A DNA stretch of 64,000 bases from Cyanophora paradoxa CCMP329 (Eukaryota; Plantae; Glaucophyta), in contig QPMI01000396.1 in assembly GCA_004431415.1 (NCBI GenBank), forward strand, positions 1 through 64,000. The letters run 5' to 3'. The notes beneath the pieces are model-generated. The model did not search any database. It had not been told where the DNA came from and saw only the letters and a list, made by a program, of their open reading frames with translations. Positions 1-64,000 of the stretch are shown piece by piece (positions within the stretch are counted from its first letter, which is position 1; each line of letters begins with the position of its first letter). The translations under genes were made by a program, and so were the position numbers.

Positions 1-1210
1 GCGGGCGTCGAGAGTGGGTCCGACCCGGTGAGTCTGGTGCCCGATGTTGCAGCAGGCGCCGCGCTGTCCTGCGGCGCCTGCCCTTACGCCGATCACGGCG
101 CAGGTTGCCGCGTCGGCGTCTGCGCCTTCTCGTCTGCCTGGCGGTCTTGAGGGCGACGCCCTGGTGCAGGGGGCCGCGGGCGTCGAGACCGGGTCTCTGG
201 GATCGCGCCCTCCGCATGCCGGTTTGCAGACCGATCCATTCGTCCTACAGCTGGTTCCCGATGCGGCAGGCGACCGTGCCGCTGCTGCGGCGAATCTGCC
301 AACACTCGGCAGCGCCACCGACCCGGTGAGTCTGGTGCTCGATGTTGCAGCAGGCGCCGCGCTGTCCCGCGGCGCCTGCCCTTACGCCGATCACGGCGCA
401 GGTTGCCGTGTCGGCGTCTGCGCCTTCTCGGCTGCCTGGCGGTTTTGAGGGCGACGCCTTGGGGCAGGCGGCCGTGGGCGTCGAGAGTGGGTCCGACCCG
501 GTGAGTCTGGTGCTCGATGTTGCAGCAGGCGCCGCGCTGTCCTGCGGCGCCTGCTCTTACGCCGATCACGGCGCAGGTTGCCGCGTCGGCGTCTGCGCCT
601 TCTCGTCTGCCTGGCGGTCTTGAGGGCGACGCCCTGGTGCAGGGGGCCGCGGGCGTCGAGACTGGGTCTCTGGGATCGCGCCCTCCGCATGCCGGTTTGC
701 AGACCGATCCATTCGTCCTACAGCTGGCTCCCGATGCGGCAGACGACCGTGCCGCTGCTGCGGCAAATCTGCCAACACTCGGCAGCGCCACCGACCCGGT
801 GAGTCTGTTGCTCGATGTTGTAGCAGGCGCCGCGCTGTCCCGCGGCGCCTGCCCTTACGCCGATCACGGCGCAGGTTGCCGTGTCGGCGTCTGCGCCTTC
901 TCGGCTGCCTGGCGGTTTTGAGGGCGACGCCGTGGGCAGGCGGCCGTGGGCGTCGAGAGTGGGTCCGACCCGGTGAGTCTGGTGCTCGATGTTGCAGCAG
1001 GCGCCGCGCTGTTCTGCGGCGCCTGCCCTTACGCCGATCACGGCGCAGGTTGCCGCGTCGGCGTCTGCGCCTTCTCGTCTGCCTGGCGGTCTTGAGGGCG
1101 ACGCCCTGGTGCAGGGGGCCGCGGGCGTCGAGACCGGGTCTCTGGGATTGCGCCCTCCGCATGCCGGTTTGCAGACCGATCCATTCGTCCTACAGCTGGC
1201 TCCCGATGCG
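1..1210 (+). repeat. Higher-order tandem array (298+175 bp units) of duplicated exon+intron modules
   Basis: GTGAGT donors at 28, 326, 501, 799 and 973 (spacings 298, 175, 298, 174). Removing a 76-nt intron (gtgagt...cttac...ggcgcag) leaves in-frame exons of 222 and 99 nt. Confidence 0.9.
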
Positions 1211-4200
1211 GCTCCAGCGGGAGAGAGGGACGCTCCCACTACAGGAGGGGGTGTGCATGATTCACTTCGCTCAAACTCCTTCTAATTCTCTGGCTTTTTT
1301 CAGCAGGGTCCTTGCCTGCGGGAGATTTTGAGCTGCCGTCACTCGTCATGGAACGCGCGGTGGGTGCTGCGAAAGATCTTAAGAGGGCGTTCGATGCGGT
1401 TGTGAATGCGACGAATCTGTTGCCGTGGGAAGGCGACGATTGGCTACCCCTCAGTATGTTCTTGTATCTTGATTTTTTGTACTCTCATCTATTTTTGAAT
1501 GTGTCTTTCCTTCCAGCCAAACCGGTGTTTCCGCCTGAGATCTTCTGGAACGTCCCTGGGAATATCCGAGGGCATTGTGGTCTTTACTTGTTGCTGAACA
1601 ATATTATGACGGCAGTCTTCAAATTGAAGTACAACTTGCGGGAAGCAGCGGAGGCCTTCAACAAGTTTGTCGTCCTAACCCAACGGCGTTCGTACAGCAT
1701 TCATCTACACAGTACCATGGAGCGTGCCTTCAACTGGCTGCTTAACTCTAAATCAGTCACTTTGGAGGACGCGGCTGAAATATCTGCGTACGGGTCATCT
1801 AATGCCTTCGACACGTCATTCCTGGATGACGAGGCCACGTCGAACATGCGCCAGATGACAGAGACGACCTTCAAGTCGTGGGTTGCACAGGGACTGACGC
1901 CCCGTGAAATTGTGGTGGAACTAGCGAAGATGCGCGATGACGGAGTGAAACACTATCTGCACGTCGAGATGATGGCTGCGTCGTTCATCAATTTCATTGA
2001 ATTATCGCGGATCGAAGAGGTCTCGAAGGCTACTTACGGATCGATGTGGGATGATTACTGTCGTCTACAGCATTTATTGTCGTCGCCGAATCCAGATATC
2101 GGTTCTGGGTTCAAGCATCTGACCCATCTTCTGGACTGCATCAGCGAATTGAAGAATTTGCGTCTTGAATTCGAGCGAAAGTTGTCGTCGTCGCACCCGT
2201 GCGCAGATGAAGCCGAGCTACTTTCTTTGCAATGTCCAGTGATATCCGGAATTCTAACCGAGAGAAACCGAATCGTCTTGTCTTGGAGGGACTCTGTGAT
2301 AACGTATGATTCAAACGGTAGTGATGGCAAAATGTCGCGCGTCGCCAAAGATGCATTCATCCGAATTGTTAAATCTACAATCACGCGATTGGGCACGTCA
2401 GTTGCGGGTGCCTCGAATTTGGTGATGCCACTGTTCTGTATCGCCTGAGTTAATACTGGAATGCGCAGATTGGAACGCGAAGGACGGAGACACAGTACTT
2501 TATAGTTTCGACGATGGGGTTCTTAGTGGATCTCTCAAACGTCGGGACATTGCTACCCTGAGACCGAACGAAGAATTTACTGATGAGGTCGTGAATTTTT
2601 TCCACCAGTGAGTTAACGCAGTTTCTTGCAGCGTCATGCGCTTTTGATTGTTGCCGTGACCACGAACGGTATAGTTGCTTGATGGAAAAGTTGCGTGATC
2701 CGACGTTCAGGGCTTCTGTACCTGCGACGAGTGTCTGTTTTTTCAACACGTATTTTACCGTGCTTCTGAAGGTGTGTATCATGTATCGCCTTATTCCGTC
2801 TTGCCGATATTGACTATGCACAGGCGGGGTACGGGGAATCGGATCGGGCTAGGAAATGGTTCGTTAAGGCTGGCGTGAATATTTTCAAAACCCAGTTTCT
2901 TGGGTTTCCTGTGCACCTGCCCAAGTAAGCGTCTCGCCTTCTTTTAGTGCAGCGGCATGCATACTGATCAATGTGCAGTCATTGGATTCTCGTAATTGTC
3001 TGCAATTTGGGTAGCCTCGGCCAACGAATATCGGACCCTCGACTGCGACCGGCTATTGTGCAAGTGTGTTCAATGGGTACGGACGAGAACGCATTCTTGG
3101 ACCGGAAATGTACACGTCTCCTTAAGGGCTCGCTTATAAGGTCGGCTTTGTGTATATGACTACGGGGGCTCTGTAACGTGAATCCGATTCAGGTTCTTCC
3201 AATCGGCGTACCGGGACAAGGCTCTGTTTCCCGGGTCACCTCGCGATATATTATCCGGTGACCTTGTTTTCAACTATGTTGTAGCCGAAGTACGTACATT
3301 CTGGCTGGATTATAATATTTAAGGCATTCGATTGATGGGGGCTGTTTGCAGGCAACGCGTCAAGGAGGCGTTGATTGCGGTGTTCATGTTTGTGTGAACT
3401 CAGAGCTACTCGTTACAGGTTGCCTAACCGAATTTATGCAAACTGAGGGTGGTAGCGTATCTACTCCACAGGTTACTGTTGTGTGTCGTCTCACTCCATA
3501 TCTCCTGATTTTGCTAATAGTTCATTTGCACCCCTGACGACATCGTGAATATGAGGACGCTCATATATTCCCTGGCTTGTGAGAAGGTGGGTTCTCATGT
3601 TTTTTGACCTGCATCATTTGAAATGTATGATTAATATATTTTGCGCGTTTATGGACTTCTCAGATTTCAGATCTACATCAGATTGCACGCAATGAGGACG
3701 CGATTCAGAGGTACTCGGACATGCTGTTATCGTTGGTGACTGCATGCGTTTTGCTTGGCTTATTGTTATTTATTTTATTTTCTCACCAACTGTTACCTAG
3801 CAATCCTCGGAACCTCCTGCCGACGAGCCTCGTGTTGGCCTACATGATTCATCCGGTCAGCGTGGGCTTCAACAATCCGATGCCATTAAATCGGTATGTC
3901 GTGCGCTCTTTCAACTGGCCCGTCTATTAATTCCAATGACAAGTTCGCAGGTTCTGAGCCGCGTTGCAGCCCGCGACGGGTCACCCAAGCTTGGCAGTAA
4001 ACTTTTGGAGGCCCGTCTCTCTGCGCGGAGTGCTCGCATGTCCCATTGTGCGGACCGTGGAGTTGACCCGCAACCGTCACGTCTACCCAATCGGCGTTCC
4101 AGCCTGCGAGTCGGCGATGATGTAGTCGCCGTTGCGGTTCCCCATGCGTTTGCCTTCACGCTGATCCCTGTGCAGGATTCCGGTTCGGCATTCGCACCTC

Positions 4201-6379
4201 CCGAACAGCCGGGTTTCATGGGGGGCGATGCATTGGGGCCGGCGAGTGACATGGAAGCCCGTTCTCTGGCCGTCTTGCCGGTGCCATCACCTGCCTCTCC
4301 GTCGGTCCCCGACCAAGGTTTGGTAGAAAAACACGCGATAATTATCTGTCGTTGATCGTTGCTGGCCTATTTGCAGCTGCTATTCAACAAGGTGTCGCAG
4401 GAGCGAGTGTACCTGGTTCACGTCGCAGTGGTAAGATACGAGAAGAGCCAGATGGTGAGGTTGATTTTTGGGCCTATCCTGATGGAATCCTTAATTAAAT
4501 CTGTTCGAGTGTCTGCTTATTTAACATGAGCAGGTGACCGCCAACGATCGAATCCTGCAGTTGTCCAGTTTCAAGTCGACGGAAAAAAGTATAAAATCTG
4601 TAGTTCATCTTCTGATGCACCGGTGCGGGTTCAATTAATATTTATCACACCATTTGAACATCCTCAATTATTCACTACGATCCTACCAGGATCAGTCCAA
4701 GGAAGATGCTGCTGACAGACGGCGCACGCGTGTATCGACTGGTGCAAGTAGCAAAAAGTCTCCGGGTTCGACACAAGGAATGGTTGCACACCAAGGCCGT
4801 TCTGCGTCCAAAAAGCGGAAAGCAAGCAAAGTAACTGTTCCCCGACGCGATGCCAGCGGCGTGAGTGATTAATAGTTGTACTCAATCGCACTATTTATGA
4901 TTCCCCTTTGAATATGCGGTGTTTTGTATATTAGGCTGGGAAAAGGGCGAGAACGGGTGATTCCGATGATGACGACAACGGTGCTGATCGTGTGAGTAGT
5001 TTACTCTATATATATGTGTCGATGATTCCCGTTTGATTCTTTGTGTTGTATCGAAGGATGCTGATGCTAGCGACATTGACAGTGTTTCTTTGTCGGTGAA
5101 TGCATATCTGTGCGATTCTCTTACTTGGTTTTTTTTGATGACCTTCGTTGGATCCCAGTCGGATACACCTCCTGGCCATTCCGGTGGCAGAAGCGGAAAC
5201 GTGGGTGAGGCACTATCGGTGAGTGGTCTCCCGATATCCAGCTCGACATTTGTATTTTCTGATCCCTGTTCAGCTTATACCAGCGACGTCGACCATAGTG
5301 GAAAATGAGCGGAAGTCCTTGAAATTTCTGTCGCGTAAGGCTCGGGTGGCGTGGATGGTCAAATCTTTATCTGCATCTGCGGATACCCTACAGAGTTCAG
5401 TTGGGCCGATGATTACATCAACGGGCAGTTCATCTGGACCAGTTGTGCCTTGTGCTAGTGGCTCCAATTTCAGCACTCCGCAGCTTCCGCTATCAATCGA
5501 TGACATTTTCACGTGTTTGGTCTCCGATGACTGCTCAGCAGTTCCGCAATTTGTTGCAGCATCCACTCCCGGAATCGGACCTGTCGCCTCCCGAAACTCG
5601 AAGATGTTCGACTTCGGCGAGAGACTGTATACGGCCATCGCATGCAATGGCTTGTCGCTTTCGGAATCTATAGCCAGAATTGAGCAGGGAAGATTGTGTC
5701 TGCTCTTTTGCTCGAGTAGTGCACTCTATTTCAAGCGAGTCCAATTCCTTTTGTGGATTATCCAGAAGGAAGGTACACCTGACGCTGTGTAATCCCTAGT
5801 ACTGCTCATGCTCATACGGTCTATGTCGATCGCAGGCGCACGTCAGATGATGCAGATGACTGATTCTCAGATCGACAGTCTTTGGGGGACGTTTCGCAAG
5901 AAGCAGATCAGCATTCGCTTCTGGCCGGAAGTGAAGGCCGCCTTGGCGTGCCTGTACCCGTCTTGTGAAGAAGAATCTGCCCCTCCGGATCAGAAACTTC
6001 CATTCGACCTCACGAAGAGTGATTGTGTTTTGGTGTTGTACCGGGTACGTTTCGGGCGATTTAATTTTTTGTTCCACGTGTTCTTCTTAACGCTGTTTGA
6101 CTCCAGATTGGGTGTCTCCTTGCACTACACCCCAATTTATTGAAGTACTTGCTGGCTGCTCCCCGGGTTGCGGGAGTTAATGCCTACGAGGTGTACTCGT
6201 ATCTCAGGCATGTAGTCCAGCATAAAAACGGCGGCCTCCTCGATCATGTTCGGGACACGATTGTTGCGGCGGCATCTCCAACTTGTGCTCCTGCCGTCAG
6301 CGCAGCATTTGCGTTTCGCCCTCCCGAAGAACTGAAAGGCTTGTTATCAGACGGGGCCAGATGGCCTGCATGGTTTTAG
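1..6379 (+). CDS. Large multi-exon protein with Ulp1/SENP (peptidase C48) SUMO-protease domain (~2470-3590); 5' end outside window
   Basis: Spliced exons read LKRRDIATLRPNEEFTDEVVNFF / VCFFNTYFTVLLK / RKWFVKAGVNIFKTQFLGFPVHLP / HWILVIVCN / QGGVDCGVHVC, which is the C48 motif order with catalytic His and Cys. Joining to the exons up to the stop at 6379 is inferred. Confidence 0.8.
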
Positions 6380-6604
6380 TCGCGACAGTGTGTATATGTT
6401 TCTGGGTCTTTGTACAATGCACTCTTTCCTTCCGTCTTCTTTGATGCCCTGCCGACATGTTAGGGTGCCGTGATGGGAGCTGGAGGGCGACGGGTGCTCC
6501 TGAACGGGAGGGTAGACGTGGCGGGGCCGGCTCTGTATGCCGGTGGTGGTGGGTCGCTGACTGGCTGATGGGGCAGGATCCCCGGACGATGGCCGGGCCA
6601 GTGC

Positions 6605-6732
6605 CGCGTTGCTTGCGGGGGGGGCTTGACCGGGAGCGACGGCGGGTGGGGCTCTATGGGGCGGCAAGGACGATGCACTGCGGCGGGCTGGTGCATGGGG
6701 GCGGAGCGTGCGGTGCGGAGGGCGATGGGCTG
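6605..6732 (+). repeat. G-rich dispersed repeat, copy 1 (direct copy at ~48413-48538)
   Basis: gttgcttgcggggggg...ccgggagcgacgg...ggggcggcaaggacgatgc.ctgcggcgggc.ggtgcatgggggcgga...gcggagggcgatgggctg occurs at both sites, each near an H3 sequence. Confidence 0.85.
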
Positions 6733-7027
6733 TTGCGGTCAGGTCTGTAACTGGGGATATCGGCGGGGGCGGTGCGCTGTCGTGTCGCCGGGGGCGGGCC
6801 GCTGGCGTGCCCCTTTTTGTCCCTATCGCACCCTCCGGCCCCCTCTCCAGTGGGAGAGAGGGGCGCCTCCTCCGGCCCCTATTGCCTCGCCACTGTCACT
6901 AATCTGAGCAACCTGCAGCCCTTGTTCATTTATGTTCTCTCCTAACCTCTCCTCGTCGCCCCCGCCCCCCCCCCCCCCCCCCCCCCTTCCCCTCCCATAC
7001 CCCCGCCGTCCCCTAACATCCCGCTCG

Positions 7028-7114
7028 TGTCAACTATGCGCCCCGCCGCACAGGGTGATGGTCATGCCGAAAGACATGCAACTCGCTCGGTGTATATTGT
7101 CGGGTATACTGTAA
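7028..7114 (+). pseudogene. Histone H3 relic (start context plus last exon only)
   Basis: gtcaactatg matches the start context of the H3 gene at 47541. It is followed by an acceptor cag and [19 protein letters not shown], compared with [19 protein letters not shown] in the intact copy. Confidence 0.75.
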
Positions 7115-7458
7115 AAGTCAGATTCGCAGCAGTGATTTCACTTATGCTTAGCTGCATATCAAGCGCTAGCGCTCTACCGACTTTGAGGTCGACGTCCCTG
7201 CTATTGAACCGACTTCCGAGTGCACGTCCTCTCCAGCTGCAGCTCCATGGATTTGCAATTGCTCTGTAGCTAGGCCTAACGCCGAGCTCGTGGCTTGCTT
7301 ATGGCGAGTACATCTGGCCGATCCTTGAATTTCATATGCCTCTTCAACCGGGCTTCCACACAATCTGAGCTGCGCCCACAACGGTTAATAAAATATATAA
7401 TTCCCTGCGGCATTCGGGGATTTCTATATACAGAACTTTTGGATAATCCTGCGTATGC

Positions 7459-7998
7459 TTACCATCCAAACCTGGATAGCATGGTTTTGGCAGTTCTCCT
7501 GCCTCCGAATTCCATCCTCGCGATTTGTTCATCAGCCGCTGCGATCGCATCCGCCTCGTTGGCAAATGTTTCAAGCTCTTCGCGACCGCCGTCCAGCGAG
7601 TCATTCGCTCTCCACGTCCACTGCCGGCGCAGGGACAGTACGCGCCACTCAATGCCGGTCACGCTCGTAGCGTGGACTACGCCGCAGAACAGCGGGCGGT
7701 CACTGTTTGAGCTGAGGTTGACAGCTTCGGCTACCAGAAACCGGTCATCCGGGCCCATGTACATCGCTGCTGTCCATACTAGGCGGTTGAATTGCCTATC
7801 TGTTATCAATCTCAGGCCTGTTCGCTGTATGGTTGCATATTCGAGCTCTACCAGCTCCAAGCGCGTGCTTGCCTCGAACGCCCGGTGAACTTCGCTTGCG
7901 CAGCATGTTACTTCCGAATTCCCTCTGGCGAATTGCACGACCTTCAAGTACACCGGCATTGCGTACCGCATTGCGCTAAACTCGGCAGAGTTGCTCAT
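7459..7998 (-). CDS. Hypothetical protein, divergently transcribed from the SUMO-like-domain gene
   Basis: 179-aa ATG-initiated ORF with globular composition and no recognised motif; the 3' end may be spliced. Confidence 0.45.
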   Translation of the reverse strand: MSNSAEFSAMRYAMPVYLKVVQFARGNSEVTCCASEVHRAFEASTRLELVELEYATIQRTGLRLITDRQFNRLVWTAAMYMGPDDRFLVAEAVNLSSNSDRPLFCGVVHATSVTGIEWRVLSLRRQWTWRANDSLDGGREELETFANEADAIAAADEQIARMEFGGRRTAKTMLSRFGW

Positions 7999-8199
7999 AT
8001 CTACCGTCTTGATTATGCCACGACTTTTACTGTTCTCGTTGCGCTCGTCTCACGCTGCAATTGCAGTCGACGCGTCGCTCGGAATAGAGGTCTGATGAGC
8101 GACGTAGGGGTACACAATACATCGAGTTTCATATCATCGTTACCGACGGCTTAAATGACATCGACTATGCTGCCGCTTGCCGACCGAGAATATATATCC

Positions 8200-10075
8200 A
8201 TGGGTGATGCTGCAGCAGATACATTGCCGCCTTCGAAACGTAGGCTTGTCGCGCACCGCACTCGAGACGCAAGCTGATTGAACTTGCAGGCCAGCGTTCG
8301 ATCACTAAGGTGAGACAACCGCAACTGTGTTTCTACGGATCATGCGCGGACGACGGCAGACAAGTCGACATCTGATATGCCGCAGATTGCCGCTCGTCAA
8401 GAAGCATCAACGATGAACGCAGCAGCAGAGAGAGCGATGCCTTCGCAACGTAGGCTGCTTGCGCACCTCATTCGAAACGTAGGCTGATTGAATTCGCAGG
8501 CCAGCGTTTGATCAGCAAGGTGCGACGCCACCGAAAGTGGTGCTGCTCGATTGCGATGTTCGAGGCGCAGGGCGACCAGATCCTGGAAGTCCTGGCCATG
8601 GTCACAATCGGCGACGAGTGTGCGGGGCGTAGGGACGTAGGCACATTGACGGAGCTGCCGATTCCTGCCGGGTATGACCTATTGTATCCGGAAAACGAGT
8701 TCGTTCAATTCTCGATCCCATCAATTGTGACTTTCCCAGTAACTGATCGAAAGAAGGCCTGCTGAGTGCAATATTGAAGTGAAATTCTTTGTGCCCCACG
8801 CAGAAAAGAAGGTAACATTAAGTTTCTCTGTCGAATATGTGAACCGAAACTAATTACATTTCGTCCCCATCGCAGACATCGTTACACACATGGCCGCGTG
8901 GATCCTTCAACGACGCGTTTAATTACTGGTGTATGAAGTACAACTTGCGCAAAGGGGCGTTCGTATTTGGAGGGAAACAAATACGGCCTGTGGACAGTCC
9001 GGGATGCGTTGGGGTATGCAATGGCGACACCGTTATATACGTAGAGGAGAGCAAGCTGACAGCTGAAAGTCTGAAACGGTGCGCGCTGAACGTGTACATA
9101 CCGGATGGTGATCTAACGTGGGTGCCGGTCCTCGAGCACGGCCGCAGGGAGGAAGAGTTTGATTCGTACGTCGAGTGTCACGATATAATGAACTCGCAAT
9201 TCCGATTATTTACGCTTGTTCAGAGTCGACGTTGAGAGTGCGATGGAGGTGGTGATCGTGGGCGACAGCGGGCACCAAGACATGAGGATGGTGGAAATTC
9301 TCTGATCTATATACTCGTTATTCGAGTGGATCTGTATCTTGTTATTCAAACGTTAGCGTGTGCATCGCAGGGGCTGAAAGTGAGTCGGGCGACCGGAATG
9401 TACTGGATGCCAGCGAGGCAAAGGTTCGTGTATGTACTTGATCGGGCCGCCGAGCACGAATAACGGACGCACCTGCTTCGCAGCGTGAACCTGCGGATGA
9501 CCGTGATGGGAACGCACGATTCTACACTACCTGCAGCATTTGCGTTGCACATGGTGCCAGGCCAATCGCGGGCCACGATACGTGACGTATATCTACGACG
9601 AACTGATTATACGCCGGTTCACAGAGTGACATAGCCGTGCTGATTGATCGACCTCTATCCGAGTCCATGCGGGTGTACGTTGATAAAATTATCGTGCCCC
9701 ATAGGCACGTTTTCTCCTGCCATATGGACGTCGCATGGATATACCACGTTACATGTCCCAATCATGCCCCTCAGGCACGTGTTTACAGGATATGACGCGG
9801 TTGAATTCGTGTACAAAGGGTGCTTGCTAAAGATAGGACCGACTCCGGCTGAAATGGATATGAAGCACGGTGATGAAATTAAGTACGTGCTTCTTGTATT
9901 TATTGCGTGCGAATGACGATGACACCTTTCCAGGGTAATACCATACAATAGAGTTGTCGGCTCGACGCTCGGCTGTGGTCTTCACGATTTTTGCTATTGC
10001 CTTCGACTACAACTGATGCAAGATGACGCCCTCCAGTACCCTGCCTCTGCTATCACCGACCTTGGTTCCCGCTAG
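8200..10075 (+). CDS. Multi-exon protein with two SUMO-like domains (Rad60/Esc2/NIP45-like SLDs)
   Basis: SLD1: FNDAFNYWCMKYNLRKGAFVFGGKQIRPVDSPGCVGVCNGDTVIYV. SLD2: PLRHVFTGYDAVEFVYKGCLLKIGPTPAEMDMKHGDEIKV. Both resemble the SUMO F.F.G..I....TP..L.M..GD.I signature. No C-terminal di-Gly. Confidence 0.65.
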
Positions 10076-11347
10076 GGCCTTGATCGTGAACTTGACCCCG
10101 TCGTACTGAGCGCCTCTATCTCAATACATTGAGTGCACCGCTCTCACTGTTTTCAATTGCCCCGCTTCTACTACCCTCCAGCGCTCTGTGAACATACACT
10201 CCGTCCATCCCGCCTTAGCTCCCAGCGCTCGTGCCTGTACTATCCTCCAGTGCCCGCGCCCTCCTGTACCCCGCCACGGGCGCCCCACCTTAGCTGTGCC
10301 CCGCCCGCACCCTCCGGCAACGCGCCCTGGGCATTCTGCATCAGCCGCGCTCCGCCCGCACCCTCCATCACCCCGCGCCGGGCACATCCCACTGGCTATA
10401 ATGCGTAGTTTACATGAGTATATTTGGTTGGAAAGGGTATTCAGATTCAAGGCACGAAAAGCCAAGCGGACTTTCCGTCGAGCGTCACGACCCTAGGCCT
10501 CCAGCCGGCGATCTGGTGACAGTAGTACTTCAGGCACAAAAATCACAGTGGACTTCAACCTCTGCAACATCCCTTTTGCATCTGTGCGCCAGACGCTAGC
10601 TCACATGGACCGGTGCGTTTCACGTCACCAATCGTGTGATTGGTATGGTCGCAATGTAACTTTTTTGTCGCTTGCGTTTCACGGACCCCCCCCCCCCCCC
10701 CGCCCGCCCCCCCCCCACCCCCCCGGGTACCGATCACCCTCTCTATACCTAAACTGCCTGTTCGCACGTTCATGGGCAAGCGGGGGTGCGCATTATCTCG
10801 TGCTGTAACTTCTTCTGCGTTTACATAGTCACAACGATCTATACTTGGTCTACGTTCTGACGATTTCGCGTGCAGACCTTGCAAGTCATCTAGTGTCACA
10901 AAGACAGGTGTAGCACAAGATACGTCTTCTGACTCCGAAGATTGCACGCCTGCTAGGTGCGCATCTCGGTTGCCATGCGAAGCTGAGTTCCCATATGCAC
11001 GTCTCAATTGCTGATCGTAGTCTACTAGTGCGTCCGTGCGCGCACGCTTGTCTGCAGAAGCTGTGCATACGTCGTCACCTCAGTCCCCTGGCTTTGCGCC
11101 CGTGCTGGCCGGGTGCGCATGCACGCGCCCTTCGCGTACGCCACTCCAGACCGCATTGCAACCTGACGCCGAACGAACAGAGCCGCCCATATATCCATGG
11201 ATTCCCTGCTTGAATCTGAGCATATGTCGACACCTCAGAACCCCGGCTCCACGCCCGGGCAGGCTGGGTGCGTATGCGCCCCACGCGTGTGCCCTCCATG
11301 ACGGCATTGCAACCTGACGCCGAACGAACAGAGCCGCACATATATCC

Positions 11348-13223
11348 ATGGATTCCCTGCCTGACTGCGTACTGGTGGAGTTTTTTCGAAGCCTGTCTTC
11401 CGATCGCAAGTCGGCCGTGGCGTTCTCCCAGTCGTATCAACGCGCGCGTTGCATTTTCCTGTCTTCCTCAGACTCAGTCCCTGTGTACGGGGACCGTGGT
11501 GTTGTGTTCGACCTGGACGCTGCACTGCACGAGCTTGGCTACGTTGATCCGCGCGAGATGGTCGACGATTTGCAAATGTCTGATATTAATGATGTCCTTT
11601 GCCGCTGGGTGTACCACCTCCTCACCCAGGAGAGCAACTTCTTGCGCATCGTGTCCACCGCATTTGCAGATCCTGTGTGGCGGCGCCCGTACATCGCTGA
11701 CTTTCTTCACCGCGTCATCCTCTGGGCTTTCGTGCCGGAACCTTCATCATCTCCCATCCCCGATGATCGGCGTGCTCTTGCATTGTCTACTAGCTCACTC
11801 GACGTGGAGCATGCTCGCCCAGTACATGTAGGATGGCTACGTTTGGCAATGACAACCAGTGCCAAGACGCTGATTGTGGACGACCTTGCGGCCGAAGATC
11901 TCGGCGTAATAGACGCTGCTCACGCGGATATGCCAACAGCGCCAGGCATCTGCATCCCTATCTACCGCAGCCTCCCGTGCGCAGCCACAGCGCTGCTTCT
12001 TTGCTCGGCCAAATTACTTACCAAATCCTCGCACTACGCGCAGGCTTGTCAAACCGTCTGCCGGGCCTTTTCGCATCAATAAACTTGTCATTTCCGGTAC
12101 TGCCATCGCGTACCACTACGCTACCAACTATAGCCAACTCGTCGACGCCCGGCTTGAAGCCAGGGAGGTTATCGTTCGCGGATCCCACAACACCTTACAG
12201 GACTTGCCGCCGCTGGCCCGGCCCCCTGTCATTCTGCGGCTTGAGTGCACTGAACAACCGTACCATGTGGAACGACTCTTCACATTGCGTGTCCCACACA
12301 TTCATATCATTCCCTCCGCACGTGTGTCACCTGCATGGGCCTCGCACATGCACATCAACCTCGAGCCCCGCTGGGTAGGTGACGGCAGCAAGCTCCAAGG
12401 CCCGTACCAGACAACGCATCTTGAAATTGAGATCCCAACTTCGCCTGTTGGTTGCATGCGGATGCAGTCCCTGCCTCGGTCCCTCGTTGTACTACGTTGT
12501 CCCGTTTCGGACTGTTGCCTGCAACCTGTAGCCTCTGGTATAGCCTTGCTTCCGCATCTCATATCGCTCGATCTCTCTGCTGCAGCCCTGTTCGACCATA
12601 GATATAGGGCCTCAGACATCGCTCGCTTTGCATCAGCCATCTCTTCTTCTACCCTTCGTCGCATTGTGATCCCCGTTGTATGCCCCCAGGGGGTCGAGTG
12701 CCTTGTTATCGTCAATGCCGTCGCGAATCTTGCGCGCAACTGCCGTGTCCTGGAGTCTCTCGGTCTCGTCGGCGGCATTCTGACGTTGCCAAGGCAGGTC
12801 CCGCGCTATGCGGCCGCTGCGGTGGCCGCAGCGTTTGAGACGTCCACCAGCATTAACGAGGTCTTTCTCGATGTCCCATCACAAGAGAACACCGTGTCCC
12901 GCGAGGTTGCAGCCTTCTTCCGAGCCTACATTACAGCTTTGCACGAACGCAGCACGATCGCCGATCGGCTACTCAAGGAGAAGCGTGATATCGCCGCGGC
13001 CGGAGCTCGCGTCTCCAAGGCATGCTCGCAGCCTGGCGAGGATGGCTTTCGTGGTCCGCTCGTTGAGGCTAAAGCAACCTATGAGGCTGTTCAGGCGGCA
13101 GAGACGCGGACCACCTTGCTCAGGCTTCGCGATTCCGAGCTAGCCGATGAGATTGCCCGTATACAGCAGGCCTTCTGTCCCTTCGAAATCGTCGATAATG
13201 ATGTGATTGTTATTGATGACTGA
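11348..13223 (+). CDS. F-box / LRR-like protein with C-terminal SIM-like motif (one intron ~11977-12043)
   Basis: N-terminal MDSLPDCVLVEFFRSL is F-box-like. A gtgcgc...cgcgcag intron joins ORFs 11348 and 12204 in frame. LRR-like segments LPHLISLDLS and LARNCRVLESLGLVG; ends VIVIDD*. Confidence 0.6.
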
Positions 13224-14165
13224 TATATATGCTTCCTGCAAATAGGCTATGTAGATGCTGTTTTAATTTAGTTTTGGTATTCATGAAGCCACACTGATCG
13301 CACTCCTCCTGCAAATTGGTGCCAGGGTGTCCGACCATCTTGCATTTCAAGCTCGGGTATCTTCTGCTTCAGCCGCCGCTGTATTTTTTTAGTTGCAGCC
13401 AGGAGGCAAAGGACTTCTTCATCCGGCACATGGATTCAATCCATGCACTTGATTAGGCTTCTCGGGCCTCACGCGCATCGCACTCGGAAGCTGCAGGGCT
13501 GTAGTCTAGCCTGTATCTATATAGCTACCTGCACTTCTTGAGCATGTCTCTTTTCGTAATTGTGATCAACTGATTTGTAGAGTACACGAAATTGTGATCA
13601 AATGATTTGTAGAGTACACGAACTCGCTGTCTGTAGCACACATGCACACACTCTCATTCTTTTGTAGCTGCAGGCTTAAGGTCCAGATCGGGTACTGTAG
13701 CTACTGTACTTGGGATACTGGAGGCGACGACGTATCTCGTGATGTACTCCGCCATGCCTAGCGGCCGTGGCATACCCTGAAGATCGCTGTTGCCCTTGGA
13801 ACTTGCTATTAAGCTCATATTATACACGGTACTGTAGGCCTGCTGCAGCGCCGCAGCACTACGAGTGAGCGTCATCTTCGTCGTGATTGTGAGCCGTCAG
13901 CGCGTGCACACCTGCTGCACGCCGTCCGAAAGGCCAGGACGGTGCGTGTTGCTGTGTGCAGCTTCGTACCGGTCCTTGTCGTTCGGCGATGGGCTGCGCG
14001 GCTCGGCGTCCAAGTGAGCAGCTCTCGTGCGCGCATTTCCTCTTCGCGCGTGATTTGCGCACCGAGACCGCTTCATTGCCGTATGCGGTGCGATATCAGG
14101 CTGGTCACGGCTGGTCACGTCAACCTCCTTTCGGAGAAAGTACCAATATTAATATTGTCAAAACG

Positions 14166-17100
14166 ATGAGGCGAAGGAGGAAGAGCCTACCCCACACGGG
14201 CCCCCTAGCCGGCTTCAGGGTTGCAGCTGCCCAACCTACGGGAGTCTTTCCAACGCCAATTGTTACGAAGTATTCGGACCCTTTTACACTTCGGCAGACT
14301 ACGGCCGAGGTCGACAAGTGGGACTCTGAGTTGCGATCGCGCTACTTTACGTATACTCTGGTATCAACTTGTCTCATCGACTAACGAATTTCAGCTATAG
14401 TAATGGTTTCATGTTCGCGCGTTTTCGTGCTCTCGTTTATGCAATCTTCAGGCATCAATGTAATACAGTACCCGTTTTGACGGCCGTTCTGGTAATGCCG
14501 TTACCGTTGCGCGACCAGCTATCGGATTCAGTATGAATTACGTGGTCATCAGGTCTTTTGTTTGAAGCACCCCCTGGATGACTGCAGCTGATTGCCTCCG
14601 CACCGGCGTTCTTTAGTTACCGCGCATTGGGACCTGCAGCTGCTGCGACCGGCTACCGGAACGCGGGTCAAGCTTGCACGAGTACTTGGTAGCGGTTTCT
14701 CATCGCTACCGGCGCAAGGTTGTTAGTTTCGCCGATTGATCAGCTTTGGTTCCATCGAACGGCTACTGGTACATCGGTGGACCGCGTACGTAGTGCGCAC
14801 TATCGCCTTGGTGGCGGCCGCAAGGGCGGGAGTACGGCTGATCACGTGCGTGCCAGCGTGTTTTCTCGGGACCCGCCAGTTCCCGCTGAAAGCTACTTTA
14901 GGTCGCATGCTAGCTGCCGCCGTCGAGTCCAGATTCCAACTACTTTCGCTAGCAAGTCATGTGCGTATTGGCGTTGGCATATGTTGAACATCGCGTCCTC
15001 TACCTTACTCTGCTTTAATCGGGCGCATGCGCGTAGAATCTTACGACCTGGTTCTGTCGAGAGTCGTCGCTGTACCTACACTCTGTTTTTGTCAAGGTCG
15101 TCGCTGTATATCTTGTCACCTGGTTGTTAATTCAAGGATCACTACCACTGGCAAGACACTGTATCGCGCCAGGTAATCCGTGATGGTGACGCTTTGTTAG
15201 CTTGACTTATAATTATGAGAGCAGTAACAGCTTTTCAAATGGCAACTCTTGTTGCACTTCCTAGGCAATTTATGTATGAATTCCCCTCTTCTCACTCGCA
15301 CTTCATGTCATTACCTGCTCCATCGTTTGTGCGCATCTAATGTTCTTGCCTTGGGTGCTGTGCACTGGATGCTGATGTCCTTGTTACCAGGCACCTTGCA
15401 ATCCGCCGATTCAGTACATTGCAAGTAATATATCCCGACCTGCTCATCACCTAACTGGGACTAGCGCAAGTTTATCCGCGGAGGTGACGTTGCGATGTGC
15501 TGTGCACATCTTTTGCTCGTTCTTGAATTCAGTTTTTGTCGCAGTTCTTCTATAGATGTACCGTCCTTGCGTCATGCACCGCAGCATTCCGTACCGAGCA
15601 TGATTTGCGGTACCATATGGCAGGGGCACATGACACTACACGTGATGGTATTTTCCCATGCGGATATTGTGCCATGGTCCTCGCCGACCGTCCAGCTTGG
15701 GATGCACACCGTGTGTCCGTGCATCATGTAGGCCGGCTACGTACGTGTGGGTCTCAATGCGATTGTTCTCCGGGTCTCTTACCTGAACTGTACGGATGTA
15801 GGGCAAAATCGTGCGTCTGTCCGTCGGAGCGAATATTCGAATGCGGATAGACAGACATTGCGGACTGCCGATACCGGTGAGTTTCTTTATTTTGCATTTC
15901 GTGCCTTCTCTCATTCTTAACATATCAGTGCTGCAGTTCGTCACGCATCTAACTCTCGTTGGACCGCGGAACATGCTAGGAGCGCACTTCGAAGTTTTCA
16001 CACCCAGCGTAATCGGTCGCTGGAACGTCATGCCAACTTTGAAACCATTTTAGCAAAGTGCATTTATTCTGCATCTTATAACCTGCATTAGTTTGTTGCT
16101 GACGTCTTGCTAAGCTATGAACCTGTACAATTCTGGAATGAAATCTCCAATCTCGATCTGAAGGATGCTGCAAGAGTGTTCTTTCTCAAGCTATACTGCA
16201 TCCGGCGCACTTGTAGTTGCTGCACCGAATCACGACGTGCAGACAAATTACATATTCTGCGGTGCAAGTGCATCGCCTCTGAGAGTACTAGTACCTCGTA
16301 TAGTCACAGTAAGGACTGTCAGTGCGTGACGGGCGACGTGCGATGTCATGTCTGTTCAATTATGAAGCTACACGGAATACCTTCGTCACAAGCTACAGTT
16401 GAATTTTGCAGCCGGTGTAATGCTTTCAAGTGTGCCCCCGATCGACCCTTCTGCCCCTTCTCAAGTTTGGTGCGTTCCAATGTATTTTCGGACTGCTCGG
16501 TTCACTACACTATACCTAATTCAGCGGTGCAAAAGAACCGTCTGCATTGTGTGGATGTGGATGACCGTACACGTAACCTTCTATCCGACTTAACCTACCC
16601 CGAATTATTGATGTGCCAACGGGTTAATAATTACCAGGTTCGGAGTCTGTCAGTATAATGCGAGTCATCTTGTTGTCGCTCATATTGCACGTGCCCTGCT
16701 ATTCTCAGTTAATTCACGTCCGTGGCCCGAAAGGAAAAAACGGTCGGAGGATCGGTGGAGGGCAGCTCGGCTCGCAAGGGCGCGTTATCTTTGTACCGTG
16801 CAATCCCATCAATAACATCAAATCAATATTTCCTCTGCCACCTAGAGGAAAAGTTTGCTTGGTCAACCAGCGAAAGCCGAAAGGTGGGGAGACCTGGTAT
16901 AATCGTGTCAGGTTGGACCGGTGCTTCGAGGTTCTTGAGTGCCTTCGTGACACTACAAAACACATATATTATCAGAACATACAACTACGGGATCCCAACG
17001 ATCCGGAGTTGTTAGCAGAAATAGATAAGTGGAATGCTGGCACGACAGATAATGTCATTAATCCTCGCGACACGGAGGACTCTGATAGCGACAACTCGGA

Positions 17101-20100
17101 AAACGACGATGCTGATTCGGCTCACATGAACCGTCCTATCTGCCCGTCGGTTGCCGTCAATTTAAAGGGGACTTCCCTCAGCACCCTTCCTGTGAACGAT
17201 GGTCGTATTCTGCGTGCCCATTCGCCGGAAACAGATGTGTGCTCCTTCTTGTCTGTTTATCCAACAGGTGCGATGCGCCCGCGACCATGTCACATTTGAT
17301 ATCATTCCTACATTTATTGTCAGGCACGCATGGTTTACACGACCCAGCTAGACCGATCCAACTGTCGGCACGTGAATTTTTCTCCCACCGTTGCCTCGCG
17401 TCATCATCCGCCCCATTTCAACGCGACCCGGCCGCTCTTCTTAATTCGATTTCGATTATACTCGATGACGATGCGTGGCGTGGATTTAACTTTGTCAGAG
17501 ATAATATCGTCAATGCTGTTTCCAGCGAAAACCGCGAGGCACATGCTGTCACGTCAACGACCACCATGACGGTTGCTGACGCTTTAAATTTAATCAACAG
17601 TACTGTTGAAGATCATTCCTTAGATGCTCTCGCCATTCGCACGCGGTGTTATCGTACGATGACTCGTAATGTGAATTTATGTTTTGTGTTCATTGCACTT
17701 CCGACCTTGGGCTAATGTGTCCGAGGACCACATGTACAGGTTCGTGGAACCGCCGCATACTGGAACAATGCACGAAATAAATTACACAGCATGTTTACGA
17801 CAATCGGATTTCCTCATATTTATATGACGCTGTCCAGCGATGATCTACATTGGCCCGATCTTCTTCGGGCCATCGATCCTGTCAAGTTCCCGTCCAGCGC
17901 CGCCGTCGCCGAATTTACTAAGAATCGGGACGATGTTGTAAAATTGCTGAACGAGAATCCTGGCATTGTGGCTGAGCATTTTGATGAACGGGTTCGCGCC
18001 ATGCTTGACCTCTTCCAATCTACGGCTGGTGAAGTGCTTTTTGGTTGGCCTGTTGTTGATTTCTTTGTCCGGTGCGCCGATGTTTTTGAATCCTGTGACC
18101 CTGCACATTTGCTGTCTTACCTGTTTCTACAAAGGTATGAAGTTCAGAGTCGAGGGTCGCTTCACGCACATTTGGTGATTTGGCTGGGCGAGCGCACCCG
18201 AGATGGTGTCACGACGCCCCCGCCCGTCCTAGACCCCGCAGACCCCGGTTTCAATGGCGAACAAGTCTGCGCGTGGCTGGATACGGTTGTTCAGACCGAG
18301 GTAAGCCATTACCGTTGTTGCTAATTTCCAGGATGCTGCACACTATTAATCTTGAATGTAGCAACCTCGGACGGAAGGTCCTTTCGCCCAAGAATGGGCT
18401 ACACCCCGCCTACAGGACTACGTGGCACGATTCAATCGACATAAACACTCTCACACATGTCGCATCGATCCCGCCGCAGTGGGCAAATTTCGTCGCCGTC
18501 GCAAGCTTGCGACCGTCGACGAAAACGCCGAGTTGCATGACCCTATCACTGATGCCACGAAGCTGAACGTGCTAGAAGACCAGCTACAGGCCATGGAAAA
18601 AGCTGCTCCGCACGAGCACGTGGCTCGTTCAGCCCGGATCGCCAAATTTATGGCCGAGTACAAGGAGCGGTGCAAGTGTCGCTTCGGATTCCCACATGTG
18701 TTTGCCGCCAAAACGCATCTGCGGAGCTCTCACGAAGAACGTTTTATGTGTCGTGGGGACCGGGAAGTGATATTTAGGCGCTTCACACAGGATGATCGCT
18801 ACACGAACAATTTCCACAACATTATCATCCAGCTCTGGCAAGCTAATATGGATATCCAAATCGTCACAAATCCGTACAAGATAGCAGCTTACATTTTAGG
18901 GTATATGACCAAAGACGAGACGGAGGAGATGAAGGCGGTGGAAAACGTCCTAAATGACCTACCAGAGGATGCGTCAACTAACCAGATCCTCCTAAAAGTA
19001 ATGTTTCTCAATTTCTGATGCTGCGCGGTTCCCTAAATTAACTCTACCGGCATTGCGAAATAGATGCGAAATGCCATGTTGGGGTGTCGCACAATGTCCA
19101 AGCAGGAAGCTGGGTTGTATTGTCTAGGTGCGTAGCATCAATGTAAGCCAGTATTATAATTATGCCTCATTTATGTATATCATCGCCTGTAACCATGCAG
19201 CATGCTCATGCTTGGGCACTCTGTCCAGGCATTCCGTTGTTTTTTTCGTCACGATCATCGTGCTCTGTCGGGGCCTACCTCCCTGGTAAACGTGGAAAGC
19301 ACCTGCGGCATAAACGGGAGCTCGAATTTCGAATGCAACATAATCCGAACGATCAAGATGCTTGGGCCGACGACCAGGTTGATTACTATATGGCTCGCAG
19401 TAAGGATCCCGACGGTGTCCAATCTGTCTTTTTATTGTACAAATGAAATCTCGCTACTGACTGACATTTCTTCTTGCTCAGGTGCAGAACCTGTCTTCGA
19501 ATCTATAACCTTCATGCAGTACATGAACTGGTTTAACTTACATTTTCTTGGTGATGCACCAAAAGGAGGCGGGCCAGACGCAAATCTCACGTCTGAAAAC
19601 GTTGATTGTGAGGGAGACGAGGATGAGGCGGAACTCAATGATTGGGAGCCTAATCCCGCGTGGGCGAATGCAGAGATTCGAAAACAGCATCCGCAAAGTA
19701 CTGCACCCTTGCGCTCAAAGAAGGCGGGATCCAGGTGAACGTTTACGTCGTAATTCGTTTGTTCTCACGTGCCCCTCGAGCTCTATCTCATTTATTGCCT
19801 GCGCAGTGTGTGCCCTCGGTCTTCTCTGTTGAGGCCCTTTCAACGCCACATCCTTCAACAGCGACGTCGACCGAGGACTGTGAGAGTGCGAATTCCAAAG
19901 GATGGTGACCCCGAAGGCCTGTACAGTCTGCTGTTGATGCACGTACCATTTCGGAACGAGCTACGTGATTTACTTGGTGTTGAGTCCGAGGATGAAGTTA
20001 CTCCTGCCGTCATTTCTGCTGCCGTCACCCGGCATCGTGCTACTATCGAGTACAATATTCAGTTCACTCACTGTCAAATGGCTGCCCGGATTGAACGGTC

Positions 20101-23100
20101 CCTCCAGAAGTTCGATCGTGATGCTCGCTTGGTCGCCGGCAAGAATTTAAACCCGGATAACCGGTCCACAACTGGCACTGCTTCTTCTGTACATCACCTG
20201 CGCCCTGGGCCAACAGTCGGCTTTAATGGGGTCGACGACGTTCGTGACGAGCCATCGATAGTACCGACGCGAGTTACGTCAACGGTAGCGCGTGATGCAA
20301 CGTTGTCGGCACTGCCCACCTCCGACGTATCTAATTTCGGCCCCTCTGGTGCGGATGACTTCAGCCCCTCTGGTGCGGATGATGTTCCTACCGCACCTCT
20401 GCCTGGACCCCCCGCCTCTTCGGGAGTTGATTTACATGACCTCGATTCGATGAGCCTCTCGGAAATGGAGGATAAGCTGAAGCCAAGGCAGCGGGAATTG
20501 ATGGTTGCGATTCGTCAGATGACAACTCGGCTCGAAAAGCACTACTCAACCCAAGCTGAGTACGCTGCTCGTGCTCTAGATGGTGTGGTGATCTTTTATT
20601 AATTGTACTATATGAACAGGTACAAATCTATTGTGGCCGCTAATTCCGGGATGCCCGAATGTCGTCACAAAGAGCTTCCTGTCGTATCCCCTAAGCAGCC
20701 TCTGCACATTGCGTGTGTTGGTCCAGGCGGGACTGGCAAATCTTTTCTTATCAAAACCATTGTTAAGTACATGCTCAACTGGAGTCGTGACCACGCAAAC
20801 ATGCAGCAACCGTGTGGCAATGGCGGCATATTACTCATGTCCTGGTCTGGCGTGGCATCCTTCAACATCGGAGGTAGCACCGTGTCATCTGTGCTAGCTT
20901 TTGGGGCTCCTCCCAAACACGGCGAAAAAAATACATTCTATCCTTTATCTGGCGCCCGAGCGTGCCAATTGAATGCAAGGTTCCGTGATGTCGAACTTAT
21001 CATTATTGACGAGATCAGCTTTGTTGGCGGCAAGAACTTTCCTCGAATCAATCAGCGGTTACAGGAGATCTTCCAGGTGGCGGAGCCGTTCGCAGGGAAA
21101 TCTATCCTGTGCTTCGGGGATTTCTTCCAACTTCCGCCAGTGCAGGAGAAACGGATTTACAACATTTTCGAAAGACGGATGTGGCGTACCTTCAAGCGCA
21201 GTGGCGAACTGGTTGATGATATTCACCTGTGGCTGTCTTTGTTTCACCCTATCTTCCTCGATGAGGTCGTCAGGCAAGCTGGAGACACCATGTGGCGTGA
21301 CACATGTTTGCGATTACGAGTCGGAGAATTTGATGACCGTGATAAGCAATTCATTCTGTCCAGGTACGTTCTGAAACCATTACATCCCTGTATTGCACCG
21401 CCCGCTCGCCTTTCTGTGAACGCACCGTGCAGATCTGTGAACCCCGAGGAGAACCGTCGGGGGTATGCTGCACTGGCTTGCGAACTAGCATCCCCCGCCT
21501 GGGAAACAGCGTTGCGAGTCTTCCCTTGCAACAGAGAAGTACTGAATTACAACAATGATCGTCTCTTTGCAACGTCCCGTCGGTATTTGGCTCCGATTAT
21601 CACACTTGAGGCTTTCGATGAAGGAGAGTATGATCACAAATCCAAAACGTGTAAACCAGCTGAACCGGTTGAGGTACGAACCCATGTCCGCCAGAGTATC
21701 AGTTGTTTTTTAAGCTTGTGCGTTCGTGGTGCAGAATAAAAATGGCGACCTCTTATTGGCGAAGTTCACCTTCTGCTTGGGCTCGCGGGTTATGATGATC
21801 ATCAATGAGGACACGCACGATGGTCTTGTAAATGGCGCGCTGGGGACGCTGGTTGGATGGGAGTTTGACGGTCCAGTACCTACAGCTTCGTCGACTGTTC
21901 GGCTACTTGACAAGAATTCTCCAGTTGCCATGTATGTGGCTTTTGACGACGACAAAGTCGGCAGGAAGCGCGGACGTACGAAAGTGACACTGGCCGGTGT
22001 TGATTACCAGGCCGTACGTGTTGAGCCGTCTGAGCGTGACATATCCAACGAACCAGTTATCCACGACAAGTCTTCAGCACTGCCTACTCAAACTGAGCAC
22101 GAAGTGATTCCTGGTTTGACGAATGCGGCAAAATCTACAAGTTCCGCTCCTTCTCGCACTCAGTTCCCTTTTCGTCTGGCGTGGGCTGTAACCGTTCACA
22201 AGTGTCAAGGCCTCACACTGTCAAAGATAGTCGTTGATTTGTCACGCGCTTTCACCTACAACATGGCGTATGTCGCATGTAGTCGGGTTCGATCATCTGC
22301 GGACATCATTTTCACCAATGTACTGCGTGACCCTATGGCTAGACGGAAGAAAGGCAAAGGACGTGCGCACCAATCTGCGATCCCACTGGGCACAATGGAT
22401 TCCGACAGCGACGTCTCCGAGTTACCGGACATTGCAATGTGCAGCACTCCGTCACTCGACCGCTGGTTGTACTTCGCTCCGAATCCGTCGGATATACGGG
22501 AGAATGCCCGGCTCCGTGCACTGGCCACGCGGATTGGTGTCCCGTCAGACAATCTTCATATCGCTTGGGGCACGTCTGTTTTTGAAGTCGCTAAACCGCA
22601 ACTGGTGGTAGAAGAGCAGCGCACCTTGGCCGAGAAATTTGCATCGACTCCCAAGTCTGGCGCTGCGGGTACTCGTACACGCATTGATGCTCCTTCTACC
22701 GACCCCCCGCGTGTATCTCACACCGACCCACCGCGTGCATCTCCCAAGACTCCAAAGCGTAAGCGCAATGAGTCTACTTTAACGTCGACGAACAAGCGAT
22801 CCGCTGCATCCTTTCCCTCGAGCTCTTCAGCGATGCCTTCCAGTGTACCTCGTGATCGGACGACGCCTACTTCGTCGACTTCTCTCTTACCCCACACGAC
22901 CCACGCTCTTCCACCACGGAATTTGTCAGCTGCTTTTGAGCAGGCGTCGTGTAGTGCAGCTTTGGGGGGTTCATTGCCACCTGAAGGAACCTGTGATCGT
23001 AACTCGTCGCATCCCTCACCTGCATCCACTGCGGCCATGCTTGTTCCTCCGGATATGCGACTATCGATAGCTGGTGTAATGTCTGCCCGTATCTACGACA

Positions 23101-23818
23101 TGGGAATGCATAACGTGTTGCTTTCCGCTACAGTCTCTCCTAACCTAATTCCAGTGAGGTCCGCCTTTATTATATCTGATATGTCTCGTATTTAGAATGC
23201 AGTTCCCCAGTGGCTGATGCGGCATTCCACGCAGTAATTCTGGAGCAGGACGATGCATGTTTTTGTCAATAATTGACAGCATGATTGCGGAAGGGACCCT
23301 TCCTATTTTTACGCGTAATAGTGATAAATGTGATTGGGCGGATCGATTGCGTTCCGACGTGGTTGATCTGATGATGTCCATTAATCCGATGCATCCTCTT
23401 TTTCCTTTACTCAACTCAGCTGCCGTACCCGACGTACCCCATGGGCAACCGGCTCACAATTTTGGGGCCTCCGTTCTGCATTCGTACTGCAGCCGCATGC
23501 GAGATCCGAGAACTGATGGTAATGTATTGCCTTCAGCGGTCTGTTCGGGTTTCATAATTGACTGTTATCGCCGCAGCCACAAATCTGGAAGTCGCCTTCT
23601 GCGCTGCATATCTAGGTAGACCTATAATGGTATTCTTCGAAGATAGGAGCGTCAATCGCCGCTTCCCGTATATTCACACCGGAATGGATGGTACTTATCA
23701 CATGCCTCCTGCCGTGCGGTACATGCGTCCTTTGCTTCTGTTATACCACGGCATATTTCATGTAGACGGTACTCTGTTTTCTGTCAGAAACCACCACTAT
23801 TCTGCGCTAGTTCCTTAG
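14166..23818 (+). CDS. Helentron/Helitron2-type RepHel transposase: C2H2 Zn fingers, DUF6570-like domain, HUH Rep, PIF1 (SF1B) helicase, C-terminal OTU protease; many introns; start uncertain
   Basis: Zn fingers at ~15550-15730. LSDLTYPELLMCQRV...GGGQLGSQGRVIFVP is DUF6570-like. Rep motifs: RGTAAYW..MFTTIGFPHIYMTLSSDDLHW, YEVQSRGSLHAHLVIW (~18140-18183), CRFGFP, WQANMDIQ..AAYILGYMTKDE (~18840-18920). Helicase motifs: GPGGTGKS, IIIDEISF, FGDFFQLPPV, GLVNGALG, QFPFRLAWAVTVHKCQGLTL, YVACSRV. OTU motifs: SGAGRCMFLSI...LEVAFCAAYLGRPI...HHYSAL*. Confidence 0.93.
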
Positions 23819-24629
23819 ACCTAATTACTTACAGCTACGGTGCTTACAATGCAGGACCCAGTTACGCTAGTTTAGAGGGTGTTTGTGCCTGTATATATAT
23901 TCTTATTCTTCGCGCTGCAATGCACACGAAGTCCATATTTGAAGATGCACATGATCTATGACCGATGCTGGTATGAGGGCCGGGATATCTTCCACATCCT
24001 CAATACTAGCAGTAGTCGCCCAGGGATTGACGGTGTCTGATGTGTCATTGGTTTGTTGTAAAGTGCTGTTGGCTTGTTGCAAGCTGGCCCACGGATACAG
24101 CCCAAGGTTTGGCCCATCGTCCGGTAGGGCACTTGCTTGTCCATGTGCTCCAAACCCCGCATCCTCCTCCGTACTGTCTATCGACAGTGCTATTAAGAGG
24201 TCCGTCCAGTTGAAGTGATCCGAAGGTTCAGAGATAAAAAACTGCATTTCCCGTGCGAGGGTTGTCTACGCGTGGCGCCGCTACTTACACCGTACAATCC
24301 CGCTGAGCAGATGCGCCGGATGAATTGTCGTTCGACGACGCTGAGCAGATGCGCCGGATGAATTGTCGTTCTGTGCTGTTATCGATCAGTTGAATCAGAT
24401 CACAACTCGCGCGGCTCGCTATGCATGGCACCTGACGTGATGCGTGGATGATCCGTCCACGCTTCAGCTGAAAGGTCTTGCGAGAACCAATGTACCGTAT
24501 GTCTTGTAATGGCAAGAAGTTACTACTATAGGCAGCTTCAGGTGCTGTTTGGTCCTCAGTTACGAAGTTTTCGAATTGCGACTGTACCCCTCGAATGTCA
24601 TTTTCATCACATAGTAGTATAATTATATC

Positions 24630-25355
24630 ATGCAATCTGTAGACGCCGCACCGACGACCGTACGCGTGGATCGCAAGGCGATGCTTCCCCCGTATATAGC
24701 GTTCGAAGCGCCTCCCGGAGCGGGTAAAAGCACGCTCATTTCCGACTTGATGGTAGTCGCCGCGGAAGTAAACTGCGCGGTCAAGTTTCGCATCTTTCCC
24801 GAGCCTCTGCATCTATGGAAACCATGGTTGACTGGCATTTTTGCGGAAGGCGGCCCGCAACCTGGTGCCGTACTTGGCATGCAACTTCGAGCGTTCCTTT
24901 CCCATTCAACCCACTTACAGCAACTGTCAGCTTTGAATGCATGTAGTTCTGCCTATCACGATCGCCCGCTTGTTGGTCTCGTCGAGCGCTGCCATCTTTC
25001 CTCACAGGAAATCTTTGCAGAGTACTGGTACGCCCGTGGTTACCTCACGGATGCGGAGCGTGGTTTGCTGCAAGAAATTCAGGCATCTCTTTCATTTCAC
25101 GATCCACTTGCTGTCGTATCACTAGATGTATCACCTGGCATCTGTATGGAGAGGGCTCTTTCCCGGGGAGATAATCACGAAGCTCTCAGTACTATACCAG
25201 GACTCCACGCACGTTATAGTGACTGGATATTCTCTCTCGAGTCCAGTCGCACTTTACCCGTGATTCGTCTTGATGCTTCCATGCCCGTCAGAGACCTTGC
25301 GACTCAGTTACTTCCTCGTTTAGAGAGCAGTGTCCTGGGTCCGAAGAACATGTGA
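24630..25355 (+). CDS. Deoxynucleoside kinase (dNK/dCK family), intronless
   Basis: YIAFEAPPGAGKSTL (P-loop), FPEPLHLW, MQL, LVERCHLSSQEIFA (ERS-like), LDVSPGICMERALSRG (lid). Confidence 0.88.
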   Translation: MQSVDAAPTTVRVDRKAMLPPYIAFEAPPGAGKSTLISDLMVVAAEVNCAVKFRIFPEPLHLWKPWLTGIFAEGGPQPGAVLGMQLRAFLSHSTHLQQLSALNACSSAYHDRPLVGLVERCHLSSQEIFAEYWYARGYLTDAERGLLQEIQASLSFHDPLAVVSLDVSPGICMERALSRGDNHEALSTIPGLHARYSDWIFSLESSRTLPVIRLDASMPVRDLATQLLPRLESSVLGPKNM

Positions 25356-25869
25356 TATTTTGAATACAGTCCATATTTGGTGGATGGCTGTGTCTGAGCC
25401 CTAGTGGGGGGCGGATGTTGGCCGCTTGCGTGCTTTCCAATGTTGCGACCGCCGTCCTTCCTACCTTGGAGCCTGCAGTGGAACCGTAGGGCGTTGGGTG
25501 GCAGCGGGCGCGGGGCGCTGGAGGTGATGGGGGGCAGCATATACGAGGCGCCGGATGGCCGGTGGGGCGGGGCGCCGGCTGGGTGCCGGGAGCAGGGCCA
25601 TGGATGGCACTGCGATGTGATCAAATGTTACCGGCCCCGAACCACGGAGGTGGGGCAGTGGGGGGCGTTGTGAGTCGGGTGGGCTGGTGGCGTGCCCCTC
25701 GCAGTGGATGCCGCCGTACTTGCATGCTTGGGGGTCACAGCTAAGACATGGCAGCCGGGGCTGTGAACTGGAGTGAAAGCGGGGCAATTGCGAACAGTGG
25801 GAGCGAAACTTGCACCGGTGCTGCGAACCGGAGTGAAAGCGGTGCAGCGGGGACTGTGAACCAGAGTGA

Positions 25870-26271
25870 AAGCGGGGCCGCCGCTGCGTCCCGGCTGCCC
25901 TCGCCGCGAAGGCGCCACGAGTCGAGCTACCTGCACCCGCCCCGTCGCGCAGGGCGCGGCGAAGAAGGGCGGGGAGGCCCGCACCAAGCGAGACATTGGC
26001 CGCCGCTGCAACCCGGCCGCGCCGGCCCTGCCGCGAAGGCGCCGCGAATCGGGTCGCCTCCGTTCACCTAGCTCGTCGCGCGGGGCGCGGCGCTGAAGGG
26101 CGGGGAGGCGCGCACCAAGCGAGAGATGGGCCGTCTCTACGTTCTGGCCGCCCCCGCCGCGCGGGCGTCGCGGGTCGAGACCCCTGCCCCCGCTCCGTCG
26201 CGCGGGGCGCGGTGGCGACGGGTGTGGAGGCGCGCACCAAGCGAGAGATGAGCCGAGGCTGCGCCCCGGGT
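25870..26271. repeat. GC-rich ~120-130 bp satellite, short array
   Basis: Units contain gggcggggaggc.cgcaccaagcgaga.at; nearly identical to the last units of the 32.3-33.4 kb array. Confidence 0.85.
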
Positions 26272-26695
26272 GGCTTACTATATTCTAGTCCATGTCCTAG
26301 CTAAAGATCTTCGCATCGCGGACTGAAAGCAAGATGGCGAATAAGACTCACTCCCAGGATTCGAACCTGGGTTTAAGCGATGTGAGCAGCCGTCCGGGAC
26401 GGCTGGTCTAGATCTACGGGTACAGAATAGCCAAGCTTCAGTCCGAACCATTTGGTTGGCGCGGGTCAGCTTATCTTCGGGCGGCTTACTATTTTGTAGT
26501 CCATGTCCTAGCTAAAGATTTTCGTACCACGGACTGAAAGCAAGATGGTGAAAAAGACTCACTCCCAGGATTCGAACCTGGGTCTAAGCGATGCGAGCAG
26601 CCGTCCGGGTCGGCTGGTCTACGGGTACCGAATAGCCAAGCTTCAGCCCGAACCATTTGGTTGGCGCCGGTCAGATTCTCTTCCGGCGGCTTACC
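26272..26695 (-). ncRNA. Two tandem ~210-bp copies of a tRNA-derived / Pol III-type structured repeat
   Basis: Minus strand reads TGGCTATTCGG (A-box-like)...CAGCCG-loop-CGGCTG hairpin...CCAGG-TTCGAAT-CCTGG (perfect T-arm/B-box)-GAGTGAGTC-TTTTT (T5 run in copy 2 only). No complete cloverleaf. Confidence 0.5.
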
Positions 26696-26899
26696 ATATC
26701 GTAGGCCAGGCCTAGGTTCGTCCGGTTGCAAGCATCCGGTCATTTGCTACCGCTCACCCAGTTAGCTCTCATGTCGACAGCTAAGTTCGCGATACCTGGA
26801 TATGTTACAGTTCGCGTACGAGTGTGTGCATGTACTAGCTAAGGTATACATGCAGCCTACTCATGGTAACATGCCATTGGTTGACTGACGTGGATAGTA

Positions 26900-28117
26900 T
26901 GCGAACGACAGGTGTCCGGCTATGTATGTTACGCGCGCGGAGTGCCGCGAGAACGTTCCATCTCGGCTGGCGACGTCGGAGTTCTCCTACCAGCTGATCC
27001 ACTAGCCGTGGGCGAATCCGATATACAACAACTTGATAAACTGACGTATGCATCATTATTTACGTGGGCATTTCCTTGTGGATTCTCAAATTTAACAATG
27101 AATACATGCATGGTCGTACAGTGATCCGCCGCTCAAATTTATTGACGCGGTCATGGGCTGGTATCCTTCAGATGGAGGTACGCTTGAAACCTGTTCACAT
27201 GATCATCGTTCTTGGCACATTACCCTTCTTGTCAGCGACGACACCCGCTAGCCGCGTCCAGCATTTTTGTCTCGCATTGGTGCACTGGGACTCGAACATC
27301 CTCACTCCCATTCGGACCGGATGGGTAAGTCACATGATGTGCCGACCGTATAACTATATTTTAAATAGGGGAGCAAGGAGGGAGGGTTATCTATAAGTGT
27401 TAATCTAAATAAGTGTTAGGGCGCTATGCACAGATGACCGAGTCTCCCCGTAATTTATGTGCTCAGGATTTGATTCGATACGCTCGACAATTCCGGTTAA
27501 TCCAAGAATATTTTACGGTTGCTCAAGACGACCTGCCGCGGCTGCTTGTGCCGCCTCGTATGATAGCGTATGTCCATTGTGACAATGAGGTTCTCCCTGC
27601 ATATTTCCAACTAGCCACTGAACCTGGCATGGAAGATGCTTTCAATTCCTTGCAGGCTTGGCGACGTGTTAAGGTTCTTGTTAATATTGCTATCCAGACG
27701 TCTGATGTTGACTGACCTGTGTGCTTATGCCCGCCCTCCTAGGTTCAGCTATGTAAACAACTGCGTACTCCAAGAAGAGATAATCCGCCACTCATCGCGA
27801 GCTCCGATGTTGAACCCATATTGCGGCCGGACACCTTATCTCCCTTCTCCGAACTTAAGAACGAACCTCTGATATACGATGATGACTTGACTGCCATTCG
27901 ACGTCGTGCACATGCAAACATGGCGTTTGCGATACAATTGCGATCCATTGTATCCGAAATTCCCTTCCCAGATACCGCTAGTCTTTCAAATGATGACGAC
28001 TTAGCAGTTGTCCGTAGACGGGCGCTTTCGGAACTTGCGTTTGCGCTTCGGCTCCGGTCGTTAGTAGGAGGACTTTTCTTTCCCACGTTTTCTGATCCCG
28101 AAGATACACACGTGTAA
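26900..28117 (+). CDS. Hypothetical multi-exon protein with two C-terminal DDDL..RRRA....AFA..LRS.V repeats
   Basis: Exon-like ORFs 27413-27715 and 27821-28117 with an internal peptide duplication; start uncertain. Confidence 0.45.
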
Positions 28118-28606
28118 TCGATGATGCATATAATTTCTGATGCTGGGTTCAGGAGGTCATGGGCGTGGCAATGGGGGCGGCAGTGGGTATGTCGTTTCTA
28201 TCATTTAGGCACCAGTTCTTGCTGCGTCTGTAATCGCACTTTTTTGTTTTTGAGCGGGGTGTGCGTTGTTTTTGAGCGGGGTGAACCCTGTGAGCAACCC
28301 ACCTGAGCAGCTGGTCCTCCCTAATCCTCTTTCCCCCTCCCGCACTTATTGGTCTGCCCCTATAAATGAGGTTCTGCTGTGTGTTATTTGTGCAGATTCT
28401 GAGTGACTCACTTGCCCGTTACCCTCGCAAATGAAAACCAGTTTGCTTTATCCACGCTCACGGACCATGAATACAATTGCTACCCCAACCATGTCCGTCT
28501 ACCCCCAATACATCTCTGTATATCCACCGGTTCCCCGTCTATTTACTCGCTAAGAATTGTTCATGCCCTCGACTTGCCACCTGTTCATGTCCTCGACTTG
28601 CCAACG

Positions 28607-30981
28607 TTAATATTCCTCATCTTCTTCACCCGCGTCTTCCTGTCCCTCGACATCCGACGTGACGTCGGCGTCTTTCGTCTTTCGCGTCTTCTTGGGAGTC
28701 ACCTGAGCGTTTCCGCCGGACTTCCGCTTGGTCCCCGTTGGCTGACGTGTTTACGATTACGCCGTATTAATTGGAGGTGTCTGTGTAAACTCGTACCTCG
28801 CGCTCAGTCTGGCCCATGTGAAATGACGCCTCGCTGCCACCACGAGAGACTGCAAACGGGTTTGCCTTGAATGTGAGTAGCTGCGGCTGCATCCCCGATC
28901 CAATTGCCGCCATTGCCATCGACGAGCTCGAGTGCCCAATCGATCCAGCCCCTCCAATACCATTGAATCCACCAGTAACTGGTCCTCCGGTCCCGTTGAG
29001 GGCTAGACCACTGCCACTGTTTGCAGCTGGCCCGATCGGGAAAAGACCTGACTGTAGTTATTAGCCGGAGGTCTACATATTTATAGAAATATTGCACCGA
29101 GCCGATTGGTAGCGTTGCCAAGCGGAACGGACGCATGCATGCGGGCCTGCACGTCGGGTGTCTTGAGCGACTTCGTCACAAACCCGTCTGGGAGGCTTGT
29201 CTTCCGCTGTTCGTACTCCGCAAGTCCCATGACCTCAGAAAAGTAGCCAAACCACATTTCCACCGGCTTGCCTGCGGGTCTCTCGAACTTGAACTGCCAA
29301 GGAAGGGTGAATTTGGCATATACCACCATCGTGATATACTGAAGCACCTCGACAAACGATACGACGATGTCGGCGACGTTGTTGACGCTGTAATTGTCGT
29401 ACAGCACTCCAAGGGTGTCGAACTTGGCATCCTTTCCAAACCGAGCAGAAACTTTGCATCCGTGCTTGTCCATGCAAACATATCCATCCTCGTCCTCTTT
29501 GATAACACAATGCACATTGTCTGTGGTCTCGCAATCAGCCTAACTTGGGTATTAACGTATAGTGGAGCACACATTCGCTGAACCGATTTGATTCGCACTG
29601 CCTGTTCACACTCATGTAATCAACGGTTGCAGCCTTGAAGTCTGAGACGATTTCGTAACGCATGATAGTAAACACCGCGTGTTCCATGCTCGCCAGTTTA
29701 TGCGGCAGACTAGAAAGTCGAGGGTCCTGCACAAGTACATACACGTGTTAAAGCAGATTTCCAGAGTGTTATAGCGGAATGTACCTGTTCGTGTACGGCC
29801 TCAAATGCAATGTTCCCAACGTTACCAGAATTGATTTGAATCTCTTTCAGCATTGTGCGATCCCGCGAAATTGGCCAAGCCAATTTTTCGTTGGCCGTAC
29901 CTTTCACAAGGTAACGGGCCTTCGAGGCCCGCATGATCAAATACTGCCGCAAAAACTTCTGTGTGAGCGTAGATATGAGCGTACTACTTATGGAGCGGAA
30001 TGGCTGACCATTCCATCAATGCTGCAGCTGGTGCTCAACTGGTCGGTGATCGCGTTCACTTGCTGAACAATATCTCCCTTGGCCGCCATTTTTTCCGCAT
30101 TCTTCACGATAGCTCCTGTGAAAATACGAATTGCGATTTTGTCGCCGACCTAGGCATTGAGGGAGACGGCGTAAGCGTGCGTTGTACGTGGAACTTATGT
30201 TGATGCAACGTACCTCGTCCTCCAACGTGCCTCGGATTGAATTCGAATCAGTCCCATTCTGTCCGTTGATGCTGTGCATGTTCCCGATTCGAACGATGCC
30301 CTCGAAATCCCTGCCATCCTTCAAATCCGCGAAGGTGCGCGCCACAGTGATCCGCTTGAGAGGGCTGTAATGGTCATTAGACTCCGCCGGTTAGGTGTCT
30401 AAATTGTATGCGGAGCTTACGATATCATGGTCAACGTGTGGCCAACCGGCGGGCCGACCGCAGCGGGAGAAATCGGCGCAAGCGCGGTACTTGTCTTTGA
30501 GGTAGGGCTAACCAGCAAGCTGTGCTATCTGTCTCAATACGCGTTGAATTCCGACAATACAGTGAACTTACTGATTGCCTGATGCGACGGGGGGCTGTCC
30601 TGCGATAGCCGAGGGAACCTGCTCTCGCCCGTCCGCATCCCTGCGATCATCGAGGACCTTGTCGGCACCATCCGCGGCATGTCCACTGTCACGAATAAAA
30701 ATTAGACACAGCGCAAGGACCGTACACACCACTGGCGTTGAAAGTTTCAAAACCCACCTGGCCGCCGGAACCGGATTTCCAGAAGCTTCGGGCTTCTCAG
30801 TGACATCAATCGCTGTCTCCTCCGCCTCGGCTTCCGGCTGCAGTCCCTTCGCTGGATTACCACTCCCTTTTGCCTTTGCAGGTGGAGCTGTCGCCGACGC
30901 TTTCTTAGGCGTCTTCACACTGGCCTCCTCAGGATTATCACCTTGCGCGGCAGGGGCCGTGGTCTTGGGTTGACGGGCCAT
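28607..30981 (-). CDS. Putative tandem OB-fold ssDNA-binding (RPA/SSB-like) protein, paralog A, multi-exon
   Basis: MARQPK start; VARTFADLKDGRDFEGIVRIGNMHSING...IRGTLEDE; YLIMRASKARYLVKGTANEKLAWP; CVIKEDEDGYVCMDKHGCKVSARFG; basic NLS-like stretch and acidic tail GEEDEEY*. Collinear with 44625-47059. Confidence 0.75.
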
Positions 30982-32329
30982 GACGCTTGAAGAGGTGCAC
31001 ACCCGAGTGACCGCGGTGAATTTCAAACTTTGCTCTAACACTGCGGTATCGATTGCGTACTAACCAAAATTGCGTACACCCCGCAAAAGTTCCCGTTTAG
31101 ATTAGAATCGCTGCACCCTTGCATTGCTTGCTTCATGCTGGCGCTCTCTAACTCGCCACCGTACACCTTGTTCCCGCCCTCTAACAGATCCCGCCGGCCC
31201 TGCTGACGCCGTCTCAGGCCAGACACATGCACGACGTTCCAGACGCACCACATCTCGCGCGTATCCGCGCTGTCCGTTTGGCGAGGGCCCAGCGCTGCCG
31301 CTTTTCAACTCCGGTTACAGTCACCAAGTGCACGCTCGCGCACTTGGACATTACCCGACCTGGATTCATAGGAATGCCGACACCTTTTTCGATTGCAGCG
31401 CACGTGGCAGTACAGCCGAGATTGTTAGAAAATATCGAAGAGTGATTATACAATCCAATGATCGTGAATAGCCTGAACGGACGCAGCACACAATTCGCAA
31501 TTTGCTGCTGCTGGACGGCGGCGGTGGCGGGTCGCTTGCGATGCACCAGTGGCGGGGCGATGTGATGTAGAGCGACGGAGGTAGTGTGCGGGCAGGGCGC
31601 CCGCCATAGGCATGTCCATTGAATGACGGCGGGTGCGGGCCGCTGTCGTGTCCCTGGACGTGAAGGCCGCCGCCGTCTCTCTTCCGGAGCACGCAGCTAA
31701 GACATGGCGCCGGGGGCCGATCGCGAGAAGCCATAGTGCGCGGGAGGGCGCCGGGGGCCGAGGAGCCAGATTGCGCGGGTAAGGCACTGGGAGGTGGCAT
31801 GAGAGAGACGCTAGAGTGCGGCGCTGGCGGGGGGCCTGCGAGCAGATCGACTGGGCTGAGCTTGGGCGGGGGTACGGGTGCTTCAGCAATCTTAAGCTCT
31901 ATGGCTGCATAGCTGCCAGCACGGCTCTTACTTCGGAGAAGCCAGCTAGCATTACACTTGTATTCGTACAATTTAGTTTCCCGACCGCGGGGCGGGGTGT
32001 GGTGGGGCGGGGCGGGGCGGGGCGGGTCAGGGCGGCCATGGGGCAGGGCGGCCGCTGGGCGGGGCAGGGCGACCGCGGGGCGGGCCTGTGGGGCTAGCCG
32101 GCGCCTGATAGTGTCTGTTAGTTTATTGAGCCTCTGCAAAAATTCAGGGGTGTGCGCCCGCAAGGAATCTATAGATCTATCTTTACTGCCGCCAGGGATG
32201 GGGCCCCGCTGCCTAGATATAGTCGGCGTCTGGCATGAGAGAGACTTGCGAATCTTGCTTGCAGCTGCGGACTTGGCCTCTGTGACCGCCGCCGACGCAC
32301 CCGGGCTTGGGATTTCTGTTCTCACTTGC

Positions 32330-33439
32330 TATCCTCCGGCCGTCCCGGTCCCGCCGCGAAGGCTCCGCGAGTAGGGTCGCCTGCGCTCACCTAGTCGCGC
32401 AGGGCGCGGCGTTGAAGGGCGGGGAGGCGTGCACGAAGTGAGAAATGGGCCGCCGATGTGTTCCGACCGCCCCCGCCGCAAGGGCGCTGCGAGTCGAGCT
32501 CCCTGCATCCGCGCTATCGCGCGGGGCGCGGCGTCGAAGGGCGGGGAGGTGCGCACGACGCGAGAGATGAGCCGCCGCTGCGCCCCGGCTGCCCCGCCGC
32601 GAAGGCGCAGCGATTCGGGGCGCCTGCGCTCGGCTTCTCGCGCGGGGCGTGGTGGGGAAGGGCGGTGAAGCGCGCACCAGGCGATAGATGGGCCGCCGCT
32701 GCGTCCCGGCCGCCCCGGCCCTGCCGCGAATGCTCCGCGAGTCGGGTCGCCTGTGCTCACCTCTTCGCGCGGGGCGCGACGCGGAAGGGCGGGGATGCGC
32801 GCACCAAGCGAGAGATGAACCGCCGCTGCGCCCCGGCCGCCGTCGCCGCGCGGGCGCCGCGAGAGGTCCTCCCTGCGCCCGCCCCGTCGCGCGAAGCGCG
32901 GCGCCGAAGTGCGGGGAGGCCCGCACCAAGCGAGAGATGGGCCGCCGCTGAGCCCCGCGAGTCGGGTCGCCTACGCTCGGCTTGTCGCGCGGGGCACGGC
33001 GGGGAAGGGCGGGGAGGCGCGCACCAAGCTATAGATGGGCCGCCGCTGCTACCCGGCCGCCCCCACCGCGAAGGTGCCGCAAGTCGAGCTACCTTCGCCC
33101 GCCCCGTTGCGCGGGGCGCGGCGAGGAAGGGCGGGGAGGCCCGCACCAAGCGAGACATGTGCCGCCGGTGCAAACCGGCCGCGCCGGCCCTGCCGCAAAG
33201 GCGCCGCGAATCGGGTCGCCTCCGTTCACCTAGCTCGTCGCGCGGGGAGCGGCGCTGAAGGGCGGGGAGGCGCGCACCAAGCGAGAGATGGGCCGCCGCG
33301 GCCGCTGCGTTCCGGACACCCCCGCCGCGCGGGCGTCGCGAGTCGAGATCCCTGCCCCCGCCCCGTCGCGCGGGGCGCGGTGGCGACGGGTGTGGAGGCG
33401 CGCACCAAGCGAGAGATGAGCCAAGGCTGCGCCCCGGGT
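32330..33439. repeat. GC-rich ~120-130 bp satellite array (~9 units)
   Basis: gggcggggagg(c/t)gcgcaccaagcgagagatg.gccgccgctgc recurs at about 32417, 32539, 32659, 32786, 32910, 33007, 33129 and 33260. Confidence 0.9.
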
Positions 33440-33615
33440 GGCTTACTATATTCTAGTCCATGTCCTAGCTAAAGATCTTCGCATCGCGGACTGAAAGCAA
33501 GATGTCGAATAAGACTCACTCCCAGGATTCGAACCTGGGTCTAAGCGATGTGAGCAGCCGTCCGGGACGGCTGGTCTAGATCTACGGGTACCGAATAGCA
33601 AAGCTTCAGCCCGAC
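33440..33615 (-). ncRNA. Third copy of the tRNA-like / Pol III repeat
   Basis: Nearly identical to 26272-26445, including ccaggattcgaacctgg and the cagccgtccgggacggctg hairpin. Confidence 0.5.
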
Positions 33616-33708
33616 CCTTCAACTAATAGCCAAGCTTCAGCCCTTTTTTGGAGCTTCGAATAGTGAGGAGGCGGCTGGTCACTTCCCCTTATCGAGCGCG
33701 CCATCCCG

Positions 33709-36700
33709 ATGTCCGACGAAGATGAATATCTGGCTTTGCGGCAGGTGAGTCGCACGTGTGCACTGCGTGACTCAAATGTGCAAGCAAAGCCAGAACTTCG
33801 GAACTTGTACTAATATGGCGTCCTCTACGCGCAGCGGCAGGCTAACGCGCTTGCACACTGGAACGCAGAGAAGAAGAACGAGGTTGAAGCGTTCCGACTC
33901 GCAGCTCAAGAGGTGCGCCTTATGCCGCGCAGTGCGAGGAGGGCCGCCGCTGCGCCGCGTAATTTGAGGCGTGGTTCGTAGATAGGCAGCGTCGTCGATC
34001 ATCACCCACCGGCTGCAATGTGGAAGACACAAGAACGCCGCCGGGGGAAGCAAAAGACGCAGGGGAGGAGGATCTTCTCTGGGCATAGCGGCGCCGCGAC
34101 CGCAGCGACAAGCGGGACATCTACAGCGCCCGTGGCCCGCCCAAGCGTGGCCATTGCGAGTAGTAGCGTAGCTGCTAGCGGCCGAACGCACATGTGCTCG
34201 GCTGCAGAAGTCACAACGGTCGGTGGGCATGCACACCTTCAACCACCCCACATCGTAAAAACGGACGAGTCGCCAGCGGCGGTCAAGCCCACCGACTCGA
34301 TGCTCGTGCCTCAGCTCGCCCGCGGCATCTGCATCGCCTGCGGCGAGGAGAGCCACCAGAACACAACGAGCCCTGCTCGCGCCATCGAGAACGGCTTCGT
34401 GGTAAGAAACCTCAAGTGATTACAATATATAGCTACACTATGAATCTGACACGTGGGCACAGGGGCATGTACTTGTCTGTATGATGGAAGGAGGAGAGCT
34501 TGGCGCGAAAATTCAGGAAGCGCGCAAGGAGGTCATCGATGCGATCGACATCTTCTTTCGCGGGACTTCAGCGGGTATTGCAGTGCAACTTGCTCAAGAG
34601 CTACGACTCGTGAGAGCCAGAATCGATAGATTCCCTGAAGAACATATATCTTCGTCAGAGCAAGCGACCGATTCACTACGTACCAGGATGACCCAGCCGC
34701 TGGAATTGAACGTGTGTACTCCTGCATTTATGTTTTCGTCCAGCACGCGTTGCGGTTGGGTGGCTGACTCAAGACACAGGAAGGGAACAGTGGCACCACT
34801 GAAGACGGGACTACGTCGGTCATTGCGCATGCCGTATGCAATGCAATCAGAGACGCGAAGTCAAACGTGGAGCGCGAACTGGGCTGGTTGCAATCGGTCT
34901 CAAGGTCGATCGGGAAGCTGGAGGGTCTTGCTTTCTACCTGGCGGATGAAGTTGTCACCCTGCGCAAACTTGCAGGGCAAGCAGGGGCGCCAGAGCAATC
35001 TGGTAATCTGCATCCCGCGCCAATAGAGCTGTCGCCTACTTCAGCCCTCCGGCTTTCAGCTACTACGGCACAGAATCTTCGCACCCTCCCTTCAGAACCA
35101 CAGGATCGCGGACCACCCGTGACCAACGTATTCTTATCGAACCTCTCTCCTTTTCGCCGGTTCTGCCGATCTCATCGTCAACCATTTCGCCTGCGGCAGC
35201 TCGCCGTCCACCACCTTACACTCCTCCTATGTGTACGTTTTCCGTGCACTCATAGTTCTTTCATTTAAAGTTACTAATCTCGTTCGTACAGAGCACGGGA
35301 TTCGGTGGTGGTTGTCCATGTCCAATATCACACCATACTCTCAAGCTAGCCCCTCCAAATACACAATAGGCGGCTGCTTACGATTACGACTGAATAAACT
35401 ATACGTAGACTTGGGTTTTCCGAGCTATATACGCAGGCTATCGTTGTGGTACGAAGGTACCAGTGTTGCCTACAGTACTGTGCACAAACAATCAGGAGGG
35501 CATTGGAAATCTCTTTTGTGCGAAGCGGCAGACCGTAGTGTGCACGATGCCGGATAGCGAAGAACGTGGTGAGGTCCCGGCGGAGTCTATCGTACCAGGC
35601 GTAAACTCTGCCGCATGTGTGACCGGCAGCAGCGTACACATGCACGTTCGTAAATTTGTACGAAAGGTGAACTGAGTCGATTGTCATTGGATCACGTCTG
35701 TGCACGTGCTGCGTTTCAATGAACATCGTATGCGCTGGTCCTTTCTACGTTTGCTTGCTCCTTTCTCTTATGTTCGGGGGGTACCCTGTATCGATTTGCT
35801 TTGGTGATATCGGCTCTTTGGGATCCGCTTCCCGCGCTGCTGGTGTTCATCATCTACGCAAAGCGTGCGTATGCAACCCGCCTACTGCCTGGGTTATGCT
35901 GCGCGGGTGCTGGCACACCTTTTAGCTGGGCTCTCGTCGACGTCGGAGCGGGGCTTGCATCTCTCACACTTCTTACGCAGCTCATTCTGACGGCAGGTAT
36001 TAGAGGGCAAGACAGTACGGACTGCCTGTACGACCTTCTGGCGTCAGTCCCGAAGCCACGTCATCCGGCTCGTTCTGTCTTGCAATGAACATCACGCGTA
36101 TGACACGTAAGTTTCTCCTTCGTGGTATTTCCGACGTTACGGGTTTGAAACCAGATCTCTGTCGTAGGTTCACGAATGCAGGATCTGGTGCAGCGGGTAA
36201 AATTTTCTTTTGACGTTGGTATTATTGCCGCGTCATTGCAAAAGGACAGGTGTTCGAGAACCCTGGGATTTTCATTATTATCGCATCTTTCATATGTGAC
36301 AACCAGTACCGTGCTGTCGTCTGTGTGCTTGGTGGCGTCTGTCAGAGTTGGAGACGTATAGTACGTGTGGTTGCCGTGATTGATGCGGTACTGATGGGCC
36401 CTCGAGCTCATTTCTCTTGTCCTTCAGGCACGCAATTTCAAACCAGTGTCAGCTGTTTTTTTCGTGCAGGATGAAAGTGGACTTGTGCGCAGACCCATCG
36501 GTCAAGTTAATATAAGCGTGAATTCAATTGCGGAGGTGCGTTGTATTTCGCTAATGAGATCGCCCATGATCACCTCGGTAGCTAATGACATGATTCAGGC
36601 CGTTCGTATGCTAATATCGCATCCTAAGAAGTGTCTTCTCGAACATGTGCGTTTTCAGGGTTACGACGCTATGTAACATATACCTCACGTCCTTCGATGG

Positions 36701-38016
36701 CTCCTAGGTTTTGACAACAGTTACGAGGGTGGTGTTTATTACTTCACGTACAGAAGAAATATTCGTAGAACTCCCTCGTCTCGTGACTCATATTGGGTGT
36801 GCGGATATGCTAGTTGTCGAACTGTGCATATTTCGTGCACGTCCGTCACCGAATACGCTTTTTTTGGTTTGTTAATTCAATTTCGGCTGTTGTGTTTCTA
36901 TCTCATTTTTAATTATCAAATGAACAGGCAAGTCGGCAGGAAATGGAAATCGTACTGAAAGAATTTACGCGGAACTTACTACACGCCATGGACACTGTGC
37001 CAGCACATGTAATTCCAGCTGGATTCGGTGTCTCAGTCACGACATTATCGTCTCTGCGCACAGGCCCAACCGTTCCATCATCTACCAAAACATATATTGC
37101 TCATGCGCCACTTTTGGGGGGCTATCCGTCTGCTGCAATTTCCCATGTACGCGTCTTTTCTAAAGTCGTGAATGCTTTAATTAATAGAGCGTCCGTTGAT
37201 ATATTAAGCGCAGTTGGAGATTTGTTTGGATCCCAGAGAATCAGATCTGTTGATACTACACTCCGTCCTGGAACGACGGGAGAAGCCATTGAGTCTGGCA
37301 GGGATAGCATTGCAGTCGCAGCATTCGATATCTTCTGCAAGAGCACTCCGTCGCCATGAATCACTTGTCAGTGAAACATGGAGGCTCTCGGCTTTCATTT
37401 CACCTATATCGCATCGACTCAAGATATTCGGATTTTATATACGTATTAATGAGGACTGCCCATTGCAGTGCTGTGTGGATCCGATTGTCGATCCATTTCA
37501 ACAGAGTATACCGCCGCTCGAAGTGTGCAAGATATTGACACCGGATCCTCGCACTGGGGCCGTTACTCTGGGTATATTTGCAAGAACTTGCAATGTGCTC
37601 ATTTTTCTTGTATATATGTTTGGGTGATTTTACGTTTATTCTGTCCTTAGGCAAAGGGGATGGCGGAGTTCCGGGAATTCCGATATGCCTTTCGTTTGCT
37701 GGAATTGATTCTGGCGGAGATTTCTAAACCGTTCCTTCTGTCATTTGAAGGGTGCGTGTTACGGTAGGGACTGTGAACTGGTTTTTCATTTTTCGTTTTC
37801 ATCTGAATTGTCCTTGCTTTGTACAGATTAAATTTGTCGCATGTGGCGGGTCTTTTATTCGAGACAAGGATTGTGACATTACTGGAACGTAACCCACCCC
37901 GTCATCTCATTCTTCGTGATTGTTATAAAATGGCCAACGATGCGAGGAACGGCATTATCGATAGTTTTAGTTTCCCAGTTATTCGGACTGGGTGCCAGAT
38001 TACATACGAATCATAA
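33709..38016 (+). CDS. Hypothetical multi-exon gene(s), possibly two genes; a possible FLYWCH-like Zn finger near 36730-36830
   Basis: ATG at 33709 (MSDEDEYLALRQ|gtgagt) followed by a chain of exon-like ORFs flanked by GT/AG, ending at stop 38016. One exon can read VYYFTYRRN...YWVCGYASCRTVH. Confidence 0.45.
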
Positions 38017-38566
38017 TATTGAGTGAATGTTTGTCTGGTCAAGTACATATGCATGCATATAGAATCCTAAGCACTACTAGCCCAGTGTTCCACTGCCCCC
38101 CATCGACCCGCTGCCCCTCTGCACCCCTTCACCCCGGCCCCGAGTATCCCGTCGCCCACCAGTGCCCGCCTCTTCTGGTCTCTAGCGCCCCGCTTCCTAC
38201 GCCCCCTATCGTCCCACCCGCGCCGCCCTCTAGCACCCCGGCCCGTCACCCCTCTGCCGTCTCGCTTCCATCGGAGAGGACCAGCGGGAGACAAACCGCC
38301 TAGACTCAGTGTTCCGCCGCCCCCCAGCAACCTTCTGCCCCCCCCTCAGTACACCGTCTTCCCCCATCGACATGACCCCACTCTGACCCTACTCAGCATC
38401 CCGTCTCACACCAGCGACCTGCTGTCCCCCACCGCCCCGTCCCCGCCGCCCTTTAGCGCAAACCCTCTGTTTCTCACTTGCCCCCCCCCCCTCCTCCCCC
38501 CCCTCCCCCCCCCGCACCTCTCCGCCTCTCTAAACATCTGCAGTCGATGATTGCATTTGTAAATGC

Positions 38567-39346
38567 CTACTTTTGCTTCGGGAATACCTGGATTGCAGAC
38601 TCAAGGTGTTTAATGCTAGTTCTTAAAAAGCTGCTTGAACACCAAGCGTGTACCGAGCTCTTTCTCATGTCAGGACACCTACTTCCCGGTTGCTTCGTCG
38701 ACATCTCATCAATGGCCTCTGATAAAATTACCATTTCGATCGACACCTTCTGAAGTCTCATCAGGACGCCGGACAGCTTAGCAGAATCATCGTCCGACAG
38801 TGGCAAAATTGGGAACGTTGGCCTTGTCAGAACTGCAAGCAATACGGCCGTGTGAACCAGACGTACGCTAGCAGCAATATTAATGCCGATGTGCACGAGA
38901 TGCACTGCGTACTTACTTGAATCGTCGCTTGCGCTGTCGCTGTCAGTGCACTGCATATCGACATCCGACCCTGTTCGTGCCACCCTTTCAGTACACAGCG
39001 CGTTCGTTAGCAACCGATCGTACGTTCGGAATGCCAGATATGCACCTGTTGCATTCTGCCATTTCTCTGCCCAGTGGCACGACGGGCAATCGCTATAGTC
39101 ATCACCCCGGACACTCTGCGCGATCCCCATGCGCGTATGAGTCGGTAGACCGGTCCAACCTCGTGAAAACATGCTCGCGTACTTCCCGACCAGCGTCTGA
39201 TTGCGAATCGCCTGACGCTTCTGCAAAGTGAAGTGCATATGCAATGCGTTAGCCTGCTGCGGACTCTGCACGTCTACAGCGAGCGCTGGTCTGAATGCGT
39301 CACCTCGCCCATGTTCGATAGGTGCTATCCCGGCTTCGCTCTCCAT
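38567..39346 (-). CDS. Hypothetical protein (CxxC)
   Basis: 259-aa ORF divergent from the nucleotidyltransferase gene; no family recognised. Confidence 0.5.
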   Translation of the reverse strand: MESEAGIAPIEHGRGDAFRPALAVDVQSPQQANALHMHFTLQKRQAIRNQTLVGKYASMFSRGWTGLPTHTRMGIAQSVRGDDYSDCPSCHWAEKWQNATGAYLAFRTYDRLLTNALCTERVARTGSDVDMQCTDSDSASDDSSKYAVHLVHIGINIAASVRLVHTAVLLAVLTRPTFPILPLSDDDSAKLSGVLMRLQKVSIEMVILSEAIDEMSTKQPGSRCPDMRKSSVHAWCSSSFLRTSIKHLESAIQVFPKQK

Positions 39347-39467
39347 TAACGTGCAAACGGTAACCTTCCCGACGCGAGCATCTACCCCTGTGCTGTCGCT
39401 CCGTCAGCGTCACTTCCGATAATAGCTGTCATCAGTCTCTCTCCGTACATCCTGTTCCTAGGCGGCC

Positions 39468-40766
39468 ATGTACGACTTGTACGATATCACAGGCGCGATC
39501 GATCATCCCCGGCGCAAGCTAGCATCATACCTCGCTGCGCGCTTTAATCTGAGTGCCTTATACAAGCCCACCGCCACCGATCTATGTATCGCGCCCACCG
39601 AGGTTCGCACACACGCATGTTCTATCCTTTGTTTGCGCATCCGATCCGGTAAACACATGTTACTATAGCTACTCTCATGCGTGCTCCTACTCCCAGTTTT
39701 TACAGAGCGGTGATATGCTCGGAAGAGCCATTGACAATGGCTGCCGCGACCATGGGATCATCGGACCAGGATTGCCTGTGATGGACGGCTTTTATGCACA
39801 TCCTGCGGCTTTTGGGGAGCGTCTCCGCGACCACGCCTTAATTTCGTACCTTCCTCCTGACATACCAAGCTGCGTGTTCATATCAGGTCCGTCATTCGCC
39901 CATCGTTCCATACCTATGCATACAAACATACGCATCCTCTCTATGCGCACAGGTGGCCTCCCCTTCAAAGCCCTCACGTGCCCGCCGATTGCCTACCGAA
40001 TGGCATTGTACGCATGCATGCGAGAAAGCATGAGCGCGAACCGTTTGTCCTGAGAGTAGCTTGCAGGAACGATATCGACATCTACGTAAAAGCCTCAACC
40101 GTGGCAGAATTCACTCGCGTCGTCAACGCCTTCTATCAAGCTGCGGCGCGCGCATCCGCAGAACGAGTCGCGCCTTACCTACCAAAGAATAAAACCGTGG
40201 ATGTCTTCTGCGCACCTTTTGCCTACGGCATCCAGATCATGGCCCCAGGTGTCCTACCTCTGCAGGTGCCTGCTACATGCAGAATATTTCGAACGGTATC
40301 ATTTCGATTTTCAAATTCTGTTCCTCAGATCAGTGTCATGGGTTCGAATACTATTGAGCGTATAGTATCATCGTACGACCTCCCTGCATGTGCAATCTAC
40401 GTGCCAGGAGACGACCTTAGCCACCCGGTCGCAACGTTTGCAGCGTGTATGACCCTCATCACGCACACAATTCCCATCAACGTGGACTACCTGGGCCTTT
40501 TTCACCCCTTCTACTACGTTGAAAATGGCCACGTGTTAACCACGCATCATCCATACCACTGCGTGCCCCGGATTTTGAAATACGTGCAAGACACCGGAGC
40601 TGGAGTACGTACTCTCTCGCATTCAATCCATACTACTGCTGGCCTCCGCGATCGTGTTCGTGGGTCATCGCTTTCTGGCATCGAAGACGTTAACCCGCGA
40701 TCAAGATCCGAACTCGAGTGCATAATGCATCCTGCCTCCGCAGCTGGCGTCCTGCAACTACTATGA
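39468..40766 (+). CDS. Pol-beta-superfamily nucleotidyltransferase (CCA/poly(A)-polymerase-head-like, virus-type), multi-exon; 3' end uncertain
   Basis: Splicing gives VFISGGLPFKAL...LNDIDIYV (GG...DxD), later IVSSYDLPACAI and PRILKYVQDTG (FD...C and R..KY..G motifs). Confidence 0.65.
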
Positions 40767-40938
40767 CACTCAAATGTTGTGCGCAGGAATCTGAGGGCGC
40801 GTCACCTGGATTGGATTGGTTGCGAAGGGGACACCGGTCTGCTTCCCTCAGGAGTACACCCTGTGCGTTTCTATTTTATACGATCATCGTGGCCGGTATC
40901 GAGTTCACCCGCAAAGTTAATGTGTTTGCGGCCAGTTC

Positions 40939-41256
40939 ATGAAGAAATTTGCGAACGTGCATGTGTACGCTGCTGCCGGTTACACATGCGGAAGAGTTTA
41001 CGCCTGGTACGAGAGACTCCGACGTGACCTCATCAAGTTCTTCGCTATGCGGCAGCTCACACACAACGGTCTGCCGCTTCTCACACAAGAGATTTACGAT
41101 GCCTTCAACGCTGCATTCGACGCCTCGGTGGCAGCAAGGGAATCGGACCCCGACAGAGTACGTCGCTACGTATACTATTCCTTCCGAATTCCTGCGACCC
41201 CCTGCTACTACAGTTCTTTCACTCCCCCCCAACCCCCAAGTAACTACAGCATGTGA
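40939..41256 (+). CDS. Hypothetical protein/exon with an inverted paralogous copy at ~35500-35665
   Basis: KFANVHVYAAAGYTCGRVYAWYERLRRDL versus minus-strand KFTNVHVYAAAGHTCGRVYAWYDRLRRDL; several differences are synonymous in this frame. Confidence 0.5.
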   Translation: MKKFANVHVYAAAGYTCGRVYAWYERLRRDLIKFFAMRQLTHNGLPLLTQEIYDAFNAAFDASVAARESDPDRVRRYVYYSFRIPATPCYYSSFTPPQPPSNYSM

Positions 41257-41845
41257 TCTCTAAACCCTCCTTGCGGTGGTGATCGTACCCGTATTCTTCA
41301 TGTGCACATCTTCACGGGTGCAGTGTGGTGAACTCTGCATTCGACGCATCTGTTGCAGCAAGGGGATCGGACCCCGGCATAGTTAAGCTTACTATACTGT
41401 AGTCCAGGCCTAGTCAGCTAGCATAGTACGGAGCATGTGAGGAGGGATCGAGGCAGTGTGAGTGGATGATATTGGAATGGAAGTCAAGTGCAGCAAGCTG
41501 AGGGTAGCCAGTGCCAATGTGCGCATTCAATAAAGGCAGGCAAAACTAAGTAGTCGAGCGCAAGATAGAAGGTGTCAGAGATAGGAAACAGAAATCGATG
41601 CGAAACGAACCCCGACAACTGACTGCCATACAACGTATATGGAGTACGGCGCGCGTCCTTGCCCTAATTCTGACCGACATCGTCGTACATTCCGTGGTAC
41701 ATATCATCATGCAGCGGCCATCCATCTGGGTCCACATCGGGTCGATGTACGACGTGCTTGGCGACCGTCCCATTCCACTTCATATAGATTTCGGCCCACC
41801 GGCGATCGGGGTCCCAACTGCCAGCACAATCGAAGGCATTTACTA

Positions 41846-42355
41846 TCAAGTCGTACTCTGCGGTGGGGATGGGTTTAATAGTTGATCATCATCCAAGATT
41901 ACATGTGTACAGGCACCTCCATTACAGTCCGTAAGCTGAACGGACGCAATCACATCGTACGCAGAAGTAAACTCGTTGTTACTCACGCGCACCGCTGCAG
42001 GCCCAGGTGGTACTGCTATGATGGCGCCTGTGCCGGGATTCTTGATTATAAAAACGTCGGGGGTCATTTGGCTCATGGCCTCCAGTACGATGATGGAACC
42101 GGGGCCGCTGACTCGCACTGATTGAGATATATCGCGGTAAGAAGCTAAATCGAGATTCGGTCTCGCGTAAGAAGCAGCTAGCACTATATCGGATGTGGGC
42201 GACGTATCTGCGATGGCGCAAATCGCAGCATGCACTTGCGTCAGCAGCGAACGGAGCAAGCGCACGGAGAACATACCTCTCGATCGCTTCTTGGAACCGG
42301 AATCGAGGATGGGACGCAAAGTATTCGTCAACGACATGTCTAGCCGTCTCTGCAA
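41846..42355 (-). CDS. Hypothetical protein (probably spliced)
   Basis: 169-aa ORF with no recognised motif. Confidence 0.3.
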   Translation of the reverse strand: MQRRLDMSLTNTLRPILDSGSKKRSRGMFSVRLLRSLLTQVHAAICAIADTSPTSDIVLAASYARPNLDLASYRDISQSVRVSGPGSIIVLEAMSQMTPDVFIIKNPGTGAIIAVPPGPAAVRVSNNEFTSAYDVIASVQLTDCNGGACTHVILDDDQLLNPSPPQSTT

Positions 42356-43725
42356 GAATCAAGTCCGGCAATTAGGGGTACAGCCTGCATTCCCGGCGCC
42401 GTGAACGACAGCCCGTGCGCTACACGCGCAACTCGTCGCATCGTTCTTAGCGCGCTCATTCGCCTGCGCAATCTCCAGCTAGGCCAACCCACCGCTAAGC
42501 GCGAAGCAACGCGGCGCGCTCCTTCGCCAACGCCAGCGCCATCAAGGCGAACACAAGCGCTAGAAGCGCCGCTCGTCGTACCTTCGAAGCGCGCTCAGTC
42601 GCAGGGTGGCTGATACCCCGGCTCGAAGTAAGCATGCTCAGACCCGATCCGCGCCTGCCGTCTAAACACAGACGACTTTTAACTTATATGTTTCAACAGG
42701 TTCCGATTACTTGATCATGGCGAAAACAAAAGCGTGCCATGGGATCTCACCTGGGATGTTCAGAGGAACGATGCAGAGGATCGAGCAGCCACATGATTAT
42801 AGAGGACCGATCCGTAACTATAGTCACTTCTCCGACGTCACTACTCTTATGAGAAACACACCGCATGTTGATCGCATCCAAATCGTTGAAGATGGAACGG
42901 TTCTGCAACGATTTCTGCAGATCGAGCCTATCCACATCTTCAGGCCATGGCAAGCCGGGCGTGACTTCGGTATTACCCTTACGTAAACCTCTACTTCTTC
43001 ACGTCTCACCACCAGACGCCTGCCAGCTATCTCTCGGGCACTCGATACGAAACTCCGCCTGCATCTGTCCTGTCCCTACACATCAGAACGTATCAGAGTG
43101 CCAGTTCAGTCAGTGTACTGCGTTCACCCGCACGTACGTGGTCGCATTCCCTTCATAAATTCCACATTATTCTTATCCCTGCGCAGTGTTTCGATTTCAA
43201 CGAGCACTTGATATTCTCCCTTCATAATGAAGATTGGTCAGCTATTCGTCCTGCACTCATGGTCATGATCAAAGTTAAATCCTTTCCATAGGGAATGCCC
43301 ATTCCAATTCTGCCAAAGACAAGCAGGTCTCCACAATCTCATCATTGACGAGTTCTTCAAGTCCATCCTTGACGGGGTCTGTGCCCGATTTACCTTTACA
43401 TCTCATAATTACTGATACCCTCATTCCAGACAACGCCTGCAGATCTCGCTGTCGAAATAGACAACACAGGAAGATGGCTGCCATGCGCTTCCGACAATAT
43501 ACCCGACTAGATCAAAATCTCCAAGCAAGGCTAGGCCGCGCACCCCCCATCAGTGCATCACCCCGCCCCGCCCTTCTCTGCCACATCCAACCCCGCCCCC
43601 GCCAGGGCGTCGCGAGTCGACCGCTGCGCCCCGGGCGGCTTACTATATTCTAGTCCATGTCCTAGCTAAAGAGCATCGTACCACGGACTGAAAGCAACGT
43701 GGCCCCCTAATCGATAGACCTATAG

Positions 43726-44079
43726 CTAGTAGTCTTCAGTCGAATCATAGCCACAAACATGGTCATCGTAGCAGTCTGTTTCGGTGCAGCATAGACGATT
43801 GCAGATTTCGCCGCGGGCCTTGCCGTATGCAAGGTGCTCTCCTGGCGCTGCTGGTGGTGCATGTCTCTCATTCTTGGCGCGAGGATCGCCGTATTGACGA
43901 TCAAGAGGGTTTCGCTTCAGAATCCGCCGACAGCGTATAACTGTGTGATTGGGGCAGAGGGTTGTGACATAGAAGTAATCAAGCGCGCCCATGCGGACAT
44001 GAGCCCATGTGCGATCGGTACAGACATCGCATTTTATCATCTCGCTGCTATGTTCCTCACAGTAGATGCTGCATAACAA
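43726..44079 (-). CDS. Degenerate PHD-finger-like exon
   Basis: IYCEEHSSEMIKCDVCTDRTWAH matches the PHD C..MIxCDxC..WxH pattern, but the Cys after His is not in register. Confidence 0.35.
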   Translation of the reverse strand: MLCSIYCEEHSSEMIKCDVCTDRTWAHVRMGALDYFYVTTLCPNHTVIRCRRILKRNPLDRQYGDPRAKNERHAPPAAPGEHLAYGKARGEICNRLCCTETDCYDDHVCGYDSTEDY

Positions 44080-44624
44080 GGGCGTTGGCTCCAGTCAGAT
44101 ATGTTGGTTTTGTGCGTAGGGTTGACCACTTAAACATCATATATATCCCTCGCGAACCTGCTACAGTTATCCGATGAGCACCGGTATACCGTATGCTGAC
44201 GACCGCCAGTACTGGCCATGGAGGGAGCGTGAAAGTCGTCATTGCAGAAAAGAACAGGACAGCCAGTGACGGATGAACACCGAGCAAGCCGGCACGTTCG
44301 TGCTGGTTCGAGCGGGCATGGGCCGTGCATACCGTCGATGGCAGGGCACGCGTACGGTCCGTGCGCACGCGCGTCGGCAATCTCATCCCCGGAACACGCT
44401 GCAGTCGAAGTAGGAGGTGGATCGGCTTCAGCTGCCGGCGCCATTACGCTGTCTGGGCCCAGGCCTCAGTCTGACGTAGAGTCTCTGGCATCAAACCCGA
44501 ACGGCGGCTTTTTTCCCAATATGCGTACGCGAACTCGGAGAGTTAGTCGACGATCGAGAACTAAAGTTAGTCCCAAATTTGAAATTTTGCGTTGAGTACG
44601 TACTCTAAACCATACCGAAGTGCA

Positions 44625-47059
44625 ATGGCACGTCAATCAAAGGCAGCTGCTGCTGCAGCCACGGCTGAGAAGAAGGACAACGTGCTCGAGCCGAAGAAGG
44701 CTGACGTGGCCGCGTCACTGGCGAAATCTGATGCCACTGCTGCTGCCGGGAAGGACCCGCTCCCTGTCGCCGTTGACGAGGCTTCGCCGGTGATCCCTAC
44801 GCCGGTGGATGCGACGTGGACGACGCGGCACGCGCTGCCTGGGTGCGCTTGGAGTTAATCAATGTTCGGTCCGGCATGGTGCGGATTTAAGCTGACGATC
44901 GGCGCGATAGCAGGCTGAACGACGGCATGCCACGGGAAGGGGCAGCTGCAACTATCACGGCGGCAGTGGCATCGTCTCGCCCGTTGCCTGGCGCGTCCGG
45001 ATCCATTTGCAATGCTGGGCAAGTGTACGTATTCTACGATCGCGTAATATTGGCTGTGACTAATACGACGTTATTCGTCCCTGCGTAGATCGGCTGCCGT
45101 GCCGGTCGCCACTAATTCGGCAAGTGCCACGGCTAATGGGATTGTGATGCTATCGTACGTGCTTTTATAATCAATAGCATTTGTGCACGACGAGCGTCAC
45201 AACCCTAATATATTTCCAGGCCCGCAAAGAAGGTTACTGTGGCGCGCACGTTCATGGATTTGAAGGATGGGAGGGATTTTAACGGTGTCGTGCGGATTGC
45301 GAACATGCACACCATAAGTGGAAGGAACGGAGGTGACACCATCCGCGGTACTCTGGAGGATGAGGTGCGCAACCCCGTTGTAGCTGGGTAACATCATGTG
45401 TAATGTCAATGTGGCGATTTTATATAAGCTTTCTGCTCATCGACGTACGCAATGCAGGTCGGCGATAAGGTGCCGCTCCGTATCTTCACAGGGGCGATGC
45501 TAACAAGTGCGGGAAAAAATGCCATCAAGGGAGACATGCTAATCGATCAAGTGAACAATATAACCGAACACTTGAACGCAAGCTGCAACTCAGAAAATAT
45601 GGTATACTCTCCCATTTACGTATACTTCCATTATCCGTATCAGTATGCTGACATGGAATATATCGATCAGTACTTAATCATGAAATCATCAAACAAAGCA
45701 CGCTACTTGGTGAAAGGGACTGCGACCGAGAAACTGGCTTGGCCATTGACGCGAGACCGCACACTGCTGAAGGAGATCCAGATTAATTCTGGTAATGTCG
45801 GTCTAATCAACTTCGAATCAGTGAATGAGGAGGTCTGTCACTCATGTTTTACCTATATTCATATCGCGCGTATTCATTACCTGCTCACTTTTGCTGCCGT
45901 ACGTTAGGATCCTCGTCTCATCGAGCTTCCTCACAAACTCGCGAATATGGATCGCGCATCATTTGTCATGATGCGCTACGACATCGTTTCCGACTTCAGG
46001 GGAGCAGCAGTTGACTATATGAATGTCAACAAACTGTGCGACTCGAACAGGTTCAGCGAATGTGCGTGCTACTATAGATAACTGGGATGATACCACGTTT
46101 TTCGTCGCGCTCGTACCGTGTTTTATCGCTTCATCAGATAACATTGGATGCATCATCAAGGAGGAAGAGGACGGATACGTGTGCATGGACAAGCTCGGGT
46201 GTAAGGTGCCAGCTCGGTTTGGACTTGGCGCAAAGTTCGAGTCCCTCGGGGAGCTGTTCGACACCTACAGCATCGACGGGGTCGCGGACATCGTCGTTTC
46301 ATTCGCGGAGGTTCGGACGTCTATACTGTAGTTAAACATGGTAAACGAATGCAAGGCGTAATTCACACGCATTCAAACGTAGTTCAAATTCGAGCGACCA
46401 TCAGGCACCCCGACGGAACTGTGGTTTGGCTTCTTTTCTGAAGTAATGGGACTTGCGGAATTCGAGGAGAAAAAGAAGACCCTGCCGGTAGGGTTCGTCT
46501 CGAAGGCAATTAAAATTCCGGATGCGAGTGCTCGCTTGCATGCATCTGTCCCGTTTGGTAATGGGTCGAACCGAGTTGGTGCGGAAGTTCAGCCTATCGG
46601 TTTTAACCTGTGTAACCCTTTCATGCAGCGCTCTTCGCCGGCGGTACCGGCCCGACAGGGAGCACCCCGAATTTGTCGGGTACGACCGGGATCCCTGTCA
46701 AGGTTGGAAATGGTGGATCAGCGATCGCTCTGAATGGAATCTCAAGCTCGCCGATGGCAATGGCAGCAATGAACATGCCGATGCAGCTGCGCCTGAGCCT
46801 GAAGGACAATCCGTTCGCGGTGTCTCGCGATCGCACTGGAAGTGAGGCTTCTTTTCCTAATGGGCTCGTTGAGCGCGAGGTATATGACTTTCCGTACATT
46901 GCATATGCCACGTTCCAGCTAATCTCGTAGCAGGCAACTATCGCAAAGCGGAAGAAGGGAGGCAAGGACGAAGCCAAAACTTCAAAGAAACAGAAGAACG
47001 TGAGCGTGGAGTCGGAGTCAGATGCGGAGGTGGACGACGAGGAGGAGGAAGAAAATTGA
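44625..47059 (+). CDS. Putative tandem OB-fold ssDNA-binding (RPA/SSB-like) protein, paralog B, multi-exon
   Basis: DLKDGRDFNGVVRIANMHTISGRNGGDTIRGTLEDEVGDKVPLRIF (OB-fold L.D..G motif); GCIIKEEEDGYVCMDKLGCKVPARFG; tail KRKKGG...EVDDEEEEEN*. Confidence 0.75.
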
Positions 47060-47540
47060 ACGGACCGACTCATGGCTCTGCATCTAATTCATAGATTCCA
47101 TATATTCATTCATAGTTTGAACATTTGTCATGTATAGCACAATGGCGGGAGGGTAGTAACCGGGTAGCATTATATATATATAGGTTTTCGTAGGTCATTT
47201 CGCTTCGCATACGAGATAAAGAGTGTAAATCAATTTCTTATAAAGTATCACGCAACGATGGCATACGAATCAACCGCACCGGGGCGCGGTTGGCTAGGTT
47301 GGGAAGCTGGGCGACCGCGGGCCGGGGCGCTGTAGCTCCGAGGGCGTGCTCCTGGTAGCGGACGCTAGATGGCAGGGCCAAAGCGCTGGAAGAGGGCCCG
47401 GAATGCGTCGGTAACATATTCTCACGTGCTGCATCCCTACGAAGCATGATGCACGCGACGTACACTGCGAGCACCCCTACGCTTGGTGCGCGCTTTCGAT
47501 TGCGTACCCGGCCAGTCCGTGCATCTGATCCGCGTCAACT

Positions 47541-48100
47541 ATGGCGCGTGTGAAGGTGACGCCGAAGAAATCCGATCAACGGATGGCCTCCAAGGCCGCC
47601 ACCGGGTCCCGCGGTCCGCGCAGGGCCAAGACGGGAACGAAGAGTGTCATTCCGGGAAGGAAACCTCACCGTTATCGTCCAGGTGCGAATGCTATCGCCC
47701 CATATCGTACCTCGCGGTGCGTGGATGATTACCACGTCAGCCCGAACCCGCAGGCACCGTCGCGCTTCGTGAAATCCGCAAATACCAGAAGACGACAGAT
47801 CTCCTCCTTCGCAAGCTGCCGTTCCAGCGGCTGGTGCGCGAGATCGCACAGAACTACGGCATGCCGGACAAGCGCTTCCAATCCTCCAGCGTCCTTGCGC
47901 TACAGGAAGCCAGCGAGGCGTACCTTATCGGCCTTTTCCAGGACGCAAATCTATGCGCTATCCACGCAAAGAGGTGCATTGCGACCTACTGATCATGAAT
48001 ACAACTACACTGCTTACATCTTACAGGCCCGACGCGCAGGGTGACGCTCATGCCAAAGGATATGCAACTCGCCCGTCGCATCCGAGGCGAGCGCACATAA
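47541..48100 (+). CDS. H3: Divergent histone H3 variant, 140 aa (introns 47683-47753 and 47974-48039)
   Basis: [100 protein letters not shown]; the spliced CDS is 423 nt. Confidence 0.97.
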
Positions 48101-48876
48101 ATCGTACGATTTCCAGGACGTGAGGTGTGCTCCGACAACTCCGGTGTAATCCAATTCAGGATACAGTATGTTTAACGCTTCACGAGATTATGTTGCACGT
48201 ACACTCAATGCAACGGATTGAAAACCGTAATAAAGCCCGTTGAGTAACGCGACGGACCAACCATCGGACGTGCACTAATTCAGCGGCACGTTATCGAATA
48301 CAGATGCACATGCTACTTGCATACTGCAGTGACTCGCTCATGTTGCACAGTCTTCCACTACTCTGGGTAATGCCTGGAGACGGGGGGCTGGTCCAGTTGG
48401 AAGCCAGCGCCGGGTTGCTTGCGGGGGGGGCATGGCCGGGAGCGACGGAGTACGGGGCACTACGGGGCGGCAAGGACGATGCGCTGCGGCGGGCCGGTGC
48501 ATGGGGGCGGATCGCGCGGGGCGGAGGGCGATGGGCTGCCTCCACATCTCTCGGCTGACGTGCGCAAGATTGTGCTCACCCCGGTCGCCATCGCCCTTGC
48601 ATGACCGACTCATCATATCGCTGACGGATGACGTTTGCCACGTTCTCGTCCGCGCTCCTGTAACGACATCGGAATCAAGATTTTATAGTATGGCGAAGTG
48701 TAGAGACGTGTTGACAAATTAAAGGGAGAGGGGGGCGACGGTACATGAGGAGGGGGGGGAGGGCGGTAGGGGGGGAGGGGGGTATGGAGCTTACCGCCGA
48801 ATGGCCTCCTCCGCGAGTACGGCCACCTGCATTGCAAGAGTCAGCCGTCATACTGAAAACGTCATTATCGGTAGTC

Positions 48877-51793
48877 CTATGCTTCGGTATGATTGAGTGT
48901 AAAAATCGTGTGGACCCTACAGTCGATCAAGTACAGAATCAAATCGAGCCGACCGGGGACGCCGATGCCGGCGCCTTTGCAAATCTCCACCAGCCGACCC
49001 CGAAACATCTTCATTGGATACAGCAGCAGCTCCGGCCCTGTCAATGGCAGCTCCTGCATGCACTGTAACCTGCTGCAGCGTTGGCTGAGAGTTCACGTAA
49101 GGGAAAATGGACGGACTCTGGAGATCCATCAGGGAGCGTGACAAATTGGCGAATATACGCGAGGACGGTGGGAGGCGTCCAGGTCATCACCGTCGCGGAG
49201 TCCGGGCCCACGGTACCCGGAGGTTGGGCTCCCATGTTCCCCGTGTTATCGTCGTCAACGCTGTCGCTCGCGGCATGTACCGGTGCGTTGGCATCTGACG
49301 TTGGATTACTAGGTGGTCAGAGACGACGTTCCAATAGAATATAACTTCGCTAGATCTAAAGTTGCTAGCTCAGGCACTGATAGCGCCTGCACGACCGCAC
49401 GTCCGTAATAGCGCACCTGCCTCCGGTCGTACTCTCTCGGTTCTCGCCCCTGCTCTCCGAATTAATCGGGTAGCCCGAATATTTAAACTCGATAGGTAAT
49501 AATTCGCACACCCTCTGATGAGACTTTAGCCTTCTTCGAATTCCGCGTGTTCGCACTTGGGCCCCCGTCCTTCTTTGCAGCAGAAGAGCTCTCCTCGATC
49601 ACACTACCCGCCGATTCGTACGCCTCCTCGTCCTCGTACGCGTCCTCCCCATCCGTCTCGCCCTCTACTCAAGGCGCCATGCGTCAGCGATTACTCACAT
49701 CGCATCGCTCGACATACCACTACTGGTTTCAGCGTTGTACTTGGGGCAGGTCTTCATGTGATTGGACAGGGTCTTCTTGCTGGCATACGTGCGATTGCAA
49801 TTAGCAGCGGGGCAAGGGAGACGGTCGTCGTCGGCCTTCTTGCTCGTAGCTTCGGAAGCTGCTGGATAAATTCAATGAGTACCGTTCGCACACCAGCCGG
49901 CGCACATGAGAGGCATGTTTGGCACCTGACTTCCGTTTGCATGCATCAATGTGCGTCCCCTTTCCTTTGAACGTTATGCCACAGTTATCACAAATAAACG
50001 GCGCCTGCTTCTTTCGCGCTTTCCCAGACGATCCTGCATCTCAGTCAGATCGGCTGCAGTTATGCATGATGTATGGGGAATGCAGTCAGCGATCGTGACC
50101 GTACCCCGTGACGCCTCGGTGCCCTTTCCTGCATCAGTCGACTCCGCCCCCTTCGAACCCTCGCGCTGGTTGCCTGCAATTGAGTCTAAGGGGTCGCTCC
50201 CTCGAGGGTGTTCGGGGACCTCTTAAATTCAACGCATCCTGCCGCTCACCAGGCCCTCCAGGTTGACTGTCTATACCTCGAGACTTGCCTGCGAGCATGT
50301 GAACTGTGACCATCTCGAGTGGATATTACGGTGCACCGGTTGCGTACCTTTCGATGTGGCGACGGGTGGTACGCCCGCCACCTCGCCTGCTTCCTTGCCC
50401 TTGCCAGTACCGCGCGATGACGCCATGCCTGCGGGCTCGAAGGACAATTAACTGCCGTATCCTTGCGACAGACGCTGCTCCCTTCGTTCGTGCACCTGAT
50501 GAACGAACCGTAGTCTGGGGGGGGCTTGATGCCCGCTCTTGTTTCACTTCGTCCGGGCGCCGCCACAGATTGGGCGGCGCAGGGACATTCGATCTCGTGG
50601 TTCTCGCCTGGGGGGGGCTTGATGCCCGTTCTTGTTTCACTTCGTCCGGGCGCCGCCGCATATTGGGCGGCGCAGGGACATTAGATCTTGTGGTTCGCAT
50701 TGCATCGGCGGGCTCGACTTTCGGCTGTACAGCGCGACCATCTTTGTACGCATCAGAACTACATATATCGCGCCAATTTCAAAGTTCCAATGACCGCACC
50801 TGTGCTGTGACGCCGCGGGCTCTTCTCTGATAGGCGCATCCCATCTGCGGCTCCAGCATTGCTGCCGCCTATTACGCCTGGCACCCCGCCCGAGCCTGCC
50901 GCAGAGCCGAACCGAGGTTGTCAGTCGCATCGTTCTAGCGGGGCTGCGCGCATGCACCTGCTATGTCGCCTTGGTCGCTCGAACCTGGTCCTGGGCCAAT
51001 CGTGACGTCACACCGCGAGCCATCGGAGGTCAGTTCCTTCACTCCGGCTGATCCACTATCGCTGCCGCCGGGTGTACATGCGCCCCCGTCCAAGCCTGCC
51101 GCCAACCCGAAGTTGTCAGTCGCTTCGTTCGAGAGGGGGTCCGGGCAGGCACCTGCGATGTCGCCTTCAGCCGGCGCGCTCGCAGTCTGACTGTCGCCTT
51201 CCGCGGGGTTATTTGCCGTCGCCGCCGCGCGCGCCGTCCCGCCCGTGTCCTTTGCACCTTCTGCCGAGTCCAGATCGATCACTGCTCGATTACAGTCAGC
51301 GTCAGGGCGCGGCGCTCGCTTAGTCTACGGTATCACCTGGAGCTCCGTCGCCTTCGGCATCGCCTGAAAGCGCCGGCGCCTCGCTCGTCGTCTTTCTCGA
51401 CTCCATTGTCTCGTCGGCCGAGTCCAGATCAATCACTGCTCCAGTCCGGTCAACGCCAGCACGCTGCGCTTCCGTGGCACTCTCACCTGATTGAGCCGCT
51501 AGCGCTCCTGCCGTACTGTTCCCTTCCATGTCCCTTTCGGCCGCGCCACCGCCCTCGTCGTCTTGTGCGAGCCTCTCGGTACGATCGTCGCCGGCGTGCG
51601 GCGAACCACACTCTCGCTCCATGTGCACCTAGTGCTGCGGCTGTCAGCTGGTTCCCTGTGGTGATGCTGTGCACGTGCACCCGACGCTCTGGTCTTCAGC
51701 TTCCTTACCTGCTCGCACCTGGCGTCTTACGCGCTTATTCCAACGTGTACCCCTTCGACCAGCCGTCCTGGACGGCTGCTCCCTTAGCTTCAT
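48877..51793 (-). CDS. Low-complexity multi-exon protein with two VIDLDS SIM-like motifs, two VKQE SUMOylation consensus sites and a C-terminal SAM-like domain; possibly damaged
   Basis: VIDLDSA at ~51430 and ~51275; 93-bp tandem repeat 50515-50700 (PDEVKQE); VMTWTPPTVLAYI...ELPLTGPELLLYP...GIGVPGRLDLILYLI is SAM-like. In-frame TAG at 50935; start uncertain. Confidence 0.45.
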
Positions 51794-53955
51794 TATAAGC
51801 TCATACTCGGAAGCCCGACGTCGACGGGCGGCGGCTGGGCTCCTGGTGCGACACGGGGATTGATCAGGCGGCTGAGGTCCGGATCGCTGGGCGCAGTTAC
51901 CGTAGTACGTATACGGGCGGAGACCCGCCAGACGCGTACGTATACGTACACCGGATCCTGAGTACTAGTGGATCGCCGCGCCGGCGCTGCGGCCGGCGCC
52001 GGGCCGCACCTCCGACCCGGGCCGGGCCGGCGGCGGGCCGCGCCCGGCCTGCGGCAATAAGCAAGGCATGAGGAGGACCTGCAAACCCTCCGAATTACCT
52101 GCAGCTGATCGATGTAACATAGCTAGCTACCAATATTAATAGTGCTCTAGATCTCGCCGGGCCTATAGCTAGGCATCCGGATCCGGATCCGGGCCGCGGC
52201 CGGTACTTTTTTTTGCAAAAGTGGACGTCGCATTGATACACCACGGCACATGTATCAATGTTCTACGTGACGTGCCCTTCCGACCGGTCAACTATCTAGC
52301 CGAAGGTGCTAGCTAGGTGCCGGCCATGGGTCGCGGGCCGCGGCCGGTACGAGGTCCCCCGGCAGCGGGCGCGCGAGGGTAGGAGGTGGAGCTCGAGCGG
52401 GCGCTAAATCTAGTACTAGTACTGATACTTGTTGCGCGTTCATGCAAACAATCCGAATTACCTGCAGCTGATCGATGCAGCACAGCTATATAGCTAGCTA
52501 CCAATATTAATAGCGCTCTTCACGATATTAATTCTGATGATATATACGAAATATTTCAAAATTACGGGCGCCGGCTACTATAGGTATTAAATATTTGAAT
52601 TCTGCGTGAAAATTATATATGTTGTCCGGATATCGATCTATCCTTCTGGCATTTTAAACATTTCCGTGCCGGCGGAGACCTGATACAGACCAGAGGCTGC
52701 ACTGCCCCGGGGCAGGAATGTTTATTGAGCAAGAAAGTTCACCCCTGCTCGAGTCTCGATCGGCTGAAAAAACTCGCAGGAGCCTGTTTTCCCGGCGTCC
52801 GGTACAACAGGTACTTGAGGCGGCCTAGCGGACCACCCTGTGCCCCTCCGGTCTCGGCATGTTTGACATGAATTGTCGGGCGTATCGGGCGCATTTAGGC
52901 GCACTCGGTCCGGCAGATATACCGCCACTTGGTGAGGCGCTAGATTGCATTTTTCGAAAATGTGTTCTTGTCTATTCAATGATTCCTGGTCCACCGGATA
53001 GGACTCGGATCTTCCTGTACACGTTTCCGGACTCCTAGGGACATGCATATGCCTTGCTAGGATCCGGCGAGAAAACCCGGGTTTTGAGAGGTCGGGACAT
53101 TTCATTTTGGCCTAGGGTGGGCACCCGAACACCCCCAAGTGGGGGAAGGGGAAGGGGTCCTTCCCCAAATAAGTGCCGCCGGAGATTTGTGATTGCTTTA
53201 ATTTGTTGTCCTTAATATCACTACCTACGCCGTGCACGTGACGGGGGGTTCGCCACACCGTACTAGTAGTCTCTCAAAAAAGACAAAAAAAGAGATTTCA
53301 TGTTTTACAGTAGCCGAAGTACTAGTCTGACGGTACCAAATCCTTTTTTCTAACCAAGCTCATTGATATTCATTTGCATTAACTTATATAATTAGATGCA
53401 AATTTAATCATGAGAATCAATTATCGATCGAGCTAGTTAAATCGATCGGTTTAATCGATCGGTTTAATTGACGTACGATTAATTTAATTCGGTACGTGCG
53501 AATTCGAAGTTCTACGAACGTATATATATATATATATATATAAACGTGCGAAAAAGAGTTTATTTTATAATTATAATGGCCGCCGTATTAGGCTACTAGT
53601 AGCCGGCCCTGCAGCCGGCGCCTGCAAGCTGCGCTGCAGGCTGCAGCTGGTACCGCACGCCGCGGCCTGTATCACTTGCTCGAGGACCCGGGCGTTGAAT
53701 CGGGCGCCATGGTCCTTGCACGTTGCAACCCTCCCTGCAAGGAGCCGTTACGTTTTTGTCCCCCACCCCCTAGTACTGGGCTCAGTGGGCTACTAGCCTA
53801 GTAGGGCCGCTAGGGTGATTGAAAATTTTCAATCACCCTAGCTGCAGCTTTAAAGCTGCAGCGCTCACGCCAGCGCGCATCATTCCGAAGTTCGCACCAG
53901 CAGCGCCCTTGGCCTTCTCTCCGTCGTCACTCGTTCTCCTCAGTAACCAAGCAAC

Positions 53956-55630
53956 ATGGGCAACGCTGTGGTAAGCCTGTGCCCTCTGAGCGCGCGCGCG
54001 CATGCGCGTTTCCATCGTCTCGGAGGCCACCGTCGTTGACGCTGCCGCCCTCGCGATCTGCGCAGGACAAGTGCCAGGACGTCAAGAAGCACGCCGACTA
54101 CCAGGCTGCCGATGGCAAGGATGCGTGCGTGCAGATGGATAGGTGTAACGGCCGGACTCTTCAAAGTCTCTGAAGACGCGCGTGCTCCTGCGCAGGGCCC
54201 AGGCGAAGGGTGTCATCGAGGCGGCGCTGAAGGAGAACTTCGACTTCCAGGTGCGCCAGCGCTCCAGACGCGAGCTCGGGGACCAGTCGAGAAACGCTCC
54301 GGGATCCGACGTCGACCGATCATGATGCGGACGTTGCGCGCAGGGCCACCCGAGCGACTTCCGCGCCATCGACGCGGACGGCAACAACACCCTCACCGCG
54401 GCGGAGCTGCAGAGCTTCTTCGACGCCCAGGGCATCACCGGCTCTGTCAAGGACCTGGTCCGCGTGCCCGACGCCTTGATCTAGATCCCCTGTCATCCAT
54501 GCGCGTTCGCGTGTTAATGCTTGCGATTGCCCTGCATGCGCAGATCGCCGTGTACGATGGTCCGCCGGCCCCCGCCGCATGCCTACGCGCTAACGTAGCA
54601 CCTCCCTCATGATCATTATCGTGATCTCACGCGCGTGCGGCGCCGGCCCCCAGCGACCAAGGCTCGCTCCGACAACAAGTTCGCGAACGGTGACGGCGAC
54701 GGCAAGCTCAGCATCAACGAGTGCGCGTTGCCCCCCGGGACTCAGTACTCCTAAATCAAATCGGCCCCCATCCTCCTCCTAATTATATAACGGCGGGGCG
54801 CAGGTGGGTCAACTGCGGCGGCCACAAGAACGCGGACGAGGCGCAGGATGCGGCGGCGGCGTCCGAGGTCGCCTGCCCCTGCGAGATCCCCAAGTGCCCC
54901 AGCGTGCGCCTCGCGCTCACTGCCCCGACCCCGCGACGTCGACCCGCGCACGCCCCGCTGACGGCGCTGCAACGAAACCCGAACCCGACCGCGCAGGTCG
55001 ACCTCAGCCCGCTGCAGCAGCAGATCACGGAGGCGACGGCCAGCATCCTCGCGGCCATCGAGTCGACCAACGCTGCGATTAGCACCGCCCAGACCACCAT
55101 CCAGGTCCTAAATTATAATTACTTCTGATTCTCTTTTGATTTCGAATTCGAATTCCCGTCGTGACCCGCGATCGGCTGCAGGGCGACATCGCCAACATCG
55201 CCGGTGACATCGTCGACCTTGAGACGAACATCGACGGCAAGATCGCCGAATCCGAGGCGGACGTGATTGCCGCCGTCAAGGACGTGCGCATGCACCCGCC
55301 TCGGCGAACGATTGATAAGCACATACGCTTGTGCTCACCGCGCTCTCCTCGCGGGCGGGCAGATCGAGTCGCTCGACATCGTCTCCTCGTTCACCCGCAA
55401 CCCGAACGTCACCTGCTCGGCCCGCGCCGAGGAGCCGGGGCAGGAGGCCGTGGTGCGCGCGCGCGTCGCCGGCTGCAGCTGCGCGGCAGCGGCGCCGGCC
55501 TCGCTGACGCGGGCGCCGCGGGCAGGTCGCCAACGATTTCGAGGACGACTTCGACACCTACGAGGCGGACGAGCTCGAGCTCGTCGCCGAGGCCGCCGCC
55601 GCCGAGTGCGCCGAGGCCATCGACGCCTAA
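53956..55630 (+). CDS. Host-type EF-hand Ca-binding protein with N-myristoylation-like start and coiled-coil/acidic C-terminus (10 exons)
   Basis: Splicing at gt...(c)ag gives MGNAVDKC...FRAIDADGNNTLTAAELQSFF...NGDGDGKLSINEW...VDLSPLQQQITEA...ECAEAIDA*. Very high GC3. Confidence 0.8.
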
Positions 55631-56889
55631 GCGCGAGCTAGCCGCTGGCAGCTGCAGCCGGCAGTTTTCAAGGGGATCGCCCCCCTCATCTGCATGCAAT
55701 GTAATCAATGTCAAGTGCATACCACGATGACTGAGCAATTAATTTACATTTACCATGTTCAATTGCGAATTGAGGAGGATAGCTTTAGGGTCGGGGCATG
55801 GAGCTGCAGCTGCAGGGGGGGGCGGGGGGGTATGGGCTGCGACCTCAGGCCGGGAGCCTCTCGTCTCATGATTACGAGCGCCTCTCCGATTGTCGCAGCG
55901 CCTCTCCGATTGCAAGCACCCTACCTTGGAGCTTGCAATTGGATGCTCAGCTATAGTAGACGTCGGACGGTTGCTCGACCTTGCGATTGCATGCGCATCT
56001 CCCTAAACATTCCAGTAGTAATAAGTCAAACTCGCAGCTCGAGCTCAAATTGCGATTACAAGTTGCAATTGTACATGTGACGTCCTGCTTCGCCTCCGCC
56101 TCCACGTCGTCTTGTTGTTCCTCTTACTTGTCTGCTTCCTGTTATTTATCTTTCTCAATTTTGTCCTCCGCTTCTTAGTGATGTAATTCCTTCCGATATT
56201 GATGGTATTTCTAGCTCTGGCTCTTCTTCGTGTCAGTCATCCTCTGTCCCTAGATCTGCTCGATTTATCGTCTATTCTCGAAGTCGATCTGTCTCGAGCT
56301 CTCAGTCTGTGTCTTTTCTTTTTTATTGTCGATTTTGGCTCTTTTTGGATCTCTCGATCGACCCTGGACTCTCCGCCTGCCACTGTCTGCGGGGTACCTC
56401 CGCCACCGTGTTCGGCGCCGGCTGTCAGTACTTTGCTCGGTAGCTCCCCCGTCGTGGCTCCTCGGGGGCCTCTTCGTCGTCGTCGTTCGCTGGGTTCCGG
56501 CTCCGGGTCAGATTTCTCGCCGGGCTTACCTTCTAGATCTCCTGGCTCTGCTCCTGGGCCCTCAGCTCCGGGACCGGCTTCCCCGATCTCCTCCCGGACT
56601 CGTGGTCGTACCCGTCGCCTGTTGTATACGCATGGACCTCACACCCGGGCAATTCCGCTTCGCTCCATAGCCCCCGATTCCATGCGTTTCAAGTGTATAC
56701 CTCCAGCGTTTCATTAGTTATTTCACCATATACGTCTACCCCACCGATCCAGCTACGTCTACTATCCGATTCCCTAGGTCGAAGCCTAGCAATATCTGAC
56801 GACTATACAAGGCAGAGGAGACAACAAGAATAGGCGAAGAGGAGCGCTGCCCCCATGAGCGCGGTCTGCAGAGCAACGTGGCAGAATAG

Positions 56890-57146
56890 TCTAGACGATA
56901 TTAATGTGTACAATGAAGCTATCAGAGGAAACACGTTTAGGTTAATTTTAGGCGATAATGAAGTGTACATCGAAGCTAACAGAGGAAGCACGTTTAGGTT
57001 AATTTTAGGCGATATAGATGAGTACGATGAAGCTAACAGAGGAAGCACGTTTAGGTTAATTTTAGGCGAAATGATGAGAACATTGAAGCAACCAGAGGAA
57101 AAGCGTTTAGCTCTATCTAGGCGATAATGATGAGTACATTGAAGCA
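56890..57146. repeat. ~57-bp tandem repeat, ~4.5 copies
   Basis: gaagctaacagaggaagcacgtttaggttaattttaggcga core at ~57-bp spacing; the last copies are degenerate. Confidence 0.92.
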
Positions 57147-57185
57147 CTTCGTGTCCCAAGAGCGCTCTGGTGCGGCCTCATCCAC

Positions 57186-57518
57186 TTAATCTGGCTGCTT
57201 TTCCGAAACTGGAGTCTTCTCCTTTCTGAAACTTGATAGCAAGGACTTTCTTCTTTTCATTGGCTTCGGGATATCTGGGGGTGGCCACGACAATCTTCGG
57301 CCTTCATCAAGCCAAGGTACAGGTGAATCAGTTCGAGTAAATGGAGAATTGGACCTAGAAGTCCTGGGTGTGTTAATAGGCGATACCTGAGTTTCTGGGG
57401 TGCGAGAGCCCTCAGTGTCCGATATTTCGAGATTAATGGTCGTCTCACAGCAACTACAATTCAATTTGCTGGTGACGTTGAGATGGAACATATCCATACA
57501 TTTTCGAAGCAAATCCAT
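57186..57518 (-). CDS. Small viral hypothetical protein (CSCC, S/TP-rich, basic C-terminus)
   Basis: 110-aa ORF co-oriented with the cluster, preceded by an AT-rich spacer. Confidence 0.65.
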   Translation of the reverse strand: MDLLRKCMDMFHLNVTSKLNCSCCETTINLEISDTEGSRTPETQVSPINTPRTSRSNSPFTRTDSPVPWLDEGRRLSWPPPDIPKPMKRRKSLLSSFRKEKTPVSEKQPD

Positions 57519-57556
57519 CTATTAATGGAAAAATATAAAAAAACAAAGGAATGCGG

Positions 57557-58387
57557 CTATGGAGCCGTATCGCTGCCGAATATAGGAAAATACCTGTTTG
57601 TACCAACATATTCTGCATATGTGTTCTGTTTAGCAATAGCATCGGTTCTTTCAGCATAAAGGATGCATTTGTAGATACCAAACCTGGTTGCTCTCACCAA
57701 GAACTGGTAGTCTTCAAGGCCGAAATTTACACCATGATAAGCGATCCCGAAATTATCATAAGGAGTTATTACCACCGTAATATTGGGTGTCCCACCTTCA
57801 ACCTGGCAGAGAGCGTAGATATCAGGCGGGATGTCAACGACGACCTTATAATGATCACCAATTTCAACCAGAGAATCAACTACTGATGTTTGCTCATTAA
57901 CAACAATGGGGAAAATCTTGATAATATATGGTGCATTCATGCTGGGAACGTAGGTGCGAATACGCGTTAAATTATCAATCGGGTTTGGTTGATCGTTCAC
58001 AAAGAGAGGTGCTCCGATAGCTCCACCAACACGAAGACCATCACCAATATATGCGCCGCCATTTCGACAGTTAATAGCTCCAGAACGAGATTCAAAAGAA
58101 TAAGTCGAAATAGGATCGCCGTAGCTGTCTGGATCTCCATAATGTGAGCTGAAATTTGCATTCGTAACTAGCAGCTTTGTAGTTTTGACCACGCCATTAT
58201 TTTTATCGCATCTGAGTTCCTGCAATCTCAGTTTATGGGTGGACCCAAAGGTGTTCATCGTAGGCTGAACTTCTGTTGATTCAAGACCTTCTACATCATC
58301 AAAAGTAGCATGCTGCAGAACGTGATTTGCTGGTGCAGATAGTGAGAGCTGTGCCGTAACAATACGCTCTATTGGAATTTCAGCCAT
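57557..58387 (-). CDS. Putative virion fiber/spike protein, paralog 1
   Basis: Shared N-terminal domain H..QH..D...G.ESTE...ELRCDKNNGVVKTTKLLVTNAN and GGAYIGDG. Confidence 0.8.
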   Translation of the reverse strand: MAEIPIERIVTAQLSLSAPANHVLQHATFDDVEGLESTEVQPTMNTFGSTHKLRLQELRCDKNNGVVKTTKLLVTNANFSSHYGDPDSYGDPISTYSFESRSGAINCRNGGAYIGDGLRVGGAIGAPLFVNDQPNPIDNLTRIRTYVPSMNAPYIIKIFPIVVNEQTSVVDSLVEIGDHYKVVVDIPPDIYALCQVEGGTPNITVVITPYDNFGIAYHGVNFGLEDYQFLVRATRFGIYKCILYAERTDAIAKQNTYAEYVGTNRYFPIFGSDTAP

Positions 58388-58410
58388 TTTACATTTAAGT
58401 AATATATAAT

Positions 58411-59265
58411 TTAAGGTGTTGGATCGTCAATAACATCTGGCTCCTGGTAAAATCCGGTTGTAAAGATATCAGCAATATTCACACCACGAAGTGCCGAAAC
58501 AGCTGCTATATCTGTTCTCAGTCCCATAATCATAGTATTGTAAACTCCTACCTCAGTGACAAACAAATCATAAGTAAATGTCAAATTGTTATATACACAA
58601 TATCCCCGACCGAAATGATTTGATGCTTGAACAAAGAATAGGTAATTGTGACCTGGTTGATTGTTGTTTGCTCTGCACATCGAAAGCATTGCTGTGGGAA
58701 GAGGAATATTCCTTCTCACACGATCAGTTCCTGTAATGGAAACCAACTCTGAATTTTCAAGAGAGACAGATGATGCAACATAGAAGTGAAGAAAAGGTTG
58801 CTGTGCAACAGGTGTATAGAACCGAATTCGTTGTGGATTTTCAACATTTTGTTCAAGGGTATCCGGGACATCATTGTATGCAATCGAAGAAGAGAGTTGA
58901 CCGGACACACGACAACCACCACCAATAAATGCTCCACCTGAACGAATTGTAGCAGCAGCAGAATTCTTGTCGAAATCGAGGGCTTTCAGATCAACACTGT
59001 ATGCATCAGGACCTCCATTTATTGGTTGGAAGAAGTTAGCATTGCTTACGAGTAGTCGAGTTGTTTTAACCACACCTGAGTTCTTGTCAGCTCGAAGTTC
59101 TTTAACTCGAATCATCGAATTTTTGTCAAAAGAGTTACCATTCGAATTAGGTCTTTCTGTGGATTCTAGACCGCGAACCTCATCATTAACTTCATGCTGG
59201 CGAAAATGCATTGCAGGTGATCCAAGGGAATAGATAGGTAGCTGAACCCGATTATATTCGCCCAT
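58411..59265 (-). CDS. Putative virion fiber/spike protein, paralog 2 (likely start MGEYN at 59265)
   Basis: ELRADKNSGVVKTTRLLVSNAN; GGAFIGGG; C-terminal region similar in layout to paralog 1. Confidence 0.8.
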   Translation of the reverse strand: MGEYNRVQLPIYSLGSPAMHFRQHEVNDEVRGLESTERPNSNGNSFDKNSMIRVKELRADKNSGVVKTTRLLVSNANFFQPINGGPDAYSVDLKALDFDKNSAAATIRSGGAFIGGGCRVSGQLSSSIAYNDVPDTLEQNVENPQRIRFYTPVAQQPFLHFYVASSVSLENSELVSITGTDRVRRNIPLPTAMLSMCRANNNQPGHNYLFFVQASNHFGRGYCVYNNLTFTYDLFVTEVGVYNTMIMGLRTDIAAVSALRGVNIADIFTTGFYQEPDVIDDPTP

Positions 59266-59303
59266 TGCTTGTTTTACTAAGAAGGAAAGAAAAATAATGT
59301 TCA

Positions 59304-59567
59304 CTACTCTTCTGTGACATTGTTATACTCAATGCCTTTCTTTACAGTTCCCCTTTGGAATGCCTGTGACACAATTGCTTCCTTTGAGGTTGGTATTTGA
59401 ACTCCTGCCGAAATGCAAGATTGAATTTCTTTCTGAACAATCTCATCAATTGCAATTCTTGCCCTGTTGTGAACCACATTATCAATCCAATCCTGAACAG
59501 AAGCAGCACAGTATTCCATTCCCAACTTCTCAATATCAGATAGAACGACTTGGTATATATTTGACAT
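59304..59567 (-). CDS. Small phage-type tail-fiber-associated protein
   Basis: LSDIEKLGMEYCAASVQDWIDNVVHNRARIAIDEIV...QAFQRGTVK resembles small proteins I recall next to C1q-tipped fibers in marine phages (recalled, not searched). Confidence 0.65.
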   Translation of the reverse strand: MSNIYQVVLSDIEKLGMEYCAASVQDWIDNVVHNRARIAIDEIVQKEIQSCISAGVQIPTSKEAIVSQAFQRGTVKKGIEYNNVTEE

Positions 59568-59588
59568 CTCTACTTAATAGAGAGAAAA

Positions 59589-60608
59589 TTATGTGATACT
59601 TAGAAGTTCACCTGTGAAAAGTGTTCTACTTGAATAACTACCTGTGGAACCTGTGACAAGTGTTACATACTCACCAGCAGGAACATTGATAATTGCACTG
59701 AGAGTAAGAGGTTTGGTTGTGATAGTGGAATTAGCTTCTACTGAAATGTTAACTCCATTGGGTAAAAGATTATTTTTCAGAAAACTAAGACTTATTGCAG
59801 CACTTGTTGTTGAATTGGTATATGCTGTAAATCTATAATCACCTGCAACAGGAGCTGTAAACCTTCCATTAGTAACATCGAATGACCCTGTATTATTTAT
59901 CAAAACGGTTGTCCAATTGATCAGAGCGGCTGCACTTGTAGCAACATGAGTATATCCAAGTTGAACAGAAAATCGTGGCTGAGAAACATATTTTAAATAG
60001 CTTGAATTCAGAGTCAAACGATTGGCTTCCAGTGTTGCAAAAAGATCACTGTTACGTTTTAACAGCAGATTAACATCTGCTCCTGTATCTATTTCAGGAG
60101 TGACCACCTTGGTTGATGCTGTTATTATTGATTCTGTGGAATTGGGAATACTAATTCCAGCATTTGCTGTTACCAATCCTGTAAATGTGCTTGTTCCTGT
60201 TATGCTTACTTGATTGGCTGTAAGGGTTCCATCAATCCTTGCCCCATCTCCAATATAAGCGCCTCCACTTCTTACTACAAGAGCTGAGTTATTGATGGTG
60301 TTGTCAAAGGTAACAATCTTTGGTGTGGTGAACCCTCCCACATCATCATAAATTGCTGAATCTGATACAATCTGACCTGATTGAACTTGGTTCTTGTTTG
60401 AGACTATTAGACCTGTGGTTCTCACCTTGCCTGCATTTCGATCACATCGAATTTCTTTGCATCTGATCACAGAATGTTGAGAGAATGAATCGGCTCCTGT
60501 GGTCTCTGTGCAAATGAAACCTGGGGTAGCATCTGTTACTGTATGGTTGAGTTGATGCAATTTCGGCGCTGCATAACAGAAAACAGGAACAGCTATTTGT
60601 GTAGACAT
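59589..60608 (-). CDS. Fiber protein with C-terminal C1q/TNF-like domain, paralog 3
   Basis: Shared N-terminal domain; PRFSV...NNTGSFDVTNGRFTAPVAGDYRF...FTGELL. Confidence 0.85.
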   Translation of the reverse strand: MSTQIAVPVFCYAAPKLHQLNHTVTDATPGFICTETTGADSFSQHSVIRCKEIRCDRNAGKVRTTGLIVSNKNQVQSGQIVSDSAIYDDVGGFTTPKIVTFDNTINNSALVVRSGGAYIGDGARIDGTLTANQVSITGTSTFTGLVTANAGISIPNSTESIITASTKVVTPEIDTGADVNLLLKRNSDLFATLEANRLTLNSSYLKYVSQPRFSVQLGYTHVATSAAALINWTTVLINNTGSFDVTNGRFTAPVAGDYRFTAYTNSTTSAAISLSFLKNNLLPNGVNISVEANSTITTKPLTLSAIINVPAGEYVTLVTGSTGSYSSRTLFTGELLSIT

Positions 60609-60630
60609 TCTTTATATTATACAAACAAAA

Positions 60631-61695
60631 TTATATAGCACTTACCAGGTAAACCAACAAGATGTGATTGCTTGGAAAGTCAATACTACCTAACATACAG
60701 TAAATTTGAAGACTGTCTCCCATGGTGAGGGTAATAAGAGCTTCGTAGCACATCTGATTCCTGCTTGATTGACTTGCATATGAAAGAATCTGATTTGTAT
60801 TGTTTCCGTTTATTCTTAGTCCAATCTGGGTCAAGGAGGCAGTTGCAGTATTGTCTTCCGTAATTGTAAAATAGACCCTATAAACTCCTGAAACAGGGGC
60901 TGTAAATGTTGCTGGATACAGTTTGTCAAAATGACCCTCATTATTCACAAGATATGTTCCAACTGGAAAAGGAAGTGTTGGGGTGCCGGAACTAACACTT
61001 GTTCCAAAAATCTGAGCGTTTGCTTGTTGTCCTGAAATACACATTCTTGGGCAATAGCTGCGTTTAAGACCACTGTTTGTTGGAAATGTGATTGCTTTCA
61101 GATCTGTTATTGTCTTTTCGAGAGTGAAAATGATATCTCCGTTTCGTTTATAATTCACATTTGCATCTGTCCCATTATCCATCTCAGGTGCATTAACTCT
61201 TGTAGTAGCTATTCGAGTAACATAGTTAACATCTCCTGAGAGACCACCATTAAAGGTCATCAAACCTGTGAATGAACTTGTCCCATTCACATTCAATTGA
61301 TTTGCTGTAACAGTTCCTGCTACATTTGTCCCATCTCCAATGTAGGCACCACCACTCTTCACCACAAGAGCAGAAGTATTGCTTGTGTTACCAAAAGTAA
61401 TTATCTGTGCTGTGGTGAATCCACCCACATTATTATACACTGCTGAATCGGGAACTACTTGTCCTGCTTGAACTTGATTTTTATTCGAGATAATAATTCC
61501 TGTGGTTCTTATCTTGCCTCCATTTCGATCACATCGAATCTCTTTGACTCTGAGTATATTATTCTCTGTGAAAGACGTATTGCTTGAAGCTTCAGTGCAT
61601 ATATTCCCGGGTGTAGAGTCGACTACTTCATGAGAGGTGCTGTGTAGTGATTTCGCGGCAAGTTCATAGTTTGGGATTTCTAAAAGGGAGGTCAT
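60631..61695 (-). CDS. Fiber protein with C-terminal C1q-like domain, paralog 4 (likely start MTSLL at 61695)
   Basis: N-terminal half closely similar to paralog 3; NNEGHFD...TFTAPVSGVYRVYF. Confidence 0.85.
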   Translation of the reverse strand: MTSLLEIPNYELAAKSLHSTSHEVVDSTPGNICTEASSNTSFTENNILRVKEIRCDRNGGKIRTTGIIISNKNQVQAGQVVPDSAVYNNVGGFTTAQIITFGNTSNTSALVVKSGGAYIGDGTNVAGTVTANQLNVNGTSSFTGLMTFNGGLSGDVNYVTRIATTRVNAPEMDNGTDANVNYKRNGDIIFTLEKTITDLKAITFPTNSGLKRSYCPRMCISGQQANAQIFGTSVSSGTPTLPFPVGTYLVNNEGHFDKLYPATFTAPVSGVYRVYFTITEDNTATASLTQIGLRINGNNTNQILSYASQSSRNQMCYEALITLTMGDSLQIYCMLGSIDFPSNHILLVYLVSAI

Positions 61696-61714
61696 CTTTA
61701 TAATTACGAAATAG

Positions 61715-64000
61715 TTAAATTGCGACAGCAATGTAATGGATTGTTACAGTAATGCCTGGTCTGTCAAAAGAACTTAATGGAACTATTTCGAGCTCACACG
61801 TGAAATAGCTACTGTAAACTTGTTTAAGCCTAACATACATGCGGTAGTAGTAGGCTGTCTCATTGTGTTGTATACCGGTTGTTACAATAGGAGGGTTAGC
61901 AAAGCTGGTGTTGAAATAAATAGTGAGATTAAACCTATGGTCAGGGTTTGCCCATAGATAAGGAGTAGTGTAAGCATACGTCCCTGCTTGAAGCTTTCCA
62001 TTAAAATATGCATTGAATTGACTGGAAAGATCTGCCTCTGTAATACATCGACTGATGGTCGCATTATTTGAGGGGTTCATAGCATAGAAATTTCTTGCAT
62101 AGGCATTTCCACGAACAAGTAAGGTTTTATCAAAGTAATTCTGCGAATTGTGGAAGAACCATGTTTCTTCAAACATAGGTCCTGCTGGTTCTACAATCTG
62201 ACCTGATCCTACATACATTGTGTTGTTGGCTCTGATGGTGTTGGCTGTAAAGGGATCAAGAGTTGGTCTATTGGTCAGGTCATTGTAGTTGCCCGAAAAT
62301 AAAGCGGGTTTGTTATAGATATCTGTATTCCAATCATGAGTATGTGCAAAATCTGTAATATCTGCTTTGACATGAGTATGTGCAAAATCTGTAATCTCAC
62401 TCTTTACATGGGTGTGTGCAAAATCTGTTATCTCTGATTTAACATGAGTGTGGGCGAAATCTGTTATCTGTGACTTTGTGTGAGTGTGTGCAAAATCTGT
62501 GATCTCAGATTTAAAATGAGTATGGGCGAAATTTGTAATATCTGCTCTGGTGTGGGTGTGAGCAAAATCTGTTATCTGTGCTTTTGTGTGAGTGTGTGCG
62601 AAATCTGTGATCTCTGCTTTTGTGTGGGTATGTGCCCTGTTATTCAGATCAAGGAAGCTTCCCGAGAATGCTACTGGGTGCAGATTTGCAGCAGTAGGTT
62701 TGTTTAGAAGATCATTATAGTCTCCTGTGAAAGAGATGGTTTTCAGTTCACCCCTTCCTACATAATCAGAAGGTAGGTCAATCTTAATGGGCATAATAGC
62801 TGGATCAATAGGAATCTCGTACTCAGCTCCTGGGTGAACCACAGGAAAGGTTTGATCACTTTCAGTGTGAACAAAAAAGTTGTCAGCAGTCACTGTTCCA
62901 TCAATAGTCCCTCCTGTCAAGGGCAGGTAATTCCCAGTCACAGCTAGACCTGCAATAACTAAAGCGAGCTCTGTTTGATCTACATAGTTTTGTGCTTGAA
63001 GGTAATCCTCTGTGACCACTCTGGATATAGTGTCATTGTGAATGTTTTTTGCTGCTGCCCTTTGATTGATTTCTAAAAGTCCCTCCCCAACTCCACCATT
63101 ATAGTTTGTTTTGATCCAAGATATTTCACATCTCTTGTAATCATCTCTAATTCCTATGAGAGCATTAGGTAACAATCTTTCTCGAGTGAATATTAATTTC
63201 GGTCTTGATGAATCTAAATCACTCACATCAGTAACATTAATTTGAATTGCTGCATCTTTATCATCATAGTTTGCTGGATCAGATGGAAGCGATAATATTA
63301 AACTATCTGTCATTGGGATGTCATCAGCATAGTAACTGGTTAAATAGATACCTGGTTTGGTGTCCATCAACCCGAAGTTTCCGCCTGCTGCGATTATCTG
63401 CATCCGTGTAGGAGGTCTGATGAATAGCTCACCCTCCATTGTGGTTCCTGCATCAATTCCTTTACGATTCAGGTAAAATTCACTTAATCGTAATCTTTCT
63501 TCGATGTTAATATTTGGTAGAGACTCACACCATTTATCCCATCATTCATAACATTACCTGCTGATGCAAAAGTAGGCTGTAAATCGATTTCGTCCCAATT
63601 ATGCCTATGGTCTTCCGGCGGAAACTCAGGTGGAATTCCATCAATATCGCCCCAATCATGCCTGTGATCTTCAGGTGGATATTTCTCAGGTTTACCTAAG
63701 ATCTCATCCCAGTCATGGTTGTGATCCTCTGGTGGATATCTCGCTGGTTTGTTGTTGATTTGTTCCCAGTCAAGGTACATCTCGAAAATCTCAGGTTGTA
63801 AACCATCTGGCAATAATTCCTCATGGTGTTCATAAGGCTGCGCGTACTCAACAGCAGGAGGCTCGAGACCATCTGCTAAATATTCCTCATGGGTTCATAA
63901 TTCTGTTCATACTCATACTCTTGTGGATCTAAACCGTCGGGTAAATACTCTTCCTCATTTGGGTCGTATTGATCATACTCATACTCTTGCGGGTCGAAAC
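61715..64000 (-). CDS. Long tail-fiber-like protein with HxH repeats and lectin-like tip; interrupted by two apparent frameshifts (~63520, ~63892); 5' end outside window
   Basis: 8 x HTH.K..ITDFA plus HTHDW; YLPLTGGT; FSGNYNDL.N.P; PPEDH.HDW repeats; acidic EEYLPDG repeats; tip FNTSFANPPIV. Confidence 0.82.

Follow-up and report, generated by a model that had tools for sequence, protein, structure and literature searches.

The closest described systems belong to the HLE2 clade (Helitron2, Helentron and proto-Helentron), with which the locus reported here shares a Y2 Rep and a PIF1 helicase in one ORF and a Helentron-type motif 2 (PMC4067079, PMC11417382, PMC5148889). Helitrons are described as nicking at one end, displacing a strand by means of PIF1, passing through a circular intermediate and inserting without target duplication (PMC10288648, PMC5148889). 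Within the sample of Thomas et al., F/Y-x-x-R and the Ser of RG(S)(P/L)HxH suffice to separate Helentrons from Helitrons (PMC4067079). Domains on record for HLEs, mostly in fragmentary form, are RPA, SSB-like OB, OTU, Ulp1, F-box-associated and 2OG (PMC11417382), and Culex Helentrons carry broken histone pieces. Reviews place Helitrons under about 40 kb and describe whole-gene carriage as rare (PMC6431247, PMC11162782). The part of the literature that we covered contained no Cyanophora Helitron study, no Helitron with a deoxynucleoside kinase (dNK) and none with H3 plus Ulp1/SUMO.

Here we describe a block of at least 52.5 kb from Cyanophora paradoxa in which an intact RepHel is accompanied by about 16 further genes, mostly spliced and some of them transcribed. 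The window, meaning the whole stretch of DNA analysed, is 64,000 nucleotides long, and its features are collected in Table 1. Every sequencing run in which the stretch occurs bears a single organism label, and two EukProt models of C. paradoxa match or are related to its proteins.

Results

Extent and gene content of the block

Fourteen regions were modelled with a spliced-ORF finder and scored by a codon model trained solely on RepHel, dNK and H3, with dinucleotide shuffles as controls. The 14 gene models outscore all shuffles (z 3.6-16), and four additional models score weakly (z<3). Together with dNK and H3 the 14 models make 16 genes, so that the initial annotation's count of about 15 full-length genes alongside RepHel stands, as does its report of a single RepHel in the block (Helitron_like_N and PIF1 Pfam matches, 13 exons, no stop). 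The moderate-GC codon usage that it described as unlike the gene at 53956 is also borne out, with GC3 at 0.50-0.71 in block genes, RepHel alike, against 0.92 in that gene and 0.31 in the stretch after 57.5 kb. The internal repeats said to tie the block together were found as well, and are common to positions 6.6, 26, 33, 43, 48 and 51.8 kb. Gene composition alone does not tie the genes to one mobile unit. A scan within the window gave no compositional step and no terminal hairpin pair around RepHel.

Domain searches were run exon by exon, and spliced joins served only for local reading-frame checks. Most block genes are without relatives beyond Cyanophora, and searches with Rep, NTase, OB-like, dNK and repeat sequences returned no related loci among viral and metagenome contigs.

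Table 1. Features of the block and its right edge, in window coordinates; z, codon model against dinucleotide shuffles.
Feature	Position	Strand	Support or remark
473-bp tandem array, 2.6 copies	3..1212	.	at window start; element's left end beyond window
Ulp1/C48 SUMO-protease-like gene, multi-exon	1333..6379	+	z 10
Orphan gene model	7344..8132	-	z 3.6
Spliced gene, one or two SUMO-like domains	8155..9916	+	z 5.7
~600-aa gene, F-box-like start by eye only	11348..13223	+	z 13
RepHel	16092..23619	+	13 exons, 2,249 aa open, Pfam and motifs
Orphan gene model	23951..24607	-	z 6.2
Deoxynucleoside kinase (dNK), no intron	24630..25355	+	Pfam 1.6e-12
GC-rich 122-bp array and two 211-nt structured units	25860..26715	.	
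Orphan gene model	26926..28233	+	z 4.7
OB-like paralogue A, beta-rich, acidic-tailed	28607..30981	-	codon model, comparison with B
Second 122-bp array and structured unit	32336..33617	.	93% like 25875-26449
Orphan gene model	33709..35369	+	z 4.0
Orphan gene model	35719..38016	+	z 3.6
Spliced NTase candidate, like viral Gad2-family nucleotidyltransferases	39468..40766	+	z 4.4
Orphan gene model	41546..42635	-	z 5.9
Partial structured unit	43623..43703	.	
Cys/His-rich orphan gene model	43759..44491	-	z 4.2
OB-like paralogue B	44625..47059	+	EukProt tig00020781_g13701; RNA support for last two introns
Histone H3 variant, 140 aa	47541..48100	+	2.6e-27
C2H2 zinc-finger (ZnF) gene, multi-exon, transcribed	48656..51736	-	2.3e-6, z 16
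Nested 127-nt retroposon-like insert, high-copy	52207..52333	-	poly-A end, 17-bp target duplication
Departure from Illumina path	52525..52526	.	last block position that can be followed

The RepHel transposase

RepHel contains 12 GT-AG introns of 54-101 nt and, by local frame check, 2,249 codons without a stop. Pfam recognises Helitron_like_N (1e-17) and PIF1 (3e-17), and the motifs are complete, comprising TLSSDD as motif 1, FFVRYEVQSRGSLHAH as motif 2, YILGYMTK as the two-tyrosine motif 3, and the helicase motifs. Rep (HUH, two Tyr) and the PIF1/SF1B helicase share one ORF, which is the defining property of an HLE. Both diagnostic Helentron sites are matched, F/Y-x-x-R before motif 2 and the Ser within it, where HLE1 (canonical Helitron) has Leu. 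Domain scans of the last two exons found no endonuclease family, and since no AP endonuclease follows the helicase the protein is of HLE2/Helitron2 type and not a Helentron in the strict sense. The label Helentron-like given in the initial annotation is thereby kept for the Helentron/HLE2 motif signature and dropped for the strict class. As the element's ends were not found, HLE2 membership is assigned from the protein.

An OTU domain in the last RepHel exon was considered and is unsupported by domain searches. For DUF6570 before Rep, Pfam is blank, and a colinear alignment to a DUF6570 protein falls at the expected place at E 0.9 only. The nearest relatives, about 35% identical, are cellular Pif1 together with HLE2-type loci that have DUF6570 or OTU, the latter loci being the nearest non-cellular matches. 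Further 5' exons, with a C2H2 finger at 15527-15727, are likely on a weak model. No other RepHel was found among Cyanophora models within the query's length range, longer models falling outside that scope. In two RNA runs (X17 and X18) a fraction of 0.52-0.54 of the words from 17700-25400 is present, and the part of that stretch outside RepHel accounts for only 0.23 of the words, so that RepHel must be transcribed in that study; run X17 is RNA-like, with spliced joints and no coverage between genes.

Cargo genes

The Ulp1-like gene matches Pfam C48 on one exon at E 0.014, below cut-off, with His, Asp and Gln-Cys motifs in order, and the SUMO-like gene matches Rad60-SLD (E 0.028) and SUMO2 (E 1.3), again below cut-off. 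Weak as these two identities are, they are coherent. Pfam is blank for the F-box at 11348..13223. The NTase candidate has Gad2 look-alikes in the ESM Atlas (0.94-0.95), the nearest clusters being viral, and is blank in Pfam, PHROG and NCBIfam; the Gad2 family is itself predicted to comprise nucleotidyltransferases (bioRxiv 2023.05.01.538930). A partial dNK paralogue, 67% identical, lies on tig00000492, where the EukProt model tig00000492_g1432 fuses an N-terminal piece of dNK with Peptidase_S74 and may be mis-joined across another element. The H3 variant conserves the fold in a PDB search, with loop 1 longer by one residue and a tail unlike canonical H3. Thus the identities of dNK, H3 and the C2H2 finger gene are firm and Ulp1, SUMO-like and NTase are weak, while the SSB and ubiquitin labels of the initial annotation, like an OB fold, an F-box and OTU, were not confirmed; no ubiquitin was found by Pfam among the scanned ORFs and exons.

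Splicing could be followed in RNA for three cargo genes. RNA contigs skip both GT-AG introns of H3 (47679-47751, 47971-48038) and two GT-AG introns of OB-like paralogue B, or OB-B (46577-46628, 46877-46932), and give a minus-strand multi-exon transcript of the ZnF gene from 51736 to 48656. The 5' part of the ZnF gene has an 85-90% paralogue elsewhere in the genome. At 48751 (one extra G) and 48952 (A to G) every DNA run disagrees with the window, probably owing to assembly errors. A GC-rich 136-nt repeat (89%) follows the Ulp1 gene at 6597-6732 and the H3 gene at 48403-48538, where it lies in transcribed 3' sequence. A small paralogous ORF pair, at 35388-35663 (minus) and 40939-41256 (plus), has 88% DNA identity over 162 nt and dN/dS 0.57, its coding status being weak.

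The OB-like paralogue pair

Paralogues A and B are 68% identical, with dS 2.07 and dN/dS 0.10 over 326 codons; by sequence comparison, the pair reads as an old duplication kept by purifying selection, and a dS of about 2 agrees with the initial annotation's view of a long-resident gene set. A profile of the family finds just two proteins among 1.8 billion, both from Cyanophora and one on another contig. The family is present in at least four places: two in the window, one on tig00020629 and one on an 84% contig that matches neither window copy. Genes that were single-copy with host orthologues would have spoken against a mobile unit, and this family is Cyanophora-only and dispersed. The 84% contig also matches 29 nt of non-coding sequence between OB-B and H3 (47199-47228).

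The designation of this protein as an SSB found no support in any sequence or structure test. Pfam, PDB sequence and ESM Atlas searches for an OB fold or SSB were blank, and two AlphaFold runs (pLDDT 32 and 37) followed by two fold searches gave a best Z of 4.4 and nothing at E<1. In the second OB-like model the strand order fits an OB fold, which at pLDDT 32-37 is too weak to count.

Internal repeats and structured units

Copies of the 211-nt unit are found on the minus strand at 26300-26470, 26511-26680 and 33468-33620, directly upstream of gene models. Each unit combines a tRNA T-arm/B-box on a short acceptor-like stem, a 19-nt hairpin and an 11-bp closing stem (fold z -3.0), and the 19-nt hairpin recurs at 51760-51778. 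Possible interpretations of this unit are a shared promoter, a SINE and a Pol III RNA. As a source of tRNA genes it was rejected, ARAGORN and Rfam being blank.

Right edge and flanks

Reads were examined over 46500-52450 using Illumina DNA runs of 2012, 2019 and 2024 together with RNA contigs. DNA contigs of the three runs confirm the window sequence, one of them covering OB-B, H3 and the ZnF gene in a single uninterrupted 5.4-kb stretch. The sequence 51007-51641 has an 85-90% paralogue that keeps matching through 51816-51880 and 52017-52039 and again from 52366, and because this homology crosses 51970 the right end that the initial annotation had placed there fails. An HLE1-type end with hairpin and CTAG at 51970 was likewise discarded, as the homology extends beyond 51965-51968, where the CTAG lies, and this tetranucleotide occurs often in that sequence. 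The 127-nt insert has poly-T at its edge, is flanked by a perfect target duplication of 17 bp, and has many other genomic flanks among the contigs; it is present at full depth in the window's version of the locus and absent from the 85-90% paralogue.

In all three DNA runs, the contig over 52307-52525 goes on into non-window sequence. Since contigs leave the window at 52525, the sequence from 52526 onward, including the gene at 53956, is probably not the block's usual neighbour, and that gene loses the role of native-flank contrast previously given to it. Either the junction 52525/52526 belongs to just one copy or it arose in assembly. HLE2 elements are bounded by asymmetric inverted repeats with terminal hairpins and insert at T|T(C); no terminus was found in the window up to 52525, and the left end lies beyond the window. 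The read-covered stretch of about 6 kb, outside which RepHel lies, showed no empty site and no second full copy.

Beyond the junction, 52526-53610 is a candidate non-autonomous Helitron2-type element of about 1.1 kb on the minus strand, starting exactly where the Illumina path departs. It has an 11-bp inverted repeat (52570-52580/53597-53607), 44 nt from the junction and with its partner in a palindrome at 53591-53604, which 6 of 1,000 shuffles match in a test chosen post hoc. If real, this element could, as a speculation, have begun a read-through transfer of the whole block. A perfect 34-bp palindrome, with one of 22 bp immediately after it, occupies 53809-53862, roughly 100 nt ahead of gene 53956. 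From 56800 to 64000 the sequence is AT-rich (GC3 0.31) and holds fibre-like genes that lack introns and encode C1q, phage-tail-repeat and H-lectin domains, with 57-bp repeats at its edge; this is a separate virus-like insert.

Copies and paralogues elsewhere

Contig depth is not copy number, and depth ratios serve as a hint only that window contigs, 2.1-3.0x deeper than the 85-90% paralogue contigs at the same positions in 12 of 13 comparisons over three runs (1.2 in the other pair), represent more than one locus. In one run (X2), window depth is flat across GC at 595-642, contigs from other loci of the 127-nt insert lie mostly at 90-120 (one at 554), and a contig exactly matching 6.3-7.0 kb, left of RepHel, reaches 859. 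As a suggestion only, these depths fit several near-identical copies that include sequence to either side of RepHel and arose once the 127-nt insert was in place. The search for other copies recovered diverged dNK, OB-like and ZnF paralogues elsewhere and no second locus with two cargo genes together; the dNK and OB-like paralogues are on different contigs.

Discussion

We propose a model in which the block is a giant autonomous HLE2 element with resident cargo, at least 52.5 kb long, its left part truncated by the start of the window and its right part by a private junction at 52525, and we regard this as the reading most in keeping with the evidence and somewhat probable overall; movement of the block as one piece is likely. 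In this model RepHel would nick one end and peel off a single strand tens of kb long. The displaced strand would be circularised, and a copy would be pasted elsewhere without target duplication. The cargo would then be a resident kit that enables so long a transfer, and not debris. The dNK may supply nucleotides for the transfer, and the abundant acidic-tailed beta (OB-like) protein might coat the displaced strand as RPA does in other Helitrons. The H3 variant, SUMO protease, SUMO mimic and zinc-finger protein could keep the chromatin of the element open, allowing it to escape SUMO- and histone-based silencing locally. Finally, the unit would have been copied recently, after the retroposon had landed in it.

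The main rival, which we hold to be unlikely, is an ordinary-sized HLE2 inside a larger low-GC island, either an old endogenised virus or an amplified segment, where the genes are real and may have been amplified but are not moved by RepHel. Large DNA viruses typically carry genes of the kinds seen here (dNK, Gad2-like NTase, histones), and a fibre-gene block lies at 57.5-64 kb, yet the roughly 50 ORFs and exons scanned over 1-52.5 kb include no capsid, packaging ATPase, polymerase, integrase or tyrosine recombinase, and several of the genes are orphans. Such an island would accommodate the failure to find element ends and a depth excess compatible with any amplification; it sits poorly with the lack of a compositional step or terminal hairpin pair around RepHel, and with RepHel as the sole mobility gene seen.

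An improbable alternative is a plasmid- or virus-like rolling-circle replicon, in which RepHel would maintain most of the extra copies as extrachromosomal circles, with one integrated copy in the window. Most molecules do exit the window path at 52525 into a single other sequence at full depth, depth varies along the block (859 vs 620), and replication-type genes with interspersed GC-rich arrays resemble an autonomous replicon. Against this, the depth ratio to the paralogue stays steady at 2-3 in the 2012, 2019 and 2024 runs, as chromosomal copies would give, the wealth of introns and the fixed retroposon insert indicate that the block has long resided in a chromosome, and no circle junction was seen in the contigs examined. 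Least probable of all is a mosaic in which host genes lie among unrelated small transposons and some of the joins are assembly errors, which would fit the nested small elements and the want of Illumina contigs backing the join 52525/52526 but not the single 5.4-kb Illumina contig spanning OB-B, H3 and the ZnF gene, GC3 far under that of the host-type gene, the lack of relatives outside Cyanophora for most genes, or the repeats linking 6.6-51.8 kb.

The giant HLE2 element that we favour may, as a possibility we put forward tentatively, represent a Cyanophora family of HUH-helicase replicons, each above 50 kb and equipped with a conserved virus-like kit, still copying as a unit, possibly via a lasting circle. 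The kit might, just as tentatively, consist of RepHel, dNK, an ssDNA-binding protein, a nucleotidyltransferase, the H3 variant, and the SUMO protease with its mimic. Such replicons could conceivably be a rolling-circle counterpart of Starships, standing between a transposon and a capsid-less virus, a placement that we hold no more firmly than the family itself.

If the block moves as one, it would be larger and richer in intact genes than any rolling-circle transposon in the searchable literature. The limit of about 40 kb for Helitrons would be overturned, and single-strand rolling-circle transfer could carry a virus-sized genome. Furthermore, Cyanophora, which can be cultured and for which DNA and RNA runs already exist, would allow the study of how transposon-borne histone and SUMO enzymes defeat silencing, and many 'orphan genes' of the glaucophyte reference would belong to mobile elements.

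In size, the block of at least 52 kb compares with 5-14 kb for fungal and oomycete HLE2 and 20.4 kb for Chlamydomonas Helitron2-7 (PMC9977147), and it further differs from HLE2 in having about 16 whole genes and not fragments, no AP endonuclease and a transposase about 35% like its nearest relatives. The gene-capturing Helitrons of maize are likewise large, up to 39 kb, through uptake of coding DNA (PMC6431247). Their cargo consists of recent gene fragments in HLE1, whereas the genes of the block are intact, spliced and diverged from any host gene and, unlike the maize cargo, show purifying selection (in one pair, the OB-like). The giant algal KDZ/Zisupton, EnSpm-Plavaka and Sola elements (PMC12477816; bioRxiv 10.1101/2025.02.11.637652) resemble the block in their transcribed accessory chromatin genes and fixed nested insertions at 15-32 kb, but have DDE transposases and one to few accessory genes, while the block is rolling-circle, larger and holds many more genes. 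Starships (PMC11162782) share its size range (medians 27-97 kb) and full-length accessory genes, and differ in their tyrosine-recombinase captain, the only mobility gene of the block being the HUH-helicase; no DUF3435 captain was present among the scanned ORFs, the block's left end lying outside the window. Starship cargo comprises host-adaptive pathways, whereas that of the block seems to serve the element itself, in replication and at its chromatin. Classed as HLE2 from its protein alone, the candidate would therefore appear to work like an HLE2 and to load like a Starship.

What the first reader, a model, noticed from the sequence alone, without database searches (positions are those of the whole stretch)
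2470..51440. Coherent SUMO/ubiquitin-manipulation toolkit on the element
Seen: a Ulp1/SENP protease, a tandem SUMO-like-domain protein without di-Gly, an F-box/LRR protein ending in the SIM-like VIVIDD, an OTU domain fused to RepHel, and a protein with 2 VIDLDS SIM-like motifs, 2 VKQE sites and a SAM-like domain. Known: SUMO and SMC5/6 (whose cofactors include SLD/SIM proteins such as Rad60/Esc2/NIP45) silence transposons and extrachromosomal circles, and Helitrons form circles. Inference: an anti-silencing module of deSUMOylase, SUMO decoy and SUMO-targeted SCF adaptor.
Basis: inference. Interest (0 to 1): 0.85.

Follow-up and report, generated by a model that had tools for sequence, protein, structure and literature searches.

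The report
Giant Helitron with SUMO-pathway cargo
A very large rolling-circle transposon region of the alga Cyanophora paradoxa carries spliced genes related to the cell's SUMO protein-tagging system, including a real double SUMO-like protein not found described on such elements; the claimed five-part anti-silencing toolkit is only half supported.

Summary
The window is Cyanophora paradoxa DNA: a giant, probably composite Helitron2-like region with about 20 intron-rich cargo genes.

Confirmed: a spliced, transcribed 370-aa tandem SUMO-like-domain (SLD) protein without terminal di-Gly.

Motif-level only: a Ulp1/C48-like domain (His and Cys kept, triad Asp apparently Cys) and an OTU-like domain at the RepHel C-terminus.

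Not supported: the F-box and SAM calls; LRR is a weak lead. VIVIDD, VIDLDS and VKQE are in frame, but each pair is one duplicated motif.

The SIM gene lies in an 18-kb unit with inverted hairpin ends that excludes RepHel, Ulp1 and SLD, so 'one element' is unproven. SLD2 has Lys where SUMO has the acid read by SENPs and Ubc9, arguing against a plain decoy.

Ulp1, OTU and F-box-associated cargo are already known on Helitrons; I found no paper on the tandem SLD. The scan noted similar SUMO-themed giant Helitrons on other contigs of this genome (unchecked).

Best reading: cargo that dampens host SUMO-dependent chromatin surveillance by binding rather than catalysis (about 45%). New variant of a known kind.

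The parts
1..6380 (+). Large multi-exon Ulp1/C48-like gene (5' end runs off the window; 473-bp coding repeats at 1-1212)
   Evidence: Threads open with 16 GT-AG introns from 2471 to a stop at about 6379 (model only); 5' part matches EukProt model tig00020553_g10732 apart from a 1-nt indel; RNA-like runs hold 0.45-0.49 of the words of 2400-9950, more than the 0.31 possible without this gene
2469..3418 (+). C48-like catalytic domain, six exons: His 2980-2982, Cys at the expected Asp position 3067-3069, catalytic Cys 3376-3378
8155..10075 (+). Tandem SUMO-like-domain gene, 14 exons, 370 aa, no terminal di-Gly; SLD1 about 8760-9050, SLD2 about 9484-9885
   Evidence: Spliced in runs X15, X18, X19
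10880..13223 (+). Spliced gene of about 690 aa, possibly LRR-like, ending in SIM-like VIVIDD (13203-13220); F-box not detected
16092..23818 (+). Helitron RepHel (HUH Rep about 17716-18950, PIF1 helicase about 20603-22330); 5' end approximate
   Evidence: Pfam Helitron_like_N E 1e-17, PIF1 E 3e-17; nearest proteins are other RepHels at up to 44% identity in the helicase
23235..23818 (+). OTU-like domain spliced to the RepHel C-terminus
   Evidence: Motifs and in-frame GT-AG junction; no profile hit
24630..25355 (+). Deoxynucleoside kinase gene
   Evidence: Pfam dNK E 2e-12
26387..26405 (+). Perfect 9-bp-stem hairpin, candidate Helitron2-type end (second, imperfect copy at 26598-26616)
33555..33573 (+). 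Same hairpin; left end of a candidate 18.2-kb sub-unit
47541..48100 (+). Histone H3 variant gene
   Evidence: Pfam Histone E 1e-26
48600..51622 (-). Low-complexity protein gene with two VIDLDS (51436-51419, 51282-51265), two VKQE (50640-50629, 50547-50536), two zinc-finger-like motifs (about 50030-49720) and an unverified SAM-like end; 3' end approximate
51760..51778 (-). Same hairpin with its flanks inverted; right end of the candidate unit(s)

Best explanation
This is a giant, probably composite Helitron2-like (HLE2) region of Cyanophora paradoxa. A RepHel-bearing block (Ulp1-like, SLD, LRR-like, RepHel-OTU, dNK) lies next to, or encloses, an 18-kb hairpin-bounded cargo unit (H3, SIM-zinc-finger gene). 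Shown: the genes, the splicing and transcription of the SLD and LRR-like genes, the SUMO-like sequence of both SLDs. Inferred: RepHel moves these units by rolling-circle transposition; the cargo genes are old captures kept expressed by selection; the SUMO-derived ones work mostly as altered binders that dampen host SUMO-dependent chromatin surveillance of the element. On this reading the SLD protein resembles NIP45/Rad60 but cannot engage Ubc9, and the Ulp1-like domain is a slow protease or a SUMO-conjugate binder. It is a loose set of chromatin-modulating cargo, not a demonstrated three-step pathway.
For: RepHel domains with nearest labelled kin among HLE2-type proteins such as Fusarium RepHel. 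Inverted hairpin ends, several copies on one side, as in FoHeli (PMC5148889). Open frames kept across many introns and spliced in three independent RNA-like runs. The two coding SNPs seen in the SLD gene are synonymous (too few to test). Cargo GC3 mostly 0.5-0.64 against about 0.9 in the GC-rich gene at 55 kb. SLD2 Lys aligns with the SUMO D67K exchange that blocks Ulp1/SENP cleavage (PMC6548132). NFATC2IP binds SMC5 by SLD1 and UBC9 by SLD2, and D394R abolishes the latter (PMC11065178); that D394 is the same position is my own knowledge. Precedent: Ulp1-bearing VANC/KIU anti-silencing genes (PMC13317346).
Against: No functional data. No close relatives could be fetched, so conservation of the set across elements is untested. 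The LRR-like gene shows 9 amino-acid-changing and 6 silent differences between runs, which is no sign of strong constraint. The left end of the RepHel block is outside the window. C48 and OTU domains are common transposon cargo with unknown function.
Confidence: 0.45

Rival explanations
1. Chance collection: Helitrons capture nuclear genes indiscriminately. The SUMO theme is a selection of 5 from about 20 cargo genes, two of them (C48, OTU) routine transposon cargo and two (F-box, SIMs) over-called. The SLD gene is a captured, drifting NIP45-like copy.
For: F-box and SAM unsupported; SUMO-site consensus occurs about 0.5 times per 700 aa in unrelated RepHels; duplicated motifs are single events; 3 of 34 long RepHel relatives carry C48 and about 4 carry OTU; HELIANO lists OTU, FBA_3, UCH and C48.
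Against: The SLD gene is intact over 13 introns and transcribed; the VIDL[DT]-type SIM is rare in the background set (2 in 136,400 aa); other contigs of this genome were noted with similar cargo (unchecked).
Confidence: 0.3
2. One reading: one element encodes an active deSUMOylase, a SUMO decoy and a SUMO-targeted SCF adaptor that together lift SUMO/SMC5/6 silencing of Helitron circles.
For: SLDs real; His and Cys of the C48-like domain kept; terminal VIVIDD in frame; SMC5/6 plasmid silencing depends on SUMO in human cells (PMC12656486); HLE2 circles reported (PMC5148889).
Against: Triad Asp apparently replaced; SLD2 charge reversal; no F-box signal; SIM gene in a separately bounded unit; nothing tested on such a pathway in glaucophytes.
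Confidence: 0.12
3. Protection of the transposition intermediate: RepHel forms a covalent phosphotyrosyl protein-DNA adduct (established HUH chemistry, own knowledge). The C48-like, OTU-like and SIM-zinc-finger proteins shield it from SUMO- and ubiquitin-driven crosslink repair of the ZNF451/TDP2 kind rather than lifting transcriptional silencing.
For: OTU here and C48 elsewhere are fused to RepHel itself, which suits action on the transposase; the SIM protein has two N-terminal SIM-like motifs and a zinc finger hitting ZNF451_1st; ZNF451 is a SUMO ligase acting in repair of TOP2 adducts.
Against: The ZNF451 hit is a single 24-residue finger and may be generic; no inter-SIM PxRP motif is seen (own knowledge of ZNF451); the C48-like gene is separate from RepHel here.
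Confidence: 0.13

Closest known systems
Helitron2/HLE2 elements with captured OTU, UCH, FBA_3 or Peptidase_C48 domains (HELIANO, PMC11417382; FoHeli, PMC5148889)
   Same: RepHel, OTU-like and C48-like cargo, hairpin-containing inverted ends, several end copies on one side
   Different: At least 52 kb with about 20 intron-rich genes (FoHeli 5-11 kb); OTU lies C-terminal of the helicase whereas HELIANO finds it upstream; no endonuclease domain seen; SLD, H3 and dNK are not among the cargo domains named in that paper's main text
RepHel-C48 fusions of ctenophores (P0039 Mnemiopsis, P0119 Pleurobrachia) and P0037
   Same: C48 domain linked to a Helitron transposase
   Different: Those are fused and keep His, Asp, Gln and Cys; here the gene is separate and the Asp position appears changed
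VANDAL/KIU (Kaonashi) MULEs with Ulp1-bearing VANC anti-silencing genes; CACTA elements with Peptidase_C48
   Same: Transposon-borne Ulp1 domain; anti-silencing context in VANDAL (PMC13317346; PMC8978399)
   Different: Different transposon class; the role of the Ulp1 domain is unknown even there; no VANC homology was tested here
RENi family (Rad60/Esc2/NIP45-NFATC2IP)
   Same: Low-complexity N-terminus followed by two SUMO-like domains without di-Gly; weak hits to Rad60-SLD and NFATC2IP
   Different: SLD2 has Lys at the acidic Ubc9/SENP-contact position; about 110 aa between the SLDs and a 45-aa tail; exons score better against SUMO than against NIP45; orthology untested
ZNF451/ZATT SUMO ligase
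   Same: Two N-terminal SIM-like motifs and a zinc finger matching ZNF451_1st
   Different: SIMs come from a local exon duplication, 33 residues apart; only two finger-like motifs; no other similarity found

Membership tests
Helitron-like element (HLE) | RepHel with HUH Rep and PIF1 helicase | tested here: met
   Pfam hits above cut-off; HUH and Tyr motifs visible
HLE2 / Helitron2 | Asymmetric terminal inverted repeats with hairpins | tested here: inconclusive
   Inverted hairpin motif at 26387, 26598, 33555 and 51760, absent from shuffles, but RepHel lies outside these pairs and the left end is outside the window
HLE2 / Helitron2 | RepHel groups with the HLE2 clade in a tree | not tested
   Only nearest neighbours seen (Fusarium RepHel, an endonuclease-bearing RepHel); no labelled HLE1 set was at hand
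HLE2 / Helitron2 | Insertion between T and T, shown by an empty site | not testable with these tools
   The rest of the genome could not be fetched
Helentron | AP-endonuclease domain after the helicase | tested here: not met
   After the helicase come low-complexity sequence, the OTU-like exons and a stop
Ulp1/SENP (C48) protease | C48 motifs in order, with His-Trp and catalytic Cys | tested here: met
   (motif level; exon-wise E-values weak)
Ulp1/SENP (C48) protease | Triad Asp and oxyanion Gln six residues before the Cys | tested here: inconclusive
   Best by-eye match to the invariant Asp-Ser reads Cys-Ser; an Asp 18 residues after the His is a weaker alternative; the Gln is five residues before the Cys
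Ulp1/SENP (C48) protease | SUMO isopeptidase activity | not testable with these tools
   needs an assay
RENi (Rad60/Esc2/NIP45) | Two SUMO-like domains without di-Gly | tested here: met
RENi (Rad60/Esc2/NIP45) | Acidic SLD2 residue for Ubc9 backside binding | tested here: not met
   Lys in SLD2, Gly in SLD1 at the SUMO Phe-Asp-Gly position; equivalence to NFATC2IP D394 is own knowledge
F-box protein | F-box motif detectable by profile or structure | tested here: not met
   No hit in Pfam, PDB, Atlas or homologue search; fold uninformative. A very divergent F-box is not excluded
LRR protein | LRR repeats | tested here: inconclusive
   Atlas features point to RNI-like LRR clusters at 0.85-0.90 with low recognition; Pfam none
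OTU deubiquitinase | Cys loop and His motif in an OTU fold | tested here: inconclusive
   Motifs present and ordered; profiles not significant
SAM domain | Profile match | tested here: not met
   No Pfam hit for the two candidate exons; exon-wise only

The most novel reading that the evidence does not exclude
A family of giant algal Helitrons encodes a natural dominant-negative mimic of NIP45/Rad60: SLD1 docks on SMC5 while the charge-reversed SLD2 fails to bring Ubc9, lowering SMC5/6-linked SUMOylation on the element's circles. A SUMO-conjugate-binding C48-like protein, a SIM-zinc-finger protein and its own H3 help, making it a virus-like counter-defence against SMC5/6 encoded by a transposon.
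Probability: 0.12. Interest if true: 0.85.

Novelty: new variant of a known kind. Interest (0 to 1): 0.5.

Why it matters
Transposon-borne Ulp1 and OTU domains have been catalogued for years without a function. A transcribed tandem SUMO-like protein beside them, carrying the charge reversal known to disable SENP recognition of SUMO, gives a concrete, testable hypothesis for how a rolling-circle element could counter SUMO/SMC5/6 surveillance, an antagonism the papers I read describe for viruses. It also documents Helitron-like regions of at least 52 kb with about 20 genes in a glaucophyte.

Tried and rejected
Homologue search with the F-box exon: nothing. Single-sequence AlphaFold of both large exons of that gene: pLDDT below 40, so no fold search was run. 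Exon-wise PDB searches of three Ulp1 exons: nothing. Three-sequence C48 and OTU profiles against six-frame fragments: not significant. No close RepHel relative in the 50% library, metagenome or viral contigs; hairpin pattern absent from metagenomes. P0151 has no contig on record. tRNA and Rfam scans: nothing, so the B-box-like repeat is not a called tRNA. My guess that the duplicated gene pair is RPA-like found no support. My first suspicion that the SIM motifs and the F-box ORFs are split by frameshifts was rejected: introns account for them. A self tblastx was too noisy to use. The primary VANC/KIU paper was not held.
Full report
Host and setting. Two homologue searches returned EukProt models of Cyanophora paradoxa that match the window: tig00020516_g9954, identical over the SLD exons, and tig00020553_g10732, matching 1-1594 apart from a one-base indel. 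The host is therefore this glaucophyte alga. The second model lies on another contig, so part of the region is present at least twice in that assembly, either as a second copy or as assembly redundancy; I could not tell which. From 1 to about 52 kb the DNA is intron-rich with GC3 mostly 0.5-0.64 (H3 0.74), unlike the GC-rich gene near 55 kb (about 0.9) and the AT-rich, fibre-like genes at 57-64 kb.

RepHel. Pfam finds Helitron_like_N and PIF1 above cut-off. The nearest proteins in a 1.8-billion library are other RepHels at no more than 44% identity in the helicase, among them Fusarium and endonuclease-bearing ones; no close sibling could be fetched. After the helicase come a low-complexity stretch and two exons with an OTU-like Cys loop, middle motif and His-Tyr motif, joined in frame by GT-AG introns. 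The motif pair is rare in shuffles (1 of 100) but no profile reaches significance. OTU on Helitrons is known, although HELIANO places it upstream of RepHel.

Ulp1-like gene. Six exons at 2469-3418 give a 220-aa frame with the C48 motifs in order; the His-Trp and DCG motifs at this spacing appeared in none of 100 shuffles, and the last exon's only Pfam and PDB hits are Peptidase_C48 and yeast Ulp1, both weak. Three RepHel relatives from other organisms carry a fused C48 domain with invariant His, Asp-Ser, Gln and Cys. Against them, the window's best-fitting Asp position reads Cys-Ser and the Gln is one residue closer to the catalytic Cys. This alignment is by eye across an insertion, and an Asp 18 residues after the His is a weaker alternative, so activity is open. 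The gene threads open to about 6380. RNA-like runs hold 45-49% of the words of 2400-9950, while the SLD exons plus all of 6450-8145 could give only 31%, so the gene is probably transcribed (indirect).

SLD gene. This is the firmest result. The product is 370 aa, with its only Gly-Gly inside SLD1. A profile of the two SLD exons ranks SUMOs first (E 8e-4 for a single SUMO domain) and reaches NFATC2IP; the SLD2 exon alone returns only SUMO, Smt3 or SUMO-tagged chains and Pfam Rad60-SLD at E 0.04. SLD2 has Lys, and SLD1 Gly, where SUMO has Asp in Phe-Asp-Gly. In one search this Lys aligns with the engineered D67K SUMO, which resists Ulp1 and SENP2 (PMC6548132). NFATC2IP D394R and Rad60 E380R abolish Ubc9 binding (PMC11065178); from my own knowledge this is the same position. 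SLD2 is therefore predicted to be a poor decoy for SUMO proteases and a poor Ubc9 recruiter. None of the 150 RepHel relatives carried an SLD, and I found no paper on a transposon-encoded tandem SLD.

'F-box/LRR' gene. RNA joins the two overlapping ORFs through intron 11977-12043 into one frame of about 690 aa ending in VIVIDD. The F-box rests on a short by-eye motif; Pfam, PDB, the Atlas and the homologue search gave nothing, and folds were uninformative. The Atlas leans to RNI-like LRR clusters, below its own reliability mark. Differences between runs are 9 amino-acid-changing and 6 silent.

SIM gene. The pairs arise from a 154-nt exon duplication and a 93-nt tandem repeat, so each is one event. 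The VIDL[DT] form is rare in background proteins, the SUMO-site consensus common. SAM has no Pfam support; one of two zinc-finger-like motifs passes the cut-off for ZNF451_1st.

One element? A perfect hairpin with conserved flanks occurs at 26387, 26598 and 33555 in one orientation and at 51760 inverted, never in shuffles. It recalls the hairpin-bearing asymmetric inverted repeats and multiple heads of FoHeli. RepHel, Ulp1, SLD and the LRR-like gene lie outside all these pairs. An inverted paralogous gene pair (about 28.4-31.0 and 44.6-47.1 kb, 64% identical) and an orphan H3 exon at 7.04 kb also suggest a composite.

Mechanism and rivals. The best-supported reading (0.45) is a composite HLE2-like region whose expressed cargo includes altered SUMO-pathway proteins acting mainly as binders against host chromatin surveillance; function is inferred throughout.

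Comparison and novelty. OTU, C48, UCH and F-box-associated domains are catalogued Helitron cargo; Ulp1 domains occur in MULE and CACTA elements, in VANDAL within anti-silencing genes, with function unknown. New here are the tandem SLD gene with its charge reversal, the size and gene count, and the C-terminal OTU. Earlier first-reader notes report SUMO-themed giant Helitrons on other contigs of this genome; I could not check them and they do not raise the score. Verdict: new variant of a known kind, interest 0.5.

Left out. 

Noticed in passing
window 47541-48100 (+) and 7042-7089 (+): Histone H3 variant with a rewired tail; an orphan copy of its last exon lies at 7.04 kb, and a 136-nt stretch is shared between 6597-6732 and 48403-48538.
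   Followed up: partly
window 28400-31000 (-) and 44600-47060 (+): Inverted paralogous multi-exon genes, 64-74% identical, no Pfam or PDB match.
   Followed up: partly
window 25865-26700, 32336-33650, 43590-43703: GC-rich 122-bp arrays followed by a 211-bp unit holding a tRNA B-box-like motif on the minus strand and the hairpin; not called as tRNA by ARAGORN or Rfam.
   Followed up: partly
window 24630-25355 (+): Deoxynucleoside kinase directly downstream of RepHel.
   Followed up: partly
window 35496-35657 and 40945-41106: 162-nt inverted duplicate (88%) with open frames on both copies; unknown.
   Followed up: no
window 13843-13911: Intron on the minus strand in RNA contigs: an antisense transcript meets or overlaps the 3' end of the LRR-like gene.
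   Followed up: no
window 9705-9774: GC-AG intron in the SLD gene; an 18-nt micro-exon at 9148-9165.
   Followed up: yes
window 8100-14050: Runs X18 and X19 differ from the window and from each other at several sites (other strains or several copies); DNA run X1 has depth about 780, with no genome average to compare.
   Followed up: no
window 52100-53860: Palindrome-rich non-coding stretch with a perfect 34-nt and an adjacent 22-nt palindrome at 53809-53862; may be the end of the neighbouring virus-like element.
   Followed up: no
window 56800-64000 (-): AT-rich, intron-free fibre-like paralogues and 57-bp and 36-bp repeats; looks like an endogenous algal virus, already noted by the scan.
   Followed up: no
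window 43729-44094 (-), 39861-40763 (+), 7462-8049 (-), 38570-39403 (-): Further cargo ORFs with no function assigned; the first is Cys/His-rich. The entry for 7462-8049 came back empty in Pfam like the others.
   Followed up: partly
P0037, P0039, P0119: RepHel proteins of ctenophores and an unlabelled assembly with an intact C-terminal C48 domain fused in frame.
   Followed up: yes

Follow-up and report, generated by a model that had tools for sequence, protein, structure and literature searches.

The region analysed here (the window) comprises 64,000 nucleotides of Cyanophora paradoxa CCMP329, in which approximately 1.3 to 51.5 kb form an island with few of the palindromic 6-bp scars of the host: their density is 1.4 per kb at 34-51 kb against ~15 per kb beyond 51.2-51.8 kb. 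On the forward strand of this island lies a gene for a histone H3 variant, with three exons (47541-47682, 47754-47973 and 48040-48100) that translate into an open product of 140 amino acids. Exon 1 encodes a rewritten tail up to the entry of alpha-N, exon 2 covers alpha-N, alpha-1, loop 1 and alpha-2 (Pfam Histone, E 2.6e-27), and exon 3 contains loop 2, alpha-3 and the stop. Both introns (71 nt at 47683-47753 and 66 nt at 47974-48039) are of the GT-AG type, and a polyA-signal-like hexamer is found 3' of the gene at 48229. The 140-aa model shows no differences from EukProt protein P0003, and exon 2 is 100% identical to three C. paradoxa proteins in EukProt (P0002-P0004, with tig..._g... names). 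GC3 of the gene is 0.71, against 0.50-0.56 for island genes and 0.88 for a host-like gene. For spliced genes the searches took each exon separately; later H3 searches used P0003.

Both introns are precisely absent from RNA-type contigs of two studies (X15 and X17 for intron 1), which cover the locus from 47307 to 48656 on the forward strand and share their 3' part with the transcript of a convergent gene. The DNA contigs, from two other studies, retain both introns and contain no joined form. The RNA status of the runs is a guess of the tool, and the contigs inform on splicing rather than on expression level or source copy. Given the precise removal of the introns, the H3 variant is very likely transcribed; the first-pass annotation had listed a gene that is never expressed among the outcomes that would count against it, and the splicing speaks against this.

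Two neighbouring genes in the amplified block (see below) are likewise spliced in RNA contigs. Upstream lies an orphan gene (44625-47059, forward strand), which by eye only resembles RPA70 and OB folds. Its identity as an RPA was rejected, as Pfam, PDB profiles and a structural model with a pLDDT of 37 gave no confirmation; no Pfam or PDB match was obtained for it, and a lipocalin-like match in the Atlas is a lead. A diverged paralogue with about 70% amino acid identity is located at 28607-30981 on the reverse strand, and between the two dN/dS amounts to 0.08, which indicates purifying selection. Downstream, the convergent gene (48600-51715, reverse strand) is a multi-exon C2H2 zinc-finger gene (C2H2, E 2.8e-6), the joints of which appear as CT..AC in the RNA contigs.

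The first-pass annotation would likewise have been undermined by a single-copy host gene, and had proposed to look for other copies. These were found: P0003 represents three identical full-length gene models, and P0002 and P0004 are two further models with the same fold and altered N-terminal models (probably due to indel errors). Altogether at least five near-identical gene models are present at five places with ids far apart, some of which may come from small redundant contigs. Contig depth was mapped over 46300-52290 only and, as the tool warns, is not the same as copy number. In run X11 a single DNA contig of 5374 nt spans 46300-51532 at a depth of 623 and differs by a single substitution and a single inserted base; depth is 617 as far as 52234 and then 218 across 52231-52290, and a 3.1-kb contig of another locus, used as flank comparison, has a depth of ~110. 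This suggests that a 6-kb block around H3 has been collapsed from five to six near-identical copies (~5-6 times the flank). In run X5 depth falls earlier (116, then 41 at 51823-52182), presumably through GC dropout over a stretch of 85% GC. At 51503-51641 a diverged second allele (seven substitutions and a 6-bp insertion) is present with roughly a third of the main depth, which points to a related element subfamily.

A candidate Helentron/HLE2 3' terminus is located at 52207-52279 on the forward strand, consisting of a T-run, a palindromic subTIR (52211-52221), a stem-loop (52231-52260) and a final TT (52278-52279). In published 3' ends of Helentrons and HINEs the subTIR lies 38-60 nt and the stem-loop 8-35 nt from the end, with a T-rich target (PMC4067079), and the spacing observed here agrees with these rules. 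The motif belongs to a very high-copy family: many other loci match over this stretch only, and one match ends at 52280. Because the high-copy motif starts here, the depth drops and the spacing fits that of Helentron/HINE 3' ends, 52207-52279 seems to mark where the amplified unit ends on the right. No 5' subTIR partner was found within the 64-kb window (its position may be to the left of base 1), nor were close relatives of the terminal motifs found in viral contigs. Host genes for acetohydroxyacid synthase (tig00020516) and a fibrocystin-like protein (tig00020876) occur within ten genes of two of the copies (supplements of PMC6704402); neighbours thus differ between copies, which favours dispersed insertion.

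A spliced RepHel gene of Helentron type (15527-23810, ends approximate, forward strand) encodes a zinc finger, a Rep domain (Helitron_like_N, E 1e-17) and a PIF1 helicase (E 3e-17), followed by an end that appears OTU-like by eye. Rep motif 2 carries both Helentron signatures (the F-x-R triad and S). An AP-like endonuclease domain after the helicase was not matched in the segments screened at 21714-23616. At 23500-23810 OTU-like motifs are seen after the helicase, with Val at the site of the catalytic Cys and without Pfam support. RepHel lies 24 kb upstream of H3, and RepHel, H3 and the terminus at 52207-52279 are all co-oriented. RepHel is probably the mobiliser of the H3 block, a link that we can only infer because no 5' end was found. 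The earlier description of the H3 gene as transposon-encoded could not be read from the window alone, with RepHel 24 kb away, but the multiple copies, the mobile-element island and the Helentron-type terminus argue for it.

Between RepHel and the H3 block several repeats occur. Just 3' of RepHel lies an intronless deoxynucleoside kinase gene (24630-25355, forward strand; Pfam dNK, E 1.6e-12); another Cyanophora model (P0300, tig00000492_g1432) fuses the beginning of a related deoxynucleoside kinase to a peptidase S74 domain. Following 122-bp repeats, two to three copies of a module of 205-211 bp are found at 26258-26710 (forward strand), with a 19-nt palindrome and a stretch resembling a tRNA B-box; those at 26.4 and 26.6 kb are possibly an inner 3' end or a promoter motif. 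The same palindrome module at 33426-33649 (forward strand; palindrome at 33555-33573, then a T-run) lies between RepHel and H3 and is possibly an inner 3' end. Tandem repeats of 122 bp followed by the 205-211 bp module, with a minus-strand stretch resembling tRNA A and B boxes, were seen at 25875-26710, 32350-33650 and 43623-43703 and are candidates for a SINE-like sequence, a terminus or a promoter motif; no tRNA or Rfam family matched the repeat modules. An inverted copy of the palindrome at 51757-51781 (reverse strand) lies 45 nt upstream of the start of the zinc-finger transcript and is not the block end in run X11. An 18-kb unit bounded by the palindromes was considered as the amplified element and rejected, since in X11 full depth continues across the right palindrome and the left one lies within a longer repeated module. 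A 162-nt inverted repeat (35496-35657 and 40945-41106, 88%) overlaps short open frames.

The left part of the island contains a relic of H3 exon 3 (7042-7114, forward strand) with its splice acceptor kept and neither exon 1 nor exon 2 nearby; its synonymous sites are saturated at a dN of ~0.1 (14 codons only). Together with a 136-nt stretch at 6597-6732, which is 89% identical to 48403-48538, it appears as the remains of a related H3 locus. At 2426-3156 a spliced gene resembling Ulp1/C48 proteases was recognised from motifs around His-Trp-Ile-Leu (single exons have no Pfam match), and at 8843-9913 SUMO/ubiquitin-like coding segments were recognised mainly by eye (Rad60-SLD, E 0.12). The first 1250 nucleotides consist of a GC-rich 473-bp tandem repeat with 30-bp hairpins. 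To the right of the island, scar-rich DNA carries a GC-rich multi-exon gene of host type with an EF-hand (53957-55630), after which low-GC, CpG-depleted (o/e ~0.45) intronless paralogues that match C1q, phage-tail repeats and H-lectin, as well as 57-bp repeats, occupy 56800-64000. This virus-like end is separate from the H3 block. The simplest model for the island is a composite element that grew by read-through to successive 3' ends.

The residues of the H3 variant were compared with 184 other H3s, and here most of the first-pass reading stands: the fold is intact, K4, K9 and S10 are kept by position, K36 is replaced by R, loop 1 is one residue longer, K79 is absent, E105Q and T107A are present, and Q68 and F84 are retained. 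Over alpha-N and the fold, 79 of 94 positions (84%) agree with the H3 consensus. Besides the changes in loop 1 and at positions 79, 105 and 107, the rare fold changes comprise L82K, V101I and I119L, and A88S is a further difference. C110, H113, R116, T118, K122 and D123 are the same as in canonical H3, and because of this we infer that the variant can pair with H4; alpha-N and the C-terminus are canonical as well. The predicted monomer structure was poor (pLDDT 54) and a fold search with it uninformative.

The tail, in contrast to the fold, has been rewritten and is three residues longer, with R2, K4, K9 and S10 at unchanged positions. T3 has become V, A7-R8 has become P-K and K14 has become M. 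K9 is present in a changed context (T6-P7-K8-K9 against T-A-R-K). For K27 the reported loss of context needs an amendment: the A-R-K-S motif is indeed gone, but a lysine had been overlooked, as the best counterpart of K27 is K29 in R-R-A-K-T, where the preceding arginine is missing. Overall the canonical H3/H3.3 tail set (ARTK, two ARKS motifs, K36 and K79) is not found in this protein, and no close relative of its tail was found in metagenome or viral contigs.

A second variant from Cyanophora (P0005, 133 aa, represented by four identical models) has in common with P0003 the loop insertion, L82K, A88S, E105Q, T107A, G34P and V35G. In the fold the two are 88% identical, and their tails have diverged: common to both are R2-V3-K4, P7, K9-S10 and the loss of the K27 motif. 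P0005 keeps K36, so that K36R is not common to both variants. In a tree without the longest branches they form a clade with an SH-aLRT of 93. Besides these two, the only protein among 350 H3s with both Q105 and A107 is L083, encoded at 3876-4295 of a giant-virus contig at 1.3 kb from a major capsid gene, with a canonical tail. L083 groups with P0003 and P0005 in three trees at moderate support (94/94, 81 and 88). As it forms a long branch (68% identity in the fold), the putative viral link of the variant lineage is a lead only.

SUV39/G9a-type and PRC2 enzymes require an R-K context, and readers of K4 require A1, R2 and K4. The first-pass annotation had proposed resistance to PRC2-type silencing. 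In C. paradoxa, core PRC2 genes were not detected and evidence for H3K27me3 was inconclusive (PMC5405695), which makes escape from PRC2 a weak reading. Repeats and viral genes of this alga carry CpG methylation and are silent, and the same study finds 5mC together with methylated H3K9 and H3K27 in two other protists (PMC12344493). Algal DNMT3s are without PWWP and ADD domains, so a direct link between K36 and DNMT3 is not available. The loss of the K9 context may be more important than that of K27.

Our preferred reading, to which we hold tentatively, is that a large and recently amplified Helentron/HLE2-type element carries the H3 gene as functional cargo, and that the gene supplies a K9-context-defective and K4-competent H3 which helps the genes of the element to stay active; among functional readings this is the most economical. 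This reading builds on what was observed, namely an intact and spliced gene in multiple copies, a sister subfamily, a Helentron-type RepHel in the island and a terminus-like right end. RepHel would move the H3 block as part of a large rolling-circle element, and the gene would be translated into a replacement H3 that retains the fold facing H4, DNA and chaperones as well as the R2-x-K4 activation site. Contexts for silencing writers and readers would be lost, that is, R8 before K9, A-R-K-S at K27, K14 and K79, plus K36 in the P0003 subfamily. The variant would enter nucleosomes on the element or act in trans, and its chromatin might then be a poor substrate for heterochromatin and the accompanying CpG silencing, such that the element genes stay transcribed. 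In favour of the functional-cargo reading, the two neighbours of H3 are expressed although repeats in C. paradoxa are generally methylated and silent. Against it, RepHel is 24 kb away, at least two terminus-like modules separate it from H3, and the window holds no 5' subTIR partner. In its boldest form, which we consider doubtful, giant Cyanophora Helentrons would encode their own H3 variant, kept through subfamily diversification and loaded on element DNA where it refuses silencing marks, with a gene lineage possibly shared with giant viruses.

The intermediate GC3 of the H3 gene, another point against functional cargo, fits as well with a captured passenger. Here a divergent H3 of the host or an element would have been picked up by rolling-circle read-through and then amplified without benefit to the element, with expression driven by its own promoter. 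Helentrons are known to capture histone fragments (in Culex; PMC4067079), the near-identical copies are too young for selection to show, and the scar-rich host-type DNA at 51.8-52.2 kb within the amplified block is what read-through capture predicts. The Culex captures are broken, however, whereas the Cyanophora H3 is intact and spliced, and the second diverged variant P0005 is also intact and multi-copy, with a conserved fold and a rewritten tail. On balance we regard an idle passenger as unlikely, though worth keeping in mind.

It might also be argued that the block is another mobile unit beside the Helentron (a non-autonomous element of 18 kb, a tyrosine-recombinase/primase element without a capsid, or the remnant of a giant virus), whose H3 packages an episome or remodels host chromatin as single viral H3s would. 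The inverted palindromes at 33555 and 51760 lie 18.2 kb apart, virus-like fibre genes are found at 57.5-64 kb, endogenous giant viruses have been reported in C. paradoxa, and the capsid-linked L083 sides with both variants in residues and trees. Nonetheless, the amplified block extends past the 51760 palindrome in X11, L083 has the long branch and limited fold identity given above, and the segments screened over 33.6-52 kb yielded no match to a recombinase, primase, TFIIB, capsid or NCLDV/mirusvirus hallmark (short exons may be missed). Such a unit therefore seems quite unlikely to us.

An improbable origin is an H3 variant that the host domesticated for a role of its own, for example in stage-specific chromatin, and that multiplied through segmental or subtelomeric duplication: duplicated sequence accounts for ~35 Mb of the assembly (PMC6704402) and two copies lie near contig starts, but depth drops just past the terminus-like motif, the copies have different neighbours, and the island around the H3 gene is rich in orphans and poor in scars.

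The suggestion of a CenH3, or of centromere hijacking by the element, finds the least room. CenH3 folds are ~50-60% identical to canonical H3, and that of the variant is 84% identical. Among the published CenH3 criteria (PMC4359364), the variant shows the highly divergent N-terminal tail and the replacement of T107 (by A), its loop 1 is only marginally extended (by one residue), and it keeps Q68 and F84; nor is it low-copy, with at least five gene models and a depth of ~5-6 times the flank. Both the longer loop 1 and the T107 change are also seen elsewhere: loop 1 is equally long in four H3s with canonical tails (P0006, P0017, P0034 and P0058), and 19 of 56 H3s from viral contigs (not dereplicated) have A, S or C at position 107. 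Among PDB entries, the 60 best matches all belong to the H3.1, H3.2 or H3.3 type, and the trees contained H3-type rows only and no named CenH3. The capsid-linked L083 has all three diagnostic changes (Q68, F84 and T107 replaced), which makes these residues unspecific. Taken together with the loss of T3 and a canonical alpha-N and C-terminus, the residues, fold identity and copy number led us to reject CenH3 identity, and a mimic made by the element to seed a kinetochore on itself, to which the divergent tail, longer loop 1 and T107A might point, is highly improbable.

Compared with CENP-A and other CenH3s, the H3 variant is thus similar in its divergent tail and replaced T107 and, marginally, in its slightly longer loop 1, and different in Q68, F84, fold identity, canonical alpha-N and C-terminus and its five or more copies. 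Annotation can be misled by such 'diagnostic' residues, since H3s of mobile elements acquire them too. Closer are the single H3s of viruses (DSLPV1, Manila clam xenomavirus, sylvanvirus and NCLDV MAGs), with a fold identity of 73-87% to host H3, which are presumed to enter host nucleosomes (PMC9145170). They resemble the Cyanophora variant as lone H3s with a variable tail and a near-canonical alpha-2 chaperone site (S-S-V-L in Cyanophora). The viral genes are intronless, however, whereas the Cyanophora gene is spliced, nuclear and multi-copy, lies in a capsid-less rolling-circle island and has a rewritten tail of normal length. Bracovirus CvBV-H4 is likewise a histone of mobile DNA with a conserved fold and an altered tail, and a tested precedent for nucleosome incorporation with regulatory effect (PMC9145170); it differs in being an H4 with an extended tail that acts on another organism, while the target in Cyanophora would be the element's own host genome.

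Among transposons, Helentron-Cq-32A of Culex quinquefasciatus (PMC4067079) is a Helentron with histone sequence in eight copies. Its histone pieces contain stops and frameshifts, in contrast to the complete, spliced gene with an intact sister subfamily found here, and its authors knew of no other histone capture. Accessory genes of HLE2 and Helentron elements (RPA, OTU, proto-Helentron SET and 2OG-Fe(II); PMC11417382, PMC4067079) are comparable as chromatin and replication cargo with the same Rep motif 2 signature; the word 'histone' is absent from the main text of the HELIANO survey of 404 genomes. The transposon-chromatin fusions cited from 10.1101/2021.11.30.470311 comprise readers and enzymes and no free-standing H3 gene. 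Our literature search, of which the scope leaves aside Iyer et al. 2014 on KDZ cargo, brought up no case in which a transposon carries a core-histone variant that is intact and expressed. Summarizing, transposons with chromatin readers, SET domains or TET-like enzymes and viruses with single histones are known. If the functional-cargo reading is true, the Cyanophora element would defend itself by supplying the nucleosome rather than an enzyme or reader. Incorporation of the variant would then be a new way of countering silencing, and would serve as a natural experiment to show which contexts in the H3 tail heterochromatin depends on in an alga seemingly without PRC2.
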